Below, one piece after another: positions 1-64,000 of a DNA stretch of 64,000 bases (positions within the stretch are counted from its first letter, which is position 1; every line of letters begins with the position of its first letter). Location of the stretch: contig OY968770.1 in assembly GCA_963695245.1 (NCBI GenBank), positions 805,894-869,893 of the forward strand, written 5' to 3'. The position numbers and the translations under genes are program-made. This DNA comes from an uncultured Gammaproteobacteria bacterium (lineage in GTDB: Bacteria; Pseudomonadota; Gammaproteobacteria; JBGSLN01). The notes beneath the pieces were generated by a model that was given only the letters and a program-made list of their open reading frames with translations, searched no databases and was not told the origin of the DNA.

Positions 1-1494
1 TTTACTGACAATGGTACAACGAGGAAAATCTTCTTCTTTTTGGTTAGCAAGCCATTGTATTAAATCAGTCTCTTCAACAATTTTAAAATCTGTATTCATA
101 AGATGACGGGCACGTTTGTTACCAGAGATGGCTGCCTGTAAACCCTGTGGAATCATTTTGCCACGGCGCAGTAATTTTAAGGTATAAATACTTTCACTGG
201 TGATTTTAACGCGGGTGGCATAAGTTAAGGCCACGGAAATCATAATCGGTAAAATATCTGCGTAATCCCGTGTTTGTTCAAAAGTCATAGTAATGGCGGT
301 CACCACAGCGCCCGTGCTGCCACCAACCATAGCAGCCATGCCTGCCACAGCGAATAAACTGGTTCTAATGTGCAAATCTGGAAACAGATGTTGAGCGATG
401 ATGGCAAAAGTGGCTCCAAGACAAGCCCCTAAAAATAATGACGGAGAAAAAACCCCACCTGAGGCACCGGATCCTAAGGTCAGCCCTGTTGCCATGAGTT
501 TACAAAAAAACAATAACAGCAACATCCAGGGATTACTCAACACACCTCGCAAGATATCTAAAATAGTAGAGTAACCGACGCCATCCACATAATAATGGCC
601 AGAATAAACCAATAAAATGTACATCATTAATCCCAGAAAAAACATACCCGTCATATGGCGGATATAGGGATTTTTAAAAATATGATCAAAGCTGTCCTCA
701 AACCAGTAAATGGAGTGAATGAACAGTGAGGCGGCTGCGCCCATTAAAATGCCGAATGGGACAAACAATAAAATCACTTCTGGCTGCAAGGCGTGATGCA
801 AGGTTAAAGATAAATCCGGCACAAAAAATGAAGGGCTTAAGCCTAAAAAGGCGCGACTGATAACCGTTGCAGTGACAGTTGCTACCACCACTAAAGCGAC
901 ATTGATTGCGCTTAAGCTTATTAGTAATAATTCCATAGCAAAAGCAAGCCCACCAATTGGCGCATTAAAAGTTGCCGCTATACCTGCTGCACCCCCTGCA
1001 GCGATTAAAACAATACGCTGACGGTGGGACATTTTCATCACTTGCCCTAATACGGATCCAAAAGCTGCACCAATTTGTACAATTGGGCCTTCTCGACCAA
1101 CAGATCCCCCAGTACCAATGGAGATAGAAGATGCAATAGATTTAACTACAGCCACTACCCAGCGAATTTTACCATCCTGATAGTAAATGGCGTTCATCAC
1201 TTCCGGCACACCGTGTCCTTTAGCTTCTTTGGCAAAAGTTTGCGTAAGCCAAGTGACCACCACCGCGCCAATTACCGGTACAAATATTAAACCCCACCCC
1301 CAAACGCTGGGGGCTGGATGATTATTTGCATTGAAAATAAAGCTGAATGTACCGTTAAAAGAGAGGTTATGAACAAAGCCTATCATCCCTCGGAAGCCTA
1401 TGGCTCCAAATCCACCAATGATACCCACGAGAAAAGCCATAAATACCATCCAACTGGTATTTAAAACATCTTTAACCTGCTCTGATGAATGCAT
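1..1494 (-). CDS. ClC-family chloride channel / H+-Cl- antiporter (partial; C-terminus beyond window start)
   Basis: Minus-strand translation from the ATG at 1492-1494: MHSSEQVKDVLNTSWMVFMAFLVGIIGGFGAIGFRG...GHGVPEV...GREGP...NAPIGG. GxGIPE and GREGP are ClC hallmarks. No stop within the window, so the ORF track does not list it. Confidence 0.75.
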   Translation of the reverse strand, partial: MHSSEQVKDVLNTSWMVFMAFLVGIIGGFGAIGFRGMIGFVHNLSFNGTFSFIFNANNHPAPSVWGWGLIFVPVIGAVVVTWLTQTFAKEAKGHGVPEVMNAIYYQDGKIRWVVAVVKSIASSISIGTGGSVGREGPIVQIGAAFGSVLGQVMKMSHRQRIVLIAAGGAAGIAATFNAPIGGLAFAMELLLISLSAINVALVVVATVTATVISRAFLGLSPSFFVPDLSLTLHHALQPEVILLFVPFGILMGAAASLFIHSIYWFEDSFDHIFKNPYIRHMTGMFFLGLMMYILLVYSGHYYVDGVGYSTILDILRGVLSNPWMLLLLFFCKLMATGLTLGSGASGGVFSPSLFLGACLGATFAIIAQHLFPDLHIRTSLFAVAGMAAMVGGSTGAVVTAITMTFEQTRDYADILPIMISVALTYATRVKITSESIYTLKLLRRGKMIPQGLQAAISGNKRARHLMNTDFKIVEETDLIQWLANQKEEDFPRCTIVSK

Positions 1495-1579
1495 TTTTGG
1501 CGCACGAATGATGAAGAATTGTGCTGGATATTATCAAACTTTCTTAGAAATTAGAATGGGTTAACTGGAATATTTATAT

Positions 1580-1681
1580 ATGTAGGTTGGGTTGATTAAG
1601 CCCAACAGCCGTGGCAATTAAATTAGGCTGTAATTAAATGAATATCCTGTTGGGCTTCCTTACGTCAGCACCAACCTACAT
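1580..1681 (-). repeat. REPIN/MITE-like nested palindromic element, copy 1 (reverse orientation, left arm degenerate)
   Basis: tgtaggttgg...cccaacagccgtggcaattaaattaggc...ctgttgggcttccttacgtcagcaccaacctacat. The centre is the reverse complement of the centre in the other copies. Confidence 0.85.
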
Positions 1682-1702
1682 TGAAACCGAAAATCAAAGT
1701 AA

Positions 1703-1738
1703 ATGTAAGGTTGGGCTGACAAAGGAAGCCCAACCTAT
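1703..1738. repeat. Solo REP-like hairpin (single arm), abutting the stop codon of the downstream minus-strand gene
   Basis: atgtaaggttgggctgacaaaggaagcccaacctat. Stem ggttgggct / agcccaacc, 9-nt loop. Likely also serves as the terminator for the hslVU-DUF971 operon. Confidence 0.7.
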
Positions 1739-1751
1739 ATAATAGTATCCA

Positions 1752-2045
1752 TCAGGCTTTTTTTAAACTTTGTCCTAATTCGTAGAGATAAGAAAAAGTA
1801 TATAACCCACTTTGATGCCCATCATCAAAAATGAACTTCAAAGCGTAGTTCCCCACCGGTTCGATTTGAATAATATTAACAGCCGGATCAATTCCGGCTA
1901 CCATGGCTGGATTTTTCATCTGAGCAGAGGGCGAGTGTCTTCGCAAAAAATCAGTGGAAAATTCAAAGCTTTTGCCATCTTCATAACGAAGCTTCAATGT
2001 TTTTTGCTTTTGCAAAAGCTTAATTTCAACCGGTGTCTTTGTCAT
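1752..2045 (-). CDS. DUF971-family protein (gamma-butyrobetaine hydroxylase-like N-terminal domain)
   Basis: 97 aa. ...AMVAGIDPAVNIIQIEPVGNYALKFIFDDGHQSGLYTFSYLYELG, a typical DUF971 C-terminus. Start ATG overlaps the hslU stop (TAATG). Confidence 0.6.
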   Translation of the reverse strand: MTKTPVEIKLLQKQKTLKLRYEDGKSFEFSTDFLRRHSPSAQMKNPAMVAGIDPAVNIIQIEPVGNYALKFIFDDGHQSGLYTFSYLYELGQSLKKA

Positions 2046-3400
2046 TATAAAATAAAATGGCTAAGATCTTCATCACCTACCAGATTCTGTAAATGCTCAT
2101 CTACGTAAGCCGCATCGACTTTATAGGATTTATGACTGTTGTCAGAAGCTTCAAAAGAAAGCTGCTCTAACAACCGCTCCATCACAGTGTGCAGTCGTCT
2201 TGCGCCAATATTTTCAGTTTGTTCATTCACTTGAAAGGCCAATTCTGCAATACGTTTGACTCCATCTTTGGTAAATTCAAGATTCACTTCTTCGGTTTGC
2301 AACAGTGCCTGATACTGCTCTGTTAAGGAAGCATCTGGTTCTGTTAAGATTCTTACAAAATCTTCCGCTGACAAGGCAGACAATTCTACGCGAATGGGTA
2401 AACGACCCTGTAACTCCGCAATTAAGTCCGAAGGTTTTGCCATGTGAAAAGCGCCGGATGCGATAAATAAAATATGATCCGTTTTGACAACACCATGTTT
2501 TGTGGAAACACTGCTGCCTTCTACTAAGGGTAGTAAATCCCGCTGCACCCCTTCACGGGACACATCAGCACCACTTGTACTTTCCCGTCGGGTGACTTTG
2601 TCGATTTCATCTAAAAAGACAATGCCGTTTTGTTCACAGTTTTCAATGGCTTGAGATTTGATTTCTTCTTCATTAATAAGTTTGGCCGCCTCTTCATCTT
2701 TTAAAATTTTAAAGGCATCTTTAACTTTTAATTTTTGCAGTTTTTTCTTCTCCGACCCCATACTCTGGAATAAATTCTGCAACTGACCGGTCATTTCTTC
2801 CATACCGGGCGGTGCCATGATTTCTACGCCAAACTGAGGCGAAGCTGATAATTTAATTTCAATTTCTTTATCATCCAAATTTCCTTCACGGAATTTTTTT
2901 CTAAAAACCTGACGAGTGCTGGATTCTTCTGCTTTTTTCTCTGGTTCTTCAGGTTCACCGTCAAATTTTGCTTTAGAGCGGGCAGGCGGTAATAACGCAT
3001 CTAAAATGCGCTCTTCTGCCGCTTCTTCCGCTGCGTATTGCACCTGTGTCATGGCTTTTTCCCGTTCCATTTTAACGGAAACATCTGCCAAATCCCGAAT
3101 GATGGAATCCACATCTCGGCCTACATAACCTACTTCCGTGAATTTGGTAGCTTCTATTTTAATAAAAGGGGCTTTGGCCAACTTTGCCAGCCTTCTGGCA
3201 ATTTCGGTTTTACCCACACCGGTAGGACCTATCATCAAAATATTTTTCGGCATAATTTCTTCGCGCATTTTTTCGTCCTCAATACGCGACCGTCGCCAGC
3301 GGTTACGAAGAGCAATGGCTACTGCCCGCTTTGCTTCTTTTTGTCCAATAATATGTTTGTCTAATTCAGATACAATTTCTTTCGGAGTCATCACTTCCAT
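2045..3400 (-). CDS. hslU: ATP-dependent protease ATPase subunit HslU
   Basis: 451 aa. [20 protein letters not shown]..., Walker [21 protein letters not shown] Shine-Dalgarno sequence about 9 nt upstream of the ATG. Confidence 0.97.
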
Positions 3401-3426
3401 TACTAAAACCTCTAAAATGAATGGGA

Positions 3427-3972
3427 TTAAATATCACTGTCTAATACTTCAATGGTGAGATTATGGTTGGTATAAACACAAATATCAGCAGCGATATTCA
3501 GACTGTTTTCCACAATGTCCCTGGCACTTAAATCGGTATGAGCAACTAACGCTCTGGCAGCAGATTCAGCAAAATGCCCACCAGAACCAATTGCCATTAA
3601 GTAGTTTTCAGGCTCAATTACATCCCCGTTACCGGAAATAATCAGGGAGGCTTCTTTGTCAGCAACACACAAAAGGGCTTCTAAGCGTCTGAGCATTTTA
3701 TCGGTACGCCAGTCTTTGGCCAGCTCCACGGCAGATCTCACCAAATGCCCCTGATGTTTTTGTAGTTTTGCTTCAAAACGCTCAAATAAAGTAAATGCAT
3801 CCGCGGTACCACCAGCAAAGCCTGCCAGCACTTTGTCATTATAAAGCCTTCTGATTTTGCGGGCATTCCCTTTCATCACGGTATTACCCATAGAAACTTG
3901 ACCATCACCACCAATCACAACTTTGCCTTTTTTTCGAACAGACAAAATGGTAGTACCTCTAAATTGCTCCAT
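3427..3972 (-). CDS. hslV: ATP-dependent protease subunit HslV
   Basis: [37 protein letters not shown]...GSGG. The ORF track starts at a TTG (3987). The first ATG gives [10 protein letters not shown]. The catalytic N-terminal Thr motif is GTTIL, so a short propeptide is possible. Confidence 0.9.
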
Positions 3973-4007
3973 GGTTGTTCTTCTCAATTTAACTGACTGA
4001 TTTTTTT

Positions 4008-4035
4008 ATATGGGGGTGAATATTTGAAATTCAAG
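4008..4035 (-). promoter_or_regulatory. Sigma-32 (heat-shock) type promoter upstream of hslV
   Basis: Minus strand reads CTTGAA-tttcaaatattca(13 nt)-CCCCATAT. This matches the sigma-32 consensus CTTGAA-N13-15-CCCCATnT. hslVU is a classical sigma-32 regulon member. Confidence 0.55.
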
Positions 4036-4125
4036 CGTTGCGCGTATTAAAGTTGCCACTTGCAAGTTCATCTGCTTTATTTTTTTGTGCTAAACTGGTT
4101 TTTATTGCTAATTTTACCATCCTTT

Positions 4126-6627
4126 ATGCTGCTGCTTATCCTGATTTTATTTGTCCTCATCGTTATTTTGTTTGGGCGCTTAAGTGTCTTAAACAATCGA
4201 GTTCGCTATTTAGAATCTCATACCCCATTGCCAAAGCAGCCTGTAACTGAACAAAAAGCTCCGTCTCTTACTAAAAAGATTAAATCTTCCCTCGAAAGCC
4301 CAAGAAAACCAAAGACTTTGAACGCACCTTTTTTCAATAAAATTAATCGCTTTCTTACCTTAACCAACAGTTTTGTAGCCATTGGTATGCTATTGCTGTT
4401 TTTTGGTGTTGCTTTTTTACTCAATTATGCCATTGCGGCAGGCTTACTTCCTTTGTCCATTCGATTATTGGGAATTTTTATTCTGGCAGTGGTGTTGTTT
4501 TTTACAGGTATCTACCTTGAGAAAAAGCGCTTTAACTATGCCGTGGTTTTAGAAGGTGGCGCTTTGGCGATTTTGTATTTATTGATTTTTGCCGGATTCT
4601 ACCTTTATGACTTAGTCTCAGCCATATTTGCCTTTGTGTTTTTTATCCTCTTAAGTGCTTTTACATTATATTGGTCCTTCAGGCGCAATCATAAAGCATT
4701 GGCTGTGATGGGCATTATTGGCGGGTTTTTTGCACCCGTTCTATTCAGCGCTCAAAGTCTGCCTGATATTTATTTGTTTTTGTATTATTTCATATTAAAT
4801 CTGGCTGTGTTTACCCTGGCCTGGTTTAAAAATTGGCGAGCACTGAATGTGCTTGGATTTATTTTTACTTTTTTAATCTCCACCCTTTGGTACGCCACCA
4901 GTTATTTCTATGTAATATTTTTGTGGGTATTTTTTGTTGAGTATCTCATCATTGCTCTACTCACTGCCCGTCATCAACCTGATTACAAACAAGGATTGGT
5001 GGAAGCCAGTCTGGTTTTTGCTTTGCCTGCCGTGGTTTTTTTATTGCAGGCTTTTTATGTGGATTTTCATAAAATACCACTGGCATACACCGCTGTTGCT
5101 TTAGGTACTGCGTATTTGCTGTTAAGTGCCTTTATGTATTATTACTTCAACCATGTCTATCGGATTTTGGCAGGCGCTTTTTTGGGTTTGGCTTTAATCT
5201 TTTTTACTCTGGCAGTGCCTTTAATACATTCTGGCAGTTGGGTTGAAAATATTTGGGCATTGGAGGCCATTGCTTTGATATGGGTAAGTCTGAAACAGCA
5301 TAGGCCCTGGTTGCGTTATGGTGGTTTGGCTTTACTTATATTTGCCGATGGCATTTTTTACTTAAGCAACGGCTTCGAGGTATATTTTATCCAGGCTTTG
5401 CTTTTGGATATTTTGATATTATTTTTAAGTCATATATTGATAGCCTATCAGTTGTGGCGTGGGAAATCTCAGATTAAAGTGCTGGAATATGCTTTAGCAA
5501 AAATCATTTTTGCCTTTGGTGGATTACTGTGGTTCTGGCTGCTGTATCAGCTTACTAAATATTATTTACCCATCAATTATGAAAATAAAGTCTTAATTAC
5601 CATGCTCAGTTTATCAGCGCTTTTGGCATTATTGATAGAAAAATGGTCGAACTGGCATTGGTTAAAAGGGTTTACTTTGAGTTTACCGCTATTCATTATA
5701 TTATTTGCTGTTAATAATTATACCACTGATAACGTATTTTTTTATGGTGACTATATGAATGGTTTTTGGTTGCTGCCATTTTTAGTCACTTATAGTGTGC
5801 TTAGCTGTTATGGCCGTGAGCCGGATAAGCCTCTGATAGTTTTCTGTCATTTCAGTACGTTTATTTTATTGATGTTTTTGTTGGCAGATTATATAAATCG
5901 AATGTTACTGCTGCCAGAGCATTTTAGCGTTACCTGGCGAGCTTGTTGTTTTGCGCTGGTGCCTGGGATATTTTTAATATTGCTTCAATTTAATCATCGT
6001 CTTTTGCAAAAACACTTTGGAACATATGTTATTTATTATCAAAAATCATTAACTTATCTTTTATTAGGCTACTTGTTTTTATGGCTGATTGTGGCAAATT
6101 TGTTTTGTTCAGGGGATCCATCGCCCTTAGCTTATCGGGTAATTTTAAATCCATTGGATTTTGTCAGCCTGACTGCTTTTATCATCACAGCTATCGGATT
6201 ATTTTATCCTGAAACAGGTGTCTTTCATTGTTTCAAAGGCTACAAAAAAACCTGGATTACCATTTTTGCGCTCACAGGCTTTGTTATATTAAATGCCATT
6301 ATTATAAGAGCCATTCATTTTATGTTAAACGTGCCCTGTGAATTTGATGCGATGTTACAATCGCAAATGCTCCAGGTAACTTTGTCACTGACTTGGTCCA
6401 TAACTGCTTTGGCATTGATGATTTCAGCACAGGCAAGAAAAAACCGTGCGCTGTGGTATGGAGGCGCTGCGCTTGCTTTTTTAACAATTTTAAAATTGTT
6501 TTCTCTGGATTTAAGTCACTCACAAACCCTGGAAAGAATTATTGCTTTTATTGGGGTGGGCGCGGTCTTACTGCTGGTGGGTTACTTTGCGCCGATTCCA
6601 CCGCTTTTGAAGCAATTGGATAAATAG
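4126..6627 (+). CDS. Large polytopic inner-membrane protein, DUF2339-like
   Basis: About 833 aa from the first ATG (the track start at 4060 is a TTG). N-terminal TM helix, then LSVLNNRVRYLE, then a Pro/Lys-rich linker and over 20 predicted TM segments. Architecture matches DUF2339. Confidence 0.55.
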   Translation: MLLLILILFVLIVILFGRLSVLNNRVRYLESHTPLPKQPVTEQKAPSLTKKIKSSLESPRKPKTLNAPFFNKINRFLTLTNSFVAIGMLLLFFGVAFLLNYAIAAGLLPLSIRLLGIFILAVVLFFTGIYLEKKRFNYAVVLEGGALAILYLLIFAGFYLYDLVSAIFAFVFFILLSAFTLYWSFRRNHKALAVMGIIGGFFAPVLFSAQSLPDIYLFLYYFILNLAVFTLAWFKNWRALNVLGFIFTFLISTLWYATSYFYVIFLWVFFVEYLIIALLTARHQPDYKQGLVEASLVFALPAVVFLLQAFYVDFHKIPLAYTAVALGTAYLLLSAFMYYYFNHVYRILAGAFLGLALIFFTLAVPLIHSGSWVENIWALEAIALIWVSLKQHRPWLRYGGLALLIFADGIFYLSNGFEVYFIQALLLDILILFLSHILIAYQLWRGKSQIKVLEYALAKIIFAFGGLLWFWLLYQLTKYYLPINYENKVLITMLSLSALLALLIEKWSNWHWLKGFTLSLPLFIILFAVNNYTTDNVFFYGDYMNGFWLLPFLVTYSVLSCYGREPDKPLIVFCHFSTFILLMFLLADYINRMLLLPEHFSVTWRACCFALVPGIFLILLQFNHRLLQKHFGTYVIYYQKSLTYLLLGYLFLWLIVANLFCSGDPSPLAYRVILNPLDFVSLTAFIITAIGLFYPETGVFHCFKGYKKTWITIFALTGFVILNAIIIRAIHFMLNVPCEFDAMLQSQMLQVTLSLTWSITALALMISAQARKNRALWYGGAALAFLTILKLFSLDLSHSQTLERIIAFIGVGAVLLLVGYFAPIPPLLKQLDK

Positions 6628-6709
6628 GCAAATCCTGCAAACTTCTTTTTTTGCCAATTGTTCAATTTTTCTTAAATAACCATTCAATAGATCTGCATGA
6701 GTAATCTCT

Positions 6710-7039
6710 TTAATGGATGTACTTACAAGGCGCTTTGTTTTTGCTCAAGTGTCTTGGTTTAAACGTTTCACCATCGAGCGGAACAATAAGCGTTTTTATA
6801 TCTGGAGGTAAATGAAGTTTATCAGGGTTTTCAAACACTCGCTCATGGACACCTGTGAAATGTATATCTGTTTCGGCAGGCTTAAGAGCACCAATATATA
6901 AACATCGTTCACTGAAGGTTTTTTCACGTTCAAAGTTTGCTGTGAGCTCATTTTTATCTTCAATAGCAACTGGCTTGTCTTTTGAAAAAAATCTCGCCTG
7001 AACTTCATCGGCCAAACGAACTTTTTTAACTGCTTTCAT
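6710..7039 (-). CDS. Small conserved hypothetical protein
   Basis: 109 aa from the ATG (MKAVKKVRLADEV...). GAGGA Shine-Dalgarno sequence 8 nt upstream. The track's longer start is a GTG. Confidence 0.5.
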   Translation of the reverse strand: MKAVKKVRLADEVQARFFSKDKPVAIEDKNELTANFEREKTFSERCLYIGALKPAETDIHFTGVHERVFENPDKLHLPPDIKTLIVPLDGETFKPRHLSKNKAPCKYIH

Positions 7040-7093
7040 AAATTTATCCTCACAGGACACACGAAAAACTTAGTATTAAATATAGAAACTAAT

Positions 7094-7197
7094 CCATGTA
7101 GGTTGGGCTGACGAAGAAATCCCAACAGGGTATTCATTTAATTACGGCCTTATTAAGTTGCCACGGCTGTTGGGCTTCCTTCGTCAGCCCAACCTAC
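7094..7197 (+). repeat. REPIN/MITE-like element copy 2
   Basis: atgtaggttgggctgacgaag...ggtattcatttaattacggccttattaagttgccacggctgttgggcttccttcgtcagcccaacctacat. The right-hand outer flank tgtaaatcgaag follows. Confidence 0.9.
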
Positions 7198-7271
7198 ATT
7201 TATTTTGCCTGTAAATCGAAGTTTTTCAGAATTCCTATATCATAAGAATGATACAAAACACTCTAGGAAAA

Positions 7272-7300
7272 TTGCTGAGTATTGCGGCAGGTGCTATACT
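7272..7300 (+). promoter_or_regulatory. Predicted sigma-70 promoter of acnA
   Basis: TTGCTG - 17 bp - TATACT, about 55 nt upstream of the acnA start. Confidence 0.4.
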
Positions 7301-7352
7301 TTGGCTACCTTATTTGTGCAGGGTTCAACCTGCGTCCATCGAGGAGAAACCA

Positions 7353-10025
7353 ATGTCTCTTAACAGTTTTAAAGCCCGGGCAAAATTATCCGTGGGTGAT
7401 AAAGAATACACTTATTTTGATTTAAATAAAGCCATGGAATCGGGCGTAGGCGATGCCAAAAGACTTCCGTTTTGTTTAAAAGTTTTGCTCGAAAACTTAC
7501 TTCGCTACGAAGATGGGGAAAGCGTTAAAAAAGAAGATATTAAAGCTGTACAGCAATGGCTTGAAACAAAATCTTCAAAAAAAGAAATTGCTTACCGACC
7601 TGCCAGGGTACTGATGCAGGATTTCACCGGTGTACCCGCTGTAGTAGATTTAGCTGCAATGCGTACTGCTATGGAAACCATGGGCGGTAACCCGACTAAA
7701 ATTAATCCACTAACGCCTGTTGATTTGGTCATTGACCACTCGGTACAAGTGGATAAATTTGGTACAGATGAAGCCTTCAAAGCCAATGTGGAAATTGAAA
7801 TGTCCCGTAATAAAGAGCGCTATGAATTTTTGCGTTGGGGTCAAAAAGCTTTTGATAATTTTCGCGTGGTACCACCCGGCACAGGTATCTGCCATCAGGT
7901 GAATTTAGAATATCTTGCTAAATCTGTTTTTACTCGTGATATTGAGGGTGAAACCTTTGCTTATCCTGATACTTTAGTTGGCACAGACTCACATACTACC
8001 ATGGTGAATGCTCTGGGTGTTTTAGGCTGGGGTGTTGGTGGTATCGAAGCGGAAGCTGCCATTTTAGGGCAACCGGTTTCAATGCTGATTCCAGAGGTCA
8101 TTGGCTTTAAACTGAATGGGAAATTATCTGAAGGGGTAACAGCGACTGATCTTGTGCTGACGGTTACTCAAATGTTACGTGCCCGGGGTGTGGTGGGTAA
8201 ATTTGTTGAGTTTTATGGTCCAGGTTTACATGAGTTACCTTTAGCTGATAGAGCAACTATTTCAAATATGGCGCCAGAATACGGTGCAACCTGTGGATTT
8301 TTCCCCATCGATAAAGAAACCATTGTTTATTTAAAACTCACCGGCCGTGATGAAGCCACTATCCATCTGGTTGAAGCTTACTGTAAAGAGCAAGGGCTTT
8401 GGCACGATGAAAATACCCAGGAACCTGTATTTACAGATACTTTAGAACTTGATTTAAGTACTGTTGTACCAAGTCTTGCGGGTCCTAAACGTCCACAAGA
8501 CAGAGTTGCCATGAAAGATTTGGCCAAAGCTACTCAGGAAGCATTAAAGACTACTCAAAAAGCTTCTGAAAAAGATAAAACTTTTGCTGTAACCGGAGAG
8601 GATTTTGAATTAAAACATGGTGCTGTGGTTATTGCTGCTATCACCAGTTGTACCAATACTTCTAATCCCAGCGTGTTAATGGCAGCAGGTTTGCTGGCTG
8701 AAAAAGCATTGAAAAAAAATCTTATGCGTAAACCCTGGGTTAAATCATCTTTAGCGCCTGGTTCTAAAGTGGTGACAGAATACCTTGAAAAAGCGGGTTT
8801 GCAGACTCATTTGGATGACTTAGGTTTTAATCTTGTGGGTTACGGCTGTACTACCTGTATCGGTAATTCCGGACCTTTACCAGAAGCCATTGCCAAGTGT
8901 GTCACCGACAATGATTTAACGGTTTGTTCTGTTTTATCCGGCAACCGTAACTTCGAAGGTCGGGTACATCCGCAGGTTAAAGCCAACTGGCTTGCATCGC
9001 CGCCATTAGTGGTTGCTTACGCACTGGCAGGAACGACCGATATTGATTTAACCACTGATCCTTTGGGTCAAGATGCCGATGGCAATGATGTTTATTTGAA
9101 AGATATCTGGCCAACTAATAAAGAAGTCGCGCATGCCTGTGCTAAAGTAGACGGGGAAATGTTTCGTAAAGAATATGCCGATGTGTTTGCTGGTGATGAA
9201 ATCTGGAAAAAGATCAAAGTCACTGAAGGTAAAACCTATGAGTGGAGTGATACTTCCACTTATGTGCAACATCCCCCTTACTTTGTGGGCATGAAAGAAA
9301 AACCAGAGCCCAAAGCAGATATTGTAAAAGCCAATATTTTGGGATTGTTTGGTGACAGCATCACAACCGATCATATCTCTCCTGCAGGTGCTATTAAGCA
9401 AGACTCACCCGCTGGTCACTACTTACAGGAACATGGCGTTAAACATTATGATTTTAACTCTTATGGTTCCCGTCGGGGCAATCATGAAGTGATGATGCGC
9501 GGAACTTTTGCCAATATTCGCATTCGGAATGAAATGGCGCCTGGTACGGAAGGCGGTGTCACCACTTATATTCCAACAGGCGAAGTCATGCCTATCTACG
9601 ATGCAGCGATGAAATATCAGGCGGATAGTAAAGATTTAGTAGTGATTGCCGGCAAAGAATACGGCACCGGTTCATCAAGAGACTGGGCTGCTAAAGGTAC
9701 TTTGTTGCAGGGCGTAAAAGCTGTTATTGCAGAAAGCTTTGAACGTATTCACCGATCTAATTTAATTGGTATGGGAGTATTGCCGCTACAGTTCAAAGAT
9801 GGTACAGACAGAAAAACTTTAAAACTTGATGGCTCAGAAACGATTACCATCAAAGGTATTAATCATATTAAGCCTTTTGATGAACTGGACATGGTAGTCA
9901 CCCGAAAAGATGGCTCTACCGAAAATGCCAGGGTCTTAGTCAGAATCGACACCCTCAACGAGCTTCATTATTATCAAAACGGTGGCATTTTGCACTTTGT
10001 TTTACGTAATTTGATGAAGTCATAA
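7353..10025 (+). CDS. acnA: Aconitate hydratase A
   Basis: 890 aa from [18 protein letters not shown] Shine-Dalgarno sequence upstream. Aconitase family motifs and the Fe-S cysteines ([14 protein letters not shown]) are present. The 5' extension to 7248 in the track runs toward a REPIN and is rejected. Confidence 0.95.
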
Positions 10026-10043
10026 AACAAATTTCGAGATATA

Positions 10044-10150
10044 ATGTAGGTTGGGCTGACGCTTCGAAGCCCAACAGGGTATTCATTTAATTATGGCCTT
10101 ATTTAGTTGCCACGGCTTGTTGGGCTTCGAAGCGTCAGCCCAACCTACAT
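10044..10150 (+). repeat. REPIN/MITE-like element copy 3
   Basis: Arms gacgcttcgaag / cttcgaagcgtc. Followed by the outer flank ttgattttgaatgtaaatcgaag. Confidence 0.9.
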
Positions 10151-10202
10151 TGATTTTGAATGTAAATCGAAGTTTATCGTAAGTCCTAAAAGGGTATTTA
10201 AC

Positions 10203-10431
10203 ATGAATTTTTTACACCAATCCGAACCTCATCTTAATATCAGTGAGCTCGATTTTTACCGAAATGTCTATGAAAACTCACCGGATATGTATGCTTCCGT
10301 TTGTCCTAAAACCCGCAAGATATTGGTCTTACAATTACCAAAAAAATTATTGAAAAGCAAGGCGCTAAGATTGGTTTAAAATCCAATATAGGTAAAGGCT
10401 GTGAGTTTTTTTCACTTGGCCTAAAGCGTAA
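10203..10431 (+). pseudogene. Remnant of a sensor histidine kinase (PAS-like N-terminal piece fused to the last ~40 aa of an HATPase domain; two frame changes)
   Basis: Frame 1 reads MNFLHQSEPHLNISELDFYRNVYENSPDMYASVCPKTRK. The next frame reads IGLTITKKIIEKQGAKIGLKSNIGKGCEFF. One more T in a T7 run would give FFTWPKA*, a canonical HK C-terminus (G.GLGL...G.G..F.F.LP). DHp and most of the catalytic domain are missing. Confidence 0.5.
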
Positions 10432-10479
10432 CATAAGTATAGCGCATGATTACAAGATGTTATGATTGGACTCTATGAC

Positions 10480-10827
10480 TCACTTAAGTGGGATAGCCAT
10501 ATAATTACGTACGCCCTCTGATAAAGCGCGAGTTTTATGACCTCTTCCGGTTAAGTCCTCGGCCAGTAAAATCTCGCCTTCTTTGAAACTTTTTTTAACA
10601 CCATGGCCTGTTTCAATTTCCATTATGCCTCTTAGCATTAGCACATATTGTTTACACGGCGGGTTGTGCCAGTCAATTTCATTTTCTTTGTCCACTTCTC
10701 CAAAAATCACACCCTGTGTTTCCACTAACTGACTTAATTTACCGTAAGCCGCTTCAAAAAAATCAACCTGCATTTCCTCAAAATGAGATTCCCCATCATT
10801 TCCGGTATATATTCTGGTTATTTTCAT
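10480..10827 (-). CDS. Cupin-domain protein
   Basis: 115 aa, small beta-barrel cupin-like sequence (…GHKTRALSEGVRNYMAIPL). Confidence 0.5.
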   Translation of the reverse strand: MKITRIYTGNDGESHFEEMQVDFFEAAYGKLSQLVETQGVIFGEVDKENEIDWHNPPCKQYVLMLRGIMEIETGHGVKKSFKEGEILLAEDLTGRGHKTRALSEGVRNYMAIPLK

Positions 10828-10898
10828 AAAGTTATCTAAACGTCCAGATTTTCAACATTCAGTGCATTAGATTGGATAAATTCTTTTCTGGGCTCAAC

Positions 10899-13280
<2,382 letters not shown>

Positions 13281-13426
13281 TCAGAGGCTTAATTTTTAAC
13301 ACTAACCTACTGATTTAGATAACATTTGAAGGTCTTATAGTATACCAATTTTTATTCAAAAAGGCCATTAAATCTACATATTTTGACATTATCTAAACTA
13401 ATATTACAAAACTGAAAAAACTATTA

Positions 13427-13530
13427 ATGTAGGTTGGGCTGAGGTCGGAAGCCCAACAGAGTATTCATTTAATTACGGCCTTATTTAGTTGCCACGGCCT
13501 GTTGGGCTTCCGACCTCAGCCCAACCTACT
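13427..13530 (+). repeat. REPIN/MITE-like element copy 4 (between recF and gyrB)
   Basis: Arms gaggtcggaagc / gcttccgacctc. Confidence 0.9.
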
Positions 13531-13568
13531 TTAATTATCGTAATTGAGACAAACTCATGAATTATATT

Positions 13569-13584
13569 TGTTCCACGTGAAACA
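13569..13584. promoter_or_regulatory. parS site 1 (ParB-binding centromere-like site)
   Basis: TGTTCCACGTGAAACA, exact match to the canonical parS 16-mer. Lies immediately 3' of the recF stop codon. Confidence 0.85.
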
Positions 13585-14676
13585 TTATCCAGAATTCGGC
13601 ATATCAAGCACAGTGTTATGTTTCACGTGGAACATTTTATGTTGCTTAAATACATTTTTAACTGAGGCTAATTGTGACTCACTGATACCACTAATAAAAA
13701 ATTGCCCTTCTAAATTTTTTAAACATTGAATGAATTGTTCTACTTTTGATTTGTCTAATTCAGCATGAATATCATCAATTAAAAAAATGGCTTGTTTCCC
13801 AGCTAGTTGATTGACTAACCGTGCCTGTGACAGACACATTAGCCAAACAAATAACTTTTGCTGGCCTCGGGAGAGTGCATCTACAATGGGTTTACGATTG
13901 ATAGTGATTTTGAGGTCTGCTCGATGAATACCATAAAATGTATAACCCAATTCTAAATCTTTTGAAATATTCTTTTGCAAAATTTCATCATATTGTAAAT
14001 CTTTACTCCATCCCTGATAAAAATCAATTTTTACATTTTCATAACAGTAATCCTGTAAAAATGATTTAAAAGGCGGAATAAACTGTTGTAAAAATTTCTG
14101 CCTTGCCTCAGTCACTTTATTAGCTGTTTTGATTAAGATCTCATTCCAGGCAGAAATGACATTTAGAGGTTGCCTCTGCCGAATCGCGAGATTCCTTTGC
14201 TGTAGCGCTTTTTGGTTCTTGCGCCACTGAGTTAAAAAAGAAGGTTCCACGTGAAACACACCTAAATCTATAAACTGTCTTCTAATTTTAGGACCTTCTG
14301 TTAAAAGAGAAAAGCTGTCATTATTTAGGATTTGAACCGGCAATATTTTCGAAATTTCTGCTACAGATACAAATTCACCATCTAATTTCTGATGGTTTAT
14401 CCCCTGATAATCTCTGGAAACCCCAATATTATGTAGTTTTTGTGTTGTATTAAGAAATTTTAAAAATACCAATAATCCATTTTTATCATCCTGTATTACT
14501 CGTTTAGTGAGATGCGTTCTAAAAGAACGACCAAAGCTGCATAAATAAATTGCTTCCAAAAAACTGGTTTTGCCGCTGCCGTTTTCACCATAGAATAAAT
14601 TTACTTCCGGATGAAGCCTGGCTTCTACCGATGAAAAATTACGGAAATGTTCAATTTTTATGAAATGGATGGGCAT
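13585..14676 (-). CDS. recF: DNA replication and repair protein RecF
   Basis: MPIHFIKIEHFRNFSSVEARLHPEVNLFYGENGSGKTSFLEAIYL... Confidence 0.96.
   Translation of the reverse strand: MPIHFIKIEHFRNFSSVEARLHPEVNLFYGENGSGKTSFLEAIYLCSFGRSFRTHLTKRVIQDDKNGLLVFLKFLNTTQKLHNIGVSRDYQGINHQKLDGEFVSVAEISKILPVQILNNDSFSLLTEGPKIRRQFIDLGVFHVEPSFLTQWRKNQKALQQRNLAIRQRQPLNVISAWNEILIKTANKVTEARQKFLQQFIPPFKSFLQDYCYENVKIDFYQGWSKDLQYDEILQKNISKDLELGYTFYGIHRADLKITINRKPIVDALSRGQQKLFVWLMCLSQARLVNQLAGKQAIFLIDDIHAELDKSKVEQFIQCLKNLEGQFFISGISESQLASVKNVFKQHKMFHVKHNTVLDMPNSG
13619..13634. promoter_or_regulatory. parS site 2
   Basis: TGTTTCACGTGGAACA, the reverse complement of site 1. 34 bp from site 1, inside the last codons of recF (MFHVKHN). 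Confidence 0.85.
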
Positions 14677-14690
14677 AACGGGTGAGATGC

Positions 14691-15791
14691 TTATATCCGC
14701 ATTGGCATAATAACATAAAGGGCATGGTTATCTTCAGAGTTCGATTCAATCTGCAAAGGGGTATTTGCATCCTGCATGGAAAAAATAATGTCACCATTTG
14801 GCAGGGCGTTTATCGCTTCCATAAGGTAACTTACATTAAAACCGATTTCAAAAGGCTCGAAGGCATAATCAATGGATATTTGCTCAAAGGCTTCTTCATG
14901 TTCTGAGTTATGAGCCTCAATATTGAGTTGATTATTTTCAAAATGAAATTTTACACCATGATACTTTTCATTGGATAAAACCGCAATTCGACTCAAGCTA
15001 TGTTTGATTAAATCTTTTTCAATTATAATTTGTTTAGAAGTATTTTTTGGAATGACTTGTTGATAATCTGGAAAAGCACCATCAATCAGTTTGGTAATGA
15101 GTAAATAGTCTTCTCCCCGAATCCTAAAATGATTATCATCAAATCCTACCGAAACCAGCTCATCACTATGTTGCAGAATTCTTAAAAACTCTAGTACAGC
15201 TTTTCTGGGTAAAATACAGGCCATGTCTTGAGCATCTAAACTGAGTAAATGTTTAGAAAAAGCTAATCGATGCCCATCGGTAGCCACGACTTTTAATTGA
15301 TCAGATGATTTCATCAAATAAATACCGTTTAGATAATACCTGACGTCCTGTTGAGCCATAGAAAAATAAACATTTTCCAAAAGAGTTTTAAAGATACTCT
15401 GTGAAATCTGAAAATCAGACTCCGCTAAATTTCCCTGCACATTAGGAAAATCTTCTGCTTTTAAAACTGATAATTTAAAACGACTGCGTTCACAAGCAAG
15501 TATTAACTGTTCATTATCAAGCGTAAAATGAATCATAGTCTCAGGCAGAGCTTTGACAATATCAAATAATTTGCGAGCAGGCACAGTAATTGCCCCACTG
15601 ACAGCCACTGATTCTAAAGCTGTACGTGCCTGTAGCTCGATTTCCAAATCAGTAGCAATTAAATGAAGGATATCATCCTGTATTTTTAAAAGCACATTAG
15701 AAAGAATAGGCATTGACTGCCTTTTTTCCACGGCTCCCATAACTTTTTGCAGACTGTTTAAGAGTTTGTTTTTTAAGACGCTAAACTGCAT
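14691..15791 (-). CDS. dnaN: DNA polymerase III subunit beta
   Basis: 366 aa beta-clamp. MQFSVLKNKLLNSLQKVMGAVEKRQSMPILSNVLL... Confidence 0.97.
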   Translation of the reverse strand: MQFSVLKNKLLNSLQKVMGAVEKRQSMPILSNVLLKIQDDILHLIATDLEIELQARTALESVAVSGAITVPARKLFDIVKALPETMIHFTLDNEQLILACERSRFKLSVLKAEDFPNVQGNLAESDFQISQSIFKTLLENVYFSMAQQDVRYYLNGIYLMKSSDQLKVVATDGHRLAFSKHLLSLDAQDMACILPRKAVLEFLRILQHSDELVSVGFDDNHFRIRGEDYLLITKLIDGAFPDYQQVIPKNTSKQIIIEKDLIKHSLSRIAVLSNEKYHGVKFHFENNQLNIEAHNSEHEEAFEQISIDYAFEPFEIGFNVSYLMEAINALPNGDIIFSMQDANTPLQIESNSEDNHALYVIMPMRI

Positions 15792-15846
15792 TTTATTCTC
15801 ACACTGAAGATTGTACCTAAAATAATAAAATCAAAACTTACAATGA

Positions 15847-17271
15847 TTAACTGGTCAGTAACCGTAACAGGTTTGTGAAGTCCTCTGCAATATCATTGTC
15901 ATCCTTTTTCAATTCCAAAATTTTACGGTGGGCATGAATAACCGTGGTATGATCCCGTCCTCCAAAAGCATCTCCAATTTCAGGAAGACTGTGACTGGTC
16001 AACTCCTTAGCTAAACTCATAGCAATCTGTCTGGGTCTGGCAACCGAACGACTCCTTCGCTTTGAGAGTATATCAACGACCTTAATTTTGTAGTATTCGG
16101 CCACGGTTTTAATAATGTTATCAATGGAAACTAATTTATCCTGTAGGCTTAATAAATCCTTCAAAGACTCTTTAACCAACTCTAAGGAAATAGGTTTCCC
16201 TGTAAAATATGCATGGGCACTTACTCTTTTTAACGCCCCCTCTAATTCTCTAACATTTGAACGAACCCGCTTGGCAATGAAAAAAGCCACATCATTAGGT
16301 AATTCAATATTAATCTGTTCTGCTTTACTCATCAAGATTGCCACCCGAGTTTCAAGCTCCGGTGGTTCAATAGAAACCGTTAATCCCCAACCCAATCTTG
16401 ACTGCAATCTTTCCTCAACACCTCTGATTTCTTTAGGGAACCTGTCGCTGGTTAAAATAATTTGCTGTCCACCTTCCAGTAAAGCATTAAAAGTGTGAAA
16501 AAATTCTTCTTGTGAGCGATCTTTACCTGCAAAAAATTGAATATCATCAATGATTAACACATTCACACTTCGATAATAATGCTTAAAATCATTAATGCGG
16601 TTGGTTTGTAATGCTTTAACCATATCCGCCACAAACCGCTCAGAATGCAGATAGACAACTTTGGAAAGCGCATTTTCCTGCATAATTAAATTACCCACTG
16701 CATGACATAAGTGCGTTTTACCAAGTCCGACTCCCCCATATACAAACATAGGATTGTATGCTTTGCCAGGATTTTGAGCTACCTGAAGTGCTGCAGCGCG
16801 AGCAAGCTGATTAGATTTACCTTCTACAAAACTTTCAAAAGTAAAAGTAGGGTTAATATTATGCTCGTGTTTAATATCATTTATTTGGATTTTTCTTTCA
16901 GGGCTGGTTCTGACAAAATTATTCACAGCCTCAATATTAACAATTCCACTGGAAGGTTTTTGCTTTTCCCCAATTTTAAGTAAGATTTTAAAATCACAAG
17001 TTTTTTGCTCTTCAATCATCAGATGCTTAAGCTGCTCATGGATTCTTGCCATGTATTTTTCCTTAATCCATTCAAGAACAAATTGATTGGGCGCATAAAG
17101 GGTTAAACTATCTTCAGCAAGACTCTCTGCCTGTAAAGGCCGTAACCAAGTGTTATAAGACTGTTCTGACTCATTTGAAGCCAGTTCCTGCTTAAGTCGT
17201 TGCAGACATTTTTCCCAAATATTAAGCACAAGATTCCCCAATAAGCTGTTGATAAGTTGTGAGTAGCGCAC
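15847..17271 (-). CDS. dnaA: Chromosomal replication initiator DnaA
   Basis: AAA+ ([10 protein letters not shown]) and C-terminal DNA-binding domain (…[14 protein letters not shown]). The start at 17271 is a GTG. An in-frame GTG 16 codons downstream ([12 protein letters not shown]) is an alternative. Confidence 0.96.
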
Positions 17272-17478
17272 TGAATAACCTGTAGAATAACAAAGTCTAC
17301 CTTAAGTTATCCACAGAAAATTTAACTTATTAACAGAAGCAGTTAGGTTATACACAGGGTAAAATATTAGTTAAGCCTATGTTAAGTCATTATTTTCTAG
17401 GCTTTTCCACAGAAAAAACTTACTTAATAATAATATAAAATAAAAATACTTTATATATATTAATAAAATACAGAATCA

Positions 17479-17515
17479 ATGTAGGTTGGGCTGACGCAGG
17501 AAGCCCAACCTACAT
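17479..17515. repeat. Solo REP-like hairpin (single arm) inside the oriC region
   Basis: atgtaggttgggctgacgcaggaagcccaacctacat. 13-bp perfect stem, 9-nt loop. Confidence 0.8.
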
Positions 17516-17562
17516 TGATTAATTTCGTTTTTAATACGAAGAAGACGTAAATCTTATTTAAG

Positions 17563-17591
17563 TTGACATTAAGCCACAAGAACTGTAACAT
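17563..17591 (+). promoter_or_regulatory. Predicted sigma-70 promoter of the rpmH-rnpA-yidD-yidC-mnmE operon
   Basis: TTGACA - 17 bp - TAACAT, about 35 nt upstream of the rpmH ATG. Confidence 0.5.
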
Positions 17592-17626
17592 CTGCCGGCT
17601 AAAAGTTTATTTTTTGAGTAGGCAAG

Positions 17627-17761
17627 ATGAAAAGAACATTTCAACCCAGTAATCTTAAAAGAAAAAGAGATCATGGATTTAGAGCCAGAATGGCGACCCG
17701 TAATGGTAGAAAACTAATTAATCGTCGTAGGGCGAAAGGTCGTAAGCGTTTAACTGCTTAA
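17627..17761 (+). CDS. rpmH: 50S ribosomal protein L34
   Basis: 44 aa, [44 protein letters not shown]. Below the ORF-track size cutoff and found by reading the sequence directly. Confidence 0.95.
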
Positions 17762-17767
17762 TTAACC

Positions 17768-18118
17768 GTGTATCGCTTTACCCGGGAAAGCAGGTTGTTA
17801 AAAGCTAAAGCTTTTCAGCAGGTTTTTAAAAAAGGTATAAAAAAATACCATAAGGGTATTAGCGTCATTGCAGCCAGGAATGATCAAAACTCAGCAAGAC
17901 TTGGTTTTGCTATCAGTAAGAAACAGGTAAAAAGAGCCTGTGATCGCAATACTTTAAAACGAATTGCACGAGAAGTTTTCAGGCATCAGCAAAATGAATT
18001 AACCGGTATTGACTTCGTAGTTTTGGTGAATAAAACGTGCTTAGAACACAAAAAACTGGATTTACATCATTACTTTCAAACAGTATTCATCTCTGTAGTC
18101 AAATGTCTGTCCGAATAA
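17768..18118 (+). CDS. rnpA: Ribonuclease P protein component
   Basis: 116 aa, GTG start as in E. coli rnpA. ...RLGFAISKKQVKRACDRNTLKRIAREVFR. Confidence 0.9.
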   Translation: MYRFTRESRLLKAKAFQQVFKKGIKKYHKGISVIAARNDQNSARLGFAISKKQVKRACDRNTLKRIAREVFRHQQNELTGIDFVVLVNKTCLEHKKLDLHHYFQTVFISVVKCLSE

Positions 18119-18339
18119 TCATCCTTATCATCAAATTGTATCGATTGCTATTAAGTCCATTAATTGGACAAAAATGTCGATTTTATCCAAGCTGTTCTAA
18201 ATATAGTGAAACAGCATTTATGCAACATGGTGTCATCCGTGGTATCTGGCTTACCCTTAAGCGCTTAGCCAAATGCCAACCCTTACACCCAGGGGGATTT
18301 GATCCCGTACCTCAAAAACCATCAAGTCAGAGAGTTTAA
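18103..18339 (+). CDS. yidD: Membrane protein insertion efficiency factor YidD
   Basis: MSVRIIILIIKLYRLLLSPLIGQKCRFYPSCSKYSETAFMQHGVIRG. Overlaps the rnpA 3' end as usual. The track start at 18037 is rejected. Confidence 0.85.
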   Translation: MSVRIIILIIKLYRLLLSPLIGQKCRFYPSCSKYSETAFMQHGVIRGIWLTLKRLAKCQPLHPGGFDPVPQKPSSQRV

Positions 18340-18341
18340 TT

Positions 18342-20069
18342 ATGGAACAGGCCCAAAGAATTTTTTTATATGCAGCTTTATTCGTTGTGGCATTTTTTCT
18401 GTGGCAATCCTGGAATCGATATAGCGAACATTTGCCTAAAACTACTTTTACTCATCAAAGTACACAACAAGTATCAGATGAAACAACCAAAACCACTGAT
18501 AACCAAACCACCAGCTCCAAAGAATCGGCAAATGCTGCAAATTCAAATAATTTTTCTAATGCTCCAGCTTTCAATGCTGTTGCTAAAACGAAAACCAGTA
18601 ATCTTCAATCAATACCTAAAAGTCGATTGATTGAAGTTAACACGGATGTATTCAAAATTGGTATAGATACCAAAGGCGGGAATATTGTTTCTTTAAAACT
18701 AAAGAAATTTCCTGTATCTCTAAAAGAAAAAGATAATCCTTCCGTTTTACTCACAGATAAGCCAGAAAAATTATATATTGCTGAAAGTGCATTAATGGGT
18801 AAAGCCGGTCCTGACACTCGCACGCAACTGGCGCAGTATAAAGCTTCTGCCAAAAGCTATACGCTGACCAACAATGAACTCAAAGTTAATTTAATCTGGA
18901 CGAATCCACAAGGGGTGGAAGTTGTTAAAACTTATACCTTCAAAAAAGACAGCTACCTGATTCATGTAGCTTATAATGTTACCAACAATAGTTCAAAACC
19001 TTGGACTGGACAATTTTACAGTCAGTTGACCCGTAAAAACGTCAAAGAAAGCGGTACTCACTTATTTCAGATTCATCCGTATTTTGGCGCAGCCATTTCC
19101 AGCCCGCAAAAGCGCTATGATGAAGTTAGTTTTAAAGATATGAAATCAACGCCCATTAATCAAAGCACAAAAGATGGTTGGGCAGCTATGGTACAAAGAT
19201 ATTTTGTCAGCGCCTGGGTGCCAGATGCAGATAAAACTTTCCATTATTATAGTAAGGCAAGTGCCAATGATATTTATACCATTGGTATGGCAAGTAATCC
19301 GATTACCGTAAAACCTGGCGCCACAGTCACTGTGGGTTCTAAACTTTACTCAGGACCTGAAGTTACCTCAGTTCTAAAAAGTATCGCACCAGGGCTTGAG
19401 CAAACCGTCAGTTACGGTTGGTTATGGTTCATCTCTGTGATTGTTTTTTGGGTCATGGCTAAAATTTACTGGGTTGTCGGTAACTGGGGCTGGTCGATTA
19501 TTTTAGTCACTGTGCTCATCAAGCTAATCTTTTTTCCTTTGTCTGCTAAAAGCTATAAATCTATGGCGAGAATGCGGGGCTTACAACCTAAAATTAAAGC
19601 TTTAAGAGAGCGCCATGCGGATGATAAGCAAAAACAATCTCAAGCAATGATGGAATTGTATAAAAAGGAAAAAGTAAATCCTGTGGGAGGCTGTTTACCC
19701 ATTTTGGTACAGATTCCCGTATTTTTTGCACTTTATATGGTACTGATTGAAAGTGTACAGTTACGCCAGGCGCCATGGATTTTATGGATTCATGATTTAT
19801 CTGTGCCAGATCCTTATTTCATTTTGCCGGTGTTAATGGGGATCACCATGTTTGTTCAGCAAAAATTAAATCCACCGCCACCGGATCCAACCCAGGCTAA
19901 GGTAATGATGTTTTTACCGGTAATTTTTACCGTGCTGTTTGCCTATTTTCCTGCTGGTTTGGTACTTTACTGGGTGGTTAATAATGGGTTATCTATTTTG
20001 CAGCAATGGTATATTACTCGGAAAGTAGAAGCTGACGAGAAAAAAAATAAATATCGAAAGAAAAAATGA
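18342..20069 (+). CDS. yidC: Membrane protein insertase YidC
   Basis: 575 aa. N-terminal TM, large periplasmic domain, conserved C-terminal 5-TM core. Confidence 0.95.
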   Translation: MEQAQRIFLYAALFVVAFFLWQSWNRYSEHLPKTTFTHQSTQQVSDETTKTTDNQTTSSKESANAANSNNFSNAPAFNAVAKTKTSNLQSIPKSRLIEVNTDVFKIGIDTKGGNIVSLKLKKFPVSLKEKDNPSVLLTDKPEKLYIAESALMGKAGPDTRTQLAQYKASAKSYTLTNNELKVNLIWTNPQGVEVVKTYTFKKDSYLIHVAYNVTNNSSKPWTGQFYSQLTRKNVKESGTHLFQIHPYFGAAISSPQKRYDEVSFKDMKSTPINQSTKDGWAAMVQRYFVSAWVPDADKTFHYYSKASANDIYTIGMASNPITVKPGATVTVGSKLYSGPEVTSVLKSIAPGLEQTVSYGWLWFISVIVFWVMAKIYWVVGNWGWSIILVTVLIKLIFFPLSAKSYKSMARMRGLQPKIKALRERHADDKQKQSQAMMELYKKEKVNPVGGCLPILVQIPVFFALYMVLIESVQLRQAPWILWIHDLSVPDPYFILPVLMGITMFVQQKLNPPPPDPTQAKVMMFLPVIFTVLFAYFPAGLVLYWVVNNGLSILQQWYITRKVEADEKKNKYRKKK

Positions 20070-21418
20070 TCCTTGATGCTGACACAATTGCAGCCATCGC
20101 CACGCCTCCTGGTAAAGGAGGCGTTGGCATTATTCGAATTTCAGGCACAAAATCCCTCATGATTGCCAAACATATTACTGGCAAAAACCTATCTGCCCGA
20201 CAAGCTACACTGACTAAATTTAAGGGAAAAGAAGGGGTACTGGATGAAGGCATTGCGATTTATTTTCAGGCACCGAACTCCTTTACTGGTGAAGATGTGG
20301 TTGAATTACAGGGACATGGCGGCCCTGTGGTGATGGATTTACTGTTAAATGAAGTTCTCAATCTCGGCGCTAAAATGGCCAAAGCCGGTGAATTCAGTGA
20401 ACGGGCTTTTTTAAATGATAAGCTGGATTTAGCACAAGCAGAAGCAATTGCGGATTTGATAGATTCTGGTTCACAAAAAGCTGCAAAGGCAGCCATTCAA
20501 TCTCTGCAGGGTGTTTTTTCCAAAAAAGTTCATTCAGTGACAGAACAATTAATTCATATCAGAACATTTGTAGAAGCAGCCATTGATTTTTCTGATGAAG
20601 ATATTGAAAGTTTAAGCTGTGAAAATTTAGCGAAGAAAATCTCTCAACTGTTAGCAGAATTAAAAAACATTCAAACACAGGCAAATCAGGGACAATTGCT
20701 AAGGGAAGGTATTAATGTTGTAATTATTGGCAAACCCAATGCAGGAAAATCCAGTTTACTGAATCAGTTGGTAGGCAATGAAACGGCAATTGTTACCGAT
20801 ATTGCTGGAACCACGCGCGATGTATTAAAAGAATATATTCACATTGAGGGTTTGCCCATACACATTATTGATACGGCTGGTTTACGAAAAACTGAAGATA
20901 TTGTGGAACAAAAAGGCGTGGAACGGACTTTAAAACAGGTGGAGCGCGCTGATATGATCATTGCAATGTTTGATGCCTGTGAGTTTGAAACTCAAGTTGT
21001 AAAAAATCTTTTAGCTGACTGGCAGGTTAATTTAAGTGATGCCATTATTGTTAAAAATAAAATAGATTTAACCGAAGAATCTTCAGGGACAAGTATTGAA
21101 AATCAAATGCAAATCATAAAAGTTTCCATAAAAAATAACACGGGGCTTGAGGATTTGAAGCAGGAGATAAAAGCAAAAGCAGGATTTCAAAGTGGTGAAG
21201 CCGGCACTTTCAGTGCCAGACGCAGACATTTGGTTATTTTAGCCGAAGCTGAAAACTGTATTGAGCAAAGTTATCAGCAATTAACCCAAAATCAGGCATT
21301 GGAGCTGGTAGCAGAAGAGTTGATGCAGGCACAAAAAGCTTTAGGCAACATCACCGGTGAATTCAGTTCAGATGATTTACTGGGGGAAATTTTTTCAAAC
21401 TTTTGTATAGGGAAATAA
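20066..21418 (+). CDS. mnmE: tRNA modification GTPase MnmE
   Basis: 450 aa. G-domain ([18 protein letters not shown]) and C-terminal CIGK. ATGA overlap with the yidC stop. Confidence 0.95.
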
Positions 21419-21419
21419 A

Positions 21420-22493
21420 ATGAAAACCATCTGTTTTACAGGGGGCGGATCAAGTGGGCATGTTACTCCAAATCTTGCCATTATTAATGCTTTATCAGAG
21501 GATAAGCTGCAGCTTATTTACATTGGCTCTAAAGCTGGTATTGAAAAAAACTTAGTAACAAATGAAAATATTCCTTACTATCCAATCCAATCAGGGAAAC
21601 TCAGACGTTATTTTAGTTGGCAAAACTTTATTGATCCATTGAAAATTTTAGCAGGCATATGCCAAAGCTTTAAAATATTGAGAAAAAAACAAGTAGACTT
21701 AGTATTTTCAAAAGGTGGATTTGTCAGCTTCCCAGTAGTATTTGCCGCTTATTTAAAAAAAATTCCAGTTATCTGTCACGAATCCGATTTGGTACCTGGA
21801 CTTGCAAATAAATTATCATTTCCTTTTTGTGAAAAAATTTGTGTCACCTTTGCTCAAAGTGCAAATAACATATCCTATAAAAATAAAACAATGATAACAG
21901 GCGCACCTGTTAGAAAAGCTTTATTCAAAGGGGATAAAAACTCAATAATAAAAAAATATAACTTAGATAAAACCAAAAAAACACTACTGATAACCGGTGG
22001 TGGTGCAGGTTCAAAAGTTATCAATGATACGGTTCAAATGATCCTGGAAGATTTAATTGAGCACTATAATATTATCCATATAACTGGCAAAGATAAATTA
22101 AACAAAAATTTTGAAACAATCCCAGGATATATTCAGGTTGAATATTTGCAAGAGCAGATGAGCGATGCCATGAATCTTGCTGACATTGTCATCTCCAGAG
22201 CAGGCAGCAACACTTTATATGAATTAATATTACTGAAGAAAAATCATATTTTAATTCCCCTATCCAAAAAAGCCAGTCGCGGTGATCAAATTGATAATGC
22301 CCGTTATTTTGAAAAGGCAGGGTTATCAACTGTGATTGAAGAAGAAAAGTTATCAAAAGAAACCTTATTAGAAGCAATTAAATCAGTAGAAACCCATTTT
22401 TCAGAACAGCAGCAACGATTACAGACATATGAATGCCCTAACGGAACTGATAAGATAGTGGCACTCATCCATCAACTTCTTGAGCATAAGTGA
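21420..22493 (+). CDS. Glycosyltransferase family 28, MurG-like (location outside any dcw cluster suggests a paralogue rather than the housekeeping murG)
   Basis: 357 aa. N-terminal GGGSSGHVTP (compare MurG GGTGGHVFP). C-terminal GGGAGS...ADIVISRAGSNTLYEL...QIDNARYFEKAG matches the MurG C-terminal donor-binding half. Confidence 0.6.
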   Translation: MKTICFTGGGSSGHVTPNLAIINALSEDKLQLIYIGSKAGIEKNLVTNENIPYYPIQSGKLRRYFSWQNFIDPLKILAGICQSFKILRKKQVDLVFSKGGFVSFPVVFAAYLKKIPVICHESDLVPGLANKLSFPFCEKICVTFAQSANNISYKNKTMITGAPVRKALFKGDKNSIIKKYNLDKTKKTLLITGGGAGSKVINDTVQMILEDLIEHYNIIHITGKDKLNKNFETIPGYIQVEYLQEQMSDAMNLADIVISRAGSNTLYELILLKKNHILIPLSKKASRGDQIDNARYFEKAGLSTVIEEEKLSKETLLEAIKSVETHFSEQQQRLQTYECPNGTDKIVALIHQLLEHK

Positions 22494-22500
22494 GACTAAA

Positions 22501-23217
22501 ATGGATTATCATTATTTTAAAGATATTGTGAATAATACTTTTGCCAAAGCCATTGATGCAGATAATCGCCCAACTTTTTTTGAGGTAAACCCAAAATTTC
22601 CGGCTTTACATAACATCACACAGAATTTTGAAACCATAAAATCTGAATTTGAACAGGCGATAGAACAGTTAGACAATTTACCCAAATATCATGAAGTGGA
22701 TCCTGGAGAAAGTGAAATATCTAATACTACCGAAAAAAACTGGAATGTTTTAATGCTGTATCTCTTGGGATATAAACCAGAAAAAAACCGCACATTATTT
22801 CCAAAAACCTGTGATTTATTAAAAGATATTCCCAATCTGGTACAGGCATTTTTTTCTATTTTAGAACCAGGTAAGTCAGTACCAAAACATAAAGGGCCTT
22901 ATCTTGGTTATCTTCGCTATCATTTAGGCATTCAAGTGCCAAAACAAAATCCACCCAGCATTATCGTTAATGATAAACCCTATACATGGAAAGAATCAGA
23001 GGCCGTCATGTTTGATGACTCATGGCCACATGAGGTGATTAACGAAGCTACTGAATCACGGGTAGTGCTGATTATTGACGTACTAAGACCTATGCCCTGG
23101 TGGCCGCAGATACTCAATCGGTTTGTCACTAATGTGATTGCCAAATATACCTACGGTCGCCAAGTGGTCAGTCGCGTTCAAAACAGTGGGATTGAGGTTT
23201 TAAAGCCTATTGATTAA
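22501..23217 (+). CDS. Aspartyl/asparaginyl beta-hydroxylase family 2OG-Fe(II) dioxygenase (LpxO-like)
   Basis: LFPKTCDLL...FSILEPGKSVPKHKGPYLGYLRYHLGIQVP...FDDSWPHEV, the Asp_Arg_Hydrox signature. Start taken at MDYHYF. Confidence 0.65.
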   Translation: MDYHYFKDIVNNTFAKAIDADNRPTFFEVNPKFPALHNITQNFETIKSEFEQAIEQLDNLPKYHEVDPGESEISNTTEKNWNVLMLYLLGYKPEKNRTLFPKTCDLLKDIPNLVQAFFSILEPGKSVPKHKGPYLGYLRYHLGIQVPKQNPPSIIVNDKPYTWKESEAVMFDDSWPHEVINEATESRVVLIIDVLRPMPWWPQILNRFVTNVIAKYTYGRQVVSRVQNSGIEVLKPID

Positions 23218-33161: not shown

Positions 33162-33747
33162 AACGATTCCCTAATAATTGAACTTTTGCTTCCAGGCGTG
33201 CTACATCATCCCGTAATGATTCAATTTTATCTGTAAAAGCGCTCATTCTGAGAGGGTGAATCAAAAGGTTAATTTCTTCTTGCAAATATTCTGTTAAGTT
33301 TTCCTGTTTGGTTTTAACAAGCTTTACATTAAAGGCTTTAAATTCTTTCAAAGCATTTGCAAGGCCATGAGCTACGGTATCGCCCAGATACTTTGACATG
33401 ATTTCTTCAAAGTCGATTTCAACACTTTTGAAAATTTTAGTCAGTGCCTGTATCAGGCCAATATTTCCAGTTAATTCCATATCTTGAGAAATTTTAGATT
33501 CAGAGCCTGCGGATTTAAGCAGTTGTGTAATCCCTGAGGTTAAACTTGCATCAATGGGACCTTCGTAGTGATTTTTTAACTCAAGATGTTTATTTTTAAC
33601 AATGATAAAAAACTGCCAGTCTAAAGATGTGATGCGAATCCGTATGACGCTGCCAGAAAATGCCTCTAATTGTTGCTGCATTTCTGTATCCAGTTTTAGA
33701 TACTGATTTAGAAGTCTTTCAAAAATGGGTAAAAATAAATGATTCAT
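33148..33747 (-). CDS. ubiJ: Ubiquinone biosynthesis accessory factor UbiJ (SCP2 domain)
   Basis: 199 aa. Position between ubiE and ubiB. N-terminal SCP2-like region. Confidence 0.8.
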   Translation of the reverse strand: MNHLFLPIFERLLNQYLKLDTEMQQQLEAFSGSVIRIRITSLDWQFFIIVKNKHLELKNHYEGPIDASLTSGITQLLKSAGSESKISQDMELTGNIGLIQALTKIFKSVEIDFEEIMSKYLGDTVAHGLANALKEFKAFNVKLVKTKQENLTEYLQEEINLLIHPLRMSAFTDKIESLRDDVARLEAKVQLLGNRFEKN

Positions 33748-34511
33748 TAATATTTGTACCCTTTGTGAAGGGCGACAATACCGCCGGAGAGATTAAAATA
33801 CTCAGCCTCATCAAAGCCTGATGCAAGCATCTTAGATTTTAGGGTCGGCTGATCCGGATGCATCCGGATGGATTCCGCCAAATACTGATAACTGTCTTTA
33901 TCTTTGGCAATCCATTGACCCATTTTAGGTAAAAGTTTGAAAGAATAAGCATCGTATATGGGTTTTAGTCCTGGCAATACGGGTTTAGAAAACTCGAGAA
34001 TCAGACAAATACCGCCAGGTTTTAGACATTGATACATGGAAGCCAAAGCTTTATCAATGTCTGTCACATTTCTCAGGCCAAAAGCAATGGTAATTCTGTC
34101 AAAACTGCTTTCATCAAAGGGCAGATTTTGGGCATCTGCCTGAATAAAGGTAAGATTTTTAAAAATGCCCGCATCCGTGAGTTTGTCACGTCCGGTTTTT
34201 AACATGGCAGCATTGATATCCGCCAGAATCACTTCACCGGACTCCCCTACGCTATGACAGAAGCTGGCTGCTAAATCTCCCGTGCCGCCTGCAATATCCA
34301 AAACCTTGTATCCTTTTTGTACACGAGCCTGATCAATGGTAAATTTCTTCCAGAGCCTGTGAATGCCCAAAGACATGACATCATTCATCAGATCATAATT
34401 TTCAGCCACAGAGTCAAAAACCCCGCGAACTTTACCTGCTTTTTCGCTCTCAAGCACACTTTCGTATCCAAAGTGTGTGGATTTAGCAGATTGAGCGTCA
34501 GATTTTTTCAT
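33747..34511 (-). CDS. ubiE: Ubiquinone/menaquinone biosynthesis C-methyltransferase UbiE
   Basis: [44 protein letters not shown]...[10 protein letters not shown]. Start ambiguous (ATG at 34511 or 34529). The track start at 34613 is rejected. Confidence 0.93.
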
Positions 34512-34682
34512 AGATTTTGCAAAATGCATTTTTGGGTGTGTTATTGAAGAGTTTAACAAAAAACCCGTAGTTAAAAAACAAAATGATGCTGAGTTAAGGT
34601 AGCTATGTTTCAATTAAATAACAAAGTTGCCAGCAAGCAATCAACCAGCTATAATATTACCATTAAGATAATTTTGACTCAA

Positions 34683-35816
34683 ATGAACTTGCAGGAACTG
34701 GAAAAATTTTTAATCCTATGGCACGCCCCACAACTGGGTTATGCACATATTCAAAGTATTCTTGAACACTTCCCCAAAGTGGATGATTTTTTAGCCCAGT
34801 CATCTGAACAATTGCAGACTTTAGGTTTAAAACCTGTCACAGTGCAGCATTTAAAGAAGCCAGATCTTAGTCAAATAAAAAAGACCTTGCAGTGGTCTTT
34901 GCAAAATGATCAACATTTGTTGACGTTTTACTCACCGGATTATCCACAGTATCTTAAAGAAATTGCCAGTCCACCGCCCCTGTTATTTGCCAAGGGCAAC
35001 AAGACACTATTTAAGTACGCCAAAATAGCCATGGTGGGTAGTCGTAACCCTTCAGTGAACGGATTGGATATGGCGGCCAATTTTTCCCGACATTTGAGTC
35101 AGCAGGGATTTGTTATTGTCAGTGGCATGGCCATGGGAATTGATGCTGTGGCTCATGAAGCTTCTATTGATAGTACTATTGCAGTACTTGGCACGGGTAT
35201 TGATGTGATTTATCCAAAGTCAAACTTAAAACTGGCTGAAAAAATTATAGAAAAAGGCTTAATGATTTCAGAGTTCCCATTGGGTACCCAGCCCAAACCA
35301 CAAAATTTTCCCCGACGAAATCGTATTATCAGTGGGTTATCTCTCGGAACCTTGGTGGTAGAAGCTGCTTTGAAAAGCGGTTCTTTAATTACAGCAAAAT
35401 ATGCTTTGGAACAGGGACGTGAAGTCTTTGCCATGCCCGGATCAATTCACAATCCTCTTGCGAAAGGCTGTCATAAGTTATTGAAACAAGGCGCAAATCT
35501 TGTGGAGTCCATGGAGGATATCTGGCAACACTTCCATGACTCTCCGCTTGTTCTGAATAAAAATGCTCAAAAATCTGTAAAAGGGCTTGACATTAATCAG
35601 AATATACCCCATATAAAGCTTAATGTTAATACACTCACTCAGTCGAAACAGGCATTGCTCGAGGCCATGGGCTCTGATAGGATAACTTTAGACGCTTTGT
35701 CCATTAAACTTTCAATGAGTATTCAGTTGCTTAGCGCGAATCTGCTCGAACTTGAACTTGCAGGGTATATTATTAAAGTACCCGGTGGGGTGCAAAGGGC
35801 ACCTCCCACGTATTAA
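34683..35816 (+). CDS. dprA: DNA processing protein DprA (Smf)
   Basis: 377 aa from MNLQELEKFL. Rossmann-like core (...IAMVGSRNPS...GMAMGIDAVAHEA...). Confidence 0.9.
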   Translation: MNLQELEKFLILWHAPQLGYAHIQSILEHFPKVDDFLAQSSEQLQTLGLKPVTVQHLKKPDLSQIKKTLQWSLQNDQHLLTFYSPDYPQYLKEIASPPPLLFAKGNKTLFKYAKIAMVGSRNPSVNGLDMAANFSRHLSQQGFVIVSGMAMGIDAVAHEASIDSTIAVLGTGIDVIYPKSNLKLAEKIIEKGLMISEFPLGTQPKPQNFPRRNRIISGLSLGTLVVEAALKSGSLITAKYALEQGREVFAMPGSIHNPLAKGCHKLLKQGANLVESMEDIWQHFHDSPLVLNKNAQKSVKGLDINQNIPHIKLNVNTLTQSKQALLEAMGSDRITLDALSIKLSMSIQLLSANLLELELAGYIIKVPGGVQRAPPTY

Positions 35817-35831
35817 AGGTGAATAAAATTT

Positions 35832-36317
35832 ATGATTGATGTCATTCAGTATATATTTCAAGGATTGGTCAATAGAGAGATAGACAGTAATATCGATATA
35901 AAAGCTTTGAAAAAAATACTGCCAAAAGCTGGTTTTGATTACGATGAAATTTATTGTGCATTAGATTGGGTAGAACACACAGTAGAAAATACTGACTATC
36001 GAGAGCCTGCTTTGACAGCTTCAAAAGCGATACGAGTCTACAGTGAATATGAAAAAGCCAAATTTTCAGAAGATGCCAGAGGTGTTTTACTTTATATGGA
36101 GCAAAATAATTTTATAACACCGGCATTGCGGGAACTTATTATCGATCGAGCCCTGGTTTTACCCTTAAATTATATTGGTAAAGAAGAAATCCGCTGGGTG
36201 TTGTTGTTTGCTATGCTGAATGTGGATATTAAACATCAATTGATTAAATTAATTGAAACGAAATTAATAAATTTTCCTTTCTCTGACAGGAGCTACGGGC
36301 AAACCTTTGAAGCCTGA
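35832..36317 (+). CDS. smg: Smg protein (DUF494)
   Basis: MIDVIQYIFQGLVNRE... is colinear with E. coli Smg (MFDVLMYLFETYIH...). Conserved dprA-smg-topA order. Confidence 0.85.
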   Translation: MIDVIQYIFQGLVNREIDSNIDIKALKKILPKAGFDYDEIYCALDWVEHTVENTDYREPALTASKAIRVYSEYEKAKFSEDARGVLLYMEQNNFITPALRELIIDRALVLPLNYIGKEEIRWVLLFAMLNVDIKHQLIKLIETKLINFPFSDRSYGQTFEA

Positions 36318-36340
36318 GTAAAAACGGATAAAATGAGCAT

Positions 36341-38653
36341 ATGAGCAAAAATTTAATTATTGTAGAGTCACCTGCTAAGGCAAAGACCATTAAAAAATAT
36401 TTGGGCAAAGATTTTGAAGTATTAGCATCCTACGGTCATGTACGCGATTTACCCTCTAAAACTGGCGCTATTAAACCGGATGAAGATTTTAAAAGCGATG
36501 ATTACATTCCAAAATATCAGCTCATTGAACGCAATGAAAGACATGTTTTAGCCATCGCTAAGGCCTTAAAGTCATCTGATGCCTTATATCTGGCCACTGA
36601 CCCGGATCGCGAAGGTGAAGCGATTTCCTGGCATTTACTGGAGTATTTAAAGGGAAAAAATCTGGTAAAAGATAAACCTGCAAAGCGAGTTGTATTCCAC
36701 GAAATAACCAAAAAAGCTGTCAATGATGCTGTAGCTAATCCTCGTGATATTTCTATGGAACTGGTCAATGCTCAGCAAGCCAGACGTGCATTGGATTATC
36801 TGGTGGGATTTAACTTATCTCCTTTGCTTTGGAAAAAAGTGCGTCAGGGTCTTTCTGCAGGAAGAGTGCAAAGTCCTGCCTTACGGATGATTGTTGAACG
36901 TGAAAAAGAAATTGAAGCATTCAAACCAAGAGAGTATTGGAGCATTGAAGCTGATTTACAAAAAGATAAGCAGGCATTTTTAAGTAAACTCATAGAGTTT
37001 GAAAAAGAAAAAGTAAAACAATTTTCTATAACGAAAGAAACTCAGGCAATGTCAGCCAGAGAAACTTTACTCAAACTTGCGAACGGTCAGTTGATTGTAA
37101 AGCAGGTTGAGAAAAAACAACGAAAACGCAATCCCGCAGCCCCTTTTATTACTTCAACTTTACAACAGGAAGCTGCCAGAAAACTTGGGTTTACGGCTCA
37201 GCGCACCATGAGAACAGCCCAGCAACTTTATGAAGGTATTGATGTGGGCGAAGGTTCACCTGTGGGCTTGATAACTTACATGCGGACAGACTCAGTCAAT
37301 TTGGCTGAAGAAGCTTTGGCAGATATCCGTGCTGTGATAGCTTCAGAATATGGCGCCGATAACGTTCCCAAAGAAGCCAGAAGCTTTAAGAGTAAGGTGA
37401 AAAATGCTCAGGAAGCGCACGAAGCCATTCGTCCCACCTCAGCCAGTCGATTACCTAAAGATATCAGCGCTCATTTAACTTCGGAACAGTTAAAACTTTA
37501 CGAGTTAATTTGGAAACGTACCCTTGCCAGTCAAATGGCGCACGCTACTTTAAATACGGTCACCGTCGATCTTGCCTGTGGCGATGATCACACTTTTAGA
37601 GCCAATGGTTCTATTGTTGCTCACCCTGGATTTTTGTCGGTGTATCAAGAAGGTCTGGATGATGCTGCTAAAGAAAAAGCGCTGGGTGAAGAAAAATTAC
37701 TGCCAGAATTAAAAGCAGGCGATGCAGTACAGTTGCTGGAAATTCGTGCCGATCAACATTTTACCGAACCACCGCCTCGCTACAGTGAAGCCTCTTTAAT
37801 TAAAGAGTTGGAAGAGTTCGGTATTGGCAGACCTTCTACTTATGCTTCGATTATTTCTACTTTATTGAATCGTGAATATGTCGTCTTAGATCAAAAACGC
37901 TTTAAACCTACGGATGTGGGACGCATTGTCAGTAAATTTTTAACAGAACATTTTACTACGTATGTGGATTATGGTTATACCGCTAATTTAGAAGATACTC
38001 TGGATGCCATTTCTCGAGGTGAGCAACAGTGGATACCCATGTTACGAGAGTTCTGGCAACCTTTTGCCAAACAAATATCTATTATCGAAGAGACGGTTTC
38101 CCGTCAGGATGTTACTCATGAAGCCTTAGATGAAGCCTGCCCAAAATGCGGTAAGTCTTTATCGATTCGTTTAGGTAAAAGAGGTCGTTTTATTGGTTGT
38201 GATGGCTATCCAGAATGTGACTACACTCGTAATATGGATGGTGAAGAAACTACAGCCTCTGAACTTGAAGTAGTCAAAGATAGAAAATGTCCTGAGTGCG
38301 AGTCTGATCTGGTGATTCGCCATGGACGCTATGGTAAATTTATTGGTTGTAGCGCTTATCCAAAGTGTAAGTTTATTGAGCCTTTCGAAAAACCCAAAGC
38401 ATTGGATGTTGAGTGTCCTGAATGTAAAAAAGGCAATATTATGCAACGCAAAGCTCGCTCCGGTAAGATATTTTTTTCCTGTGAACGCTATCCTGATTGT
38501 AAATATGCCTTGTGGAATGAACCCGTTAATCAACCCTGTGATTTGTGTGCCTGGCCTATCACCTGTATCAAAACCACTAAGAGTAAAGGCACTCAGCGAG
38601 TTTGTCCTCGTAAAACCTGTAAGTTTGCAGAGCAAGTTGAGTCACCAGAATGA
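36341..38653 (+). CDS. topA: DNA topoisomerase I
   Basis: 770 aa. TOPRIM start (IIVESPAKAKTIKKYLG), catalytic Tyr region, and C-terminal repeated C4 zinc ribbons (CPKCG...CDGYPEC x3-4). Confidence 0.97.
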   Translation: MSKNLIIVESPAKAKTIKKYLGKDFEVLASYGHVRDLPSKTGAIKPDEDFKSDDYIPKYQLIERNERHVLAIAKALKSSDALYLATDPDREGEAISWHLLEYLKGKNLVKDKPAKRVVFHEITKKAVNDAVANPRDISMELVNAQQARRALDYLVGFNLSPLLWKKVRQGLSAGRVQSPALRMIVEREKEIEAFKPREYWSIEADLQKDKQAFLSKLIEFEKEKVKQFSITKETQAMSARETLLKLANGQLIVKQVEKKQRKRNPAAPFITSTLQQEAARKLGFTAQRTMRTAQQLYEGIDVGEGSPVGLITYMRTDSVNLAEEALADIRAVIASEYGADNVPKEARSFKSKVKNAQEAHEAIRPTSASRLPKDISAHLTSEQLKLYELIWKRTLASQMAHATLNTVTVDLACGDDHTFRANGSIVAHPGFLSVYQEGLDDAAKEKALGEEKLLPELKAGDAVQLLEIRADQHFTEPPPRYSEASLIKELEEFGIGRPSTYASIISTLLNREYVVLDQKRFKPTDVGRIVSKFLTEHFTTYVDYGYTANLEDTLDAISRGEQQWIPMLREFWQPFAKQISIIEETVSRQDVTHEALDEACPKCGKSLSIRLGKRGRFIGCDGYPECDYTRNMDGEETTASELEVVKDRKCPECESDLVIRHGRYGKFIGCSAYPKCKFIEPFEKPKALDVECPECKKGNIMQRKARSGKIFFSCERYPDCKYALWNEPVNQPCDLCAWPITCIKTTKSKGTQRVCPRKTCKFAEQVESPE

Positions 38654-39195
38654 AAGATATAGACTATGAGCAAACAGCAGATTGTTTAAAACAAGGTGGT
38701 GTCATCGCTTATCCTACAGAAGCGGTTTTTGGTCTTGGTTGTGATCCATGGAATGAAGTTGCAGTAAATAGAGTTTTTGCAATGAAGCACCGACCTAAAG
38801 ATAAAGGTTTAATTGTAATTGCTGCTGATTTTAGTCAAATTAAAGATTTAATTATTCCTACTCGGCATATGGAAAAAATCATGGCCAGCTGGCCAGGTCC
38901 TTTTACCTGGGTTTTCTCAGTCACTGAAAAAGTACCAGGCTGGTTATTGGGTAATTTCAATGCCTTAGCCGTAAGAGTGACCGCGCACCCGGTAGCCAGT
39001 GCCATATGTAAAGCTTTTGGAGGTCCCATTGTTTCCACCAGTGCAAATGTAAGCACAAAACCACCGGCAACCTCCTTTGAAATGTTAGATCCTATGCTGA
39101 CGCCAAGTATCGATAAAATTATTCCGGCTAAAGTAGGCTCCGAGGCTCAATGTTCCACCATTACTGATGCTAGAACTCTGGCTGTCATTCGATAA
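38650..39195 (+). CDS. tsaC: L-threonylcarbamoyladenylate synthase TsaC (YrdC family)
   Basis: 181 aa. ...GGVIAYPTEAVFGLGCDPWNEVAVNRVFAMKHRP. ATGA overlap with topA. Confidence 0.88.
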   Translation: MKDIDYEQTADCLKQGGVIAYPTEAVFGLGCDPWNEVAVNRVFAMKHRPKDKGLIVIAADFSQIKDLIIPTRHMEKIMASWPGPFTWVFSVTEKVPGWLLGNFNALAVRVTAHPVASAICKAFGGPIVSTSANVSTKPPATSFEMLDPMLTPSIDKIIPAKVGSEAQCSTITDARTLAVIR

Positions 39196-39290
39196 AAGCG
39201 AGAATAGCAATGGCGTTTTGATCATATATGACTTACGATTGTGATAGGTTCTTAAGGACTTACGCAAAAATTCAAAATTGGAACATATCA

Positions 39291-39394
39291 ATGTAGGTTG
39301 GACTGACGCAGGAAGCCCAACAGTGTTACATTTAATTACAGCCTGGTTTAGTTGTCACGGCTTGTTGGGCTTCCTGCGTCAGCCCAACCTACAT
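39291..39394 (+). repeat. REPIN/MITE-like element copy 8
   Basis: Arms gacgcaggaagc / gcttcctgcgtc. Variant centre. Confidence 0.9.
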
Positions 39395-39431
39395 TGAACA
39401 CAATTTTAATTACATCAGCAAACATTCATGA

Positions 39432-40379
<948 letters not shown>

Positions 40380-40397
40380 ATGACTATTTAATGTAGC

Positions 40398-41054
40398 TTA
40401 CATCAACATCGCCAAGCGCTCTGGCGTTCCAACATCACACCAGTTACCGTCGTATATTTCACCCTGTAATTTTTTTTCTTCCATAGCTTTCACTAAAATA
40501 GGCAACATGGGTTGCACTTTATTTTTTTCAAAGCCTGTAAATAGTTTAGGATGATAAAGCGCTATGCCTGCATAAGTGTAACTTTGCACTGCATCTTTAG
40601 TTGGACAAACTAACTGCTTGTCCAATGTGAAATCTCCAATTTGGTTATGATCAGGGTTCTTCACCAAAAGGATTTTCCCAGAAGCATGATTTGTATCAAG
40701 GGTTAAATTTTCTAAAGGATAATCACACCACACATCGCAATTTATAACATAAAATAGTCCATCGCCCAGCAAAGGCAGTGCTTTAATGAGACCTCCGCCA
40801 ACTTCCAGTGGCTGATCTTCATAGGAATAATGAATGGTTACGCCATACTTTTTCCCATCTCCCAGATAATTCTGGATTTGTTTAGCCAAATAGGAAATAT
40901 TAATCACAATATCTTTAATTTGCAGACGGGCAAGTTTTTCAACATGATACTCAATTAAAGGTTTGCCAGCGACCTTTAGTAAACCTTTATGGGTATGATT
41001 TGTTAAAGGTTTCATACGGCTGCCTCGTCCAGCAGCTAAAATCATTGCTTTCAT
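40398..41054 (-). CDS. murU: N-acetylmuramate alpha-1-phosphate uridylyltransferase MurU (nucleotidyltransferase)
   Basis: MKAMILAAGRGSRMKPLT..., NTP-transferase fold. Immediately downstream of amgK (1-nt spacing). Confidence 0.8.
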   Translation of the reverse strand: MKAMILAAGRGSRMKPLTNHTHKGLLKVAGKPLIEYHVEKLARLQIKDIVINISYLAKQIQNYLGDGKKYGVTIHYSYEDQPLEVGGGLIKALPLLGDGLFYVINCDVWCDYPLENLTLDTNHASGKILLVKNPDHNQIGDFTLDKQLVCPTKDAVQSYTYAGIALYHPKLFTGFEKNKVQPMLPILVKAMEEKKLQGEIYDGNWCDVGTPERLAMLM

Positions 41055-41055
41055 A

Positions 41056-42012
41056 TTAAATCTCAAAAACTTTGGGTAAGAGCTTAGTGGTAAAAAAAAG
41101 ATGAAACGCTTCAAGCTCAGAATACTTTGCTGTGGTTTCAACTACATGATTTAAAACCCTATCAAAATGTTGAAGAAAAACCCCATTACCTCTTTCAAAA
41201 TAAATTTTACTAAAACCGCCTAAAATTTTCAGATGCCTTTGCAGGCCAGTCATATCATATAAAAATTCAAACTCTGAAACATGGATATGCCAATCCATCC
41301 TGCTAAAAAAATGCTGCTTTAATTCATGCTCCATGGGATCAGGCCATGAAGCATAAGCATCTTTAAGTAAAGATACCAAATCATAAGTGACAGGGCCTAT
41401 CATTAAGTCTTGAAAATCGATTACCCTTAGAGTATTTTCATGAGCCATTAAATTTTTACTGTGATAATCTCGATGCATCACCACCTGTGGTTGTGCTGTA
41501 ATAGCCTTTAAAATAAATTCAAAGGTATTTTCAAGTAATGCTTCATCGGCTGCGGACAACTGATACTCAGCATACTTTTTGATAAACCAGCGAGCAAACA
41601 AAGTTAATTCATCACGAGCTAGGTTTTTAGAAAAATCAATTGGTTGGGACAGCTCAGTTATGGCAATGTTTTGCATTTTTAGAATCATATCAACCGCTTT
41701 TAGAAGATAGCGATTGAGTTGTTTTGAGTCGGTAACTGCCAGCAGATGTTGATCGCCTAAATCTTCAAGTTGAAAATAACCCCGTGAAATATCCTGTTTT
41801 AAAATTTCTGGTACCAAAACATGATGGCAGCGAAGCAGTTTAGCTGCCTGAAAAAAACGCTCACTATTACTTTCAGAAGAAGCATCCATGACAATGGTGG
41901 TGGGTGCAGAATCTACCCGATAATATCGTCTCAAACTTGCATCTTGCTTCAAAAGGTGGAGTTTGTGATTGCCAATATTGGCCTCCACCCAAAGGTTTAC
42001 ATCTTTATTCAT
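41056..42012 (-). CDS. amgK: Anomeric MurNAc/GlcNAc kinase AmgK (APH-family phosphotransferase)
   Basis: 318 aa. ...DASLRRYYRV..., aminoglycoside-phosphotransferase-like fold. amgK-murU pairing. Confidence 0.75.
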   Translation of the reverse strand: MNKDVNLWVEANIGNHKLHLLKQDASLRRYYRVDSAPTTIVMDASSESNSERFFQAAKLLRCHHVLVPEILKQDISRGYFQLEDLGDQHLLAVTDSKQLNRYLLKAVDMILKMQNIAITELSQPIDFSKNLARDELTLFARWFIKKYAEYQLSAADEALLENTFEFILKAITAQPQVVMHRDYHSKNLMAHENTLRVIDFQDLMIGPVTYDLVSLLKDAYASWPDPMEHELKQHFFSRMDWHIHVSEFEFLYDMTGLQRHLKILGGFSKIYFERGNGVFLQHFDRVLNHVVETTAKYSELEAFHLFFTTKLLPKVFEI

Positions 42013-42016
42013 GGGT

Positions 42017-42337
42017 TTAAGGGGTTTTACTTTTCACAAGTAGACTGTTTTCAACCATTTTGACACCAGAGACTTTACTTGAGACTTTCACGGCTTCTTT
42101 AATGGTTGCCTTATCTTTGACAAAACCACTTAGCTGCACAACCCCTTTGTAGGTGGTGACAGTAATTGCTCGCAGAGTACTAACCCCTAAATGACTGGCA
42201 AGTTCTGCTTTAACTTTGGTTGTGATGGCAGTGCTGTCAAGATACTGACCCGTACTTTCACTGTTGCTGGTGGAAGCACAGGCGTTCAAAATAACAGGGC
42301 TAATCAGGCACAGAGCCAGTAAAAGCATTTTTTTCAT
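42017..42337 (-). CDS. BON-domain lipoprotein (OsmY-like)
   Basis: Signal/lipobox LNACAST, then a BON domain (…LRAITVTTYKGVVQLSGFVKDKATIKEAVKVSS…). Confidence 0.65.
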   Translation of the reverse strand: MKKMLLLALCLISPVILNACASTSNSESTGQYLDSTAITTKVKAELASHLGVSTLRAITVTTYKGVVQLSGFVKDKATIKEAVKVSSKVSGVKMVENSLLVKSKTP

Positions 42338-42458
42338 GTAAAACTCACTAAAAATAGAAGTCTTAGCTTACTGAATTCTGAAAAACAAGTAAATAGGGCT
42401 TAGAAAAAACTCCTCACCGACCGTGGACACCTATCCTGGTTAGAGTCAAATATTCGTA

Positions 42459-42564
42459 ATGTAGGTTGGCGCTGAGGTCGGAAGCCCAACAAGGTATTCA
42501 TTTAATTACGGCCTTATTTAATTGCCACGGCTGTTGGGCTTCCGACCTCAGCGCCAACCTACAT
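42459..42564 (+). repeat. REPIN/MITE-like element copy 9
   Basis: Arms gaggtcggaagc / gcttccgacctc. Outer stems read ttggcgctg / cagcgccaa, a compensated change relative to ttgggctg / cagcccaa. Confidence 0.9.
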
Positions 42565-42644
42565 TGATTATGCCTCATCTTTTAGTTTTGCGTTAGTCCA
42601 AAGACTATGTCAAACTTTGGCCCAAATTCAATGGGGTTGTAATT

Positions 42645-43802
42645 ATGTCATATCTAAAAAAAATCTTACTACTGGGCTCTGGTGAGTTGGGTAAAGAGTT
42701 CACCATCAGCGCAAAGCGTTTGAACTGTTATGTCGTTGCAGTGGACAGCTACCCTTGTGCGCCTGCTATGGCCGTTGCTGATGAATGCGAAGTTGTAAAC
42801 ATGTTGGATGCAAAAAGTCTGTCCAAGATAGTGATAAAACATCAGCCAGATTATATTGTGCCGGAAATTGAAGCTATTAAAACAACACAGTTGATTGCCC
42901 TTGAAAAGCAGGGATTTTGCGTCATTCCAAATGCCAGAGCCACCTACTTGACTATGAATCGGGATGCCATTCGAGATTTGGCAGCTCATGAGCTTGAATT
43001 AACTACGGCAAATTATGCTTATGCTCAAAATCCGGAAGCTTTAAAAGCTGCTTGCGCTAAAATAGGCTACCCTTGCGTTGTCAAACCTGTGATGTCATCT
43101 TCTGGTAAAGGTCAATCCATTGTCCAATCCGCAGAGGAAATAACAAAAGCCTGGCAAAATGCCTGTGACAATATGCGAGGTGATGAACAAAAAGTCATAG
43201 TAGAAGCTTTTATAGCCTTTGACTCTGAAATTACGTTATTGACAGTTAAACAAAGAAATGGAGAAACTTTGTTTGTCGCGCCCATCGGTCACGAGCAAAA
43301 AAATGGTGATTATCAATATTCATGGCAACCGGCCAACTTATCTCAAAAGCAATTAGAACAGGCACAAACAACAGCAAAAAAAGTGACGGATGCATTAGGT
43401 GGGTTTGGTTTATTTGGTGTTGAATTTTTTGTAACTGACGATGAAGTAATTTTTTCTGAACTATCTCCCAGGCCCCATGATACAGGAATGGTCACATTAA
43501 TTTCTCAAAATTTATCTGAGTTTGATTTGCATTTACGGGCGATTTTAGGATTGCCAATTCCTAACATTAAATACTACGGGCCAAGTGCCTCAGCCGTTAT
43601 TTTAGCGCAATCAGCAGCCCAGCATTATGAGGTCAAAGGCTTGGAAAAAGCCCTCGCTGAGCCTTGTGTGGAGGCAAGAATTTTTGGTAAACCTACAACC
43701 CGTATCAATCGGCGTATGGGGATTACTCTTGCAAGTGCGAGTACAACAACCGCGGCTATTGAGAAAGCAAGAGAGGCAGCGGCAAAAGTGCAGATTGTTT
43801 AG
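42645..43802 (+). CDS. purT: Formate-dependent phosphoribosylglycinamide formyltransferase (GAR transformylase 2)
   Basis: MSYLKKILLLGSGELGKEFTISAKRLNCYVVAVDSY..., ATP-grasp. 385 aa. Confidence 0.9.
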   Translation: MSYLKKILLLGSGELGKEFTISAKRLNCYVVAVDSYPCAPAMAVADECEVVNMLDAKSLSKIVIKHQPDYIVPEIEAIKTTQLIALEKQGFCVIPNARATYLTMNRDAIRDLAAHELELTTANYAYAQNPEALKAACAKIGYPCVVKPVMSSSGKGQSIVQSAEEITKAWQNACDNMRGDEQKVIVEAFIAFDSEITLLTVKQRNGETLFVAPIGHEQKNGDYQYSWQPANLSQKQLEQAQTTAKKVTDALGGFGLFGVEFFVTDDEVIFSELSPRPHDTGMVTLISQNLSEFDLHLRAILGLPIPNIKYYGPSASAVILAQSAAQHYEVKGLEKALAEPCVEARIFGKPTTRINRRMGITLASASTTTAAIEKAREAAAKVQIV

Positions 43803-43827
43803 CAACTAAAGTAATTGACAAAAACGA

Positions 43828-44168
43828 TTGAAATTTTATACGCTGCCTCGGCTTCGAATTATTTTAACGGTTTTTCGTCGGGAAGTCTGTACCATGGGTA
43901 CACTGGCCAAAGCAACGCAGCTTACTCAAGGCTCCATCACCCAATCCATTGATAAGCTTGAAAAGGAAGGTTACTTAAATCGGGTACGTTCTACCACCGT
44001 CGCCGGATTATTTACATTGAGCTTACCAAAAAAGCAAAACAGTTAGCCTTAGAACATGAAAAGCATGTGAAATCTATTTATCGTAACTGGCTCAAGCAAC
44101 TTTATGAAGCTGAGCAATCAACTTTGTTAAAAATTTTTAAAAAGCTGGCTTTAGAGGAGTTTAAATAA
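43828..44168 (+). pseudogene. MarR-family transcriptional regulator, frameshifted (single-base deletion) and N-terminally short
   Basis: ...LAKATQLTQGSITQSIDKLEKEGYLNRVRSTT, then at accg-tcgccgg the frame shifts to ...RRIIYIELTKKAKQLALEHEKHV...EEFK*. Restoring one base gives the canonical MarR DRR..I.LT.KG wing. Confidence 0.5.
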
Positions 44169-44222
44169 AAATTTTTGATTAATATAGGACTTACAATAAA
44201 CTTCGATTTACAGTCAAAATCA

Positions 44223-44326
44223 ATGTAGGTTGGGCTGAGGTCGGAAGCCCAACAGGGTATTCATTTAATTATGGCCTCATTTAATTGCCACGGCCGTTGG
44301 GCTTCCGACCTCAGCCCAACCTACAT
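44223..44326 (+). repeat. REPIN/MITE-like element copy 10
   Basis: Preceded by the outer flank acttcgatttacagtcaaaatca. Confidence 0.9.
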
Positions 44327-44351
44327 TTATAGTACATAATTTTCCTCAAGT

Positions 44352-45254
44352 TTATTTGTGAAAAAACTTTATAAAATTTTCGGCAATGTCAGCACGAGTA
44401 GCAATCCAAACTTTTTCAAACCTAAGGCAATAGCATATGAAATCTTCAATAATCTTAGTTCGACCCGGTCTGCCAGAAATTCTTGGGTGTAAAGCAATGG
44501 TCATAAATTTCGGATGAGTTTTACCCTCTTCATAGAGACAATCAAAGGTACGCTTCAGGTAAGTTAAAAAATCTTCCGGTGATGACCAGCCTGGTGCTGT
44601 GAGGTAACGGCAGTCATTACAATCTAATGTATACGGAAGAATTAATTGCATTGAATGTTCAAAAGGAATAAAAAAAGGTACATCATCACTGTAATCATCA
44701 CTGTCATAAAGCAGTTGATGCGCCAGCACAAACTTTCGGGTGTGACGGCTTTTTCTGCCCGTGTACCAGCCTTTTACTTTTTTATGCGTTAAGTTTTCAA
44801 TGATTGAAATGGTTTTTTTAAAATGTGCCTGTTCCAGTTTTTCATCCACTAAACTATAATCCCACCAACGGTAACCATGTCCTGCCACTTCATGAGCAGA
44901 GGTTTTCAAATATTCACAAAAATCAGGGTTTCGTTTTAGAGCAAGCCCTGCAGCAAAAAAAGTAAGCGGAATTTTATGATGATCAAAAACACGTAATAAT
45001 CGCCAAATACCTGCTTTGGCACCATATTGAAACATAGATTCAGAAGAAAAGTGCCGGATGTTTTCGAGGGCTTTTAAGTTTGGAATATCCGTAAGATAAT
45101 TTTCCGAACTGTTATCGCCATCTAAAATATTTCGTTCCGCACCTTCTTCATAATTGATTACAAAATTAAGTGCGATGCGAGCATTATTTTTCCAGCGAAT
45201 CTGGATGGACTTCTGGCCATAGCCAACAAAAGTTCTGGGATACCAGTCAGACAT
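44352..45254 (-). CDS. Polysaccharide deacetylase-family protein (PuuE-like NodB-homology)
   Basis: 300 aa. ...NYEEGAE...SESMFQYGAKAGIWRLLRVFDHHKIPLTFFAAGLALKRNP...AGHGYRW. Confidence 0.65.
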   Translation of the reverse strand: MSDWYPRTFVGYGQKSIQIRWKNNARIALNFVINYEEGAERNILDGDNSSENYLTDIPNLKALENIRHFSSESMFQYGAKAGIWRLLRVFDHHKIPLTFFAAGLALKRNPDFCEYLKTSAHEVAGHGYRWWDYSLVDEKLEQAHFKKTISIIENLTHKKVKGWYTGRKSRHTRKFVLAHQLLYDSDDYSDDVPFFIPFEHSMQLILPYTLDCNDCRYLTAPGWSSPEDFLTYLKRTFDCLYEEGKTHPKFMTIALHPRISGRPGRTKIIEDFICYCLRFEKVWIATRADIAENFIKFFHK

Positions 45255-45256
45255 TA

Positions 45257-46102
45257 TCAGCCCAGCTCAAAAGTTGTTATGCCGTAAACATGATTAAGAT
45301 TCATCTTTGGACAGCCTTGGCGATACATGCGAATGGTTTCAAAATGCGGTTGCATTTGATAACTGTTTACCAGTTTTAAAGCATTTTCGTTGAGGTAAGG
45401 AATATCAAGATAAACTGGAAACTCATTTATGTCAGCACATAAAGATGAAAAAAGTTCTCTGGCTATCTCATGGGACTCGGCAAACAATGGCCCTACCTTA
45501 TAGCCCGCAAAACATTTGCGAATCACACCATAGCCAAGAACGGATGAATCTTTTAAAAAAATCAGCGCTTTTGCTTCTGGTTGAAATATCCATTGAGTTA
45601 AAAATTCTGTCCGGCAGGCTGGAAAGTATTTTTGATCATACTGTACAATGCTTTGAAATAAATCTGGTGTAATAGGTGTAACGTATTTTGAGTGCATATT
45701 TTCGATAGGATGGTCTAAACCAAAGCGAATATTTTTATGATAAGGGCGATAACCAATCTTTTCATACTCATGAACCATTTCCAGCACGCCATCCAAACCT
45801 GTGACCCGATTTTTAACATAATCTAACCGAGCCTTTGTTAAGGCTATGCCAAAACCCTGTTGACGAAATCCAGGTTGAACAATATAGCAGCCACAAAAAG
45901 CAAAATTATCATCATAAATCACCGCCGAAGCAACAGCGATAATTTCACCATTGAGTTTGCCAGCAAAAAAACCATGGTTATCCGCAGCAAAAAAAGTTTG
46001 TGCATCATAGATGCCCGGATTCCAGCCTTCGAGCTGCATCCACTTGATAAGAACAGGCATCTCATCAGGATTTAATCGTGTGATTTCATAATTATTTGAC
46101 AT
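45257..46102 (-). CDS. GNAT-family N-acetyltransferase (two-lobed)
   Basis: 281 aa. ...VQPGFRQQGFGIALTKA... acetyl-CoA-binding motif. Confidence 0.65.
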   Translation of the reverse strand: MSNNYEITRLNPDEMPVLIKWMQLEGWNPGIYDAQTFFAADNHGFFAGKLNGEIIAVASAVIYDDNFAFCGCYIVQPGFRQQGFGIALTKARLDYVKNRVTGLDGVLEMVHEYEKIGYRPYHKNIRFGLDHPIENMHSKYVTPITPDLFQSIVQYDQKYFPACRTEFLTQWIFQPEAKALIFLKDSSVLGYGVIRKCFAGYKVGPLFAESHEIARELFSSLCADINEFPVYLDIPYLNENALKLVNSYQMQPHFETIRMYRQGCPKMNLNHVYGITTFELG

Positions 46103-46124
46103 ATTTAAATTAATCTAAAAAATT

Positions 46125-46229
46125 ATGCAGGTTGGGCTGACGAAGAAAGCCCAACAGCCGTGGCCACTAAATTAGGCCATAATTAAATGAATAACTCTGT
46201 TGGGCTTTCTTCGTCAGCCCAACCTACAT
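46125..46229 (-). repeat. REPIN/MITE-like element copy 11 (reverse orientation)
   Basis: atgcaggttgggctgacgaagaaagcccaacagccgtggccactaaattaggccataattaaatgaataac... Confidence 0.9.
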
Positions 46230-46234
46230 TTTTA

Positions 46235-47065
46235 TTATAGATCAACTTCACCCATAAATATTTCATGAGCTGGCCCAGTCATCCACACAGGCTCATTGTT
46301 TCCATTCCATTCAATTTTTAAGTCTCCACCTGGCATGGTAACGGTGACCTGTGAATTCAAGCGATTTAATAAAATACCAGATACCACTGCGGCACAGGCG
46401 CCACTGCCACAGGCAAGGGTTTCTCCGGTGCCACGCTCATAAATCCTTAAACGAATGTGATTTTTAGCCAAAACCTGCATAAATTCAACATTGGTTCGGT
46501 TTGGAAATTGTGGATGTAAAGAAAAGGCTTTGCCAAGATGCTCGATGTCAATATCATTAACATTGTCCACCTCAAAAATGCAGTGAGGATTACCCATAGA
46601 AACCACACTGACATGATAATCACCACATTTAATATTTAAGGTATAAATGGTTTTTCTGGCAGTGGCTTTAAAAGGAATTTCTTCAGGTTCCAATACTGGC
46701 GTACCCATATCTACAGTTACGGTATTCTCATCGCGCAAAATCAATTGATGTTTATTTTTTTTGGTGGCAACGCTTAAGGTTTTTTTGGTGCTTAAGCCAT
46801 GATCATGAATATATTTAGCAATACAGCGAGCACCATTGCCACACTGATAAGCTTCTGAGCCATCGGCATTAAAAATCTGATAATAAAAGTCATGGGATGC
46901 ATCTTTGGGAGGCGCTATTAACAGCATTTGATCAAAACCAATGCCAAAATGGCGGTGACTGAGTTGTTGGATTTGTTCCGTATTAGGGACATAAGACTGA
47001 TTTACGGTTTCTATCACCGCAAAATCATTGCCCAATCCCTGCATTTTTGCAAATTTAAGTTTCAT
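46235..47065 (-). CDS. dapF: Diaminopimelate epimerase
   Basis: 276 aa. MKLKFAKMQGLGNDFAVI..., both catalytic Cys regions (CGNGARC, ACGSGACA). Confidence 0.95.
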   Translation of the reverse strand: MKLKFAKMQGLGNDFAVIETVNQSYVPNTEQIQQLSHRHFGIGFDQMLLIAPPKDASHDFYYQIFNADGSEAYQCGNGARCIAKYIHDHGLSTKKTLSVATKKNKHQLILRDENTVTVDMGTPVLEPEEIPFKATARKTIYTLNIKCGDYHVSVVSMGNPHCIFEVDNVNDIDIEHLGKAFSLHPQFPNRTNVEFMQVLAKNHIRLRIYERGTGETLACGSGACAAVVSGILLNRLNSQVTVTMPGGDLKIEWNGNNEPVWMTGPAHEIFMGEVDL

Positions 47066-47075
47066 GATTTACCCA

Positions 47076-47267
47076 TCAGTAAAAAGTATCGGTTTTGTGT
47101 GTTGTTGCCTCAGTAACTGCTTTTTTGGTATGCTTTTTCTGAGACACTTTACCTGCGGCTGGTTTTTGTGCCTGAACATCGGGTTTTGGAAGATACAAAG
47201 GCCCCGTCTGTCCACAGCCACTTAATATCAGCACAGCAAACAAAGGCAGTATTATAAGGGGTTTCAT
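47076..47267 (-). CDS. lptM: Small lipoprotein LptM (YifL-like), upstream of dapF as in E. coli
   Basis: MKPLIILPLFAVLILSGCGQTGPLYLP..., a lipobox followed by the conserved GPLYLP motif. Confidence 0.7.
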   Translation of the reverse strand: MKPLIILPLFAVLILSGCGQTGPLYLPKPDVQAQKPAAGKVSQKKHTKKAVTEATTHKTDTFY

Positions 47268-47391
47268 CGATATCGCCCTGATAAAAAAATTTGTCCTCAA
47301 TTATAGCTTTTTAAAGTTATAATTTTAAGAGATAATAAGTAAAGTTATCACAATGAGGCTTACGAAAAACTTCGATTTACATGCAAATTCA

Positions 47392-47497
47392 ATGTAGGTT
47401 GGGCTGAGGAAGGAAGCCCAACAGAGTTATTCATTTAATTACGGCCTTATTTAGTTGCCACAGCCTGTTGGGCTTCCTTCCTCAGCCCAACCTACAT
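47392..47497 (+). repeat. REPIN/MITE-like element copy 12
   Basis: Arms gaggaaggaagc / gcttccttcctc. Preceded by the outer flank acttcgatttacatgcaaattca. Confidence 0.9.
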
Positions 47498-47547
47498 TGA
47501 ATAAAACTGGAATCTTGCGTAAGTTCTGTACAATTAATTTATTTTTT

Positions 47548-48204
47548 ATGAATCCATTAGAAACCCTTATTCACGAACCGACTCATAAAGCCGAGTATGC
47601 TGTCATCTGGCTTCATGGGCTGGGAGCGGATGGTCATGATTTTGAACCTTTGGTGCCTCAGTTAAATTTAAAAAATGTTCGATTTATTTTCCCCCATGCC
47701 AGGGTGCAACCCGTGAGTTTAAACATGGGTATGCCCATGCGAGCCTGGTATGATATTTATGCTTTGGATTCAAGCGCAAAAGAAGACGAAGCAGGCATCC
47801 ATTCAAGCCAAAAGTTAGTGGAACAACTTATTTATACGCAGGTGGAAACAGGCATTCAAGCTGAGAAAATTTTTCTGGCAGGTTTTTCGCAAGGCGGTGC
47901 CATGGCATTGCACACAGCATTGCGTTTTGACCATACCCTTGCAGGCGTTATTGCTTTATCAGCTTATCTGCCTGTAAGAAATCATTTAGGCGCTCACTTA
48001 AATCCAGCTCAAAAAAATACGCCAATTTTTATGGCTCATGGACAATATGATGAAGTATTGCCTGTAAGCTTTGGTCATGGTTCGCAAATGTTACTGCAAA
48101 GTTTGCACTTGAAGGTTAGCTGGTATGAGTATCCCATTGGTCACAGTGTTTGTATGGAAGAAATTGCCGAAGTTAAGCGCTTTATTTTACAAAACAGCCG
48201 CTAA
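47548..48204 (+). CDS. Carboxylesterase/phospholipase-family alpha/beta hydrolase (Abhydrolase_2, YpfH-like)
   Basis: 218 aa from MNPLETLIHEP. ...VIWLHGLGADGHDF..., nucleophile elbow GFSQGG, and a C-terminal His. Confidence 0.8.
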   Translation: MNPLETLIHEPTHKAEYAVIWLHGLGADGHDFEPLVPQLNLKNVRFIFPHARVQPVSLNMGMPMRAWYDIYALDSSAKEDEAGIHSSQKLVEQLIYTQVETGIQAEKIFLAGFSQGGAMALHTALRFDHTLAGVIALSAYLPVRNHLGAHLNPAQKNTPIFMAHGQYDEVLPVSFGHGSQMLLQSLHLKVSWYEYPIGHSVCMEEIAEVKRFILQNSR

Positions 48205-49497
48205 TCATGCTTTGTTGAGCAAACAGTAATAAAATCCATCTCCACAGGCGTCGCCCGGCAGCTTTTGTAAGCCTGTGGTTGTAGATGAAGCTAAAGACAG
48301 TCTCTGTATCGTTGCATTTTGCGTTGTTTGTAAAAACCACTGTATGTTTTCCATGTTTTCCTCAGGTAAAACTGAGCAGGTGCAATACAAGAGCTTGCCA
48401 CCTGATTTTAAAGTTTGCCAAAGTGTTTTTAATAAAGCTCTTTGGGTTTTTTGTAATTGTGCAATATCACTTTCTTGTCTGAGTAATTTGATATCTGGAT
48501 GTCGACGTATAACGCCTGTGGCTGAGCAGGGCGCATCTAACAAAATTCGATCAAAAGCATTTTTATCCCACCAGTCATTCAATGCAGTGGCATCCGCAGT
48601 CAAAATTTTGGCAGATAAATGTAATCGTTCAAAGTTCTCTAAAACTAAAGGTATCCGATGCGCGTCCACATCCAGCACGGTTAAGTCTAAATCATTGCTA
48701 AACTTTTCCAGTAGATGGGCGCTTTTTCCACCCGGAGCCGCGCAGGCATCCAGTACCCGGTGAGTTGCGTCTACTGGTAATAAATTAACCGCAAGTTGGG
48801 CATGCACATCCTGAATGGAACACTCGCCTTCAAAAAAACCCGGTAATGCTTGTACCTGACAGGCTGACTTAAGCACAATGGCACTGTCGCAGATGGGAGA
48901 AGTTGAGGCTTCGATGTCGTGAGCTTTGAGTTTTTCCAGATAATTTTGTGTAGTAATTTTCTGCTGATTAACTCTTAAAATCATCGGTGCTTTTTTATTA
49001 TTTTCTGCTAAAATCTTTTGAAAGTCCGTTGGATAAGCTTTTTTAATTTTCTCAATTAACCACAAGGGATGGGCATAAAACGCAACGGGATTTTTTGTTA
49101 AATTCTCCAGTTGCTGAGATTTTTGACGCAGAAAATTTCTCAAAATACCGTTTATGAGTTTTACCGCCCAATGCTTTTTAATGATTTTCAATGCTTCAAC
49201 GGTTTCATTCACCACTGCATGGGGCTGAGTATTTAAATAAATTAATTCATATAAAGCGCACAAAAGCAGCATTTCTACCTGCATTTCTTTGGCTTTAATG
49301 GATTTTTTTAGAAAGTTTTTTTGAATATGCTTTAGCTGAAAATAATATCGACAAGTGCCAAAGCATAATTGTTTAGTAAGCGCCATCTCTGAACTTTTAC
49401 GGGCAGTATCAATCACTGCATTCAAAGATTTTTTATCAGCCACAACTTCAGTTAAAATGGACGCAGCACAAATTCTGGGGTTAGATAAAGCACTCAC
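48205..49497 (-). CDS. rsmB: 16S rRNA (cytosine967-C5)-methyltransferase RsmB
   Basis: 430 aa. NusB-like N-terminus plus SAM-MTase (…DACAAPGGKS…, catalytic CSATG). Confidence 0.9.
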   Translation of the reverse strand: MSALSNPRICAASILTEVVADKKSLNAVIDTARKSSEMALTKQLCFGTCRYYFQLKHIQKNFLKKSIKAKEMQVEMLLLCALYELIYLNTQPHAVVNETVEALKIIKKHWAVKLINGILRNFLRQKSQQLENLTKNPVAFYAHPLWLIEKIKKAYPTDFQKILAENNKKAPMILRVNQQKITTQNYLEKLKAHDIEASTSPICDSAIVLKSACQVQALPGFFEGECSIQDVHAQLAVNLLPVDATHRVLDACAAPGGKSAHLLEKFSNDLDLTVLDVDAHRIPLVLENFERLHLSAKILTADATALNDWWDKNAFDRILLDAPCSATGVIRRHPDIKLLRQESDIAQLQKTQRALLKTLWQTLKSGGKLLYCTCSVLPEENMENIQWFLQTTQNATIQRLSLASSTTTGLQKLPGDACGDGFYYCLLNKA

Positions 49498-50429
49498 GGT
49501 AAAATCTGACCTTCATTAAGCATCAGTTTATTGCCATTTAAGATATCTCTAATCGCCAGCATTTTAGCGCCCGGTAACTGCATATATGTAATGTTCACAG
49601 CATTTTCTTTAGCAGCCACCATCATGCCAGATTTGTGAATTTTAATAATTTCTCCTGTTTCATAGGTTTTTTCTATGGGTAGAATTTGCGCATTACCCAC
49701 TCTGATTTTTAAGTCATCAACTTCAAAAAAAGCCATAGGCCAGGGGTTAAATGCGCGTATTTTTGCAGTAATTAATTGGGCAGATTCTTGCCAGTTGATT
49801 TTAGCTTCTGCTTTTTCAAGTTTATGGGCGTAAGTTGCCGCAGCATCATTTTGTGGTATGGCAAGGGCGGAGCCGGCAAAAATTGAGGGTAAAACTTCTA
49901 TTAAAGCTTTAGCACCTAATTGTGCTAATCGATCATGCAAACTTGATGCTGTTTCAGTGGGATCAATGTCCGTTGACAATACGTGATAATAAGGCCCTGT
50001 ATCCAAGCCTTTTTCCATTTGCATGATACACACCCCCGTTTTTTTATCGCCAGCAATCATCGCTCTTTGAATGGGAGCCGCGCCGCGCCATCTGGGTAAC
50101 AAAGATGCATGAATATTTAAACAGCCAAATTTAAAGCTTTGTAAGACAACCTCTGGCAAAATTAACCCATAAGCTGCCACTATCATCACATCAGCTTTGT
50201 ATGCTTTTAGCTGTTCCAAAGTGGCGTCGGATTTAAAGTTAAGGGGTTGTTCCACGGGGATGCTGTTTTCAAGGGCGGCTTGTTTCACAGGACTTGTGGT
50301 TAATTTCCTACCTCTGCCGGAAGGTCTATCCGGCTGGGTGTATACAGCGACCACTTCATGAGATGAAGCTAATAACGCCCGCAGAGCTTCAACTGAAAAT
50401 TCTGGCGTACCTGCATAGATAATTCTCAA
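49494..50429 (-). CDS. fmt: Methionyl-tRNA formyltransferase
   Basis: 311 aa. MRIIYAGTPEFSV...HASLLPRWRGAAPIQRA. Confidence 0.95.
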   Translation of the reverse strand: MRIIYAGTPEFSVEALRALLASSHEVVAVYTQPDRPSGRGRKLTTSPVKQAALENSIPVEQPLNFKSDATLEQLKAYKADVMIVAAYGLILPEVVLQSFKFGCLNIHASLLPRWRGAAPIQRAMIAGDKKTGVCIMQMEKGLDTGPYYHVLSTDIDPTETASSLHDRLAQLGAKALIEVLPSIFAGSALAIPQNDAAATYAHKLEKAEAKINWQESAQLITAKIRAFNPWPMAFFEVDDLKIRVGNAQILPIEKTYETGEIIKIHKSGMMVAAKENAVNITYMQLPGAKMLAIRDILNGNKLMLNEGQILP

Positions 50430-50947
50430 GATTTTCTCGCAAATTTTTGTTTTTTGTGGAGGTGTTTTTTAACTTTGTCCAAAGCACGCTTTTGTTTGAA
50501 TTTAGAAAGTTGATCAATATACAACTTGCCATTTAAGTGATCTACTTCGTGTTGAACACATTCTGCCAGCAACCCTTCAGCCTCAAATTCATAGGGCTTA
50601 CCTGCTCTATCTTGAGCCTTTACTTTCACATAAGCTGCGCGAGTCACAGTATCATAGTAGCCAGGAACCGATAAGCAGCCTTCATCCATGGTGACAAAGT
50701 TTTTAGCTTCAATAATTTCAGGGTTAACTAACACTCTGGGTTTATCGCGCTCAGCAGAACAGTCAATAACCGTCAGGCGTATATCCAATCCCACTTGAGT
50801 TGCTGCCAACCCTACCCCGTTTTCCGCATACATAGTTTCAATCATATCATCAATAATTTTATTGAATGCTGCATCAAAGACCGTGACAGCTTTGGTCACT
50901 TTCCTCAAACGCATATCCGGGATAGTGACTAATTTTAATCGAGCCAT
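50426..50947 (-). CDS. def: Peptide deformylase
   Basis: 173 aa. Motifs GxGLAAxQ, EGCLS and HEVDHL. Confidence 0.95.
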   Translation of the reverse strand: MARLKLVTIPDMRLRKVTKAVTVFDAAFNKIIDDMIETMYAENGVGLAATQVGLDIRLTVIDCSAERDKPRVLVNPEIIEAKNFVTMDEGCLSVPGYYDTVTRAAYVKVKAQDRAGKPYEFEAEGLLAECVQHEVDHLNGKLYIDQLSKFKQKRALDKVKKHLHKKQKFARKS

Positions 50948-51035
50948 AAATTTAAAGTACCGAATTATTTAAAACTGATTGGATTATCCTAAAATTGTGG
51001 ATTTGGGTCAATGATGTATCAATTGTGACAATAAA

Positions 51036-51059
51036 TGTTATTTATGTTATTATTGTTAT
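51036..51059 (+). promoter_or_regulatory. Three tandem 9-bp direct repeats (TGTTATnnn) overlapping the predicted promoter of the toxin-like gene; candidate operator
   Basis: TGTTATTTA TGTTATTAT TGTTATAAA, 22-45 bp upstream of the ATG at 51081. Confidence 0.4.
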
Positions 51060-51080
51060 AAAAGGCATAATAATTAAAAA

Positions 51081-51482
51081 ATGGATATCATAATTACTAA
51101 ATGGGCTTTAGATGCTTATCTTAATTTAAAACATCAAGGCGTTTTTACCCAGGATGAATTTGAACAAATAATTCAACCGGATGTTTTATTATTAAAACAA
51201 TTCCCTCAGCATCCAAAGTTTTTAAATGGAAAATTTTGGTCTTTTGCAAGTTTAAAAGGGCAGACTAGGATTTTGCATGGTTTTAAAATGAAGTGGCACC
51301 AAATCGGTAGCGGTAAAGTGCAATTGAGATTGCCAATTATGCAATATAATCATCAGAGTTTTCTTTGTGAAGCCTATGTAAAGCATAACCATAAAGTAGA
51401 TGCCAGAAAACTTGCTAAGTTTAAAGTTCACATACAGTTAATTATGCAGGGAAACTATAAACACTGCGGAGTTATAACATGA
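51081..51482 (+). CDS. Hypothetical protein; putative toxin component of a two-gene TA-like module (family not recognised)
   Basis: 133 aa, basic. 4-nt ATGA overlap with the downstream HTH gene. Confidence 0.4.
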   Translation: MDIIITKWALDAYLNLKHQGVFTQDEFEQIIQPDVLLLKQFPQHPKFLNGKFWSFASLKGQTRILHGFKMKWHQIGSGKVQLRLPIMQYNHQSFLCEAYVKHNHKVDARKLAKFKVHIQLIMQGNYKHCGVIT

Positions 51483-51985
51483 ACGCTTTTGCTTTTTCAC
51501 ATAACCAACTTACAGCTCATGAGCAGGTAAACCTATACGTAATTGCTCATCAAATGAAACAAAATGGTTTACCTGAAGAATTCATAGCATCCGTAATAGC
51601 ACTGGCATTTGAGTTTGAGGGAATTTTTGATCTTTTGAAATTATGGTCAGCAGAATGTGATGATATCGAAAGACAGGAAATCATTGCAGAGATGCAAGAA
51701 TTGATGCATGACTGTATGGATCCTGATAAACAAAAATTCATCGAAATTAAGCTTAATGACCTAGAGCTCATTGCAAAAAACATAAGAGCATTTAAAGATA
51801 ATTTATTGACAGAAGTAAACGCTCGTGGGGGAATATCAAAATTATCTGAACTAACGCAGATCCCGCAGCCTTCTTTATCAAGATTTTTTAATTCTGGTTC
51901 AATGCCACAACGAATTACCTTACTCAAGATAGCTAAAGCGCTGGAATTGGATGCTGTGAAAATTGTGTTACCGTGGGTGAAATAG
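51479..51985 (+). CDS. XRE-family HTH protein (C-terminal helix-turn-helix); putative antitoxin/regulator
   Basis: 168 aa. The C-terminal ~60 aa (GGISKLSELTQIPQPSLSRFFNSGSMPQRITLLKIAKALELDA) is a Cro/C1-type HTH. The N-terminal ~105 aa is acidic and of unknown fold. Confidence 0.55.
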   Translation: MNAFAFSHNQLTAHEQVNLYVIAHQMKQNGLPEEFIASVIALAFEFEGIFDLLKLWSAECDDIERQEIIAEMQELMHDCMDPDKQKFIEIKLNDLELIAKNIRAFKDNLLTEVNARGGISKLSELTQIPQPSLSRFFNSGSMPQRITLLKIAKALELDAVKIVLPWVK

Positions 51986-51994
51986 AAATAATCC

Positions 51995-52393
51995 CTAACA
52001 ACCCTTCCAGACAAAGTACCGATAGCTCAAAAAATTAGTCAGACTGCCAAGCGCCATGCCGATAAAAAGCAGCAAATTACTGATGATAAAAGTGGTTCCC
52101 AAAAAATAAGACCCCACATGCATAATAATAATCTGCAGAGCCATGGAAATCAGCGAAAAACCATTAAATTTTGCCAAAGACTTAAGCCAGAGGCGAAGAC
52201 CACTGGTTTTAGCAATTTTATTTTCATGGAACGTAAAGCAATTATGTAAAAAGAAATTGGTTATAATGGCACATTCTATGGCAATTGCGATGGCCAAAGC
52301 AGGTGATAGATAGAATATCAGTAAATTAAAGCTAATAAGCTGTACCAGCATACCGCCCATGCCGATGCAGCACATTTTGATAAATTGACCCAT
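51995..52393 (-). CDS. GtrA-family membrane protein
   Basis: About 132 aa from MGQFIKM (the track start is a TTG). 4 TM helices. ...NFFLHNCFTFH... is a GtrA-like motif. Confidence 0.65.
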   Translation of the reverse strand: MGQFIKMCCIGMGGMLVQLISFNLLIFYLSPALAIAIAIECAIITNFFLHNCFTFHENKIAKTSGLRLWLKSLAKFNGFSLISMALQIIIMHVGSYFLGTTFIISNLLLFIGMALGSLTNFLSYRYFVWKGC

Positions 52394-52498
52394 AATGGCT
52401 GTAAAAGAAGTTTGCAAAATAATGCAATGAATTTAACAGCTTTTCAATAAAATATTTTAGCTAACTACTCTCCTGCTTATCGTATGTTCTGTACAAAT

Positions 52499-52508
52499 CT
52501 GATATAAT
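52499..52508 (+). promoter_or_regulatory. Extended -10 element (TGaTATAAT) upstream of mnmG
   Basis: ctGaTATAATtgcc, about 40 nt upstream of the mnmG ATG. No good -35. Confidence 0.35.
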
Positions 52509-52548
52509 TGCCAAATTTCTGAACAAAAATTGGCGTATGAGCATTATT

Positions 52549-54444
52549 ATGGACTATTCACATCAATTTGACATTATTGTCGTGGGGGGCGGTCATGCTG
52601 GTACCGAAGCTGCAATGGCTTCTGCCCGTATGGGTGCAGATACTCTATTGCTCACTCATAACATGGATACTTTAGGTCAAATGTCTTGCAACCCTGCTAT
52701 TGGTGGTATTGGTAAAGGACATCTGGTAAAAGAAATCGATGCATTAGGTGGCTTGATGGCTAAGGCCATTGATAAAGCAGGTATCCAGTTCCGTATTCTT
52801 AATGCCAGCAAAGGTCCTGCAGTACGCTCAACGCGAGCGCAGGCAGATAGATTTCTCTACAAACAGGCTGTCATTAATGCATTGCAGCATCAAGATAACC
52901 TTACCCTGTTTCAACAGGGGGTGGAAGATTTACTGATTGAGGATCAAACAGTTGTGGGTGTGGTTACCCAAATGGGATTAAAGTTTTTTGCTAAAAAAAT
53001 TATTCTTACCGTGGGAACCTTTTTAGGCGGTCGCATTCATATTGGGCGCAGCCACTATCAGGGTGGCCGGGCAGGTGACCCGCCTGCCAATGGGCTTTCG
53101 CAAAAACTTCGCGCCCTGCCCTTTAATGTAGAACGCTTAAAAACCGGCACACCTCCCAGAATTGATGGCCGCACTATCGATTATTCAGAGTTATCCGTAC
53201 AGCCGGGCGATGATCCAGTACCAGTTTTTTCTTTTATGGGTAAAGCTTGTGAGCATCCTGAGCAGGTGCCTTGCCATATTACATATACCAACGAAAAAGC
53301 CCATCAAATTATTGCCTCAGGGATGAAAGATTCCCCTATTTATACTGGCCTTATTGAAGGTACAGGTCCCAGATATTGTCCTTCTATTGAAGATAAAGTC
53401 GTGCGTTTTGCCGATAAAGATAAACATCAGATTTTTATTGAGCCTGAAGGTTTAAATACCACCGAAGTGTATCCCAATGGTATTTCTACCAGCCTGCCCT
53501 TTGATATCCAGCTTCAATTCGTGCGTGCCATTAAAGGATTTGAAAACGCTCATCTTACCCGTGCAGGCTACGCTATAGAATATGACTTTTTTGATCCAAG
53601 GGATCTCAAAGCCTCTTTAGAGACCCGACATTTAGAAGGCTTGTATTTTGCCGGTCAAATCAACGGTACCACAGGCTATGAAGAAGCGGCAGCACAAGGG
53701 TTAATTGCAGGTTTAAACGCAGCCTTAGCCGTCCAGAACAAACCTGCCTGGACACCAGCAAGAGATGAAGCTTACATCGGTGTCTTAATTGATGATTTAA
53801 TTACTCGGGGTACAAAAGAGCCTTATCGGATGTTTACCAGTCGGGCTGAATATCGCTTGTTGCTTCGAGAAGATAATGCTGATTTAAGGTTAACAGCTAA
53901 AGCCCATGAGCTGGGTTTGATTGAACCTGCTCGCTATCAAAGATTGCAGGATAAAATTAAACAGATGGAGCAAGAGTTAAAACACATCCAAAGTATCGTA
54001 GTTCAACCTGAAACTGAAGCTGCCAAAGCTCTGGAAGTATATCTGGATAAACCCTTAACAAAAGCTTATAAACTCATGGATTTATTAAAGCGACCAGAAT
54101 TAACCTATCAAAAATTATTGGCTATCAAAGCTTTTAAACTCACTCTTACAGATTCACAGGTGAGTGAGCAGATTGAAATTCAGGCAAAATACGCAGGATA
54201 CATTGAGCGTCAGGCAGAAGATATCGCTAAACTTAAACATTATGAAAACACCAAGCTACCGCAAAATATCGATTACACTAAAGTGCGCGGACTCTCTGCT
54301 GAAGTCACTCAAAAATTAATGCAGGTTCAACCACAAACCATTGGCATGGCCAGTAGAATTTCAGGGATAACACCAGCAGCGATTTCACTTTTGCTTATCC
54401 ATCTTAAAAAAGGCCAGCTCAAAAAACAGATTCAAGAGGTTTAA
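52549..54444 (+). CDS. mnmG: tRNA uridine 5-carboxymethylaminomethyl modification enzyme MnmG (GidA)
   Basis: [22 protein letters not shown]... (compare E. coli [22 protein letters not shown]). Full length. Confidence 0.96.
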
Positions 54445-54450
54445 GTACGC

Positions 54451-55092
54451 GTGTTTACTAATGATCATAAGTTGCAGCTATCGCAGGGTTTAATTGATTT
54501 GCAGATAGAAACCACCCAAGCTATGAATGAGGCTTTGCTGGCATTTTTAGAAACCATGCTCAAATGGAATCATGCTTATAATTTAACCGCAATCACAGAG
54601 TCTTCTGCCATGGTCGCGCAGCATTTGCTCGATAGCCTGAGTATTAAACCTTATCTAAAAGGCCAGCATATATTAGATGTAGGTACAGGCGCAGGTTTGC
54701 CTGGTATTCCCCTTGCCATTATTTTTCCGAATATACAATTTACTTTGCTGGATGCCTTAGGAAAGCGCTGTAAATTCCTGCAGCAGGTTGTGTATGAGTT
54801 ATCTTTGAAAAATGTCACCATTGAAAATGCCAGAGTAGAAAACTTCGCAGCTTCTACAGCATATGATCAGATTTTAACAAGAGCCTTTGCCAGCACTGCG
54901 ACTATTTTAAATCAATGCCATCATTTGTTGGCGCCAGCAGGACAGTTTTTATGCATGAAAGGGGTAAATTACGCCAAAGAACTTGAGGAAATTCCAGATA
55001 CCTATACAATCGAAGGTATTCATACTTTAAAAATTCCGGGCGAAACCGCCCAAAGACACTTAATTGTAATAGAGAGTTCTCACAGTGGGTAA
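54451..55092 (+). CDS. rsmG: 16S rRNA (guanine527-N7)-methyltransferase RsmG (GidB)
   Basis: 213 aa, GTG start. ...KWNHAYNLTAI...DVGTGAGLPGIPLAI... Confidence 0.9.
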   Translation: MFTNDHKLQLSQGLIDLQIETTQAMNEALLAFLETMLKWNHAYNLTAITESSAMVAQHLLDSLSIKPYLKGQHILDVGTGAGLPGIPLAIIFPNIQFTLLDALGKRCKFLQQVVYELSLKNVTIENARVENFAASTAYDQILTRAFASTATILNQCHHLLAPAGQFLCMKGVNYAKELEEIPDTYTIEGIHTLKIPGETAQRHLIVIESSHSG

Positions 55093-55873
55093 AATTGTTG
55101 CCATTGCCAATCAAAAAGGGGGCGTGGGTAAAACCACCAGCTGCGTTAATCTGGCAGCTTCCTTAAGTGCTGAAGCACGTACCGTTTTGCTGATTGACCT
55201 TGATCCTCAGGGCAACGCCACCATGGGCAGTGGGATTAACAAACATCAGCTACAAAATTCTGCCTTAGAAGTTTTAATGCAAGAGTGCGAGCCAGAAGCG
55301 GCTGTTTACAGTACTCAGGCAGGCTATGATGTTATGCCTTCTAATCGAGAATTAACCGCAGCAGAAGTAGAGCTGATGAATGTGGCCAGAAAAGAATATC
55401 GTCTGTCCCAGGCGCTTTCAAAACTCAAAGGGCGGTACGATTTTATTTTGATCGACTGTCCGCCTTCTTTAAACATGCTGACATTGAACGCTTTGGTGGC
55501 AGCAGACTCGGTGCTTGTGCCCATGCAGTGTGAATATTATGCCTTGGAAGGCTTAACCGGACTCATGGAAACCGTTCAATCTGTACAAAAAACCGTGAAT
55601 CAAAAACTGAAAATCGAAGGGCTTTTAAGAACCATGTACGATGCCAGAAACCGGCTTACCGGCGAGGTTTCTGATCAGTTAAAACAACATTTTGGTGATA
55701 AGGTTTTCAAAACCGTGATCCCAAGAAATGTGCGTTTGGCAGAAGCCCCAAGTTTTGGTCTGCCTGCGTTACTTTACGATAAAAATTCTCAAGGGGCTGC
55801 CGCCTACGTGGAACTGGCTAAAGAAGTCATGGCAAATCGCGAAACGGAATTTTCCATGGTGGGAACTTCATAA
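55085..55873 (+). CDS. parA: Chromosome partitioning ATPase ParA (Soj)
   Basis: GTG start. GKIVAIANQKGGVGKTTSCVNLAASL, a deviant Walker A. Confidence 0.95.
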   Translation: MGKIVAIANQKGGVGKTTSCVNLAASLSAEARTVLLIDLDPQGNATMGSGINKHQLQNSALEVLMQECEPEAAVYSTQAGYDVMPSNRELTAAEVELMNVARKEYRLSQALSKLKGRYDFILIDCPPSLNMLTLNALVAADSVLVPMQCEYYALEGLTGLMETVQSVQKTVNQKLKIEGLLRTMYDARNRLTGEVSDQLKQHFGDKVFKTVIPRNVRLAEAPSFGLPALLYDKNSQGAAAYVELAKEVMANRETEFSMVGTS

Positions 55874-55886
55874 AATTTGGGAACAA

Positions 55887-56774
55887 ATGATGACAAAAAA
55901 ACGTGGTTTAGGTCGAGGCTTAGATGCCTTATTCAGTGAAGTTAACAAAAAAGATGAAGTAGATATTGATTTGCCGGCAAACTCAGGCAGTGGTCTTGAA
56001 AAGATTGCCATTGATAAAATTCAGGCAGGCCAGTATCAGCCACGACGCAATTTTTCTGAAAGTTCGTTGCAGGAACTGGCAGATTCCATTAAAGCTCAAG
56101 GCGTGATTCAACCCATTGTGCTACGTACTTTAAAAGCAGGACGATACGAAATAGTAGCCGGTGAAAGACGTTTTCGCGCCGCTAAACTGGCAAACTTAAA
56201 AGAAATCCCGGCAGTGATCAAAGAGCTGCCCGATGAAGCCGCCCTTGCCATTGCTTTGATTGAAAACATTCAAAGAGAAGATTTAAACTCCATTGAAGAA
56301 GCATTATCTTTACAGCGGTTAATCAGTGAATTTTCCATGACCCACGAGCAAATTGCCAAAGCCGTGGGAAAATCCAGAGCTGCGGTTTCTAACTTAATCC
56401 GTCTGCTGGCTTTAGAAGCAGAGGCGCGACAACTATTAGAAGACAATCAGTTACAAATGGGACATGCCAGAGCTTTATTGAGCCTCTCTGGTGCCCAACA
56501 AATCGCCACCGCCAATACCATTGTTTCAAAGGCCTTATCAGTGCGGGAAACGGAAGATATCATTCGCAGACTACAAAACCTGCAAAAAGGCACTGGCAAC
56601 AAAAAGCCTGTGGATGAGAACTTAAAGCAGGTACAAACCCAAATCGCCAGTTACTTAAAAGCAAAAGTCACTTTGCAGCAGTCTGCTGAAGGTCGTGGTA
56701 AAGTTATTATCAAATATAAAACGCCAGAAGAATTGCAAAGAATTTGTAGGTTGATGCAGGTGAGTGGTGAGTAA
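55887..56774 (+). CDS. parB: Chromosome partitioning protein ParB (Spo0J)
   Basis: 295 aa from MMTKKRGLGRGLDALF. ParB box (…QPRRNFSE…IVAGERRFRAA…) and an HTH. Confidence 0.95.
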   Translation: MMTKKRGLGRGLDALFSEVNKKDEVDIDLPANSGSGLEKIAIDKIQAGQYQPRRNFSESSLQELADSIKAQGVIQPIVLRTLKAGRYEIVAGERRFRAAKLANLKEIPAVIKELPDEAALAIALIENIQREDLNSIEEALSLQRLISEFSMTHEQIAKAVGKSRAAVSNLIRLLALEAEARQLLEDNQLQMGHARALLSLSGAQQIATANTIVSKALSVRETEDIIRRLQNLQKGTGNKKPVDENLKQVQTQIASYLKAKVTLQQSAEGRGKVIIKYKTPEELQRICRLMQVSGE

Positions 56775-56856
56775 TAAATTAAAATCCTGAAATGTTGATA
56801 AACAGCAGTGATAATGCTATATATCATGATAATCAGCAGTTCTACTATCGATTATC

Positions 56857-58011
56857 ATGAAAAAAACCATTTTAAAGCGTATTTTGTCCCTAACACAACT
56901 ATTACAACAAAAATCTTATTTTTTGTTTGGACCTCGTGCAACAGGCAAATCTTTTTTGATTAAGGAAGAATTATCCCAAAAAGCCCTCGTCATCGATTTA
57001 TTAAATAGTGAGTATTTTTTGAGAATTAGCCAGTCTCCACAAATACTGGAGTCACTAATACTTGCACAAAAAGGTATTGAGATAGTCGTCATTGATGAGG
57101 TACAGCGGATACCAGAGCTACTTAACGAAGTACATCGTTTGATTGAAAAATATCATATTAAATTTTTACTAACTGGCAGTAGTGCCAGAAAACTAAAATC
57201 CAGTCAGGCAAATCTTTTGGCAGGTCGCGCTCGACAGGCGCAATTGTTTCCCTTAACTTTTTATGAACTACCGGATTTTGAACTTAAGCGTTATCTGCAT
57301 TATGGTGGATTACCCATGGTTTATTTAAGTGATGAACCAGTAGAGGATTTACACGCTTATGTGAATACCTATTTAAAAGAAGAAATTCAAAGCGAAGCTT
57401 TGGTGAGAAACTTACCAGCATTCAGCAGATTCTTGAATTATTCGGCACTCACAAGCGGTGATATGTTAAATTTTGCTAATATAGCCAACGATGCAGCCGT
57501 GAGTGCTTCTACGGTAAGATCCTATTATCACCTGCTGGAAGATACTTTTCTTGGCTTTATGTTACCAGCCTGGACAAAAACAATTAAGAGAAAGGCTATC
57601 AGTACGGCAAAATTTTATTACTTTGATATTGGGGTAAAAAATATTCTTGCTGGCATAAAAACCATTGATGAAAAATCTGACTTGTTTGGTAAAGCATTTG
57701 AGCATTTTATTGCTCTGGAGTTACGAGCTTATCTTAGTTACCGACGCAAACATCTAAACTTAAGTTATTGGCAGTCAAAAAGTGGCATGGAAGTAGACTT
57801 TATTATCGAAAATGATATTGCAATTGAAGTAAAAACAACGACACAAGTGAATGATAAACATTTGAAAGGATTAAAAGCTTTGATGCAAGAAAATATTGTG
57901 AGCGACTATTATTTCATTAGTCACGATAAGCTAACCAGAGAAACACAAAAAATATCCCTTATGCATTGGGAAACATTCTTAAAGCTTCTATGGGATGACA
58001 AATTGTTTTGA
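56857..58011 (+). CDS. AAA+ ATPase (AAA_14 + DUF4143 family)
   Basis: 384 aa. Walker A GPRATGKS, then ...VVIDEVQRIPEL..., with a DUF4143-type C-terminus. Confidence 0.75.
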   Translation: MKKTILKRILSLTQLLQQKSYFLFGPRATGKSFLIKEELSQKALVIDLLNSEYFLRISQSPQILESLILAQKGIEIVVIDEVQRIPELLNEVHRLIEKYHIKFLLTGSSARKLKSSQANLLAGRARQAQLFPLTFYELPDFELKRYLHYGGLPMVYLSDEPVEDLHAYVNTYLKEEIQSEALVRNLPAFSRFLNYSALTSGDMLNFANIANDAAVSASTVRSYYHLLEDTFLGFMLPAWTKTIKRKAISTAKFYYFDIGVKNILAGIKTIDEKSDLFGKAFEHFIALELRAYLSYRRKHLNLSYWQSKSGMEVDFIIENDIAIEVKTTTQVNDKHLKGLKALMQENIVSDYYFISHDKLTRETQKISLMHWETFLKLLWDDKLF

Positions 58012-58662
58012 TGATGGGTTTTGCATATTTTCATAATCTTTTCTAATAGTTTCAATCATTTGATAAAATGTGCCGCATTTATTTATATCATTTTCAGAAG
58101 TTTTAATTGCTTGATTGATGTAATCCATTACTTCATTGGGGTTCCAACTTGAATTAGCTCTCAATTTTTCAGCCATTTTTTTTGCAGGATTAGTGGGGGT
58201 GGACCAAAAATTAAATTTTTCAAAAATACTTAAAGGAGGAGCATGTTTTTCAAAAGCTTCAGCAAGTATAATTGGATTTAATCTGTTTTGTGTGTGGTCA
58301 GGTTGATTTAGATTGGGAAAAGCTTTTAAAGCTTCCTGTTCCTTCTCCATAACATTTTTATATTTATCAATTAAATTCATAATACACTCATACTCATAAC
58401 CATCTTCTTCAAAGTTTTGTGTAACAAATTCACAGAGTATTGAATGTTTTTCTTCAGTTGTTGTTATGAGTGTATCTAAAAGTATTTCTAATAATAAGTA
58501 AAAACTAAATTCCCCCCTTTTTTCATGTATAGTTTTCATTGAATTTACAATTCTAGAGAATAAATAATTAATACTGTTTTTTCTGATGTTTTCATCCTTA
58601 ATATTATTAATAAAAATTGGTAAATTTTGTAAAGTAAAATTATAGTTGATGCTTTGGTTCAA
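57988..58662 (-). CDS. Hypothetical protein, start uncertain. The reading frame continues 44 codons upstream without an ATG through a Walker-A-like GLACRGKS; possibly a 5'-disrupted gene
   Basis: The track start is a TTG. The in-frame upstream (to a TAA at 58794-58796) reads KNHIDNVLGLACRGKSVNVAFFLQEKCPELISSQHANELF(L)NQS... It abuts a truncated REPIN. Confidence 0.35.
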   Translation of the reverse strand: MNQSINYNFTLQNLPIFINNIKDENIRKNSINYLFSRIVNSMKTIHEKRGEFSFYLLLEILLDTLITTTEEKHSILCEFVTQNFEEDGYEYECIMNLIDKYKNVMEKEQEALKAFPNLNQPDHTQNRLNPIILAEAFEKHAPPLSIFEKFNFWSTPTNPAKKMAEKLRANSSWNPNEVMDYINQAIKTSENDINKCGTFYQMIETIRKDYENMQNPSSKQFVIP

Positions 58663-58807
58663 AAAAAGCTCATTAGCATGCTGAGATGAAATTAACTCAG
58701 GGCATTTTTCTTGTAGAAAAAACGCAACATTGACACTTTTTCCACGGCAGGCTAAACCTAATACATTATCAATGTGATTTTTATGTTTTTTTGATTAACG
58801 GGTTTTT

Positions 58808-58854
58808 TAATTGTCACGGCTTATTGGGCTTCCTTTGTCAGCCTAACCTACGTA
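58808..58854 (+). repeat. Truncated/degenerate REPIN-like element (right half only)
   Basis: ttaattgtcacggcttattgggcttcctttgtcagcctaacctacgta. Confidence 0.7.
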
Positions 58855-58868
58855 GATTTTTTACAGTA

Positions 58869-59483
58869 TCAATTTTTTAAACTCTGAATCACAAACCGTG
58901 TCAAATCCTTCAACATTTTTTGAGTAGCAATATTTGCAGCCACCACACCACCATAAGGCGTATTTTGTTTAGTTTTAATGGCATAATAAAATGTTTTGCC
59001 TGAAAAAGCTTTACCAGTGGTGGAGTTTATCAATTGGGCAGAAAGTCTTAATTGTTCTATGCTGGGTTTAAAAAGGAAGTTTTGTTGCAACAGGCTTAAG
59101 TGAGTTGAAAGTCTATAATCTGTGCTGCCAACATAAGGGGTAATGACCACCGCTTTAAAAAAGTGGCTGTCACGAAGGGCGCTGGCAATGAGCAGCGTTA
59201 ATTGATCATTCGGCTCACTGGCCCAGCCATGGTCAGCGAAATAAGAAAGTTGATAAGGTTTGGTAACGTAGGCCATCTTTTTAGTGTCCAAGGCATTATT
59301 TGCTTGAGTGGTCATTACAAGCAAAGTTTTATCCACACGATGAGCTGTGGTTACTTTATCTACCATTGGGCTTAGTACATACAATTTTTTTTGTGGCAAC
59401 GTCACGGGTGACAGACAACCTGTCAAAAAAATAGCAGGAATGATAACCCAGAAACAAACGCGAATTTTTTTTAACAACTGCAT
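58869..59483 (-). CDS. ABC-transport auxiliary lipoprotein (ABC_trans_aux family, PqiC/MlaA-context type)
   Basis: Lipobox LTGC. Last gene of the Mla/Mce-like operon. Confidence 0.65.
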   Translation of the reverse strand: MQLLKKIRVCFWVIIPAIFLTGCLSPVTLPQKKLYVLSPMVDKVTTAHRVDKTLLVMTTQANNALDTKKMAYVTKPYQLSYFADHGWASEPNDQLTLLIASALRDSHFFKAVVITPYVGSTDYRLSTHLSLLQQNFLFKPSIEQLRLSAQLINSTTGKAFSGKTFYYAIKTKQNTPYGGVVAANIATQKMLKDLTRFVIQSLKN

Positions 59484-59487
59484 GGAT

Positions 59488-60408
59488 TTACTCTCCAGGG
59501 CCAGGTTTTGCCCGTGTTTTGCCTTTAATAATAATGGATGGGTTTTGATTTAATTCTGCACTCAGGCTATTTAAGTTTTGCGCCATTTCTTTGATATTTT
59601 TCATAGTATCGTAAGTAATCGGTAAAATATCGTTAGAAAAAGACTGCAAAGTAATGCTGCCCTGTTCAGCGGTTTTATTTAGATTTTTTGCAGTAGCTGA
59701 TAATTCTTTACCCACCGCTTGAATTGATTGGGAGCCTTTATCAATAGAGCGCATAATATCTGGAAAGCTTCTACTGGCTTGTGCTGTGTTTTTCATGACT
59801 TCTTTGAAGTCCACTAAAGCGGTATTAATATTTTCAGAGTTTTTGGCAATCACGTCTGTGAATTTTTGAATATTCTTTAAAGATGCAGCAACGGCTTTAG
59901 TGTTTTTTTCACTTAAAAGTGCTTTAACGTGAGAAGACATGTCTCCCAATTTGTCAGAGAGATTTTCGATAGTTTTATCCAATTTTACTAAAAAAGAAGG
60001 CTTTGCAGGAATCACAGGATATTTTTGTCCCGGTTGCGTCTCTAATAAAGGGGCTTTTTTGCCGGCTGTTAATCCAATATAAGCAATTCCGGTAATTCCC
60101 TGTTCTGTTAAAATTGCGGTGGTGCTTTGAGTAATTGGCACCGAAGGTCTGATTTTTAAAGTTAATATTACCTGCTGAGGATTTTTTAGATTCAGTTCAA
60201 TATCATCTACTTTACCCACATCCACACCATTATATTTTACCGGTGCATTATCGCTTAATCCGGCCACAGATTCATTCATAAAAACCTGATAGATTTTATA
60301 ATTATCGGTATTTATGCCTGCAGAGAGCCAAAGGCCAATGAGAATTGCTACAATCAGCAGGGCAGTTACAAATACGCCCACCAGGGTATAATTAACTTTG
60401 GATTCCAT
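59488..60408 (-). CDS. MCE-domain substrate-binding protein (MlaD/PqiB-like)
   Basis: N-terminal TM helix plus MCE domain (…VAGLSDNAPVKYNGVDVGKVDDIEL…). Confidence 0.8.
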   Translation of the reverse strand: MESKVNYTLVGVFVTALLIVAILIGLWLSAGINTDNYKIYQVFMNESVAGLSDNAPVKYNGVDVGKVDDIELNLKNPQQVILTLKIRPSVPITQSTTAILTEQGITGIAYIGLTAGKKAPLLETQPGQKYPVIPAKPSFLVKLDKTIENLSDKLGDMSSHVKALLSEKNTKAVAASLKNIQKFTDVIAKNSENINTALVDFKEVMKNTAQASRSFPDIMRSIDKGSQSIQAVGKELSATAKNLNKTAEQGSITLQSFSNDILPITYDTMKNIKEMAQNLNSLSAELNQNPSIIIKGKTRAKPGPGE

Positions 60409-60411
60409 TTT

Positions 60412-61179
60412 TTATGTTTCGCTGTATTTTTCCGCTGCCATTTTAGCACGGATATCACTGAAATAACCAATAATCATGGGGTTAGAATTATGCATCATGG
60501 CTTTGATAGGTTCTACCGCCAGTACTTTGCCCTCACCTAAAAAAGCCAATCTGTCCGTGGTGCGCCACAGGGTGTCTAAATCATGGGTCACCATCACCAC
60601 GGTTAAACCGAGGCTTTCGCGTAATTCTAAAATGAGCGAATCCAGCTCACTGGCACCATGAGGATCAAGACCTGCGGTGGGTTCATCCAAAAACAGTAAG
60701 TTGGGATCCAGCGCCAGTGCTCTGGCAATAGCCGCTCTTTTTTTCATGCCGCCACTTAATTCTGATGGGTAGCGTAGTGCCGCTTCTTTTTTTAATCCCA
60801 CCAATTGAATTTTCATCAAGGCCAACTCTTCCATGGTTTTAAGAGGCAAATTAGTTTCATTTTTCATGGGAAACATGACATTCTCAAGCAGATTCATGGA
60901 ACTGAACAAAGCGCCGTGTTGAAACATCATGCCCCAGTGGCCTCGAACCCATTGCTGTACTTTTTTATCACCGTTTAAAATTTCTTTGTCTAGAATTTTA
61001 ATGGATCCTTTGGCCGGTACCAGCATCAAAATGCTGCGTAAAAGGGTGGTTTTACCTGCACCTGATCCCCCTACGATTGCCAGAATTTCGCCATTTTTAA
61101 CTTTAAGATCAATGTCATTGAGAATTTTTTTTCCGGATAATTCAACGCTCATTTGTTGAATTTCTATGATGTTATCCAT
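60412..61179 (-). CDS. ABC transporter ATP-binding protein (MlaF-like)
   Basis: Walker A GGSGAGKTT. Signature LSGGMKKR. Walker B LLFLDEPTAGLD. Confidence 0.9.
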   Translation of the reverse strand: MDNIIEIQQMSVELSGKKILNDIDLKVKNGEILAIVGGSGAGKTTLLRSILMLVPAKGSIKILDKEILNGDKKVQQWVRGHWGMMFQHGALFSSMNLLENVMFPMKNETNLPLKTMEELALMKIQLVGLKKEAALRYPSELSGGMKKRAAIARALALDPNLLFLDEPTAGLDPHGASELDSLILELRESLGLTVVMVTHDLDTLWRTTDRLAFLGEGKVLAVEPIKAMMHNSNPMIIGYFSDIRAKMAAEKYSET

Positions 61180-61180
61180 A

Positions 61181-62293
61181 TCAAATTCCCATCACACTCA
61201 ACACCACAGAGAAAAGGGCATCAGCAATAATAATTAGAAAGATGGCCAGCACAACACTTTTAGTGGTTTGAATCCCAATGCTTTGTGCACTGCCAGAGAC
61301 TTTTAAACCATGAAAGCATCCCACAGAGGCAATGATCCAGGCAAAAACGGGTGCTTTCACAAGTCCAATTACAAAACTTGACAGGGTAATGACTTGGGGA
61401 AACTGGTTGAGGAAATTATTAAAGGTAACCCCAAGAGAAACTTTTGCCATAAACATGCCTCCAAAAAGCCCAAAAATATCACTCCAGACCACTAAAAAAG
61501 GCATGGCAATGATCATGCCTAATATTCTGGGAAAGGTAAGCAATACAGTGGTACTTAATCCCATAGTTTCCAGAGCATCCAGCTCTTCATTGGCTTTCAT
61601 AAGACCAATATGGGCAGTAAAAGCAGAACCCACACGCCCTGCCAGAATAATTGCAGCAATCAAAGGACCAAACTCGCGCAAAATAGCAAGGCCAAGAATA
61701 TTCACTATATATATATTGGCGCCATAGACTTCCAGTTGAACACCAATTTGGTATGCCAGAACTACCCCAATTAAAAAGGTCAAAAATGCGATAATAGGCA
61801 TTGAACGCACGCCAGCAAATTCAATGCTGGCAATCACTGATTTGAAAGGAATATTTTTGGGTTTTTTAAGCAGATTCAGAGTGATTAATACAAATTCACC
61901 CACAAAACTCATCCAGGCATTGATTTCAGAGAATTTATCGATAATTCCCTTACCAAAGCGAGCAAAAATATTGGGTGTTTTAGCTTGGGTTAGGGTATCG
62001 GAGTTTTTGGTTGTTTGTACCAAATGTAATAAAGATTGATGCTGCTGGTTAAAGCCCTGTTCTTTTACTTCAACGCCAGCTTGATTTAGCAAAGTTTTAA
62101 TATGCTCTATTAAATAACCTCCGGCACTGTCGAGGGCGTCAATATCCCTACCGTCCAGTGTTATTGGGTAGGTAGGCAGAACAAGATTATTAAGAGGATT
62201 CTTGGCAATAGATCCCAGATTTCGAACATTCCAGTCACCGGAAAGCTGTAGTGTGTTTTGATTCAGTTCAATTTTAGCAGCTTGATTTGCCAT
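61181..62293 (-). CDS. ABC transporter permease (MlaE-like) with fused N-terminal STAS (MlaB-like) domain
   Basis: 370 aa. N-terminal ~100 aa is STAS-like (…LQLSGDWNVRNL…ITLDGRDIDALDSAGG…). The C-terminal part is an MlaE core (…GPLIAAIILAGRVGSAFTAHIGLMKANEELDALETMGLS…). Confidence 0.8.
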   Translation of the reverse strand: MANQAAKIELNQNTLQLSGDWNVRNLGSIAKNPLNNLVLPTYPITLDGRDIDALDSAGGYLIEHIKTLLNQAGVEVKEQGFNQQHQSLLHLVQTTKNSDTLTQAKTPNIFARFGKGIIDKFSEINAWMSFVGEFVLITLNLLKKPKNIPFKSVIASIEFAGVRSMPIIAFLTFLIGVVLAYQIGVQLEVYGANIYIVNILGLAILREFGPLIAAIILAGRVGSAFTAHIGLMKANEELDALETMGLSTTVLLTFPRILGMIIAMPFLVVWSDIFGLFGGMFMAKVSLGVTFNNFLNQFPQVITLSSFVIGLVKAPVFAWIIASVGCFHGLKVSGSAQSIGIQTTKSVVLAIFLIIIADALFSVVLSVMGI

Positions 62294-62440
62294 GCAGTTA
62301 TTTTTTAAGGTTTTATCTACCCAATCATAATTAAATCTTGAGAAGTAATCTATAGAATAAGCGTGTTTTTGGCGTATTCGTTAATAAATTTTGTTATGAT
62401 AGCTCAAATTTTAGATGAATGCGGTAGCGCACTAGTAAAA

Positions 62441-62540
62441 ATGTAGGTTGGGCTGTTAAGCCCAACAGCCGTGGCAATTAAATAGTGTCGTTATTAAATG
62501 AATACTCTGTTGGGCTTCCTTCGTCAGCACCAACCTACAT
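62441..62540 (-). repeat. REPIN/MITE-like element copy 14 (reverse orientation; one arm shortened as in copy 1)
   Basis: atgtaggttgggctgttaagcccaacagccgtggcaattaaatagtgtcgttattaaatgaatac... Confidence 0.85.
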
Positions 62541-62604
62541 TGAAAATGTCAACAATTTATGTTGGAGAAGAACAACACTTTTATGTAATATTACCTTTAA
62601 AATA

Positions 62605-63582
62605 ATGAAAAAACTTAAACATAATTTTTACAAACTGGTTAGTATTTTAAATGATTGTGAATTTCATGATGGCACAGCTTTAGGTGCTGAGCTTGGCATT
62701 TCCCGCGCTGCCGTATGGAAGATGATAAAGAAACTGCAAAATTATCAGATTCAGGTGGATAGTGTGAAAGCCAAAGGATATCGTTTTCAGGAGGCTTTAT
62801 ATCTGTTGGATGAAAAACAGATTAAAAAATCATTAACACATAAGAAAATTAACTTGAATGTATTTGAAGAAATTGACTCTACCTCTAGTTTTTTAAAACC
62901 TTATATATTTCAAAAGAATATACAGGTGTGTGTGGCAGAAAAACAAACCCTTGGGCGAGGTAGGTTTAATCGTGAGTGGCACTCACCCTTTGGTGAAAAT
63001 CTATATGTATCTTTACTCATCCCTTTAAATTGCCATTTTCAGCAATTGCAGGGATTAAGTACTGCCTTGAGTCTATTAATTGCAAAAAGTATTGAAGCAA
63101 GTTTTGTAATACCCGATACCTTAAGTTTAAAGTGGCCCAATGATATTTATTGTGGCAATGCAAAACTAGGCGGATGTCTCACTGAAATTCAGGCAGAGTC
63201 AAACAGCCTTTGTGGAATTATTGTTGGCATTGGTATTAATGTAAATATGTTAGAAGCGCAGGATAAAAGTTTTAAGCAACCCTGGAGTTCTATTCGCAAA
63301 CTCAATTCACTGAATAATGACAGAAATATTTTATGTATTCATTTAATCAATGCGTTTACGGATTATTTTAAAGACTTACAAAATATTGAGTTTAAATGTT
63401 TACGTTCTGAATATAACCAAAGGGATTATTTGCGTAATAAAATCATTAAAATAAAAGCCAATAACGCAATTTACAAAGGTAAAATGCTGGGTTTAGATGA
63501 TATGGGTAATTTGCAGTTGAAATTATCAAATGGCAGTGTAATGATATTTTCCTCAGGAGATGCCACTTTAGTTGCGCAATGA
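62605..63582 (+). CDS. birA: Bifunctional biotin--[acetyl-CoA-carboxylase] ligase / biotin operon repressor BirA
   Basis: 325 aa from MKKLKHNFYKL. N-terminal wHTH (…GTALGAELGISRAAVWKMIKKLQNYQIQVDSVKAKGYRF…) plus ligase GRGRFNREWHSP. The 5' extension into the REPIN is rejected. Confidence 0.9.
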   Translation: MKKLKHNFYKLVSILNDCEFHDGTALGAELGISRAAVWKMIKKLQNYQIQVDSVKAKGYRFQEALYLLDEKQIKKSLTHKKINLNVFEEIDSTSSFLKPYIFQKNIQVCVAEKQTLGRGRFNREWHSPFGENLYVSLLIPLNCHFQQLQGLSTALSLLIAKSIEASFVIPDTLSLKWPNDIYCGNAKLGGCLTEIQAESNSLCGIIVGIGINVNMLEAQDKSFKQPWSSIRKLNSLNNDRNILCIHLINAFTDYFKDLQNIEFKCLRSEYNQRDYLRNKIIKIKANNAIYKGKMLGLDDMGNLQLKLSNGSVMIFSSGDATLVAQ

Positions 63583-64000
63583 TTCTCAGTCTCATAAGGT
63601 ACAATCCCTAAACACGGTGCTGCAATTTTTTGTTTTAAAATTTGGATGTTTTCTGCCATAACTTCATAGTCAGGTAGCAGGCAATTTGCTATCCAGCCAG
63701 CAAAGGGTGCTTGTTGAAGGTGAATAGACTCAACGCTTAATAACGCATGATTAATACAGCCTAAACGAATAGCTACTACTAAAATAACCGGTATTTTTAA
63801 CTGTACTGCCAGATGTGATAATTCCTGGGTTGCATTAATGGGTACCCGAAAACCTCCTGCGCCTTCAATGATTAAGACATTCGCATTGAATTTTTTTAGT
63901 CTCTCAATCTGACTGACAATATCTGAAAGCATTATTTTTTTGCAGGCTTTTTTTGCTGCAATATGAGGCGCTATAAATTCTTTAAATACAAAAGGATTCA
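63471..64000 (-). CDS. bioD: ATP-dependent dethiobiotin synthetase BioD (partial; N-terminus beyond window end)
   Basis: ...NPFVFKEFIAPHIAA...LIIEGAGGFRVPIN...IPVILVVAIRLGCINHALLSVESI...FAGWIANC is colinear with E. coli BioD from about residue 80. The C-terminus is about 27 aa longer than usual and overlaps the birA 3' end. Confidence 0.8.
   Translation of the reverse strand, partial: NPFVFKEFIAPHIAAKKACKKIMLSDIVSQIERLKKFNANVLIIEGAGGFRVPINATQELSHLAVQLKIPVILVVAIRLGCINHALLSVESIHLQQAPFAGWIANCLLPDYEVMAENIQILKQKIAAPCLGIVPYETENHCATKVASPEENIITLPFDNFNCKLPISSKPSILPL

Follow-up and report, generated by a model that had tools for sequence, protein, structure and literature searches.

In Pseudomonas fluorescens SBW25, REPINs (PMC3116915) are pairs of inverted REPs which, together with the spacer between them, fold into one long hairpin as single-stranded DNA or RNA. 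These elements are extragenic, occur in all types of gap, carry compensatory changes between their two sides, decay to solo REPs and are linked to a RAYT. The REPs of Escherichia coli (Ton-Hoang et al. 2012, PMC3333891; Messing et al. 2012, PMC3479197) are GTAG-tagged imperfect hairpins with a mismatched loop edge, and in the BIMEs unlike REPs (Y and Z types) are joined through several types of linker. Di Nocera et al. (2013; PMC3733652) distinguished 24 GTAG families and described dimers with outward GTAG termini ('HH dimers') around conserved spacers of 20-100 bp, whose partners fold either separately or as one large stem-loop. Legionella is mentioned nowhere in that survey, and no description of REPINs in Legionella was found in the literature searched. 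Within the order Legionellales, Coxiella burnetii possesses a GTAG REP with about 40 reported copies (PMC2817692; PMC3733652). Nunvar et al. (2010; PMC2817692) gave GTAGGTTGGGCTGAGCTTGCGAAGCCCAAC as the REP of the Dugway RAYT, and RAYT YP_001425023 is associated with the Coxiella REP. Coxiella also carries QMITE2 (Wachter et al. 2018, PMC5896051), an element of 150-190 bp with 7-11-nt direct repeats that is a target of IS1111.

The DNA analysed here, a 64-kb stretch referred to as the window, comes from a deep-branching Legionellales bacterium, uncultured and with a small genome, and represents a dense lineage-specific REPIN expansion. Its repeats are a further member of the REP/REPIN class tied to RAYTs, since this class of hairpin has already been linked to RAYTs in Coxiella and in many other bacteria; they leave what is known of REPs, REPINs and RAYTs unchanged. 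They are very probably REPINs, that is, non-autonomous miniature mobile elements composed of two inverted GTAG REPs in the HH-dimer layout with a lineage-specific spacer. Most likely, the expansion of the family in this Legionellales lineage postdates the split from its nearest sampled relatives.

A profile HMM built from the 12 full copies (cutoff E<1e-4) recovered 12 full elements, two solo hairpins and one right-half remnant in the window, and nothing beyond these 15 copies; shuffled sequence gave no arm matches. Every position listed in an earlier note on this DNA carries a copy, the two solo hairpins and the half copy among them. Its list was right in giving 12 full copies, whereas the 11 in its title was wrong. 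Its count of three inverted copies is right, though out of 12 full copies, not 11; those with the opposite spacer orientation are 1581, 46126 and 62442. The copies are:

1581 to 1682, minus strand: full REPIN, hetero-armed, with a short loop GATTAA in one arm and a 1-nt insertion (GGTTGGTGCT) in the other
1703 to 1740, no strand: solo degenerate double-headed REP hairpin, GTAAGGTTGGGCT-GACAAAGGA-AGCCCAACCTATA
7097 to 7198, plus strand: full REPIN in the divergent hyp109/acnA gap, with 2 arm differences
10045 to 10149, plus strand: full REPIN 19 nt past the acnA stop, arms exactly complementary, both with the 10-nt loop GACGCTTCGA
13428 to 13530, plus strand: full REPIN in the recF-gyrB gap, with no counterpart in the orthologous gap of L240 and L241, two relatives
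17480 to 17514, no strand: solo double-headed REP hairpin between dnaA and rpmH, with a palindrome that spans 17474-17520, missing in L241
28317 to 28418, plus strand: full REPIN, arms exactly complementary, loop GACAAAGGA, with the epmB stop 7 nt away
31188 to 31290, plus strand: full REPIN in a convergent gap, arms chimeric (left loop GAGGTCGGA, right loop GACGAAGGA)
39292 to 39393, plus strand: full REPIN in the tsaC/hemF gap, loop GACGCAGGA, 1 arm mismatch
42460 to 42563, plus strand: full REPIN in the divergent gap that precedes purT, both arms having a compensated 1-nt insertion (GGTTGGCGCT / AGCGCCAACC)
44224 to 44325, plus strand: full REPIN, arms exactly complementary, predicted ssDNA fold -45.5 kcal/mol, z = -14
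46126 to 46228, minus strand: full REPIN, inverted spacer orientation, with the dapF stop 6 nt away
47393 to 47496, plus strand: full REPIN in the divergent dapF/esterase gap, arms exactly complementary, loop GAGGAAGGA
58794 to 58855, plus strand: remnant comprising a degenerate right arm and the 3' part of the spacer
62442 to 62541, minus strand: full REPIN upstream of birA, inverted spacer, hetero-armed, short loop GTTAA

Each arm is a REP that consists of GTAGG, an 8-bp stem (GTTGGGCT/AGCCCAAC) and a 9-10-nt loop edged by GA..GA. In all 12 full copies, two such arms of about 30 nt face each other as inverted repeats, GTAG outward, on either side of a 42-44-bp spacer. In full copies, 22 of 24 arms carry GTAGG ahead of the stem; one arm of 46126 has GCAGG instead, and the stems with a 1-nt insertion also deviate. 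Full elements measure 100-105 bp, and the palindrome mostly extends 1-6 nt past TGTAGG (consensus TCAA/TTGA), to 100-116 bp. The arms are, as the earlier note had stated, palindromic hairpins in themselves, and the centre is asymmetric, which gives the element its orientation; the spacer alone is unstructured (z = +0.26). The predicted fold of copy 44224 as single-stranded DNA is one long hairpin (-45.5 kcal/mol, z = -14.0), and an RNA fold prediction, which the same note had proposed, likewise yields one long hairpin at -70.7 kcal/mol (z = -12.9). The commonest loop variants in the window (GAGGTCGGA and GAGGAAGGA) disrupt a 1-2-bp mini-stem that is retained in 37 of 43 loops from other genomes, so that the structure of the single arm may be less well preserved here than elsewhere.

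The window elements resemble the SBW25 REPINs in fold, in extragenic placement across all gap types, in compensatory changes and in the presence of solo REPs. They differ in REP sequence (GTAGGTTGGGCT...), in having a conserved, asymmetric, unstructured spacer of about 40 nt, and in being near-perfect homodimers in 9 of 12 cases. The Coxiella REP has an identical head and stem, GTAGGTTGGGCT...AGCCCAAC, but another loop, GAGCTTGCGA. Compared with QMITE2, the window elements are shorter (100-105 bp), lack direct repeats, have another spacer and are accompanied by no IS. With the E. coli REPs they share the GTAG-tagged imperfect hairpin and the mismatches at the edge of the loop. In contrast to E. 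coli BIMEs, which have another stem sequence, most doublets are homodimers, and all have one type of spacer. The layout is that of the HH dimers, with outward GTAG termini, a conserved spacer within the 20-100 bp range and partners able to fold singly or as one large stem-loop.

The earlier note described the arms as exact inverted repeats. This holds for 5 of the 12 full elements, while the other seven show 1-10 differences: 1-2 in four of them, and 4, 8 and 10 in the hetero-armed elements 31188, 1581 and 62442, respectively. Arms differ at a mean of 2.25 positions within an element and 4.1 between elements (permutation p = 1e-4). Exact mirroring between arms extends to single-nucleotide insertions and to loop changes of several bases, with compensated insertions in 42460 and 10045. 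Elements 28317 and 39292 share a spacer variant and differ at two loop positions, the change being symmetric in each. The unpaired spacer is only 82% identical among copies. That nine elements nevertheless keep 0-2 arm mismatches, despite about 18% spacer divergence, argues for ongoing symmetrisation or selection. Compensatory changes in REPINs have been reported by Bertels & Rainey (2011; PMC3116915).

The same REP hairpin is widespread. The pattern GTAGGTTGGGCT-N7-12-AGCCCAAC matches at least 117 stretches from more than 100 genomes of gamma-, beta- and delta-proteobacteria, cyanobacteria and Planctomycetota, whose GC content ranges from 34 to 71%. Doublets in these loci are GTAG-outward in 50 cases and GTAG-inward in 2. 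In three of the loci (L049, L065 and L104) an ORF of 174-176 aa lies between two GTAG-outward REPs, each within about 40 bp, and in three others (L105, L108 and L021) one end of a RAYT gene has a REP no more than about 35 bp away. The two ORFs scanned against NCBIfam, those of L065 and L041, match 'REP-associated tyrosine transposase' with 193-201 bits (cutoff 80); at L041 the RAYT ORF is separated by about 1.2 kb from the closest REP detected. The remaining REP-flanked ORFs are homologues of these two (54-70% identity). The L065 protein also matches E. coli TnpA-REP (PDB 4ER8; E = 1e-42), a clear homologue of the RAYTs flanking this class of REP. Members of the RAYT clade paired with the hairpin are 51-70% identical to each other. 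One REP hairpin, with an identical 20-nt head and stem, serves several phyla alongside one clade of RAYT.

The REPIN reading of the earlier note, with a RAYT-type enzyme behind it, is thus borne out by the GTAG hairpin, the folding inverted doublet, the extragenic location, the lack of target-site duplications, the direct flanking of RAYT genes by the same hairpin elsewhere and its publication as the RAYT-associated REP of Coxiella. By the most likely mechanism, the arm, made up of 5'-GTAGG, the 8-bp stem, the tandem G.A edges and the short loop, would serve as the hairpin recognised by a RAYT, one of the HUH/Y1 enzymes in the IS200/IS605 superfamily. A single-copy RAYT, presumably encoded elsewhere in this genome, would bind the folded single-stranded REP and cut at or near GTAG. 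The doublet would then be moved or copied as single-stranded DNA into extragenic DNA, an insertion expected to leave no target-site duplication. Solo hairpins are probably deletion products. Because each arm is palindromic, GTTGGGCT and AGCCCAAC form direct repeats about 70 bp apart, and slippage between them could remove one arm and the spacer.

All 15 copies are intergenic, and elements make up 26% of the intergenic bases of the window. The statement that nearly every intergenic gap is occupied applies to gaps of at least 200 bp (12 of 12), but of the 20 gaps measuring 60 bp or more, 13 are occupied and 7 free. Occupancy is about equal for divergent (5/8), co-directional (5/8) and convergent (3/4) gaps. 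Some copies do abut stop codons (6-7 nt at 28317 and 46126), although this is not a general rule; the distance is 16-32 nt at 10045, the remnant at ~58790, 44224 and 31188.

Could these be structures selected by the host for termination or mRNA 3'-end protection, their copy number reflecting function and not mobility? The RNA hairpin is very stable (-70.7 kcal/mol), several copies lie 6-32 nt past a stop codon, and E. coli REPs can stabilise upstream mRNA. Yet 5 of the 13 occupied gaps are divergent, with nothing to terminate there, the gap classes are similarly occupied, and the corresponding gaps of relatives lack the element. An uninterrupted U-tract (T-run in the DNA) follows only 2-3 copies, Rfam 15 gives no match at gathering score in the whole window, and a generic terminator scan flags none of the copies, a weak test owing to its loop limit. 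Such a host function is therefore highly unlikely as the explanation of the family. The intrinsic terminator was rejected as a candidate on the U-tract count and the divergent gaps, and the suggestion of the earlier note that the elements double as terminators is not supported, given the roughly equal occupancy of gap classes and the lack of a U-tract at most copies.

Other readings accept mobility of a different kind, or mobility in the past. With about 105 bp, long terminal inverted repeats, many copies and an intergenic location, the elements have the appearance of classical MITEs such as Correia/NEMIS, RUP or ERIC (about 100-150 bp), internally deleted ISs that are mobilised by a DDE transposase (e.g. 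of the IS630, IS5 or IS1 families). MITEs of this type are flanked by target-site duplications (e.g. TA), whereas flanking direct repeats are 0-2 nt, the chance level, at all 12 full copies here, which weakens this reading. Since the termini are moreover GTAG-tagged RAYT-type hairpins, identical to those flanking RAYT genes elsewhere, and the window lacks a DDE transposase, we regard an origin as DDE-type MITEs as extremely improbable. Less remote, but still unlikely, is the view that these are fossil REPINs, immobile since the loss of the RAYT that spread them and perhaps serving as landing sites for IS110/IS1111. The window contains no transposase, RAYT or IS, as the earlier note had said of transposases, and no protein from the 2,165,533-bp source contig is among the best 120 of about 8000 RAYT matches in each of two database searches. 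Full copies are on average only 85% identical (77-94%), three are hetero-armed, and two solo hairpins and one remnant accompany them. This REP class is, in addition, the target of IS1111 in Coxiella; the IS110-target alternative that the earlier note had raised is compatible with REPINs and is no competitor to them. Against fossils stand the 0-2 arm mismatches in nine of the elements despite the divergence of their spacers, and the scope of the RAYT searches, which is the best 120 of about 8000 matches.

Across 46.8 kb from five relatives whose GyrB is 77-84% identical, no copy is found. This holds for the gaps orthologous to recF-gyrB and dnaA-rpmH as well; these gaps are too diverged to display a clean empty site. 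Neither an insertion polymorphism nor a product of excision was observed. The closest sampled relatives lack the REP, while its 20-nt head and stem are identical across beta-, gamma- and delta-proteobacteria, cyanobacteria and Planctomycetota, and on these grounds this Legionellales lineage may have acquired the REP-RAYT module horizontally. If true, this would be at odds with the current consensus, by which REPIN-RAYT systems pass on almost exclusively by vertical inheritance. The mirrored insertions and loop changes, the symmetric difference between 28317 and 39292 and the drifted spacer suggest that arms may be regenerated from one another, by fold-back copying or repair of a hairpin intermediate, instead of being held similar through slow compensatory selection. 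These two linked readings, regenerated arms and a horizontally acquired module, are tentative, and we consider them rather doubtful. The mirrored arm variants, compensated indels included, form a clean natural data set that could help to decide by what route REPINs regain their symmetry once transposed.

A contig assembled from short reads, with 99.98% identity to the window, ends inside REPIN copies on both sides, an indirect sign of high copy number; short-read assemblies break at the elements. For the VgrG-like gene, the esterase gene and birA, the longest ORF starts inside an element. Because ORF callers extend spurious starts into them in this way, all 15 sites are best masked or marked as REPINs in annotation. 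The solo hairpin at 17480 adjoins a DnaA-box cluster.

The arm motif of the earlier note has 14 matches in the window at ≤3 mismatches and the core pattern GGTTGGGCT-N4-20-AGCCCAAC has 21, with none in shuffled sequence in either case. The copy set was defined by extraction and alignment of the copies and by scanning the full window with a profile HMM. It comprises exactly 12 full REPINs (two inverted REP hairpins around a spacer), two solo hairpins and one remnant. The earlier note counted 11 full copies, one too few; its three inverted copies stand, though of 12 rather than 11.

Members of the repeat family detected by the profile HMM (start positions for full copies)
7097, full REPIN, spacer in + orientation
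10045, full REPIN, spacer in + orientation
13428, full REPIN, spacer in + orientation
28317, full REPIN, spacer in + orientation
31188, full REPIN, spacer in + orientation
39292, full REPIN, spacer in + orientation
42460, full REPIN, spacer in + orientation
44224, full REPIN, spacer in + orientation
47393, full REPIN, spacer in + orientation
1581, full REPIN, spacer inverted
46126, full REPIN, spacer inverted
62442, full REPIN, spacer inverted
1703-1740, solo hairpin
17480-17514, solo hairpin
58794-58855, right-half remnant

Identity between copies averages 85% (range 77-94%) and is lowest in the spacer (82%). A BLAST search of the PLSDB plasmids with the element gave no match, and Rfam and tRNA scans found nothing.

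In the copy alignment, the left side of the consensus reads TCAA-TGTAGGTTGGGCT-GACGAAGGA-AGCCCAACAG and leads into the spacer (GTATTCATTTAATTACGGCCTTATTTAGTTGCCACGG..), which is followed on the right by CTGTTGGGCT-TCCTTCGTC-AGCCCAACCTACA-TTGA. An 8-bp stem follows the GTAGG at the start of each arm and encloses a 9-10-nt loop with GA..GA edges; the arms are opposed, GTAG outward, and the palindrome reaches 0-6 nt past TGTAGG. On a single strand the whole unit is predicted to form one long hairpin, at -45.5 kcal/mol for ssDNA (z = -14); the RNA fold prediction that the earlier note had suggested also gives a strong hairpin, -70.7 kcal/mol (z = -12.9). A lone arm reaches just -8.2 kcal/mol and the spacer alone has no predicted structure above chance. 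A by-eye check of the spacer for an IHF site or a promoter found no convincing consensus.

A GTAG ahead of an imperfect hairpin marks the REPs that are recognised by RAYTs, the REP-associated tyrosine transposases (Nunvar et al. 2010, PMC2817692; Di Nocera et al. 2013, PMC3733652). A scan of 185,579 species genomes with the pattern GTAGGTTGGGCT-N7-12-AGCCCAAC returned at least 117 stretches. The matches listed come from gamma-, beta- and delta-proteobacteria, cyanobacteria and one Planctomycetota MAG, at 34 to 71% GC, and include Legionella gresilensis and a Coxiellaceae MAG. Of the hairpin pairs in these listed loci, 50 are GTAG-outward doublets (68-198 bp, median 88), 2 are GTAG-inward and 7 are tandem. 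GA..GA edges are found in 69% of their loops, and in 37 of the 43 such loops with odd inner length a 1-2-bp Watson-Crick mini-stem closes a triloop, most often GNA. Because several pair types occur, the mini-stem represents covariation and is not imposed by the search pattern. The same REP class is also found elsewhere in regular tandem arrays (loci L112, 710-1275; L011, 2498-3101; L075, 1305-1784), spaced ~180 bp in Algibacillus, ~160-210 bp in Vulcaniibacterium and, as doublets, ~205 bp in Plectonema; here REPs or REPINs are clustered, not dispersed.

REPs, REPINs and RAYTs are well known as a kind, and this REP class has already been published for Coxiella. The RAYT of Coxiella burnetii Dugway has GTAGGTTGGGCTGAGCTTGCGAAGCCCAAC as its REP (Nunvar et al. 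2010, PMC2817692), GTAG-outward 'HH' dimers with conserved spacers have been described (Di Nocera et al. 2013, PMC3733652), and the Coxiella GTAG REP is the target of IS1111 (Wachter et al. 2018, PMC5896051). Full-text literature searches turned up no account of Legionella REPINs.

When all ORFs of the listed loci were clustered, one recurrent small protein emerged. It lies between two GTAG-outward REPs, each within ~40 bp, in loci L049, L065 and L104, while in L105, L108 and L021 a REP lies ≤~35 bp from one gene end. Against NCBIfam NF047646, 'REP-associated tyrosine transposase', the proteins of L065 and L041 score 193-201 bits (cutoff 80); with Pfam Y1_Tnp the former scores above the cutoff and the latter just below. 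The L065 protein is also similar to E. coli TnpA-REP (PDB 4ER8; E = 1e-42). Since the RAYT gene sits between two GTAG-outward REPs, the REPIN is the same structure as this REP-flanked gene ('REPtron') minus the gene, a ~40-nt spacer taking its place. Named homologues of the RAYT clade belong to genera or families in which the REP itself occurs (Undibacterium, Pseudomonas schmalbachii, Algibacillus, Methylophaga, Methylomonas, Rhodanobacteraceae and Planctomycetota).

The window's family has a lineage-specific spacer, dissimilar to every other locus compared. A metagenome scan with the spacer pattern CCCAACA-N4-7-TTCATTTAATWA was discarded: the 120 loci listed are chance matches or an unrelated Ga0210059 repeat, and none has REP arms or a RAYT. 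This ~110-bp repeat (..GCAGAATATTCCCAACAAAGTCGTTCATTTAATTATTCACACTGAATTTTCCTCTGACTGATCCTCAAAAGCTGAC..), a chance catch of the pattern, is present on more than 20 metagenome contigs, mainly Ga0210059 (L131, L133, L139, L140, L147, L158, L162, L181, L184, L194, L196 and others). In two protein searches, queried with a six-RAYT profile and with the low-GC Algibacillus RAYT, the 2,165,533-bp source contig has no RAYT among the best 120 of the ~8000 matches that each gave.

The two arms of an element vary in concert. They were compared directly, one against the other, because pairs could not be counted reliably on the MAFFT alignment, which places compensated insertions in non-mirrored columns. Arms differ at a mean of 2.25 positions within an element versus 4.1 between elements (20,000 permutations, p = 1e-4), and at 0-2 positions in 9 of 12 elements. 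The arms of full copies show seven or more loop variants, and each of the nine near-symmetric elements has the same variant, or nearly so, in both arms. The left arm of e42459 has a C insertion that is matched by a complementary G in its right arm, e10045 carries an identical 10-nt loop in both, and e28317 and e39292, which have a common spacer variant, differ at two loop positions, the change being symmetric in each. Such compensated indels suggest that one arm may be copied or repaired from the other; compensatory change is known for REPINs (Bertels & Rainey 2011, PMC3116915). Both ends of each solo hairpin carry GTAG, and these hairpins are explained by deletion between direct repeats (GTTGGGCT, AGCCCAAC), which are common to both arms because each arm is self-palindromic. 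Double-headed REPs also occur in loci L012, L037 and L051.

It is likely that the elements are non-autonomous REPINs, which a RAYT acting in trans would spread through single-stranded DNA. The earlier note read them as RAYT-type REP doublets, and this agrees with the GTAG-outward doublets, with the same REP beside RAYT genes elsewhere and with the lack of flanking direct repeats >2 nt beside the copies. The absence of a target-site duplication, together with the RAYT-type element ends, makes a DDE-type MITE extremely improbable. The window contains no transposase of any kind, as the earlier note had stated. The elements might be fossils whose RAYT has since been lost, but this is unlikely, as arm symmetry despite spacer drift points to continuing maintenance.

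That the elements are primarily terminators or mRNA stabilisers is very unlikely, given their distribution over gap classes and the lack of U-tracts. All 15 are intergenic and together hold 26% of intergenic bases. The claim that they fill nearly every intergenic gap is true of gaps ≥200 bp (12/12) but too strong for those ≥60 bp (13/20). They occupy 5/8 divergent, 5/8 co-directional and 3/4 convergent gaps. A generic terminator scan flagged no element, its 3-8-nt loop limit being blind to such hairpins; T-tracts were counted directly instead, and the U-tract is missing at most copies. Since all gap classes are similarly occupied and U-tracts are mostly absent, there is no preference for gene 3' ends. 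A general terminator role, which the earlier note thought likely, is not supported. Host-level effects of the REPINs on mRNA or supercoiling are possible. The spacer is in + orientation in 3/4 elements left of the putative origin and 7/9 right of it; the overall 10:3 excess falls short of significance (p = 0.09), so orientation carries no replichore signal.

The window comes from a gammaproteobacterium of ~38% GC and represents its replication-origin region, with rpmH/rnpA-yidC-mnmE, dnaA-dnaN-recF-gyrB, topA, acnA and mnmG-rsmG-parAB, and it also encodes a WipA-like phosphatase and a VgrG-PAAR protein. Its GyrB has a 100% identical match on a 2,165,533-bp NCBI/ENA contig. Because GyrB is 77-84% identical to that of five relatives and only ~72% to that of Legionella species and Legionellales MAGs, the host is a deep-branching Legionellales lineage. 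The contigs of these relatives (L239-L243; 46.8 kb, GC 35.5-39.4%) span the orthologous rpmH-dnaA-dnaN-recF-gyrB region and contain no REPIN copy at nhmmer E < 0.9. In the window, this region holds the 17480 solo and the 13428 element; the 10045 element lies ~750 bp past gyrB, with a hypothetical gene intervening. Conserved blocks can be aligned at both ends of the recF-gyrB gap, between which the window has a REPIN and the relatives unrelated sequence; L241 is without the hairpin in its dnaA-rpmH gap. Divergence of the intergenic DNA is too great for precise empty-site alignment, and only the conserved flanking blocks were anchored. There are thus signs, in the compared sequences, that the family's spread may be lineage-specific. 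Two features stand out mildly: indels mirrored between arms, and a REP head and stem that are identical across phyla while the nearest relatives lack the element.

The recF-gyrB gap of L240 (~3290-3480) contains a different REP-like repeat, two copies of ..ATCCTGAGCGCAGCGAAGGATCTC.., which is only partial in L241 (~9775-9830). Its loop, CTGAGCGCAGCGAAG, is also the one seen most often in the GTAGGTTGGGCT REP class; the stem differs and GTAG is missing.

A Logan short-read contig from ERR12040027 (L118), a public assembly that includes the host organism, corresponds to window 1669-7147 at 99.98% identity (1 mismatch in 5479 bp) and terminates within REPIN copies at both ends, as expected of a high-copy repeat. 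The repeat fragments assemblies of the host genome. It also touches gene calls: the longest ORFs of the VgrG-like gene, an esterase gene and birA start within REPINs (28301-28334, 47455-47559 and 62485-62619), and these automatic start calls are likely wrong. Those of esterase and birA are spurious, since family matches begin 37-50 residues downstream; the VgrG-like start was judged solely by its TTG falling inside the element.

Four DnaA-box-like sites, with a perfect TTATCCACA at 17307, lie just upstream of dnaA at 17247-17411, probably the oriC / dnaA promoter region; the cumulative GC-skew minimum is at ~16-20 kb. The solo REP hairpin at 17480-17514 is ~70 bp from this cluster. At 23207-26419 (-), a 1070-aa ORF with a phosphatase domain of the WipA-like kind, an effector family of Legionella, contains a 36-nt tandem repeat (5.2 copies, 25959-26153) that encodes ~12-residue acidic repeats (..LTKEDYDRFKE..). 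A 601-aa ORF, 26529-28334 (-), has a Phage_GPD (VgrG-like) domain and a C-terminal PAAR motif, suggestive of a fused spike-tip protein of type VI secretion; among its annotated neighbours no further T6SS genes were seen. Finally, three copies of the 16-bp palindrome TGTTYCACGTGRAACA lie within recF or shortly beyond it (13569-13584, 13619-13634 and 14243-14258; 0.02 expected by chance), and the relatives L240 and L241 conserve the one at the recF stop.

What the first reader, a model, noticed from the sequence alone, without database searches (positions are those of the whole stretch)
7094..47497. Compensatory covariation between the two arms of each element
The loop of the arm hairpin differs between copies (gacGAAGga, gacGCTTCGAag, gagGTCGga, gagGAAGga, gacGCAGga, gacAAAGga). 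In every copy except 31188 the opposite arm carries the exact complement. Copy 42459 also has a paired change in the outer stem (ttggcgctg/cagcgccaa). Loops are not needed for the small hairpins, so keeping arm-to-arm complementarity implies one of two things. Each copy may be generated from a single-arm (hairpin or ssDNA) template, or its arms may be homogenised. Alternatively there is selection for the long ~32-bp arm-arm stem. Copy 31188 has gaggtcgga on the left and cttcgtc on the right. It looks like a recombinant between two subfamilies.
Basis: seen in the sequence. Interest (0 to 1): 0.55.

Follow-up and report, generated by a model that had tools for sequence, protein, structure and literature searches.

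The report
REP doublets (REPINs) with co-varying arms
The repeats are about 100-bp REPIN-type mobile elements, each made of two inverted GTAG-headed REP hairpins around a spacer, in a Legionella-like chromosome; the matched changes in their two arms are real, but this behaviour is already described for this class of element.

Summary
The covariation is real. Ten 100-103-bp copies carry seven loop variants, and in 8 of 10 the two arms are exact complements (permutation P = 2.5e-5; 0/500 shuffles in the pair count). It also missed two full copies with inherited unequal arms (1582, 62443), two 33-bp solo palindromes and one truncated copy.

Each arm is a GTAG-headed REP hairpin. Each element is a head-to-head REP homodimer with a conserved spacer, extragenic and without target duplication. 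That makes it a REPIN.

The same REP stem occurs across beta- and gamma-proteobacteria. It flanks all four REP-associated tyrosine transposase (RAYT) genes examined. I could not check for a RAYT in the source genome.

Compensatory changes across REPIN hairpins were reported in 2011, so the phenomenon is known.

Regeneration from one arm at every transposition is unlikely, because the two unequal-armed copies share their asymmetry. Selection on hairpin-forming lineages and occasional arm-to-arm templated correction both remain possible. A mirrored 1-nt insertion, mostly transversional changes and one template-switch-like loop lean towards templated correction.

Other genomes with this REP rarely have matched loops, so matching is not obligatory. 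Verdict: a new member of a known kind, of modest interest.

The parts
7098..7197 (+). Full REP doublet (REPIN), 100 bp. Left loop GACGAAGAA, right loop GACGAAGGA. Imperfect: one loop mismatch plus one stem mismatch.
10046..10148 (+). Full REPIN, 103 bp, 10-nt loop GACGCTTCGA in both arms. Arms are 100% complementary over 34 nt. The loop creates the local palindrome GCTTCGAAGC.
   Evidence: (I6)
13429..13529 (+). Full REPIN, loop GAGGTCGGA in both arms. Lies between gyrB and recF.
28318..28417 (+). Full REPIN, loop GACAAAGGA in both arms, second spacer subtype (TTGTCACGGCTT).
31189..31289 (+). Full REPIN with unmatched loops (left GAGGTCGGA, right GACGAAGGA) and the most diverged spacer.
39293..39392 (+). 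Full REPIN, loop GACGCAGGA in both arms, second spacer subtype. One outer-stem mismatch (GGACT).
42461..42562 (+). Full REPIN, loop GAGGTCGGA in both arms. Carries a mirrored 1-nt insertion in the outer stem (GGCGCT / AGCGCC).
   Evidence: (I8)
44225..44324 (+). Full REPIN, loop GAGGTCGGA in both arms.
46127..46227 (-). Full REPIN with its spacer in the opposite orientation. Loop GACGAAGAA in both arms. GCAGG replaces GTAGG at one end.
   Evidence: (I1)
47394..47495 (+). Full REPIN, loop GAGGAAGGA in both arms. Complementarity runs 38 nt (ATTCAATGTAGG... / ...CCTACATTGAAT).
   Evidence: (I2)
1582..1679 (-). Full doublet with unequal arms (heterodimer). One arm has a short loop (TGATTA). The other has GACGTAAGGA and an extra stem base (AGCACCAAC).
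62443..62538 (-). Second doublet with the same inherited asymmetry: short loop GTTA in one arm; GACGAAGGA plus AGCACCAAC in the other.
17481..17513 (.). Solo long palindrome GTAGGTTGGGCT-GACGCAGGA-AGCCCAACCTAC. This is a doublet that has lost its spacer and one hairpin. Lies upstream of dnaA.
   Evidence: (I11); compare PMC3337134
1704..1738 (.). Decayed solo palindrome (GTAAGGTTGGGCT-GACAAAGGA-AGCCCAACCTAT).
58795..58857 (+). Truncated copy: the 3' part of the spacer (second subtype) plus the right arm (loop complement of GACAAAGGA). The left arm is missing.

Best explanation
The elements are REPINs. Each arm is a REP unit: the tetranucleotide GTAG followed by an 8-bp stem (GTTGGGCT / AGCCCAAC) and a 9-10-nt loop. 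Two such units lie head-to-head with GTAG outside, around a conserved spacer of about 40 bp. A single strand can fold either into two small hairpins or into one hairpin of about 35 bp.

**How they spread (inferred).** By analogy with other REPINs, they are copied within the genome in trans by a single-copy REP-associated tyrosine transposase (RAYT). This is an HUH/Y1 enzyme related to the IS200/IS605 transposases. It acts on folded single-stranded DNA and leaves no target duplication.

**What is shown.**
- The whole doublet is the unit that is copied. Spacer subtypes, loop types and even arm asymmetry are inherited together.
- The stems are held constant.
- The central five or six loop bases are free to change.

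**What is inferred.**
- The lineages that keep propagating have arms that still pair along their whole length.
- New matched variants most likely start as one mutation in one arm. That mutation is then copied onto the other arm by intramolecular templating, either template switching or repair in the quasi-palindrome during replication. Two independent hits are less likely.
- Solo palindromes are what remains after the centre of a doublet is lost.

**Likelihoods.** REPIN identity about 0.85. RAYT mobilisation about 0.7. Templated origin of the matched variants about 0.45, against about 0.35 for classical two-hit compensation.
For: **Anatomy.**
- GTAG head, perfect 8-bp stem and inverted doublet; 12 full copies, 2 solos and 1 half copy in 64 kb.
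- Single-strand DNA folds of -42 to -44 kcal/mol for the three matched-arm copies, z about -12 to -13; the imperfect copy 31189 gives -33.7, z about -10.
- All copies are extragenic. The three apparent ORF overlaps come from over-extended start codons.
- No direct repeat of 3 bp or more flanks the copies.

**REP class and its transposase.**
- The exact stem pair GTAGGTTGGGCT...AGCCCAACCTAC occurs in more than 107 stretches from many beta- and gamma-proteobacteria, including Legionella and Coxiellaceae.
- Four of four RAYT genes of one clade are flanked by this REP type (L088, L112, L113, L114). Each scores 188-197 bits on NCBIfam NF047646, cut-off 80.

**Covariation.**

**The doublet as the inherited unit.**
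- Loop types recur in several copies. GAGGTCGGA occurs three times symmetrically and once in one arm. GACGCAGGA occurs in a full copy and a solo. GACAAAGGA occurs in a full copy, a solo and the half copy.
- Loop types follow spacer subtypes.
- Diversity is 0.04-0.06 in the stems, 0.32-0.34 in the loops and 0.17 in the spacer.

**Pointers to templating.**
- A mirrored 1-nt insertion in copy 42461.
- Four of the six single-site loop changes are transversions, which cannot pass through a wobble intermediate.
- The loop of copy 10046 replaces AAG with CTTC, the reverse complement of the adjacent GAAG. That is the pattern left by a template switch.

**Literature.**
- REPINs and common compensatory changes: PMC3116915.
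- Long palindromic REP singlets left by excision of the REPIN centre: PMC3337134.
- Homodimers and heterodimers of head-to-head GTAG REPs: PMC3733652.
- Template switching homogenises inverted-repeat arms: abstracts of PMC8794818, PMC8604942 and PMC7202029 (listed; these three papers were not read).
Against: - No RAYT lies in the window. The rest of the source genome could not be read. The cognate transposase is therefore inferred from other genomes.
- Only 12 full copies are available, so lineage history cannot be separated cleanly from constraint.
- Copies 1582 and 62443 kept unequal arms while their spacers diverged. Arm correction is therefore neither obligatory nor efficient, and perfect pairing is not required for copying.
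- In other genomes with the same REP stem, doublet arms usually have different loops. Loop matching is therefore not a general requirement of this REP/RAYT system.
- The template-switch reading of copy 10046 rests on a single element.
Confidence: 0.55

Rival explanations
1. Classical compensatory evolution only. Doublets with a mismatch propagate poorly. A second, independent mutation in the other arm restores the long hairpin, and that lineage then expands. No templating between arms is involved.
For: - This is the explanation implied for REPINs in PMC3116915.
- Stems are strongly conserved and loops vary only in matched form.
- Loop types form multi-copy lineages.
- A possible intermediate exists: copy 7098 has GACGAAGAA in one arm only, while copy 46127 has it in both.
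Against: - It needs at least six independent mirrored double hits, plus a mirrored single-base insertion (copy 42461) and a mirrored multi-base change with an indel (copy 10046).
- Most changes are transversions with no wobble intermediate.
- Loops are about twice as diverse as the spacer. Paired substitution should be slower than neutral change, not faster.
- The unequal-armed lineage still propagated.
Confidence: 0.3
2. Regeneration from one arm at every transposition. The mobile intermediate is a single strand carrying one arm and the spacer. Its 3' end folds back and is extended along the 5' arm, as in panhandle repair of AAV terminal repeats. Every new copy is therefore born perfectly symmetric.
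For: - It would explain mirrored substitutions, indels and the variable extension of complementarity into the ends (for example ATTCAAT / ATTGAAT at 47394) without any selection.
- Asymmetric excision products lacking the last bases of one end were reported for REPINs (PMC3116915).
Against: - Copies 1582 and 62443 sit at different loci and share the same unequal arms, while their spacers differ at several positions. The asymmetry was transmitted.
- Heterodimeric doublets with conserved spacers are common in other genomes with this REP.
Confidence: 0.07
3. A conventional MITE. It would be a deletion derivative of a DDE-transposase insertion sequence, with terminal inverted repeats bound as double-stranded DNA. 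The arms match because both ends must fit the same transposase.
For: Size of about 100 bp, long terminal inverted repeats, AT-rich insertion sites and dispersed extragenic copies.
Against: - No target-site duplication of 3 bp or more at any boundary offset.
- The ends are GTAG-headed REP hairpins of a class that flanks RAYT genes.
- Transposase binding would conserve the ends, not make variable positions covary.
- Solo palindromes match REPIN excision footprints.
Confidence: 0.04
4. A host-selected structured element. The long hairpin would be maintained by selection on the host, in RNA as an mRNA 3'-end stabiliser, an RNase III site or a small RNA, or in DNA as a protein-binding site.
For: - Covariation in a long helix is the usual signature of a functional RNA structure.
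- REPs have documented roles in mRNA stability (cited in PMC3337134).
- Several copies lie just downstream of genes.
Against: - No Rfam family reaches threshold. Sub-threshold hits are generic long hairpins.
- Copies occur between convergent, divergent and co-directional genes, and with the spacer in either orientation.
- There is no T-tract or excess of promoter-like sites.
- Stems have perfect Watson-Crick pairing with essentially no G-U enrichment, and both strands fold equally.
- Other genomes tolerate unmatched loops in the same REP class.
Confidence: 0.08

Closest known systems
REPINs and their RAYTs (Pseudomonas fluorescens SBW25 groups GI-GIII; Bertels & Rainey 2011, PMC3116915 and PMC3337134)
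   Same: - Two inverted REP units around a spacer that fold into one long hairpin.
- Extragenic, with an estimated several hundred copies per genome if the window's density holds.
- Conserved ends and a more variable middle.
- Compensatory changes across the hairpin.
- Long palindromic singlets left when the centre is lost.
- Association of the REP class with a Y1/HUH RAYT.
   Different: - The REP sequence is different (GTAGGTTGGGCT...).
- Here the covariation sits in the loops of the REP hairpins rather than in the spacer.
- It comes as discrete matched loop lineages, including a mirrored indel.
- The cognate RAYT of this genome was not seen.
- The host is a Legionella-like organism with a contig of about 2.17 Mb.
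GTAG-tagged REP head-to-head homodimers and heterodimers (Di Nocera et al. 2013, PMC3733652); E. coli BIMEs built from y and z REPs
   Same: - GTAG head and stem-loop body.
- Head-to-head dimers with conserved spacers.
- Homodimers (ten copies) and heterodimers with different loop lengths (copies 1582 and 62443) coexist.
   Different: E. coli dimers are exclusively heterodimers with bulged stems. This family is mostly homodimers with a perfect 8-bp stem. This particular family is not listed in that survey, which does not mention Legionella.
Coxiella burnetii QMITE2 (PMC5896051)
   Same: Same bacterial order (Legionellales). A small repeat built around a GTAG REP, with short versions that are essentially bare REPs.
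   Different: QMITE2 is 150-190 bp, has 7-11-bp direct repeats and is a target for IS1111. The elements here are 100 bp without direct repeats. Sequence similarity was not tested.
Quasi-palindrome template-switch mutation (abstracts of PMC7202029, PMC8604942 and PMC8794818, listed; not read) and panhandle repair of AAV terminal repeats (own knowledge)
   Same: A mechanism by which one arm of an imperfect inverted repeat is copied onto the other. It gives mirrored multi-base changes and indels in one step.
   Different: This is a mechanistic analogy only. Nothing here shows the process directly. The stable unequal-armed copies show it is not efficient.

Membership tests
REP / REPIN (RAYT-associated) | GTAG tetranucleotide immediately 5' of a short palindromic stem-loop | tested here: met
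   GTAG-GTTGGGCT-loop-AGCCCAAC in both arms of all full copies, each read on its own strand. Exceptions: one end of 46127 is GCAG, and in 42461, 1582 and 62443 the stem is altered by a base insertion or substitution. Local stems are 98% paired and invariant.
REP / REPIN (RAYT-associated) | Two REPs in inverted orientation around a spacer, able to fold into one long hairpin | tested here: met
   Arms of 34-38 nt are 89-100% complementary, 37-42 nt apart. Single-strand DNA folds are -42 to -44 kcal/mol for the matched-arm copies, z about -12 to -13.
REP / REPIN (RAYT-associated) | High copy number and extragenic location | tested here: met
   15 copies or remnants in 64 kb. All lie between ORFs once over-extended start codons are discounted.
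REP / REPIN (RAYT-associated) | No target-site duplication (IS200/IS605-like single-strand transposition) | tested here: met
   No direct repeat of 3 bp or more at any offset. Only the palindromic AT adjoining the ends recurs.
REP / REPIN (RAYT-associated) | A RAYT gene in the same genome flanked by the same REP | not testable with these tools
   There is no RAYT in the window. In other genomes, 4 of 4 RAYTs of the clade examined (NF047646) are flanked by GTAGGTTGGG-type REPs.
REP / REPIN (RAYT-associated) | Long palindromic singlets (a-palindrome-a') as footprints of doublets | tested here: met
   17481-17513 and about 1704-1738 carry loop types also found in full copies. Compare PMC3337134.
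DDE-type MITE (for example Correia, ERIC, IS630- or IS5-derived) | Target-site duplication flanking the terminal inverted repeats | tested here: not met
DDE-type MITE | A related autonomous insertion sequence with the same ends | tested here: inconclusive
   No longer element with these ends exists in the window.
Curated structured RNA family (Rfam) | A match at or above a family's gathering score | tested here: not met
   No matches at gathering threshold over the whole window. Only generic long-hairpin (miRNA-precursor) hits far below threshold.

The most novel reading that the evidence does not exclude
The two arms of these REPINs are actively kept identical by arm-to-arm templated copying. 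This could be a template switch or hairpin-directed repair on single-stranded DNA, possibly coupled to RAYT activity. A change in one REP loop, including indels, would then be mirrored in one step. The family would be a natural record of concerted evolution inside a 100-bp element. It would also explain how REPINs regain symmetry, a question left open in the REPIN literature.
Probability: 0.35. Interest if true: 0.55.

Novelty: new member of a known kind. Interest (0 to 1): 0.3.

Why it matters
The finding places a dense repeat family in a Legionella-like genome into the REP/REPIN/RAYT framework. There is about one copy per 4 kb in this window. If that density holds, the 2.17-Mb contig carries roughly 500 copies (an inference).

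The family is cleaner than usual for one question. Its variable positions lie in the REP loops, where the local hairpin imposes no pairing constraint. Arm-to-arm matching there can only reflect the long hairpin or templating between arms.

Matched homodimers and stably unequal heterodimers coexist in one genome. Unmatched or even anti-matched arms occur in other genomes with the same REP stem. Together these give a natural comparison for how REPIN symmetry is maintained.

It does not reveal a new kind of system.

Tried and rejected
- **More copies from metagenomes.** A scan with a spacer-plus-inner-stem pattern that leaves the loops free found only one chance match inside a coding region.
- **Reading beyond the window or in sister strains.** Look-ups by exact protein returned only short Logan contigs from one run (ERR12040027).
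- **Close relatives.** The PurT-like protein has no relative above 70% identity, so orthologous empty or filled sites could not be compared.
- **Finding the RAYT of the source genome.** A homology search from the L088 RAYT gave a top 120 filled by other taxa. None lay on the 2,165,533-bp contig.
- **Organism name.** Cluster look-up gave no names.
- **Rfam.** Nothing at threshold.
- **Promoter and terminator scan.** Nothing coincides with the elements beyond chance.
- **Target-site duplication.** None found.
- **Spacer inserted into the loop of a solo palindrome, with the loop as a direct duplication.** Rejected, because the right loop is the reverse complement of the left, not a direct copy.
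- **Loop inversion by template switching inside one arm.** Rejected, because it would make the loops direct repeats rather than inverted ones.
- **Literature on Legionella REP or RAYT.** Nothing relevant found.
- **Alignment artefact.** In A1 the extra loop base of copy 10046 is gapped at non-mirrored columns. This gives two false mismatches. Its arms are in fact 100% complementary.

Full report
**Setting.** The window is a chromosomal region of a Legionella-like gammaproteobacterium at about 38% G+C. It holds gyrB, a neighbouring gene block read by position as recF, dnaN and dnaA (not scanned), yidC, mnmG, acnA, topA and a Dot/Icm Wip-like effector. Its proteins are on record from a single 2,165,533-bp contig. 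The PurT-like protein has no relative above 70% identity, so no close relative could be used for comparison.

**The observation.**
- A pattern search, an inverted-repeat search and a profile search find 12 full elements of 96-103 bp, two 33-bp solo palindromes and one copy lacking its left arm. Nothing else in the window matches.
- Each arm reads GTAG-GTTGGGCT-loop-AGCCCAAC, and the other arm is its reverse complement.
- In eight of the ten the two arms carry the same loop, each read on its own strand (for copy 42461).
- The mirrored extra base in copy 42461 (GGCGCT / AGCGCC) is real.
- Re-pairing left and right loops at random gives 1.8 matches on average against 8 observed (P = 2.5e-5). With one copy per loop type it is 5 of 6 (P = 0.0013).
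- On alignment A1 the arm-to-arm helix is 93% paired, with 8 pairs changed on both sides. No shuffle of 500 reached the covariation score, and the structures with the 3' partner slid by 1-3 columns scored far lower.
- The two small hairpins never vary, so they carry no covariation signal.

**Corrections to the observation.**
- Copy 7098 is a second imperfect copy, with one loop mismatch and one stem mismatch.
- Copies 39293, 46127 and 13429 each have one mismatch outside the loop.
- Copies 1582 and 62443 have clearly unequal arms.

**What the elements are.**
- A GTAG head followed by a short stem-loop is the definition of a REP.
- Two REPs placed head-to-head around a spacer, folding into one long hairpin, is a REPIN (PMC3116915; PMC3733652).
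- The single-strand folds are -42 to -44 kcal/mol for matched-arm copies, with z about -12 to -13.
- All copies are extragenic. Three apparent overlaps with ORFs disappear when the first ATG is used.
- No direct repeat of 3 bp or more flanks them. That fits IS200/IS605-type single-strand transposition and argues against a DDE-type MITE.
- The solo palindromes (GTAG-stem-loop-stem-CTAC) are the "a-palindrome-a'" singlets described as footprints of REPINs that lost their centre (PMC3337134). They carry loop types also present in full copies.

**Link to a transposase.**
- The exact stem pair occurs in more than 107 stretches from many beta- and gamma-proteobacteria, including Legionella gresilensis, a Legionella MAG and a Coxiellaceae MAG. 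It also occurs in a few other phyla and in three viral contigs.
- One locus (L088) carries a 176-aa protein 46% identical to E. coli RayT, flanked on both sides by this REP.
- Three further homologues (Andreprevotia, an unnamed metagenome contig, and Rudaea) are likewise flanked by GTAGGTTGGG-type REPs.
- All four score 188-197 bits on NCBIfam NF047646, REP-associated tyrosine transposase, cut-off 80. On Pfam Y1_Tnp (gathering score 23), L088 scores 23.6 bits and L112 20.8.
- No RAYT lies in the window, and the rest of the source genome could not be read. The cognate enzyme in this organism is therefore an inference.

**What the covariation means.**
- The family has one origin. All copies share the spacer, which comes in two main subtypes plus variants.
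- Loop types recur in several copies and follow spacer subtypes. Three GAGGTCGGA copies differ by 2-5 of about 39 spacer positions but not at all in their loops. The loop types therefore mark lineages of a replicating doublet.
- Diversity is 0.04-0.06 in the stems, 0.17 in the spacer and 0.32-0.34 in the loops. Stems are constrained, and the loop core is free provided it stays mirrored.
- Each matched variant still needs an origin. Relative to GACGAAGGA there are six single-site changes, four of them transversions, plus one complex change with an extra base and one mirrored insertion in the stem.

**Discriminating the mechanisms.**
- *Regeneration of one arm from the other at every transposition* is unlikely. 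Copies 1582 and 62443, at different loci, share a short loop in one arm and an extra stem base in the other, while their spacers have diverged. The asymmetry is inherited.
- *Classical two-hit compensation under selection for the hairpin* is possible and is the published reading. It has to account for mirrored indels, for transversions with no wobble intermediate, and for loops more diverse than the spacer.
- *Occasional arm-to-arm templating* produces mirrored multi-base changes in one step. Template switching in quasi-palindromes is a documented process (abstracts of PMC7202029, PMC8604942 and PMC8794818, listed; these papers were not read). The loop of copy 10046, where CTTC is the reverse complement of the adjacent GAAG, looks like such an event. 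I favour this slightly, combined with preferential propagation of hairpin-competent lineages. The sample is small.
- *A caution for any selection model.* In other genomes with the same REP stem, only 7 of about 120 doublets have identical loops. In the Undibacterium-type family, which has a conserved spacer, the two loops differ more than random pairs do: 3.17 mismatches against 2.57, upper tail about 0.001. Matched loops are not required by this REP/RAYT system in general.

**Copy 31189.** It combines GAGGTCGGA and GACGAAGGA, both present elsewhere, and it has the most diverged spacer. Recombination, conversion of one arm, or simple age cannot be told apart.

**Rivals rejected or downgraded.**
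- DDE-type MITE: no target duplication, REP-type ends.
- Curated RNA family: none.
- Terminator or promoter role: no signal.

**Verdict.** The element is a REPIN family of a widespread GTAG-REP class, apparently undescribed in this host. Arm covariation in REPINs is already reported. The remaining open point is whether symmetry is restored by templating or by selection. That is worth a whole-genome census but does not amount to a new kind of system.

Noticed in passing
window 1582-1679 and 62443-62538: Two doublets are heterodimers. One arm has a 4-6-nt loop, resembling the GTAA-loop REP of a Legionella MAG (L075). The other arm has a 9-10-nt loop and an extra stem base. The extra base sits at the same stem position as the mirrored insertion in copy 42461.
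   Followed up: partly
window 10046-10148: The 10-nt loop variant makes the perfect palindrome GCTTCGAAGC with the adjacent stem. The new bases CTTC are the reverse complement of the neighbouring GAAG, as a short template switch would produce.
   Followed up: partly
loci L004-L102 (Undibacterium spp. and related MAGs): A 101-bp REPIN family has the same REP stem and a conserved spacer centred on ACGTATACGT. Its two loops are more different from each other than random pairs (3.17 against 2.57 mismatches), which suggests obligate heterodimers.
   Followed up: partly
loci L001-L107, L115-L117: The 12-nt REP head and stem GTAGGTTGGGCT is conserved exactly across beta- and gamma-proteobacteria. It also occurs in a few Alphaproteobacteria, Planctomycetes and Bacteroidota MAGs and in three IMG/VR viral contigs. 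The loops GACGAAGGA and GACGCAGGA recur in distant taxa.
   Followed up: partly
window 17481-17513: A solo REP palindrome sits in the intergenic region upstream of dnaA. That is the usual neighbourhood of the replication origin and the rpmH promoter.
   Followed up: no
window 42645-43802: The PurT-like gene (formate-dependent GAR transformylase) has its best outside matches at only 63-70% identity. Many of them are named Bdellovibrio-like. This suggests an isolated lineage or horizontal acquisition.
   Followed up: no
window 23207-26419 and 26529-28334: A 1070-aa protein has a Dot/Icm Wip-like N-terminal domain scoring below the curated cut-off. Next to it is a 601-aa VgrG-like protein with a weak PAAR-like match.
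   Followed up: no
L108, L111 (Logan run ERR12040027): The only other contigs carrying window proteins are short. One spans roughly window 1.7-7.1 kb, which suggests (not checked) that it ends at the repeats. The repeats would then fragment short-read assemblies of this organism.
   Followed up: no
window, spacer orientation of the 12 full copies: Nine of the 12 copies have the spacer in the same orientation on the + strand, on both sides of dnaA. The count is too small to call a bias.
   Followed up: no

What the first reader, a model, noticed from the sequence alone, without database searches (positions are those of the whole stretch)
13569..13634. Two perfect parS sites 34 bp apart straddling the recF stop codon
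TGTTCCACGTGAAACA (13569-13584) and its complement TGTTTCACGTGGAACA (13619-13634) match the universal ParB-binding parS 16-mer exactly. One lies in the recF C-terminal codons (MFHVKHN) and one just after the stop, about 3.7 kb from the putative oriC, with parAB 42 kb away in the same window. Together the two form a 17-bp inverted repeat with a 33-nt loop that could also act as an RNA hairpin at the recF mRNA 3' end.
Basis: partly seen in the sequence, partly recalled or inferred. Interest (0 to 1): 0.6.

Follow-up and report, generated by a model that had tools for sequence, protein, structure and literature searches.

The report
Chromosome centromere (parS) cluster at recF

Summary
TGTTCCACGTGAAACA (13569-13584) and its reverse complement (13619-13634) flank the recF stop codon (TAA, 13585-13587, minus strand). 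A third site, TGTTTCACGTGGAACC on the recF strand (14243-14258, one mismatch), was missed. These three are the only matches with at most one mismatch in 64 kb, and they hold every CACGTG in the window. The two coding sites lie in the RecF motifs VFHVEP and MFHVKH. P. aeruginosa parS1 and parS2 occupy the same motifs and frames and are bound by ParB in vivo. Their codons (CAC, GTG) go against this genome's AT-rich codon usage. The non-coding site next to the stop recurs 1-18 nt after the recF stop in four further Legionellales-like genomes (RecF only 45-49% identical in three of them), including Legionella pneumophila (+8), while its flanks diverge. A canonical parA-parB operon lies 42 kb away, and a likely oriC lies 3.7 kb away. 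The predicted 17-bp RNA hairpin is an automatic by-product of two adjacent palindromes. It has no U-tract, and it is absent where only one of the two sites is kept. Closely spaced parS pairs are common in metagenomes, usually upstream of parA. Verdict: a new member of a known kind, of low interest.

The parts
13569..13584 (.). parS site 3 (non-coding). Reads TGTTTCACGTGGAACA on the recF strand and starts at the first base after the recF TAA stop.
   Evidence: A perfect parS sits at +1 (L003), +4 (L006), +18 (L007) and +8 (L. pneumophila, L128) after the recF stop, with unconserved flanks.
13619..13634 (.). parS site 2 (coding). Reads TGTTCCACGTGAAACA on the recF strand, within the codons ATG TTC CAC GTG AAA CAT (M-F-H-V-K-H) near the RecF C-terminus.
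   Evidence: Same motif and frame as P. aeruginosa parS2 (PMC4368675 Table 1).
Reads TGTTTCACGTGGAACC on the recF strand, within the codons GTG TTT CAC GTG GAA CCT (V-F-H-V-E-P). It has one mismatch, the terminal C.
   Evidence: It has the same terminal C as P. aeruginosa parS1/parS4 (TGTTCCACGTGGAACC), which ParB binds in vivo (PMC5098823).
13585..14676 (-). recF, the gene that hosts two of the three sites.
   Evidence: Pfam SMC_N 3.2e-27. Gene order is dnaA-dnaN-recF-gyrB.
55085..55873 (+). parA, the partition ATPase.
   Evidence: Pfam AAA_31 1.5e-65 and CbiA/ParA. It follows gidA-gidB.
55887..56774 (+). parB, the protein expected to bind the three sites.
   Evidence: Pfam ParB_N, HTH_ParB and ParB_C. 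Best solved relatives are the Caulobacter ParB-parS complex 6T1F (8.9e-54) and H. pylori Spo0J-parS 4UMK (4.9e-52), aligned from residues 1-4. The GERRxRA motif is present.
17272..17600 (.). Putative oriC in the dnaA-rpmH spacer.
   Evidence: DnaA boxes at 17307 (perfect), 17348 and 17403, followed by an AT-rich stretch at 17420-17470. The cumulative GC-skew minimum falls at about 16-20 kb. This is inferred, not demonstrated.

Best explanation
The three 16-bp palindromes in and just after recF form the origin-proximal centromere (parS cluster) of this chromosome. By analogy with characterised ParABS systems, dimers of the ParB encoded at 55887-56774 recognise each palindrome through their helix-turn-helix domains. 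They then bind CTP, close into clamps and slide onto flanking DNA. This builds a partition complex over the dnaA-dnaN-recF-gyrB/oriC region. ParA positions that complex, and it may load condensin. Three sites within 690 bp simply raise the loading rate. Two sites are written into the conserved RecF motifs (V/M/L)FHV(E/K), so protein and DNA constraints overlap. The third is a free-standing copy next to the stop codon. What is shown here: the sequences, their enrichment, the codon bias, the conservation, and the presence of canonical parAB. What is inferred: actual ParB binding, spreading and the role in segregation.
For: (1) The sites match the consensus exactly or nearly so, and are the only matches with at most one mismatch in 64 kb. 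All three CACGTG hexamers of the window are parS cores.

(2) DNA-level selection is visible in the coding sites. The window is 38% GC, His is CAC in only 26% of cases and Val is GTG in 29%. Of 19 H-V dipeptides in 34 ORFs, only the two in recF are encoded CACGTG. The same codons are kept at both motifs in relatives whose RecF is only 39-49% identical to this one.

(3) There is a phylogenetic footprint in non-coding DNA. A perfect parS lies 1-18 nt after the recF stop in L003, L006, L007 and L. pneumophila, and in the alignment of the window's relatives only the 16-mer is conserved there. L004 and Rickettsiella have a one-mismatch intergenic site at +165 and +508.

(4) P. aeruginosa parS1 and parS2 are in recF. 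The synonymous mutations used to inactivate them show the frames V-F-H-V-E-P and M-F-H-V-E-(H/Q) (PMC4368675 Table 1). ChIP-seq shows ParB binding and more than 20 kb of spreading there (PMC5098823).

(5) The window encodes a canonical ParA and a ParB with ParB_N, HTH and C-terminal domains, closest to the ParBs co-crystallised with this same parS.

(6) The sites are origin-proximal, 3.7 kb from a DnaA-box cluster and the GC-skew minimum.

(7) Where no parS is kept at a RecF motif, the residues dictated by parS drift. E. coli, which to my knowledge lacks ParABS, has CFHNEP and MFTVEK. L. pneumophila has LFEVNC at the C-terminus, and Rickettsiella has IFQIEK.
Against: There is no binding data for this organism. 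Only 64 kb of a roughly 2.17 Mb genome could be scanned, so other and possibly more important parS sites may exist elsewhere. For the two coding sites, the RecF motifs themselves are conserved, so part of the sequence conservation reflects protein constraint. oriC is inferred from only three DnaA boxes and a shallow skew minimum.
Confidence: 0.9

Rival explanations
1. The two sites are selected as the arms of an RNA hairpin at the 3' end of recF mRNA. The hairpin would act as a terminator, attenuator, stabiliser or RNase III target, or would regulate termination at the recF stop codon.
For: The recF-sense RNA folds into a 17-bp stem (-29.1 kcal/mol, z = -3.6). Similar stems are predicted in L003 and L006, and an imperfect one in L007.
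Against: Any two adjacent copies of a near-palindrome pair automatically. No terminator-like site or U-tract was found, and there is no Rfam match. Start-to-start spacing varies (44, 44, 50 and 64 nt) and the loop sequences are unrelated. L007 has a C-A mismatch in the stem, and its fold is not better than shuffles (z = -1.9). L. pneumophila keeps the post-stop site with no partner and no hairpin (z = +1.5), and L004 keeps an intergenic site 165 nt away. The 5' arm is translated, so ribosomes would melt the stem. The perfect complementarity in the window is a 1-in-4 outcome of the two variable positions (5 and 12).
Confidence: 0.05
2. The coding sites exist only because RecF needs the FHVE/FHVK motifs, and the post-stop copy is a neutral relic of a duplicated recF 3' end. 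On this view none of them is a functional centromere.
For: Of the 120 best RecF homologues, 112 have a parS-compatible internal motif and 95 a parS-compatible C-terminal motif. The post-stop copy, read with the preceding A, would encode MFHVEQ, the RecF C-terminal motif.
Against: Codon choice at the third positions (CAC, GTG, xAA) goes against the genome's bias and is kept across lineages. The non-coding copy is perfectly conserved while its flanks are not, across lineages whose RecF is less than 50% identical to this one. Lineages that lack a parS at a motif let the dictated residues drift. The equivalent P. aeruginosa sites are bound and sufficient for segregation (PMC5098823, PMC4368675). 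L081 keeps two perfect sites in a dnaN-gyrB spacer with no recF at all.
Confidence: 0.04
3. The palindromes are operators for another CACGTG-recognising DNA-binding protein, for example a transcription factor controlling gyrB or recF, and not for ParB.
For: The post-stop site lies in the recF-gyrB spacer, upstream of a candidate gyrB promoter. This candidate is my own reading of the minus-strand sequence (TTGAAT ... TATACT at roughly 13335-13360) and was not confirmed by the promoter scan.
Against: All 16 positions match the ParB consensus, not just the core. Two of the three sites are deep inside a coding region. No candidate regulator is adjacent. Identical sites in P. aeruginosa are ParB targets.
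Confidence: 0.01

Closest known systems
Pseudomonas aeruginosa parS1 and parS2, inside recF (PA0003). They are part of the parS1-4 cluster near oriC (Bartosik 2004 from my own knowledge; Jecz 2015 PMC4368675; Lagage 2016 PMC5098823; Kawalek 2017 PMC5521831).
   Same: Both lie in the same gene, in the same two RecF motifs (VFHVEP and MFHVE/K-H/Q) and in the same reading frame. They are about 4 kb from oriC. The internal site has the same terminal-C variant. Gene order is dnaA-dnaN-recF-gyrB in both.
   Different: In P. aeruginosa the two further high-affinity sites (parS3 and parS4) are intergenic and lie near PA0011-PA0013. Here the extra site abuts the recF stop codon. The half-sites use T or C at position 5 and A or G at position 12, as in the Bacillus-type consensus. 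parAB is 42 kb from the sites here; in P. aeruginosa it is about 7 kb from oriC on the other side.
Bacillus subtilis parS (Lin and Grossman 1998, consensus TGTTNCACGTGAAACA; from my own knowledge) and the pan-bacterial parS survey of Livny et al. 2007 (not held in the library).
   Same: The same 16-bp consensus, origin-proximal, in several copies, some inside genes.
   Different: The B. subtilis sites are dispersed over the origin-proximal part of the chromosome and are not packed into 690 bp.
Closely spaced parS pairs and arrays next to parAB in many bacteria (metagenome scan) and the clustered Caulobacter parS sites (Tran 2018, PMC5815017).
   Same: Two or more perfect parS sites 20-50 nt apart.
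   Different: In those loci the pair usually lies within 400 nt of the parA start (45 of the 58 loci where a parA start is visible). None of the 7 loci with a recF hit has the pair at the recF 3' end. In this window there is no parS near parAB.
Legionella pneumophila recF locus (LT632617.1, L128).
   Same: It has the internal recF parS (GLFHVKH, perfect) and a perfect parS 8 nt after the recF stop.
   Different: The C-terminal RecF motif is LFEVNC and carries no parS, so there is no pair and no hairpin. I found no paper on Legionella parS in the library.

Membership tests
Chromosomal parS (ParB-binding centromere, Bacillus/Pseudomonas type) | 16-bp palindrome matching TGTTNCACGTGAAACA | tested here: met
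   Two exact matches and one with a single terminal mismatch.
Chromosomal parS (ParB-binding centromere, Bacillus/Pseudomonas type) | Origin-proximal location | tested here: met
   The sites are 3.7-4.4 kb from the DnaA-box cluster in the dnaA-rpmH spacer and from the cumulative GC-skew minimum. oriC itself is inferred.
Chromosomal parS (ParB-binding centromere, Bacillus/Pseudomonas type) | Cognate chromosomal ParA and ParB encoded in the genome | tested here: met
   gidA-gidB-parA-parB at 52537-56774. ParB has ParB_N, HTH_ParB and ParB_C domains, and its best PDB matches are ParB-parS complexes.
Chromosomal parS (ParB-binding centromere, Bacillus/Pseudomonas type) | Sequence maintained by selection on the DNA, not by chance or protein coding alone | tested here: met
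   Codon choice runs against the genome's bias. The non-coding copy is conserved with diverged flanks. The DNA-level sites are kept in Simiduia, L131 and L132.
Chromosomal parS (ParB-binding centromere, Bacillus/Pseudomonas type) | Specific binding and CTP-dependent loading or spreading of ParB; needed for segregation | not testable with these tools
   Shown only for the equivalent P. aeruginosa sites (PMC5098823, PMC4368675).
Intrinsic (Rho-independent) terminator or structured 3' RNA element | G+C-rich stem with a short loop followed by a U-tract; or a structure conserved with covariation | tested here: not met
   No terminator-like site in 13200-13800. The loop is 32 nt and no T-run follows. 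There is no Rfam family match. The hairpin is absent in L. pneumophila and L004 although a parS is kept.

The most novel reading that the evidence does not exclude
The juxtaposition of a parS with the recF stop codon recurs in this clade (+1, +1, +4, +18) and in L. pneumophila (+8). It might be more than a convenient landing site. ParB bound or loaded exactly at the end of recF, or the mRNA stem that two sites form, could gate transcription read-through from the dnaA-dnaN-recF operon into gyrB. That would couple partition-complex assembly to gyrase or RecF expression. Separately, the two RecF motifs may be a very old overlapping code, in which the centromere sequence dictates RecF residues (V in FHVE, H in MFHV) across Gammaproteobacteria.
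Probability: 0.07. Interest if true: 0.5.

Novelty: new member of a known kind. Interest (0 to 1): 0.2.

Why it matters
It locates the probable centromere of an uncultured, Legionellales-like bacterium, and of L. pneumophila, for which I found no parS study in the library. It shows that the recF-embedded parS sites known from P. aeruginosa are shared at the DNA level across distant Gammaproteobacteria. It also documents a lineage-specific extra site next to the recF stop. This is useful for annotation and for designing ParB ChIP or fluorescent origin-tagging experiments. It does not change what is known about ParABS systems.

Tried and rejected
- **Genome scan with RecF.** It returned a single locus, a Rickettsiella MAG at 38% identity. 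The organism has no close species representative there, so relatives came from protein searches and exact look-ups instead.
- **Organism name.** The nearest named GyrB homologues are Legionella/Legionellales at 71-72% identity.
- **Rfam on the whole window.** No match.
- **Terminator scan.** Nothing found.
- **Livny et al. 2007.** The paper could not be read.
- **L129, the second-closest relative by GyrB (82% identity).** It has no recF upstream of gyrB and no parS, so it was uninformative.
- **Post-stop site as a relic of a duplicated recF 3' end.** I found no similarity beyond the 16-mer and a preceding A. The idea cannot be excluded, and it would not change the function.
- **Fixed helical phasing between the pair.** Rejected, because spacing varies from 44 to 64 nt.
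- **The 2-mismatch match at 36892.** Treated as chance.
- **ParB specificity residues.** I did not compare them residue by residue with published specificity determinants, because I could not recall the numbering reliably.

Full report
**Observation.** The window contains TGTTCCACGTGAAACA at 13569-13584 and TGTTTCACGTGGAACA at 13619-13634 on the plus strand. The two are exact reverse complements. With one extra base they form a perfect 17-bp inverted repeat, 13569-13585 / 13618-13634, with 32 nt between the arms.

recF is the minus-strand ORF 13585-14676 (Pfam SMC_N) and ends ...KMFHVKHNTVLDMPNSG*. The site at 13619-13634 therefore lies in the codons ATG TTC CAC GTG AAA CAT. The site at 13569-13584 begins at the first base after the TAA stop.

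A third site was not reported. It is GGTTCCACGTGAAACA at 14243-14258, which reads TGTTTCACGTGGAACC on the recF strand and lies in the codons GTG TTT CAC GTG GAA CCT (V-F-H-V-E-P).

With up to two mismatches, shuffled sequence gives 0.2 matches on average and never reaches the 7 observed. The hexamer CACGTG occurs only three times in the 64 kb, once in each site.

**Context.** The gene order on the minus strand is dnaA (15847-17271), dnaN, recF, gyrB.

Upstream of dnaA, the spacer to rpmH holds DnaA boxes at 17307 (perfect), 17348 and 17403, followed by an AT-rich stretch. The cumulative GC skew has its minimum at about 16-20 kb. A putative oriC 3.7 kb from the sites is therefore reasonable, though it is inferred.

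gidA-gidB-parA-parB lie at 52537-56774. It aligns from its first residues to the Caulobacter ParB-parS complex 6T1F (8.9e-54) and to H. pylori Spo0J-parS 4UMK (4.9e-52), and it includes the GERRxRA motif. No parS lies near parAB in this window.

The exact RecF sits on a 2.17 Mb contig. Its closest RecF relatives are 45-49% identical. The nearest named GyrB homologues are Legionella/Legionellales at 71-72%.

**Is the DNA sequence itself under selection?** The window is 38% G+C. His is encoded CAC in 26% of cases and Val GTG in 29%. Of 19 His-Val dipeptides in 34 ORFs, only the two in recF are encoded CACGTG.

The same codons (TTY CAC GTG RAA C) are kept at both motifs in L003-L007. They are also kept in Simiduia curdlanivorans (L130) and L131, and with one mismatch per site in L132.

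Where no parS is kept at a motif, the residues that parS dictates drift. E. coli, which to my knowledge lacks ParABS, has CFHNEP and MFTVEK. L. pneumophila has LFEVNC at the C-terminus, and Rickettsiella has IFQIEK.

The clearest evidence is the non-coding site. A perfect parS lies at +1 (L003), +4 (L006) and +18 (L007) after the recF stop, and at +8 in Legionella pneumophila LT632617.1. In the alignment of the window's relatives, only the 16-mer is conserved there (alignment A1). L004 has a one-mismatch site at +165, beyond an inserted palindromic element. A Rickettsiella MAG has a one-mismatch site at +508. L081 has two perfect sites in a 257-nt dnaN-gyrB spacer that holds no recF at all.

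**Comparison with what is known.** In P. aeruginosa the parS sites closest to oriC lie in recF, about 4 kb from oriC (PMC3909081), and ParB binds parS1/parS2 within recF (PMC5521831). Table 1 of Jecz et al. (PMC4368675) gives parS1 as TGTTCCACGTGGAACC and parS2 as TGTTCCACGTGGAACA. It also lists the synonymous substitutions used to inactivate them. Those substitutions fix the frames as V-F-H-V-E-P and M-F-H-V-E-(H/Q). These are the two motifs and frames used in this window.

ChIP-seq shows ParB bound at those sites with more than 20 kb of spreading. It defines TGTTCCACGTGGAACM as the functional site, which covers the terminal-C variant seen at 14243-14258 (PMC5098823).

The two coding sites here are therefore positional counterparts of a characterised centromere. 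The post-stop site has no P. aeruginosa counterpart. It is shared with L. pneumophila and with the window's own clade. It is absent in Simiduia, L131 and L132, so it appears to be specific to a Legionellales-like lineage.

In 45 of the 58 loci where a parA start is visible, the pair lies within 400 nt of it. None of the 7 loci with a recF hit has the pair at the recF 3' end. Close pairs are thus a common way to build a centromere. Only the location next to the recF stop is particular to this lineage.

**The hairpin idea.** The recF-sense RNA is predicted to form the 17-bp stem (-29.1 kcal/mol, z = -3.6). That is unavoidable for two adjacent copies of a near-palindrome. The perfect match in this window is a 1-in-4 outcome of the two variable positions.

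- No terminator-like site or T-run follows the stem, and there is no Rfam match.
- Start-to-start spacing is 50, 44, 44 and 64 nt, and the loops are unrelated.
- L007 has a mismatch in the stem, and its fold is not better than shuffles.
- L. pneumophila and L004 keep an intergenic parS with no such stem.

The conserved unit is the single parS, not the stem. I rate a selected RNA role at about 5%.

**Mechanism.** The sequence features, their enrichment, the codon bias, the conservation and the presence of canonical parAB are shown here. The rest is inferred from established ParABS biology. ParB dimers would load at the three palindromes, close on CTP, slide over the oriC-proximal region and be positioned by ParA. 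Three sites in 690 bp would raise the loading rate. As in P. aeruginosa, ParB on the dnaA-dnaN-recF-gyrB operon might dampen its expression when ParB is in excess (PMC5521831), but nothing here tests that.

**Verdict.** The finding is real and correctly interpreted, but it is an ordinary chromosomal parS cluster. It is a new member of a known kind, with a modest lineage-specific twist in the stop-adjacent site. Interest is low, at 0.2.

Noticed in passing
window 10899-10901 (minus strand, inside gyrB 10836-13253): gyrB has an in-frame TAA where relatives have Gln. The 20 codons after it still encode the conserved GyrB C-terminus (VEPRKEFIQSNALNVENLDV). A Logan assembly in the same 90%-identity cluster encodes an 805-aa GyrB that is identical except for Q785 (P0242). 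The stop is therefore a single-base assembly error or a population variant, not a real truncation.
   Followed up: yes
window 13423-13535; also about 7098-7197, 10046-10148, 28318-28417, 31189-31289, 39293-39392, 44225-44324, 46127-46227, 47394-47495, with partial copies near 1582-1719 and 17481-17513: A palindromic MITE/REP-like element of about 100 nt, with ends GTAGGTTGGGCTGA... and 37-nt arms in the recF-gyrB copy. About 11 copies sit in intergenic spacers of the 64-kb window. One lies between the parS cluster and gyrB, and a short one lies inside the putative oriC spacer. There is no Rfam match. Short-read contigs of this organism (L002) and of two relatives (L005, L006) end just after recF, possibly for this reason.
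   Followed up: partly
L133 (E. coli recF), L128 (L. pneumophila), L001 (Rickettsiella) compared with window 13619-13634 and 14243-14258: The RecF residues dictated by parS (Val in FHVE, His in MFHV) are replaced where no parS is kept at that motif: CFHNEP and MFTVEK in E. coli, LFEVNC in L. pneumophila, IFQIEK in Rickettsiella. This hints that the centromere sequence shapes the protein motif. The sample is small.
   Followed up: partly
L081 3921-3998 (contig JACDZJ010000044.1): A gammaproteobacterial contig in which dnaN and gyrB are separated by only 257 nt, with no recF. The spacer carries two perfect parS sites (ATGTTTCACGTGGAACAT and ATGTTCCACGTGGAACAT). They may have been retained after loss or relocation of recF.
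   Followed up: partly
L070 1044-2027, L107 761-1038, L080 3197-5175 (metagenome loci): Some metagenome contigs carry dense arrays of 7-15 perfect parS sites within 0.3-2 kb. In L070 there are 15 sites just upstream of dnaA-dnaN.
   Followed up: no
window 21420-52500: About 30 kb separates mnmE (20066-21418) from gidA (52537), two genes that often lie close together near oriC. It includes a low-GC stretch (32-34% at 22-30 kb). It was not annotated here.
   Followed up: no
L004 6095-6185: A different palindromic repeat (GTCATTGCGAGCG...CTCGCAATGAC) is inserted between the recF stop and the intergenic parS of this relative. A decayed palindrome (ACGTTTTACGGAAAACGT) sits at the place where the stop-adjacent parS lies in the other genomes.
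   Followed up: no

Follow-up and report, generated by a model that had tools for sequence, protein, structure and literature searches.

The spacer at 17230-17626, between the divergent genes dnaA and rpmH, is very probably the chromosomal replication origin of this gammaproteobacterium, an oriC of the rpmH-dnaA ('oriC1', Pseudomonas-like) location type. Positions refer to the window, i.e. the whole stretch of 64 kb that was analysed. An origin of the ancestral rpmH-dnaA type had been proposed here in the sequence-only reading, and the present analysis upheld the proposal: a DUE (DNA unwinding element) adjoins a correctly oriented R1, the array of DnaA boxes is contiguous, rpmH points outward and an IHF-like site lies at 21 bp. 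Its further basis is the presence of the module in all five relatives compared, a skew switch of origin sign within the window whose interval includes the spacer, and the lack of an alternative upstream of gidA in the window. The features of the locus are as follows.

15847..17229, minus strand: dnaA coding sequence, likely start GTG 17229 (the mechanical ORF reaches GTG 17271)
17247..17255, minus strand: R4-like DnaA box, TTATCAACA, one mismatch, opposite in orientation to the other three boxes, 17 bp ahead of the dnaA start
17307..17315, plus strand: R3-like DnaA box, TTATCCACA, perfect
17348..17356, plus strand: R2-like DnaA box, TTATACACA, exact TTWTNCACA
17372..17384, minus strand: IHF-like site, TAACATAGGCTTA, two mismatches to WATCARNNNNTTR, conserved C 21 bp from R1
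17403..17411, plus strand: R1-like (DUE-proximal) DnaA box, TTTTCCACA, exact TTWTNCACA
17412..17478, no strand: predicted DNA unwinding element (AT-rich block), 67 bp, from AT content and a simplified SIDD model
17424..17435, minus strand: candidate DnaA-trios TAT-TAT-TAT-TAA, (NAN)4, 12 bp from R1
17474..17520, no strand: long palindromic REP singlet, core 17481-17513, GTAG-GTTGGGC-loop-GCCCAAC-CTAC
17563..17591, plus strand: rpmH promoter, TTGACA (17563-17568), a 17-nt spacer and TAACAT (17586-17591), directed away from the DUE
17627..17761, plus strand: rpmH (ribosomal protein L34), followed by rnpA, yidD, yidC and mnmE (Pfam labels on syntenic relatives)

As the yardstick for an oriC we took the Weigel 2025 preprint, which lists a DUE, a reverse box within ~2 turns, an outward gene, a contiguous array, optional trios, and IHF. 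Overall, the spacer agreed with this list at every point or nearly so. We weighed the origin reading against the explanation, which we consider unlikely, that the module is merely the dnaA promoter/autoregulatory region or a decayed former origin and that the active oriC lies elsewhere, as in E. coli, whose dnaA has kept DnaA boxes after oriC moved away.

The spacer separates a gyrB-recF-dnaN-dnaA cluster on the minus strand (10899-17229) from the opposed plus-strand genes rpmH-rnpA-yidD-yidC-mnmE (17627-21418), in a genome with a base composition of 62% A+T. DnaA (P0001) carried the Pfam domains DnaA_N, Bac_DnaA and Bac_DnaA_C, and its C-terminal DNA-binding signature was present. Alignments with homologous DnaA proteins begin at residues 5-7 of a query starting at 17238, and a GGGGA Shine-Dalgarno sequence lies upstream of GTG 17229; the dnaA start is therefore more likely GTG 17229 than GTG 17271. 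As a result the spacer, previously delimited as 17272-17626, extends from 17230 to 17626 and takes in a fourth box, so that the divergence of dnaA and rpmH stood and the left limit did not. At the other end, the rpmH promoter TTGACA-17-TAACAT that had been pointed out earlier was recovered at 17563-17591, matching at 10 of 12 positions. The TTGACA is kept beside rpmH in the relatives, including L084, in which rpmH is separated from the origin module. As the published description of an oriC asks, rpmH and its promoter are directed away from the DUE. A consensus scan of the minus strand found no dnaA promoter. With the DUE placed on the left, the order is rpmH (outward), rpmH promoter, REP palindrome, 67-bp AT block, trios, a 12-bp spacer and R1', and then 21 bp to the C of the IHF-like site, R2', R3', the inverted R4' and 17 bp to the dnaA GTG.

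Exact TTWTNCACA sites numbered 16 in the 64-kb window, both strands counted. Three DnaA boxes, one of them perfect, had been claimed for the spacer, and each was found where the list above places it, exact to TTWTNCACA; together they span 105 bp on one strand. The chance that three of 16 random sites fall inside 113 bp is ~0.005, and 0.0013 if the same strand is required. When one mismatch was allowed there were four boxes in 165 bp, and with up to two mismatches the spacer held seven, compared with 2.2 expected. Read with the DUE on the left, R1' is TGTGGAAAA, R2' is TGTGTATAA, R3' is TGTGGATAA and R4' is TTATCAACA. The reverse complement of R1, TGTGGAAAA, is an exact TGTGNAWAA, and the AT block begins 1-12 bp away, an arrangement that the Weigel preprint treats as mandatory; relative to the DUE, R1 is oriented as in E. 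coli R1 and the R1 of Pseudomonas oriC1-type origins. Studied origins have at least five boxes (PMC4285127), and the four strong boxes of the spacer (at most one mismatch) fall below that number, which favours a dnaA-regulatory region. The enteric rpmH-dnaA spacers, which are non-origins, argue the other way, as these dnaA regulatory spacers have a single box and no adjoining DUE, unlike the present spacer, whereas Pseudomonas-type spacers have a DUE and a reverse R1. The R4-like box at 17247 probably closes the DnaA-binding array on the right, serves as a dnaA autoregulatory operator, or both. No boxes were found in the other spacers of the 17.4-26.5 kb interval. Three boxes at 34739-35218 were rejected as an origin and put down to chance; they lie within the dprA coding sequence, are spread across 480 bp and have no DUE.

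The earlier description of a nearly pure A/T block of ~58 bp held up. At 17421-17478, 53 of the 58 nt are A or T, and the overlapping 58-mer at 17413-17470 (55/58) has the highest A/T content in the window (runner-up 50/58). Melting was calculated using our own simplified re-implementation of SIDD, with copolymeric energies and at most two open runs, which differs from the published SIST program. At a sigma of -0.045 the predicted G was below 3 across 17412-17478, and at -0.04 the AT block was the sole site in 64 kb with G below 1 kcal/mol. G of the block decreased from 7.7 to 1.0 as sigma went from -0.02 to -0.04, indicating that the predicted opening depends on superhelicity. In the positive control, Pseudomonas-type rpmH-dnaA spacers, the model gave a single dominant site adjoining a reverse R1, and in the negative control, enteric dnaA spacers (with oriC elsewhere), just scattered minor sites. 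All five relatives showed a dominant site as in the window. That the strongest predicted melting site in 64 kb adjoins a correctly oriented R1 speaks against a region with a role in dnaA regulation alone. In P. aeruginosa, opening in vivo takes place 18-46 bp from R1, between dnaA and rpmH (PMC5109545), and this region corresponds to the core of the AT block of the window.

In gammaproteobacterial oriCs, the conserved C of an IHF site lies 21 bp after R1 (Weigel preprint). The IHF-like site of the window is a weak match in AT-rich DNA (the background of such matches is 1.5% per position) though at the exact offset, and its placement at this canonical 21-bp distance is a point against the dnaA-regulatory explanation. 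The candidate trios follow the published DnaA-trio pattern with its spacer rule of 10-13 bp (PMC8287927), and they also fit the optional description of three or more NAN units 0-16 bp from a box; at 95% A/T this pattern discriminates weakly, and we regard the trio evidence as weak because the sequence is AT-rich. GATC does not occur in the dnaA-rpmH spacer (0 compared with 0.76 expected by chance), so that the spacer is without 13-mers of the Dam/SeqA type.

The module was compared in five metagenomic relatives with flanks, whose DnaA proteins are 72-77% identical to that of the window. Their spacers have diverged (mean column identity 58%), and yet the order and orientation of the AT block, the R1 position, the IHF-like site, R2, R3, the inverted R4 and dnaA are kept in all five. 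The three shared boxes are spaced by 41/42 bp and then by 59/60 bp (49 in L082 and L084), and the R1-R2 interval is 55 bp in the window, L085 and L086. At the R4 position four relatives carry a perfect TTATCCACA and L086 has TTATTCACA, with one mismatch. The R3 position, 41-42 bp from the next box, is common to all five, being perfect in three and with one mismatch in L084 and L086, and the R2 position reads TGTG[T/G]ATAA in all six aligned sequences. L085, L082 and L084 each carry the IHF-like site at the exact 21-bp offset with a single mismatch, for which the background (at most one mismatch) is 0.18% per position. L084 has an insertion of three genes that parts the module from rpmH; there the AT block and the boxes remain with dnaA, and the inserted gene adjoining the DUE is also transcribed away from it.

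Three points count against the origin reading, and the first and third of them favour the dnaA-regulatory explanation. Only the two closest relatives keep a good R1, with one mismatch; in the other three its position is degenerate (three to four mismatches). Overlap of the array with the dnaA promoter is unavoidable, and part of the conservation could thus stem from autoregulation. In addition, Legionella-like MAGs, with a DnaA identity of 64-65%, have no box cluster upstream of dnaA. This result implies that relocation of the origin occurs in the nearby part of the tree; the location is not universal nearby, and the oriC call therefore cannot be derived from synteny alone. A repeated 'downgrading' of oriC1 is described in Halomonadaceae (Weigel preprint), which points the same way. 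The closest named DnaA proteins among the matches listed are those of Legionella, Aquicella and Ketobacter, at 64-65% identity, and searching metagenomes with the variable N-terminus of DnaA added no close relatives, just one distant locus (35% identity).

Raw GC skew in the 64 kb mostly reflects gene orientation, and for this reason we used a per-gene regression of G versus C on orientation with an added side term. The orientation-corrected skew of the window showed a switch of origin sign, with the plus strand G-rich rightward, that was supported at breakpoints between 17.4 and 26.5 kb. At the pre-specified point 17428, 2dLL was 8.8 for all sites and 7.9 for third positions, compared with 2.1 at 35 kb and 0.3 at gidA (52.5 kb). 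The permutation P for a switch anywhere was 0.05-0.10, and the best-fit point lay at 23-26 kb rather than in the spacer. A constant skew offset, without a switch in the window, did not improve the fit. Thus the in-window skew backs the oriC reading, and is supportive, not decisive. The weakness of the switch within the 64 kb is a point for a dnaA-regulatory region, whereas its sign, that of an origin, and an interval that covers the spacer are points against. The gene mnmG (gidA) lies at 52537-54444, and its upstream spacer (52418-52536) is only 119 bp long and held no DnaA box; a gidA-linked origin is therefore not present within the window. The skew switch was also unsupported there, and the nearest AT-rich block (51039-51096) showed weak melting, so that a gidA-upstream origin was rejected. 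The absence from the window of an oriC2-type site upstream of gidA again counts against the view that the active origin is elsewhere and in favour of the oriC reading of the spacer.

A REP palindrome lies beside the DUE. The copy at 17479-17515 is ATGTAGGTTGGGCTGACGCAGGAAGCCCAACCTACAT. Flanks included, the stretch 17474-17520 folds into a hairpin with a perfect stem of 19 bp and a loop of 9 nt (DNA dG -20.5 kcal/mol, z = -10.7). The window holds 13 full copies of this repeat family (96-103 bp) and one further short copy, a density of about one copy per 4-5 kb in AT-rich intergenic DNA; the REPs of the family carry GTAGGTTGGGC. Each full copy consists of two inverted GTAG-GTTGGGC-loop-GCCCAAC units flanking a spacer of ~40 bp and folds as a single long hairpin (dG ~-43 kcal/mol, z -12 to -13.5). 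All 13 doublets are intergenic or overlap merely dubious ORF starts. One published search rule for REPs asks for a hairpin whose stem is fully paired over 7 bp or more and whose loop is 2-5 nt, with GTAG or GTGG located 0-2 nt to its 5' side (PMC6006769), and GTAG is the guide tetranucleotide of the RAYT/TnpA-REP transposases (PMC3337134, PMC6006769). In every good copy GTAG directly precedes GTTGGGC...GCCCAAC, i.e. a REP head followed by a stem of at least 7 bp. Judged by these features, the full copies have a REPIN architecture.

The short copy had been described as a single-arm copy of the repeat family, which was right; more precisely, it is a long palindromic REP singlet with the a-palindrome-a^c form. 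In the core at 17481-17513, 28 of 29 nt are those of the left REP (39293-39321) of the full copy at 39293-39392, and the terminal CTAC then follows directly. Such a-palindrome-a^c singlets have been ascribed to excision of the REPIN centre, and one such event was seen in sequencing reads (Bertels & Rainey, PMC3337134). By this likeness, the REP at 17481-17513 appears to be the footprint of a REPIN after putative centre excision. An independent Logan contig (ERR12040027) was identical to positions 13504-17503 of the window, both of its ends breaking inside REP copies, which shows that the REP copy is not an assembly artefact. The REP was absent from the loci of all five relatives, where the homologous place has a different, unalignable linker in each, suggesting that it is specific to the lineage of the window. 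No RAYT gene was found among the 30 window ORFs scanned, and no Rfam family matched the REP or any other part of the window.

The REP starts 67-69 bp from R1 (the flanked palindrome 62 bp), which leaves a full-length DUE of 67 bp intact, and 49 bp separate the other end of the REP from the rpmH -35 hexamer downstream. The sequence-only reading had the palindrome lodged inside the origin: it does lie between the DUE and the rpmH promoter, but at the outer edge of the module, in a linker that varies across the relatives. We found no evidence for an effect of the REP on either unwinding or rpmH transcription. As an intrinsic terminator it was rejected, being without a T tract. We judge it quite unlikely that the palindrome has a function in the origin or in the control of rpmH, be it that of a GC-rich clamp or cruciform restricting or competing with DUE opening, of a binding site for a protein, or of an insulator separating the rpmH promoter from the DUE. 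Extrusion of a cruciform is favoured where an inverted repeat lies beside AT-rich DNA, and a perfect inverted repeat with a 19-bp stem is found in just this setting here, adjoining the DUE at 62 bp from R1. However, the REP is missing from all five relatives that retain the origin module, the linker that contains it varies in sequence and length in every relative, and the 67-bp DUE persists at full length between R1 and the REP. Towards rpmH, the end of the REP lies 49 bp upstream of the -35 and at about -85 from the likely transcription start, and a terminator-like T tract is lacking. Since AT-rich intergenic DNA of the window harbours members of the family at intervals of about 4-5 kb, neutral insertion accounts for the REP, which is probably a neutral, lineage-specific insertion/excision scar outside the conserved module. 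A more elaborate idea, to which we give very little credence, is that the DUE, single-stranded at each initiation, may be a preferred substrate for RAYT, whose action depends on ssDNA, that a REPIN was inserted and excised at the DUE border, and that the palindrome then became a GC clamp or cruciform setting the outer limit of unwinding or modulating supercoil-driven opening near the rpmH promoter.

A chance coincidence of a box cluster and an AT block is made easier by a genome of 62% A+T, which has many AT-rich spacers, NAN trios and loose matches to IHF sites, but the cluster probability of ~0.005 (0.0013 on the same strand) and the retention of positions, orientations and spacings while the surrounding spacer diverged leave it next to no probability, and conservation of the module effectively refutes it.

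From the motifs found, with their orientation, spacing and conservation, together with the predicted melting and the in-window skew, we infer how the oriC could bind DnaA and IHF, unwind and fire. DnaA would occupy the array R4' (17247, inverted)-R3' (17307)-R2' (17348)-R1' (17403), and IHF at the IHF-like site between R1' and R2' would bend the DNA, upon which a DnaA oligomer could extend from R1' across the adjacent trios. This oligomer would then open the 67-bp AT block at 17412-17478, which would serve as the helicase loading site, with transcription of rpmH heading away from the DUE. The box closest to dnaA probably has a second role in dnaA autoregulation. A REPIN may have inserted into the variable linker that joins the DUE to the rpmH promoter and then lost its centre, so that a 33-bp REP palindrome remains at the outer border of the DUE.

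These results provide a well-supported predicted origin annotation for a gammaproteobacterium whose DnaA is only ~65% identical to those of its closest named relatives among the matches listed. They suggest that the ancestral rpmH-dnaA module (DUE, R1, IHF-like site and array) has been retained in a little-studied clade, while nearby Legionella-like genomes are without the cluster at this place. The parts and layout are ordinary for a gammaproteobacterial oriC, which makes the annotation sound and unsurprising; the compact box layout differs from those of Pseudomonas and E. coli. This compact four-box layout, conserved over six sequences, could serve comparative studies as a small model of a minimal origin in Gammaproteobacteria. 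That a REPIN can apparently insert and excise at the border of a DUE without destroying the module is a curiosity rather than a surprise.

Compared with known mobile repeats, the window family resembles RAYT-mobilised REPs and REPINs in its GTAG head 5' of a short palindrome, in the inverted REP doublets of its full copies and in being extragenic and numerous, and the short copy resembles, in its a-palindrome-a^c form, the long palindromic REP singlets of P. fluorescens SBW25 (Bertels & Rainey 2011). It differs in the loop of the single REP, which is 9-11 nt in the window and 2-5 nt in the published rule (PMC6006769), and in having no RAYT among the 30 window ORFs scanned, its mobility being putative. 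With oriC of E. coli (mioC-gidA) the spacer shares the succession of DUE, R1 and 21 bp to the IHF site, oppositely oriented terminal boxes, an outward flanking gene, the DnaA DNA-binding signature and the TTATCCACA box, whereas its locus is at dnaA and not at gidA, GATC 13-mers are absent and recognisable boxes are fewer. Closer in location is Pseudomonas oriC1, the rpmH-dnaA origin reportedly described by Yee and Smith in 1990. Both lie between divergent rpmH and dnaA genes, with a single dominant AT-rich DUE on the rpmH side adjoining a reverse R1, an array that extends towards dnaA, the rpmH promoter beside the DUE and no GATC/13-mer Dam features. However, the Pseudomonas boxes are at approximately -342<, -225>, -210>, -163> and -78< and those of the window at -182<, -127<, -86< and -26>, the module from DUE to R4 is ~230 bp in the window compared with ~340 bp, and a second, gidA-linked oriC2 was not found in the 64-kb window. 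As the box layouts differ, the origin of the window shares with Pseudomonas oriC1 the location type and the logic of DUE and R1, and is not a member of the Pseudomonas family at the sequence level.

Thirteen doublets, each 96–103 bp, and two short palindromic singlets of the REPIN-like family were located between positions 1582 and 62538 of the 64 kb window, a dense spacing of approximately one copy per 4–5 kb. Each doublet is an inverted pair of the unit GTAG-GTTGGGC-loop-GCCCAAC, and one copy occupies the recF/gyrB gap within the dnaA-dnaN-recF-gyrB cluster. Examples of the family, together with the second singlet and its degenerate neighbour, are as follows.

1582-1679, degenerate full copy
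1706-1738, second short palindromic singlet, TAAGGTTGGGCTGACAAAGGAAGCCCAACCTAT
7098-7197, REPIN-like copy
10046-10148, REPIN-like copy
13429-13529, REPIN-like copy
28318-28417, REPIN-like copy
39293-39392, REPIN-like copy
44225-44324, REPIN-like copy

The singlet at 1706-1738, in which the GTAG/CTAC ends have decayed, lies 27 bp from the degenerate full copy. No gene for a RAYT, the transposase associated with such elements, was found among the scanned ORFs of the window. An independent short-read contig from the same organism (L081, run ERR12040027), corresponding to window positions 13504-17503, has both of its ends within REP copies, indicating that the family breaks assemblies of this genome.

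Several gene starts in the window probably need revision. The ORFs at 26529-28334, 47455-48204 and 62485-63582 overlap REPIN-like copies at their starts, where they are probably over-extended. The dnaA call, which begins at GTG 17271, is probably 14 codons too long; the corresponding database protein P0001 (474 aa) likewise begins at this codon, DnaA homologues begin near the GTG at 17229, and under the extension 17229-17271 a conserved inverted DnaA box (17247-17255) would fall in coding sequence. Since parB as listed (55728-56774) overlaps parA (55085-55873) by 146 nt, its true start is probably farther downstream.

Directly upstream of mnmG, three small ORFs (51081-52417) gave weak or no family matches, one of them having an HTH_3/antitoxin-like C-terminus. 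They adjoin an AT-rich block (51039-51096), and the trio may represent a small inserted cassette.

DnaA-box-like 9-mers were also seen away from the candidate origin, three of them on the plus strand at 34739-35218, within the dprA coding sequence, including a perfect TTATCCACA at 34940. As these are scattered across 480 bp and an AT block is absent, we attribute them to chance.

In the Legionella-like MAG loci L001, L003, L004 and L010 (DnaA identity 64–65%), a DnaA-box cluster upstream of dnaA is absent; in L004, rpmH lies 1.3 kb from dnaA with no DnaA box in the interval. The origin of these lineages may be located elsewhere. The metagenomic relative L084 (73% DnaA identity) has the origin module, with three genes (glycosyltransferase family 2, FdtA-like and FAD oxidoreductase) inserted at 2441-6000 between it and rpmH, so that the rpmH promoter and the DUE, neighbours in the usual arrangement, are parted.
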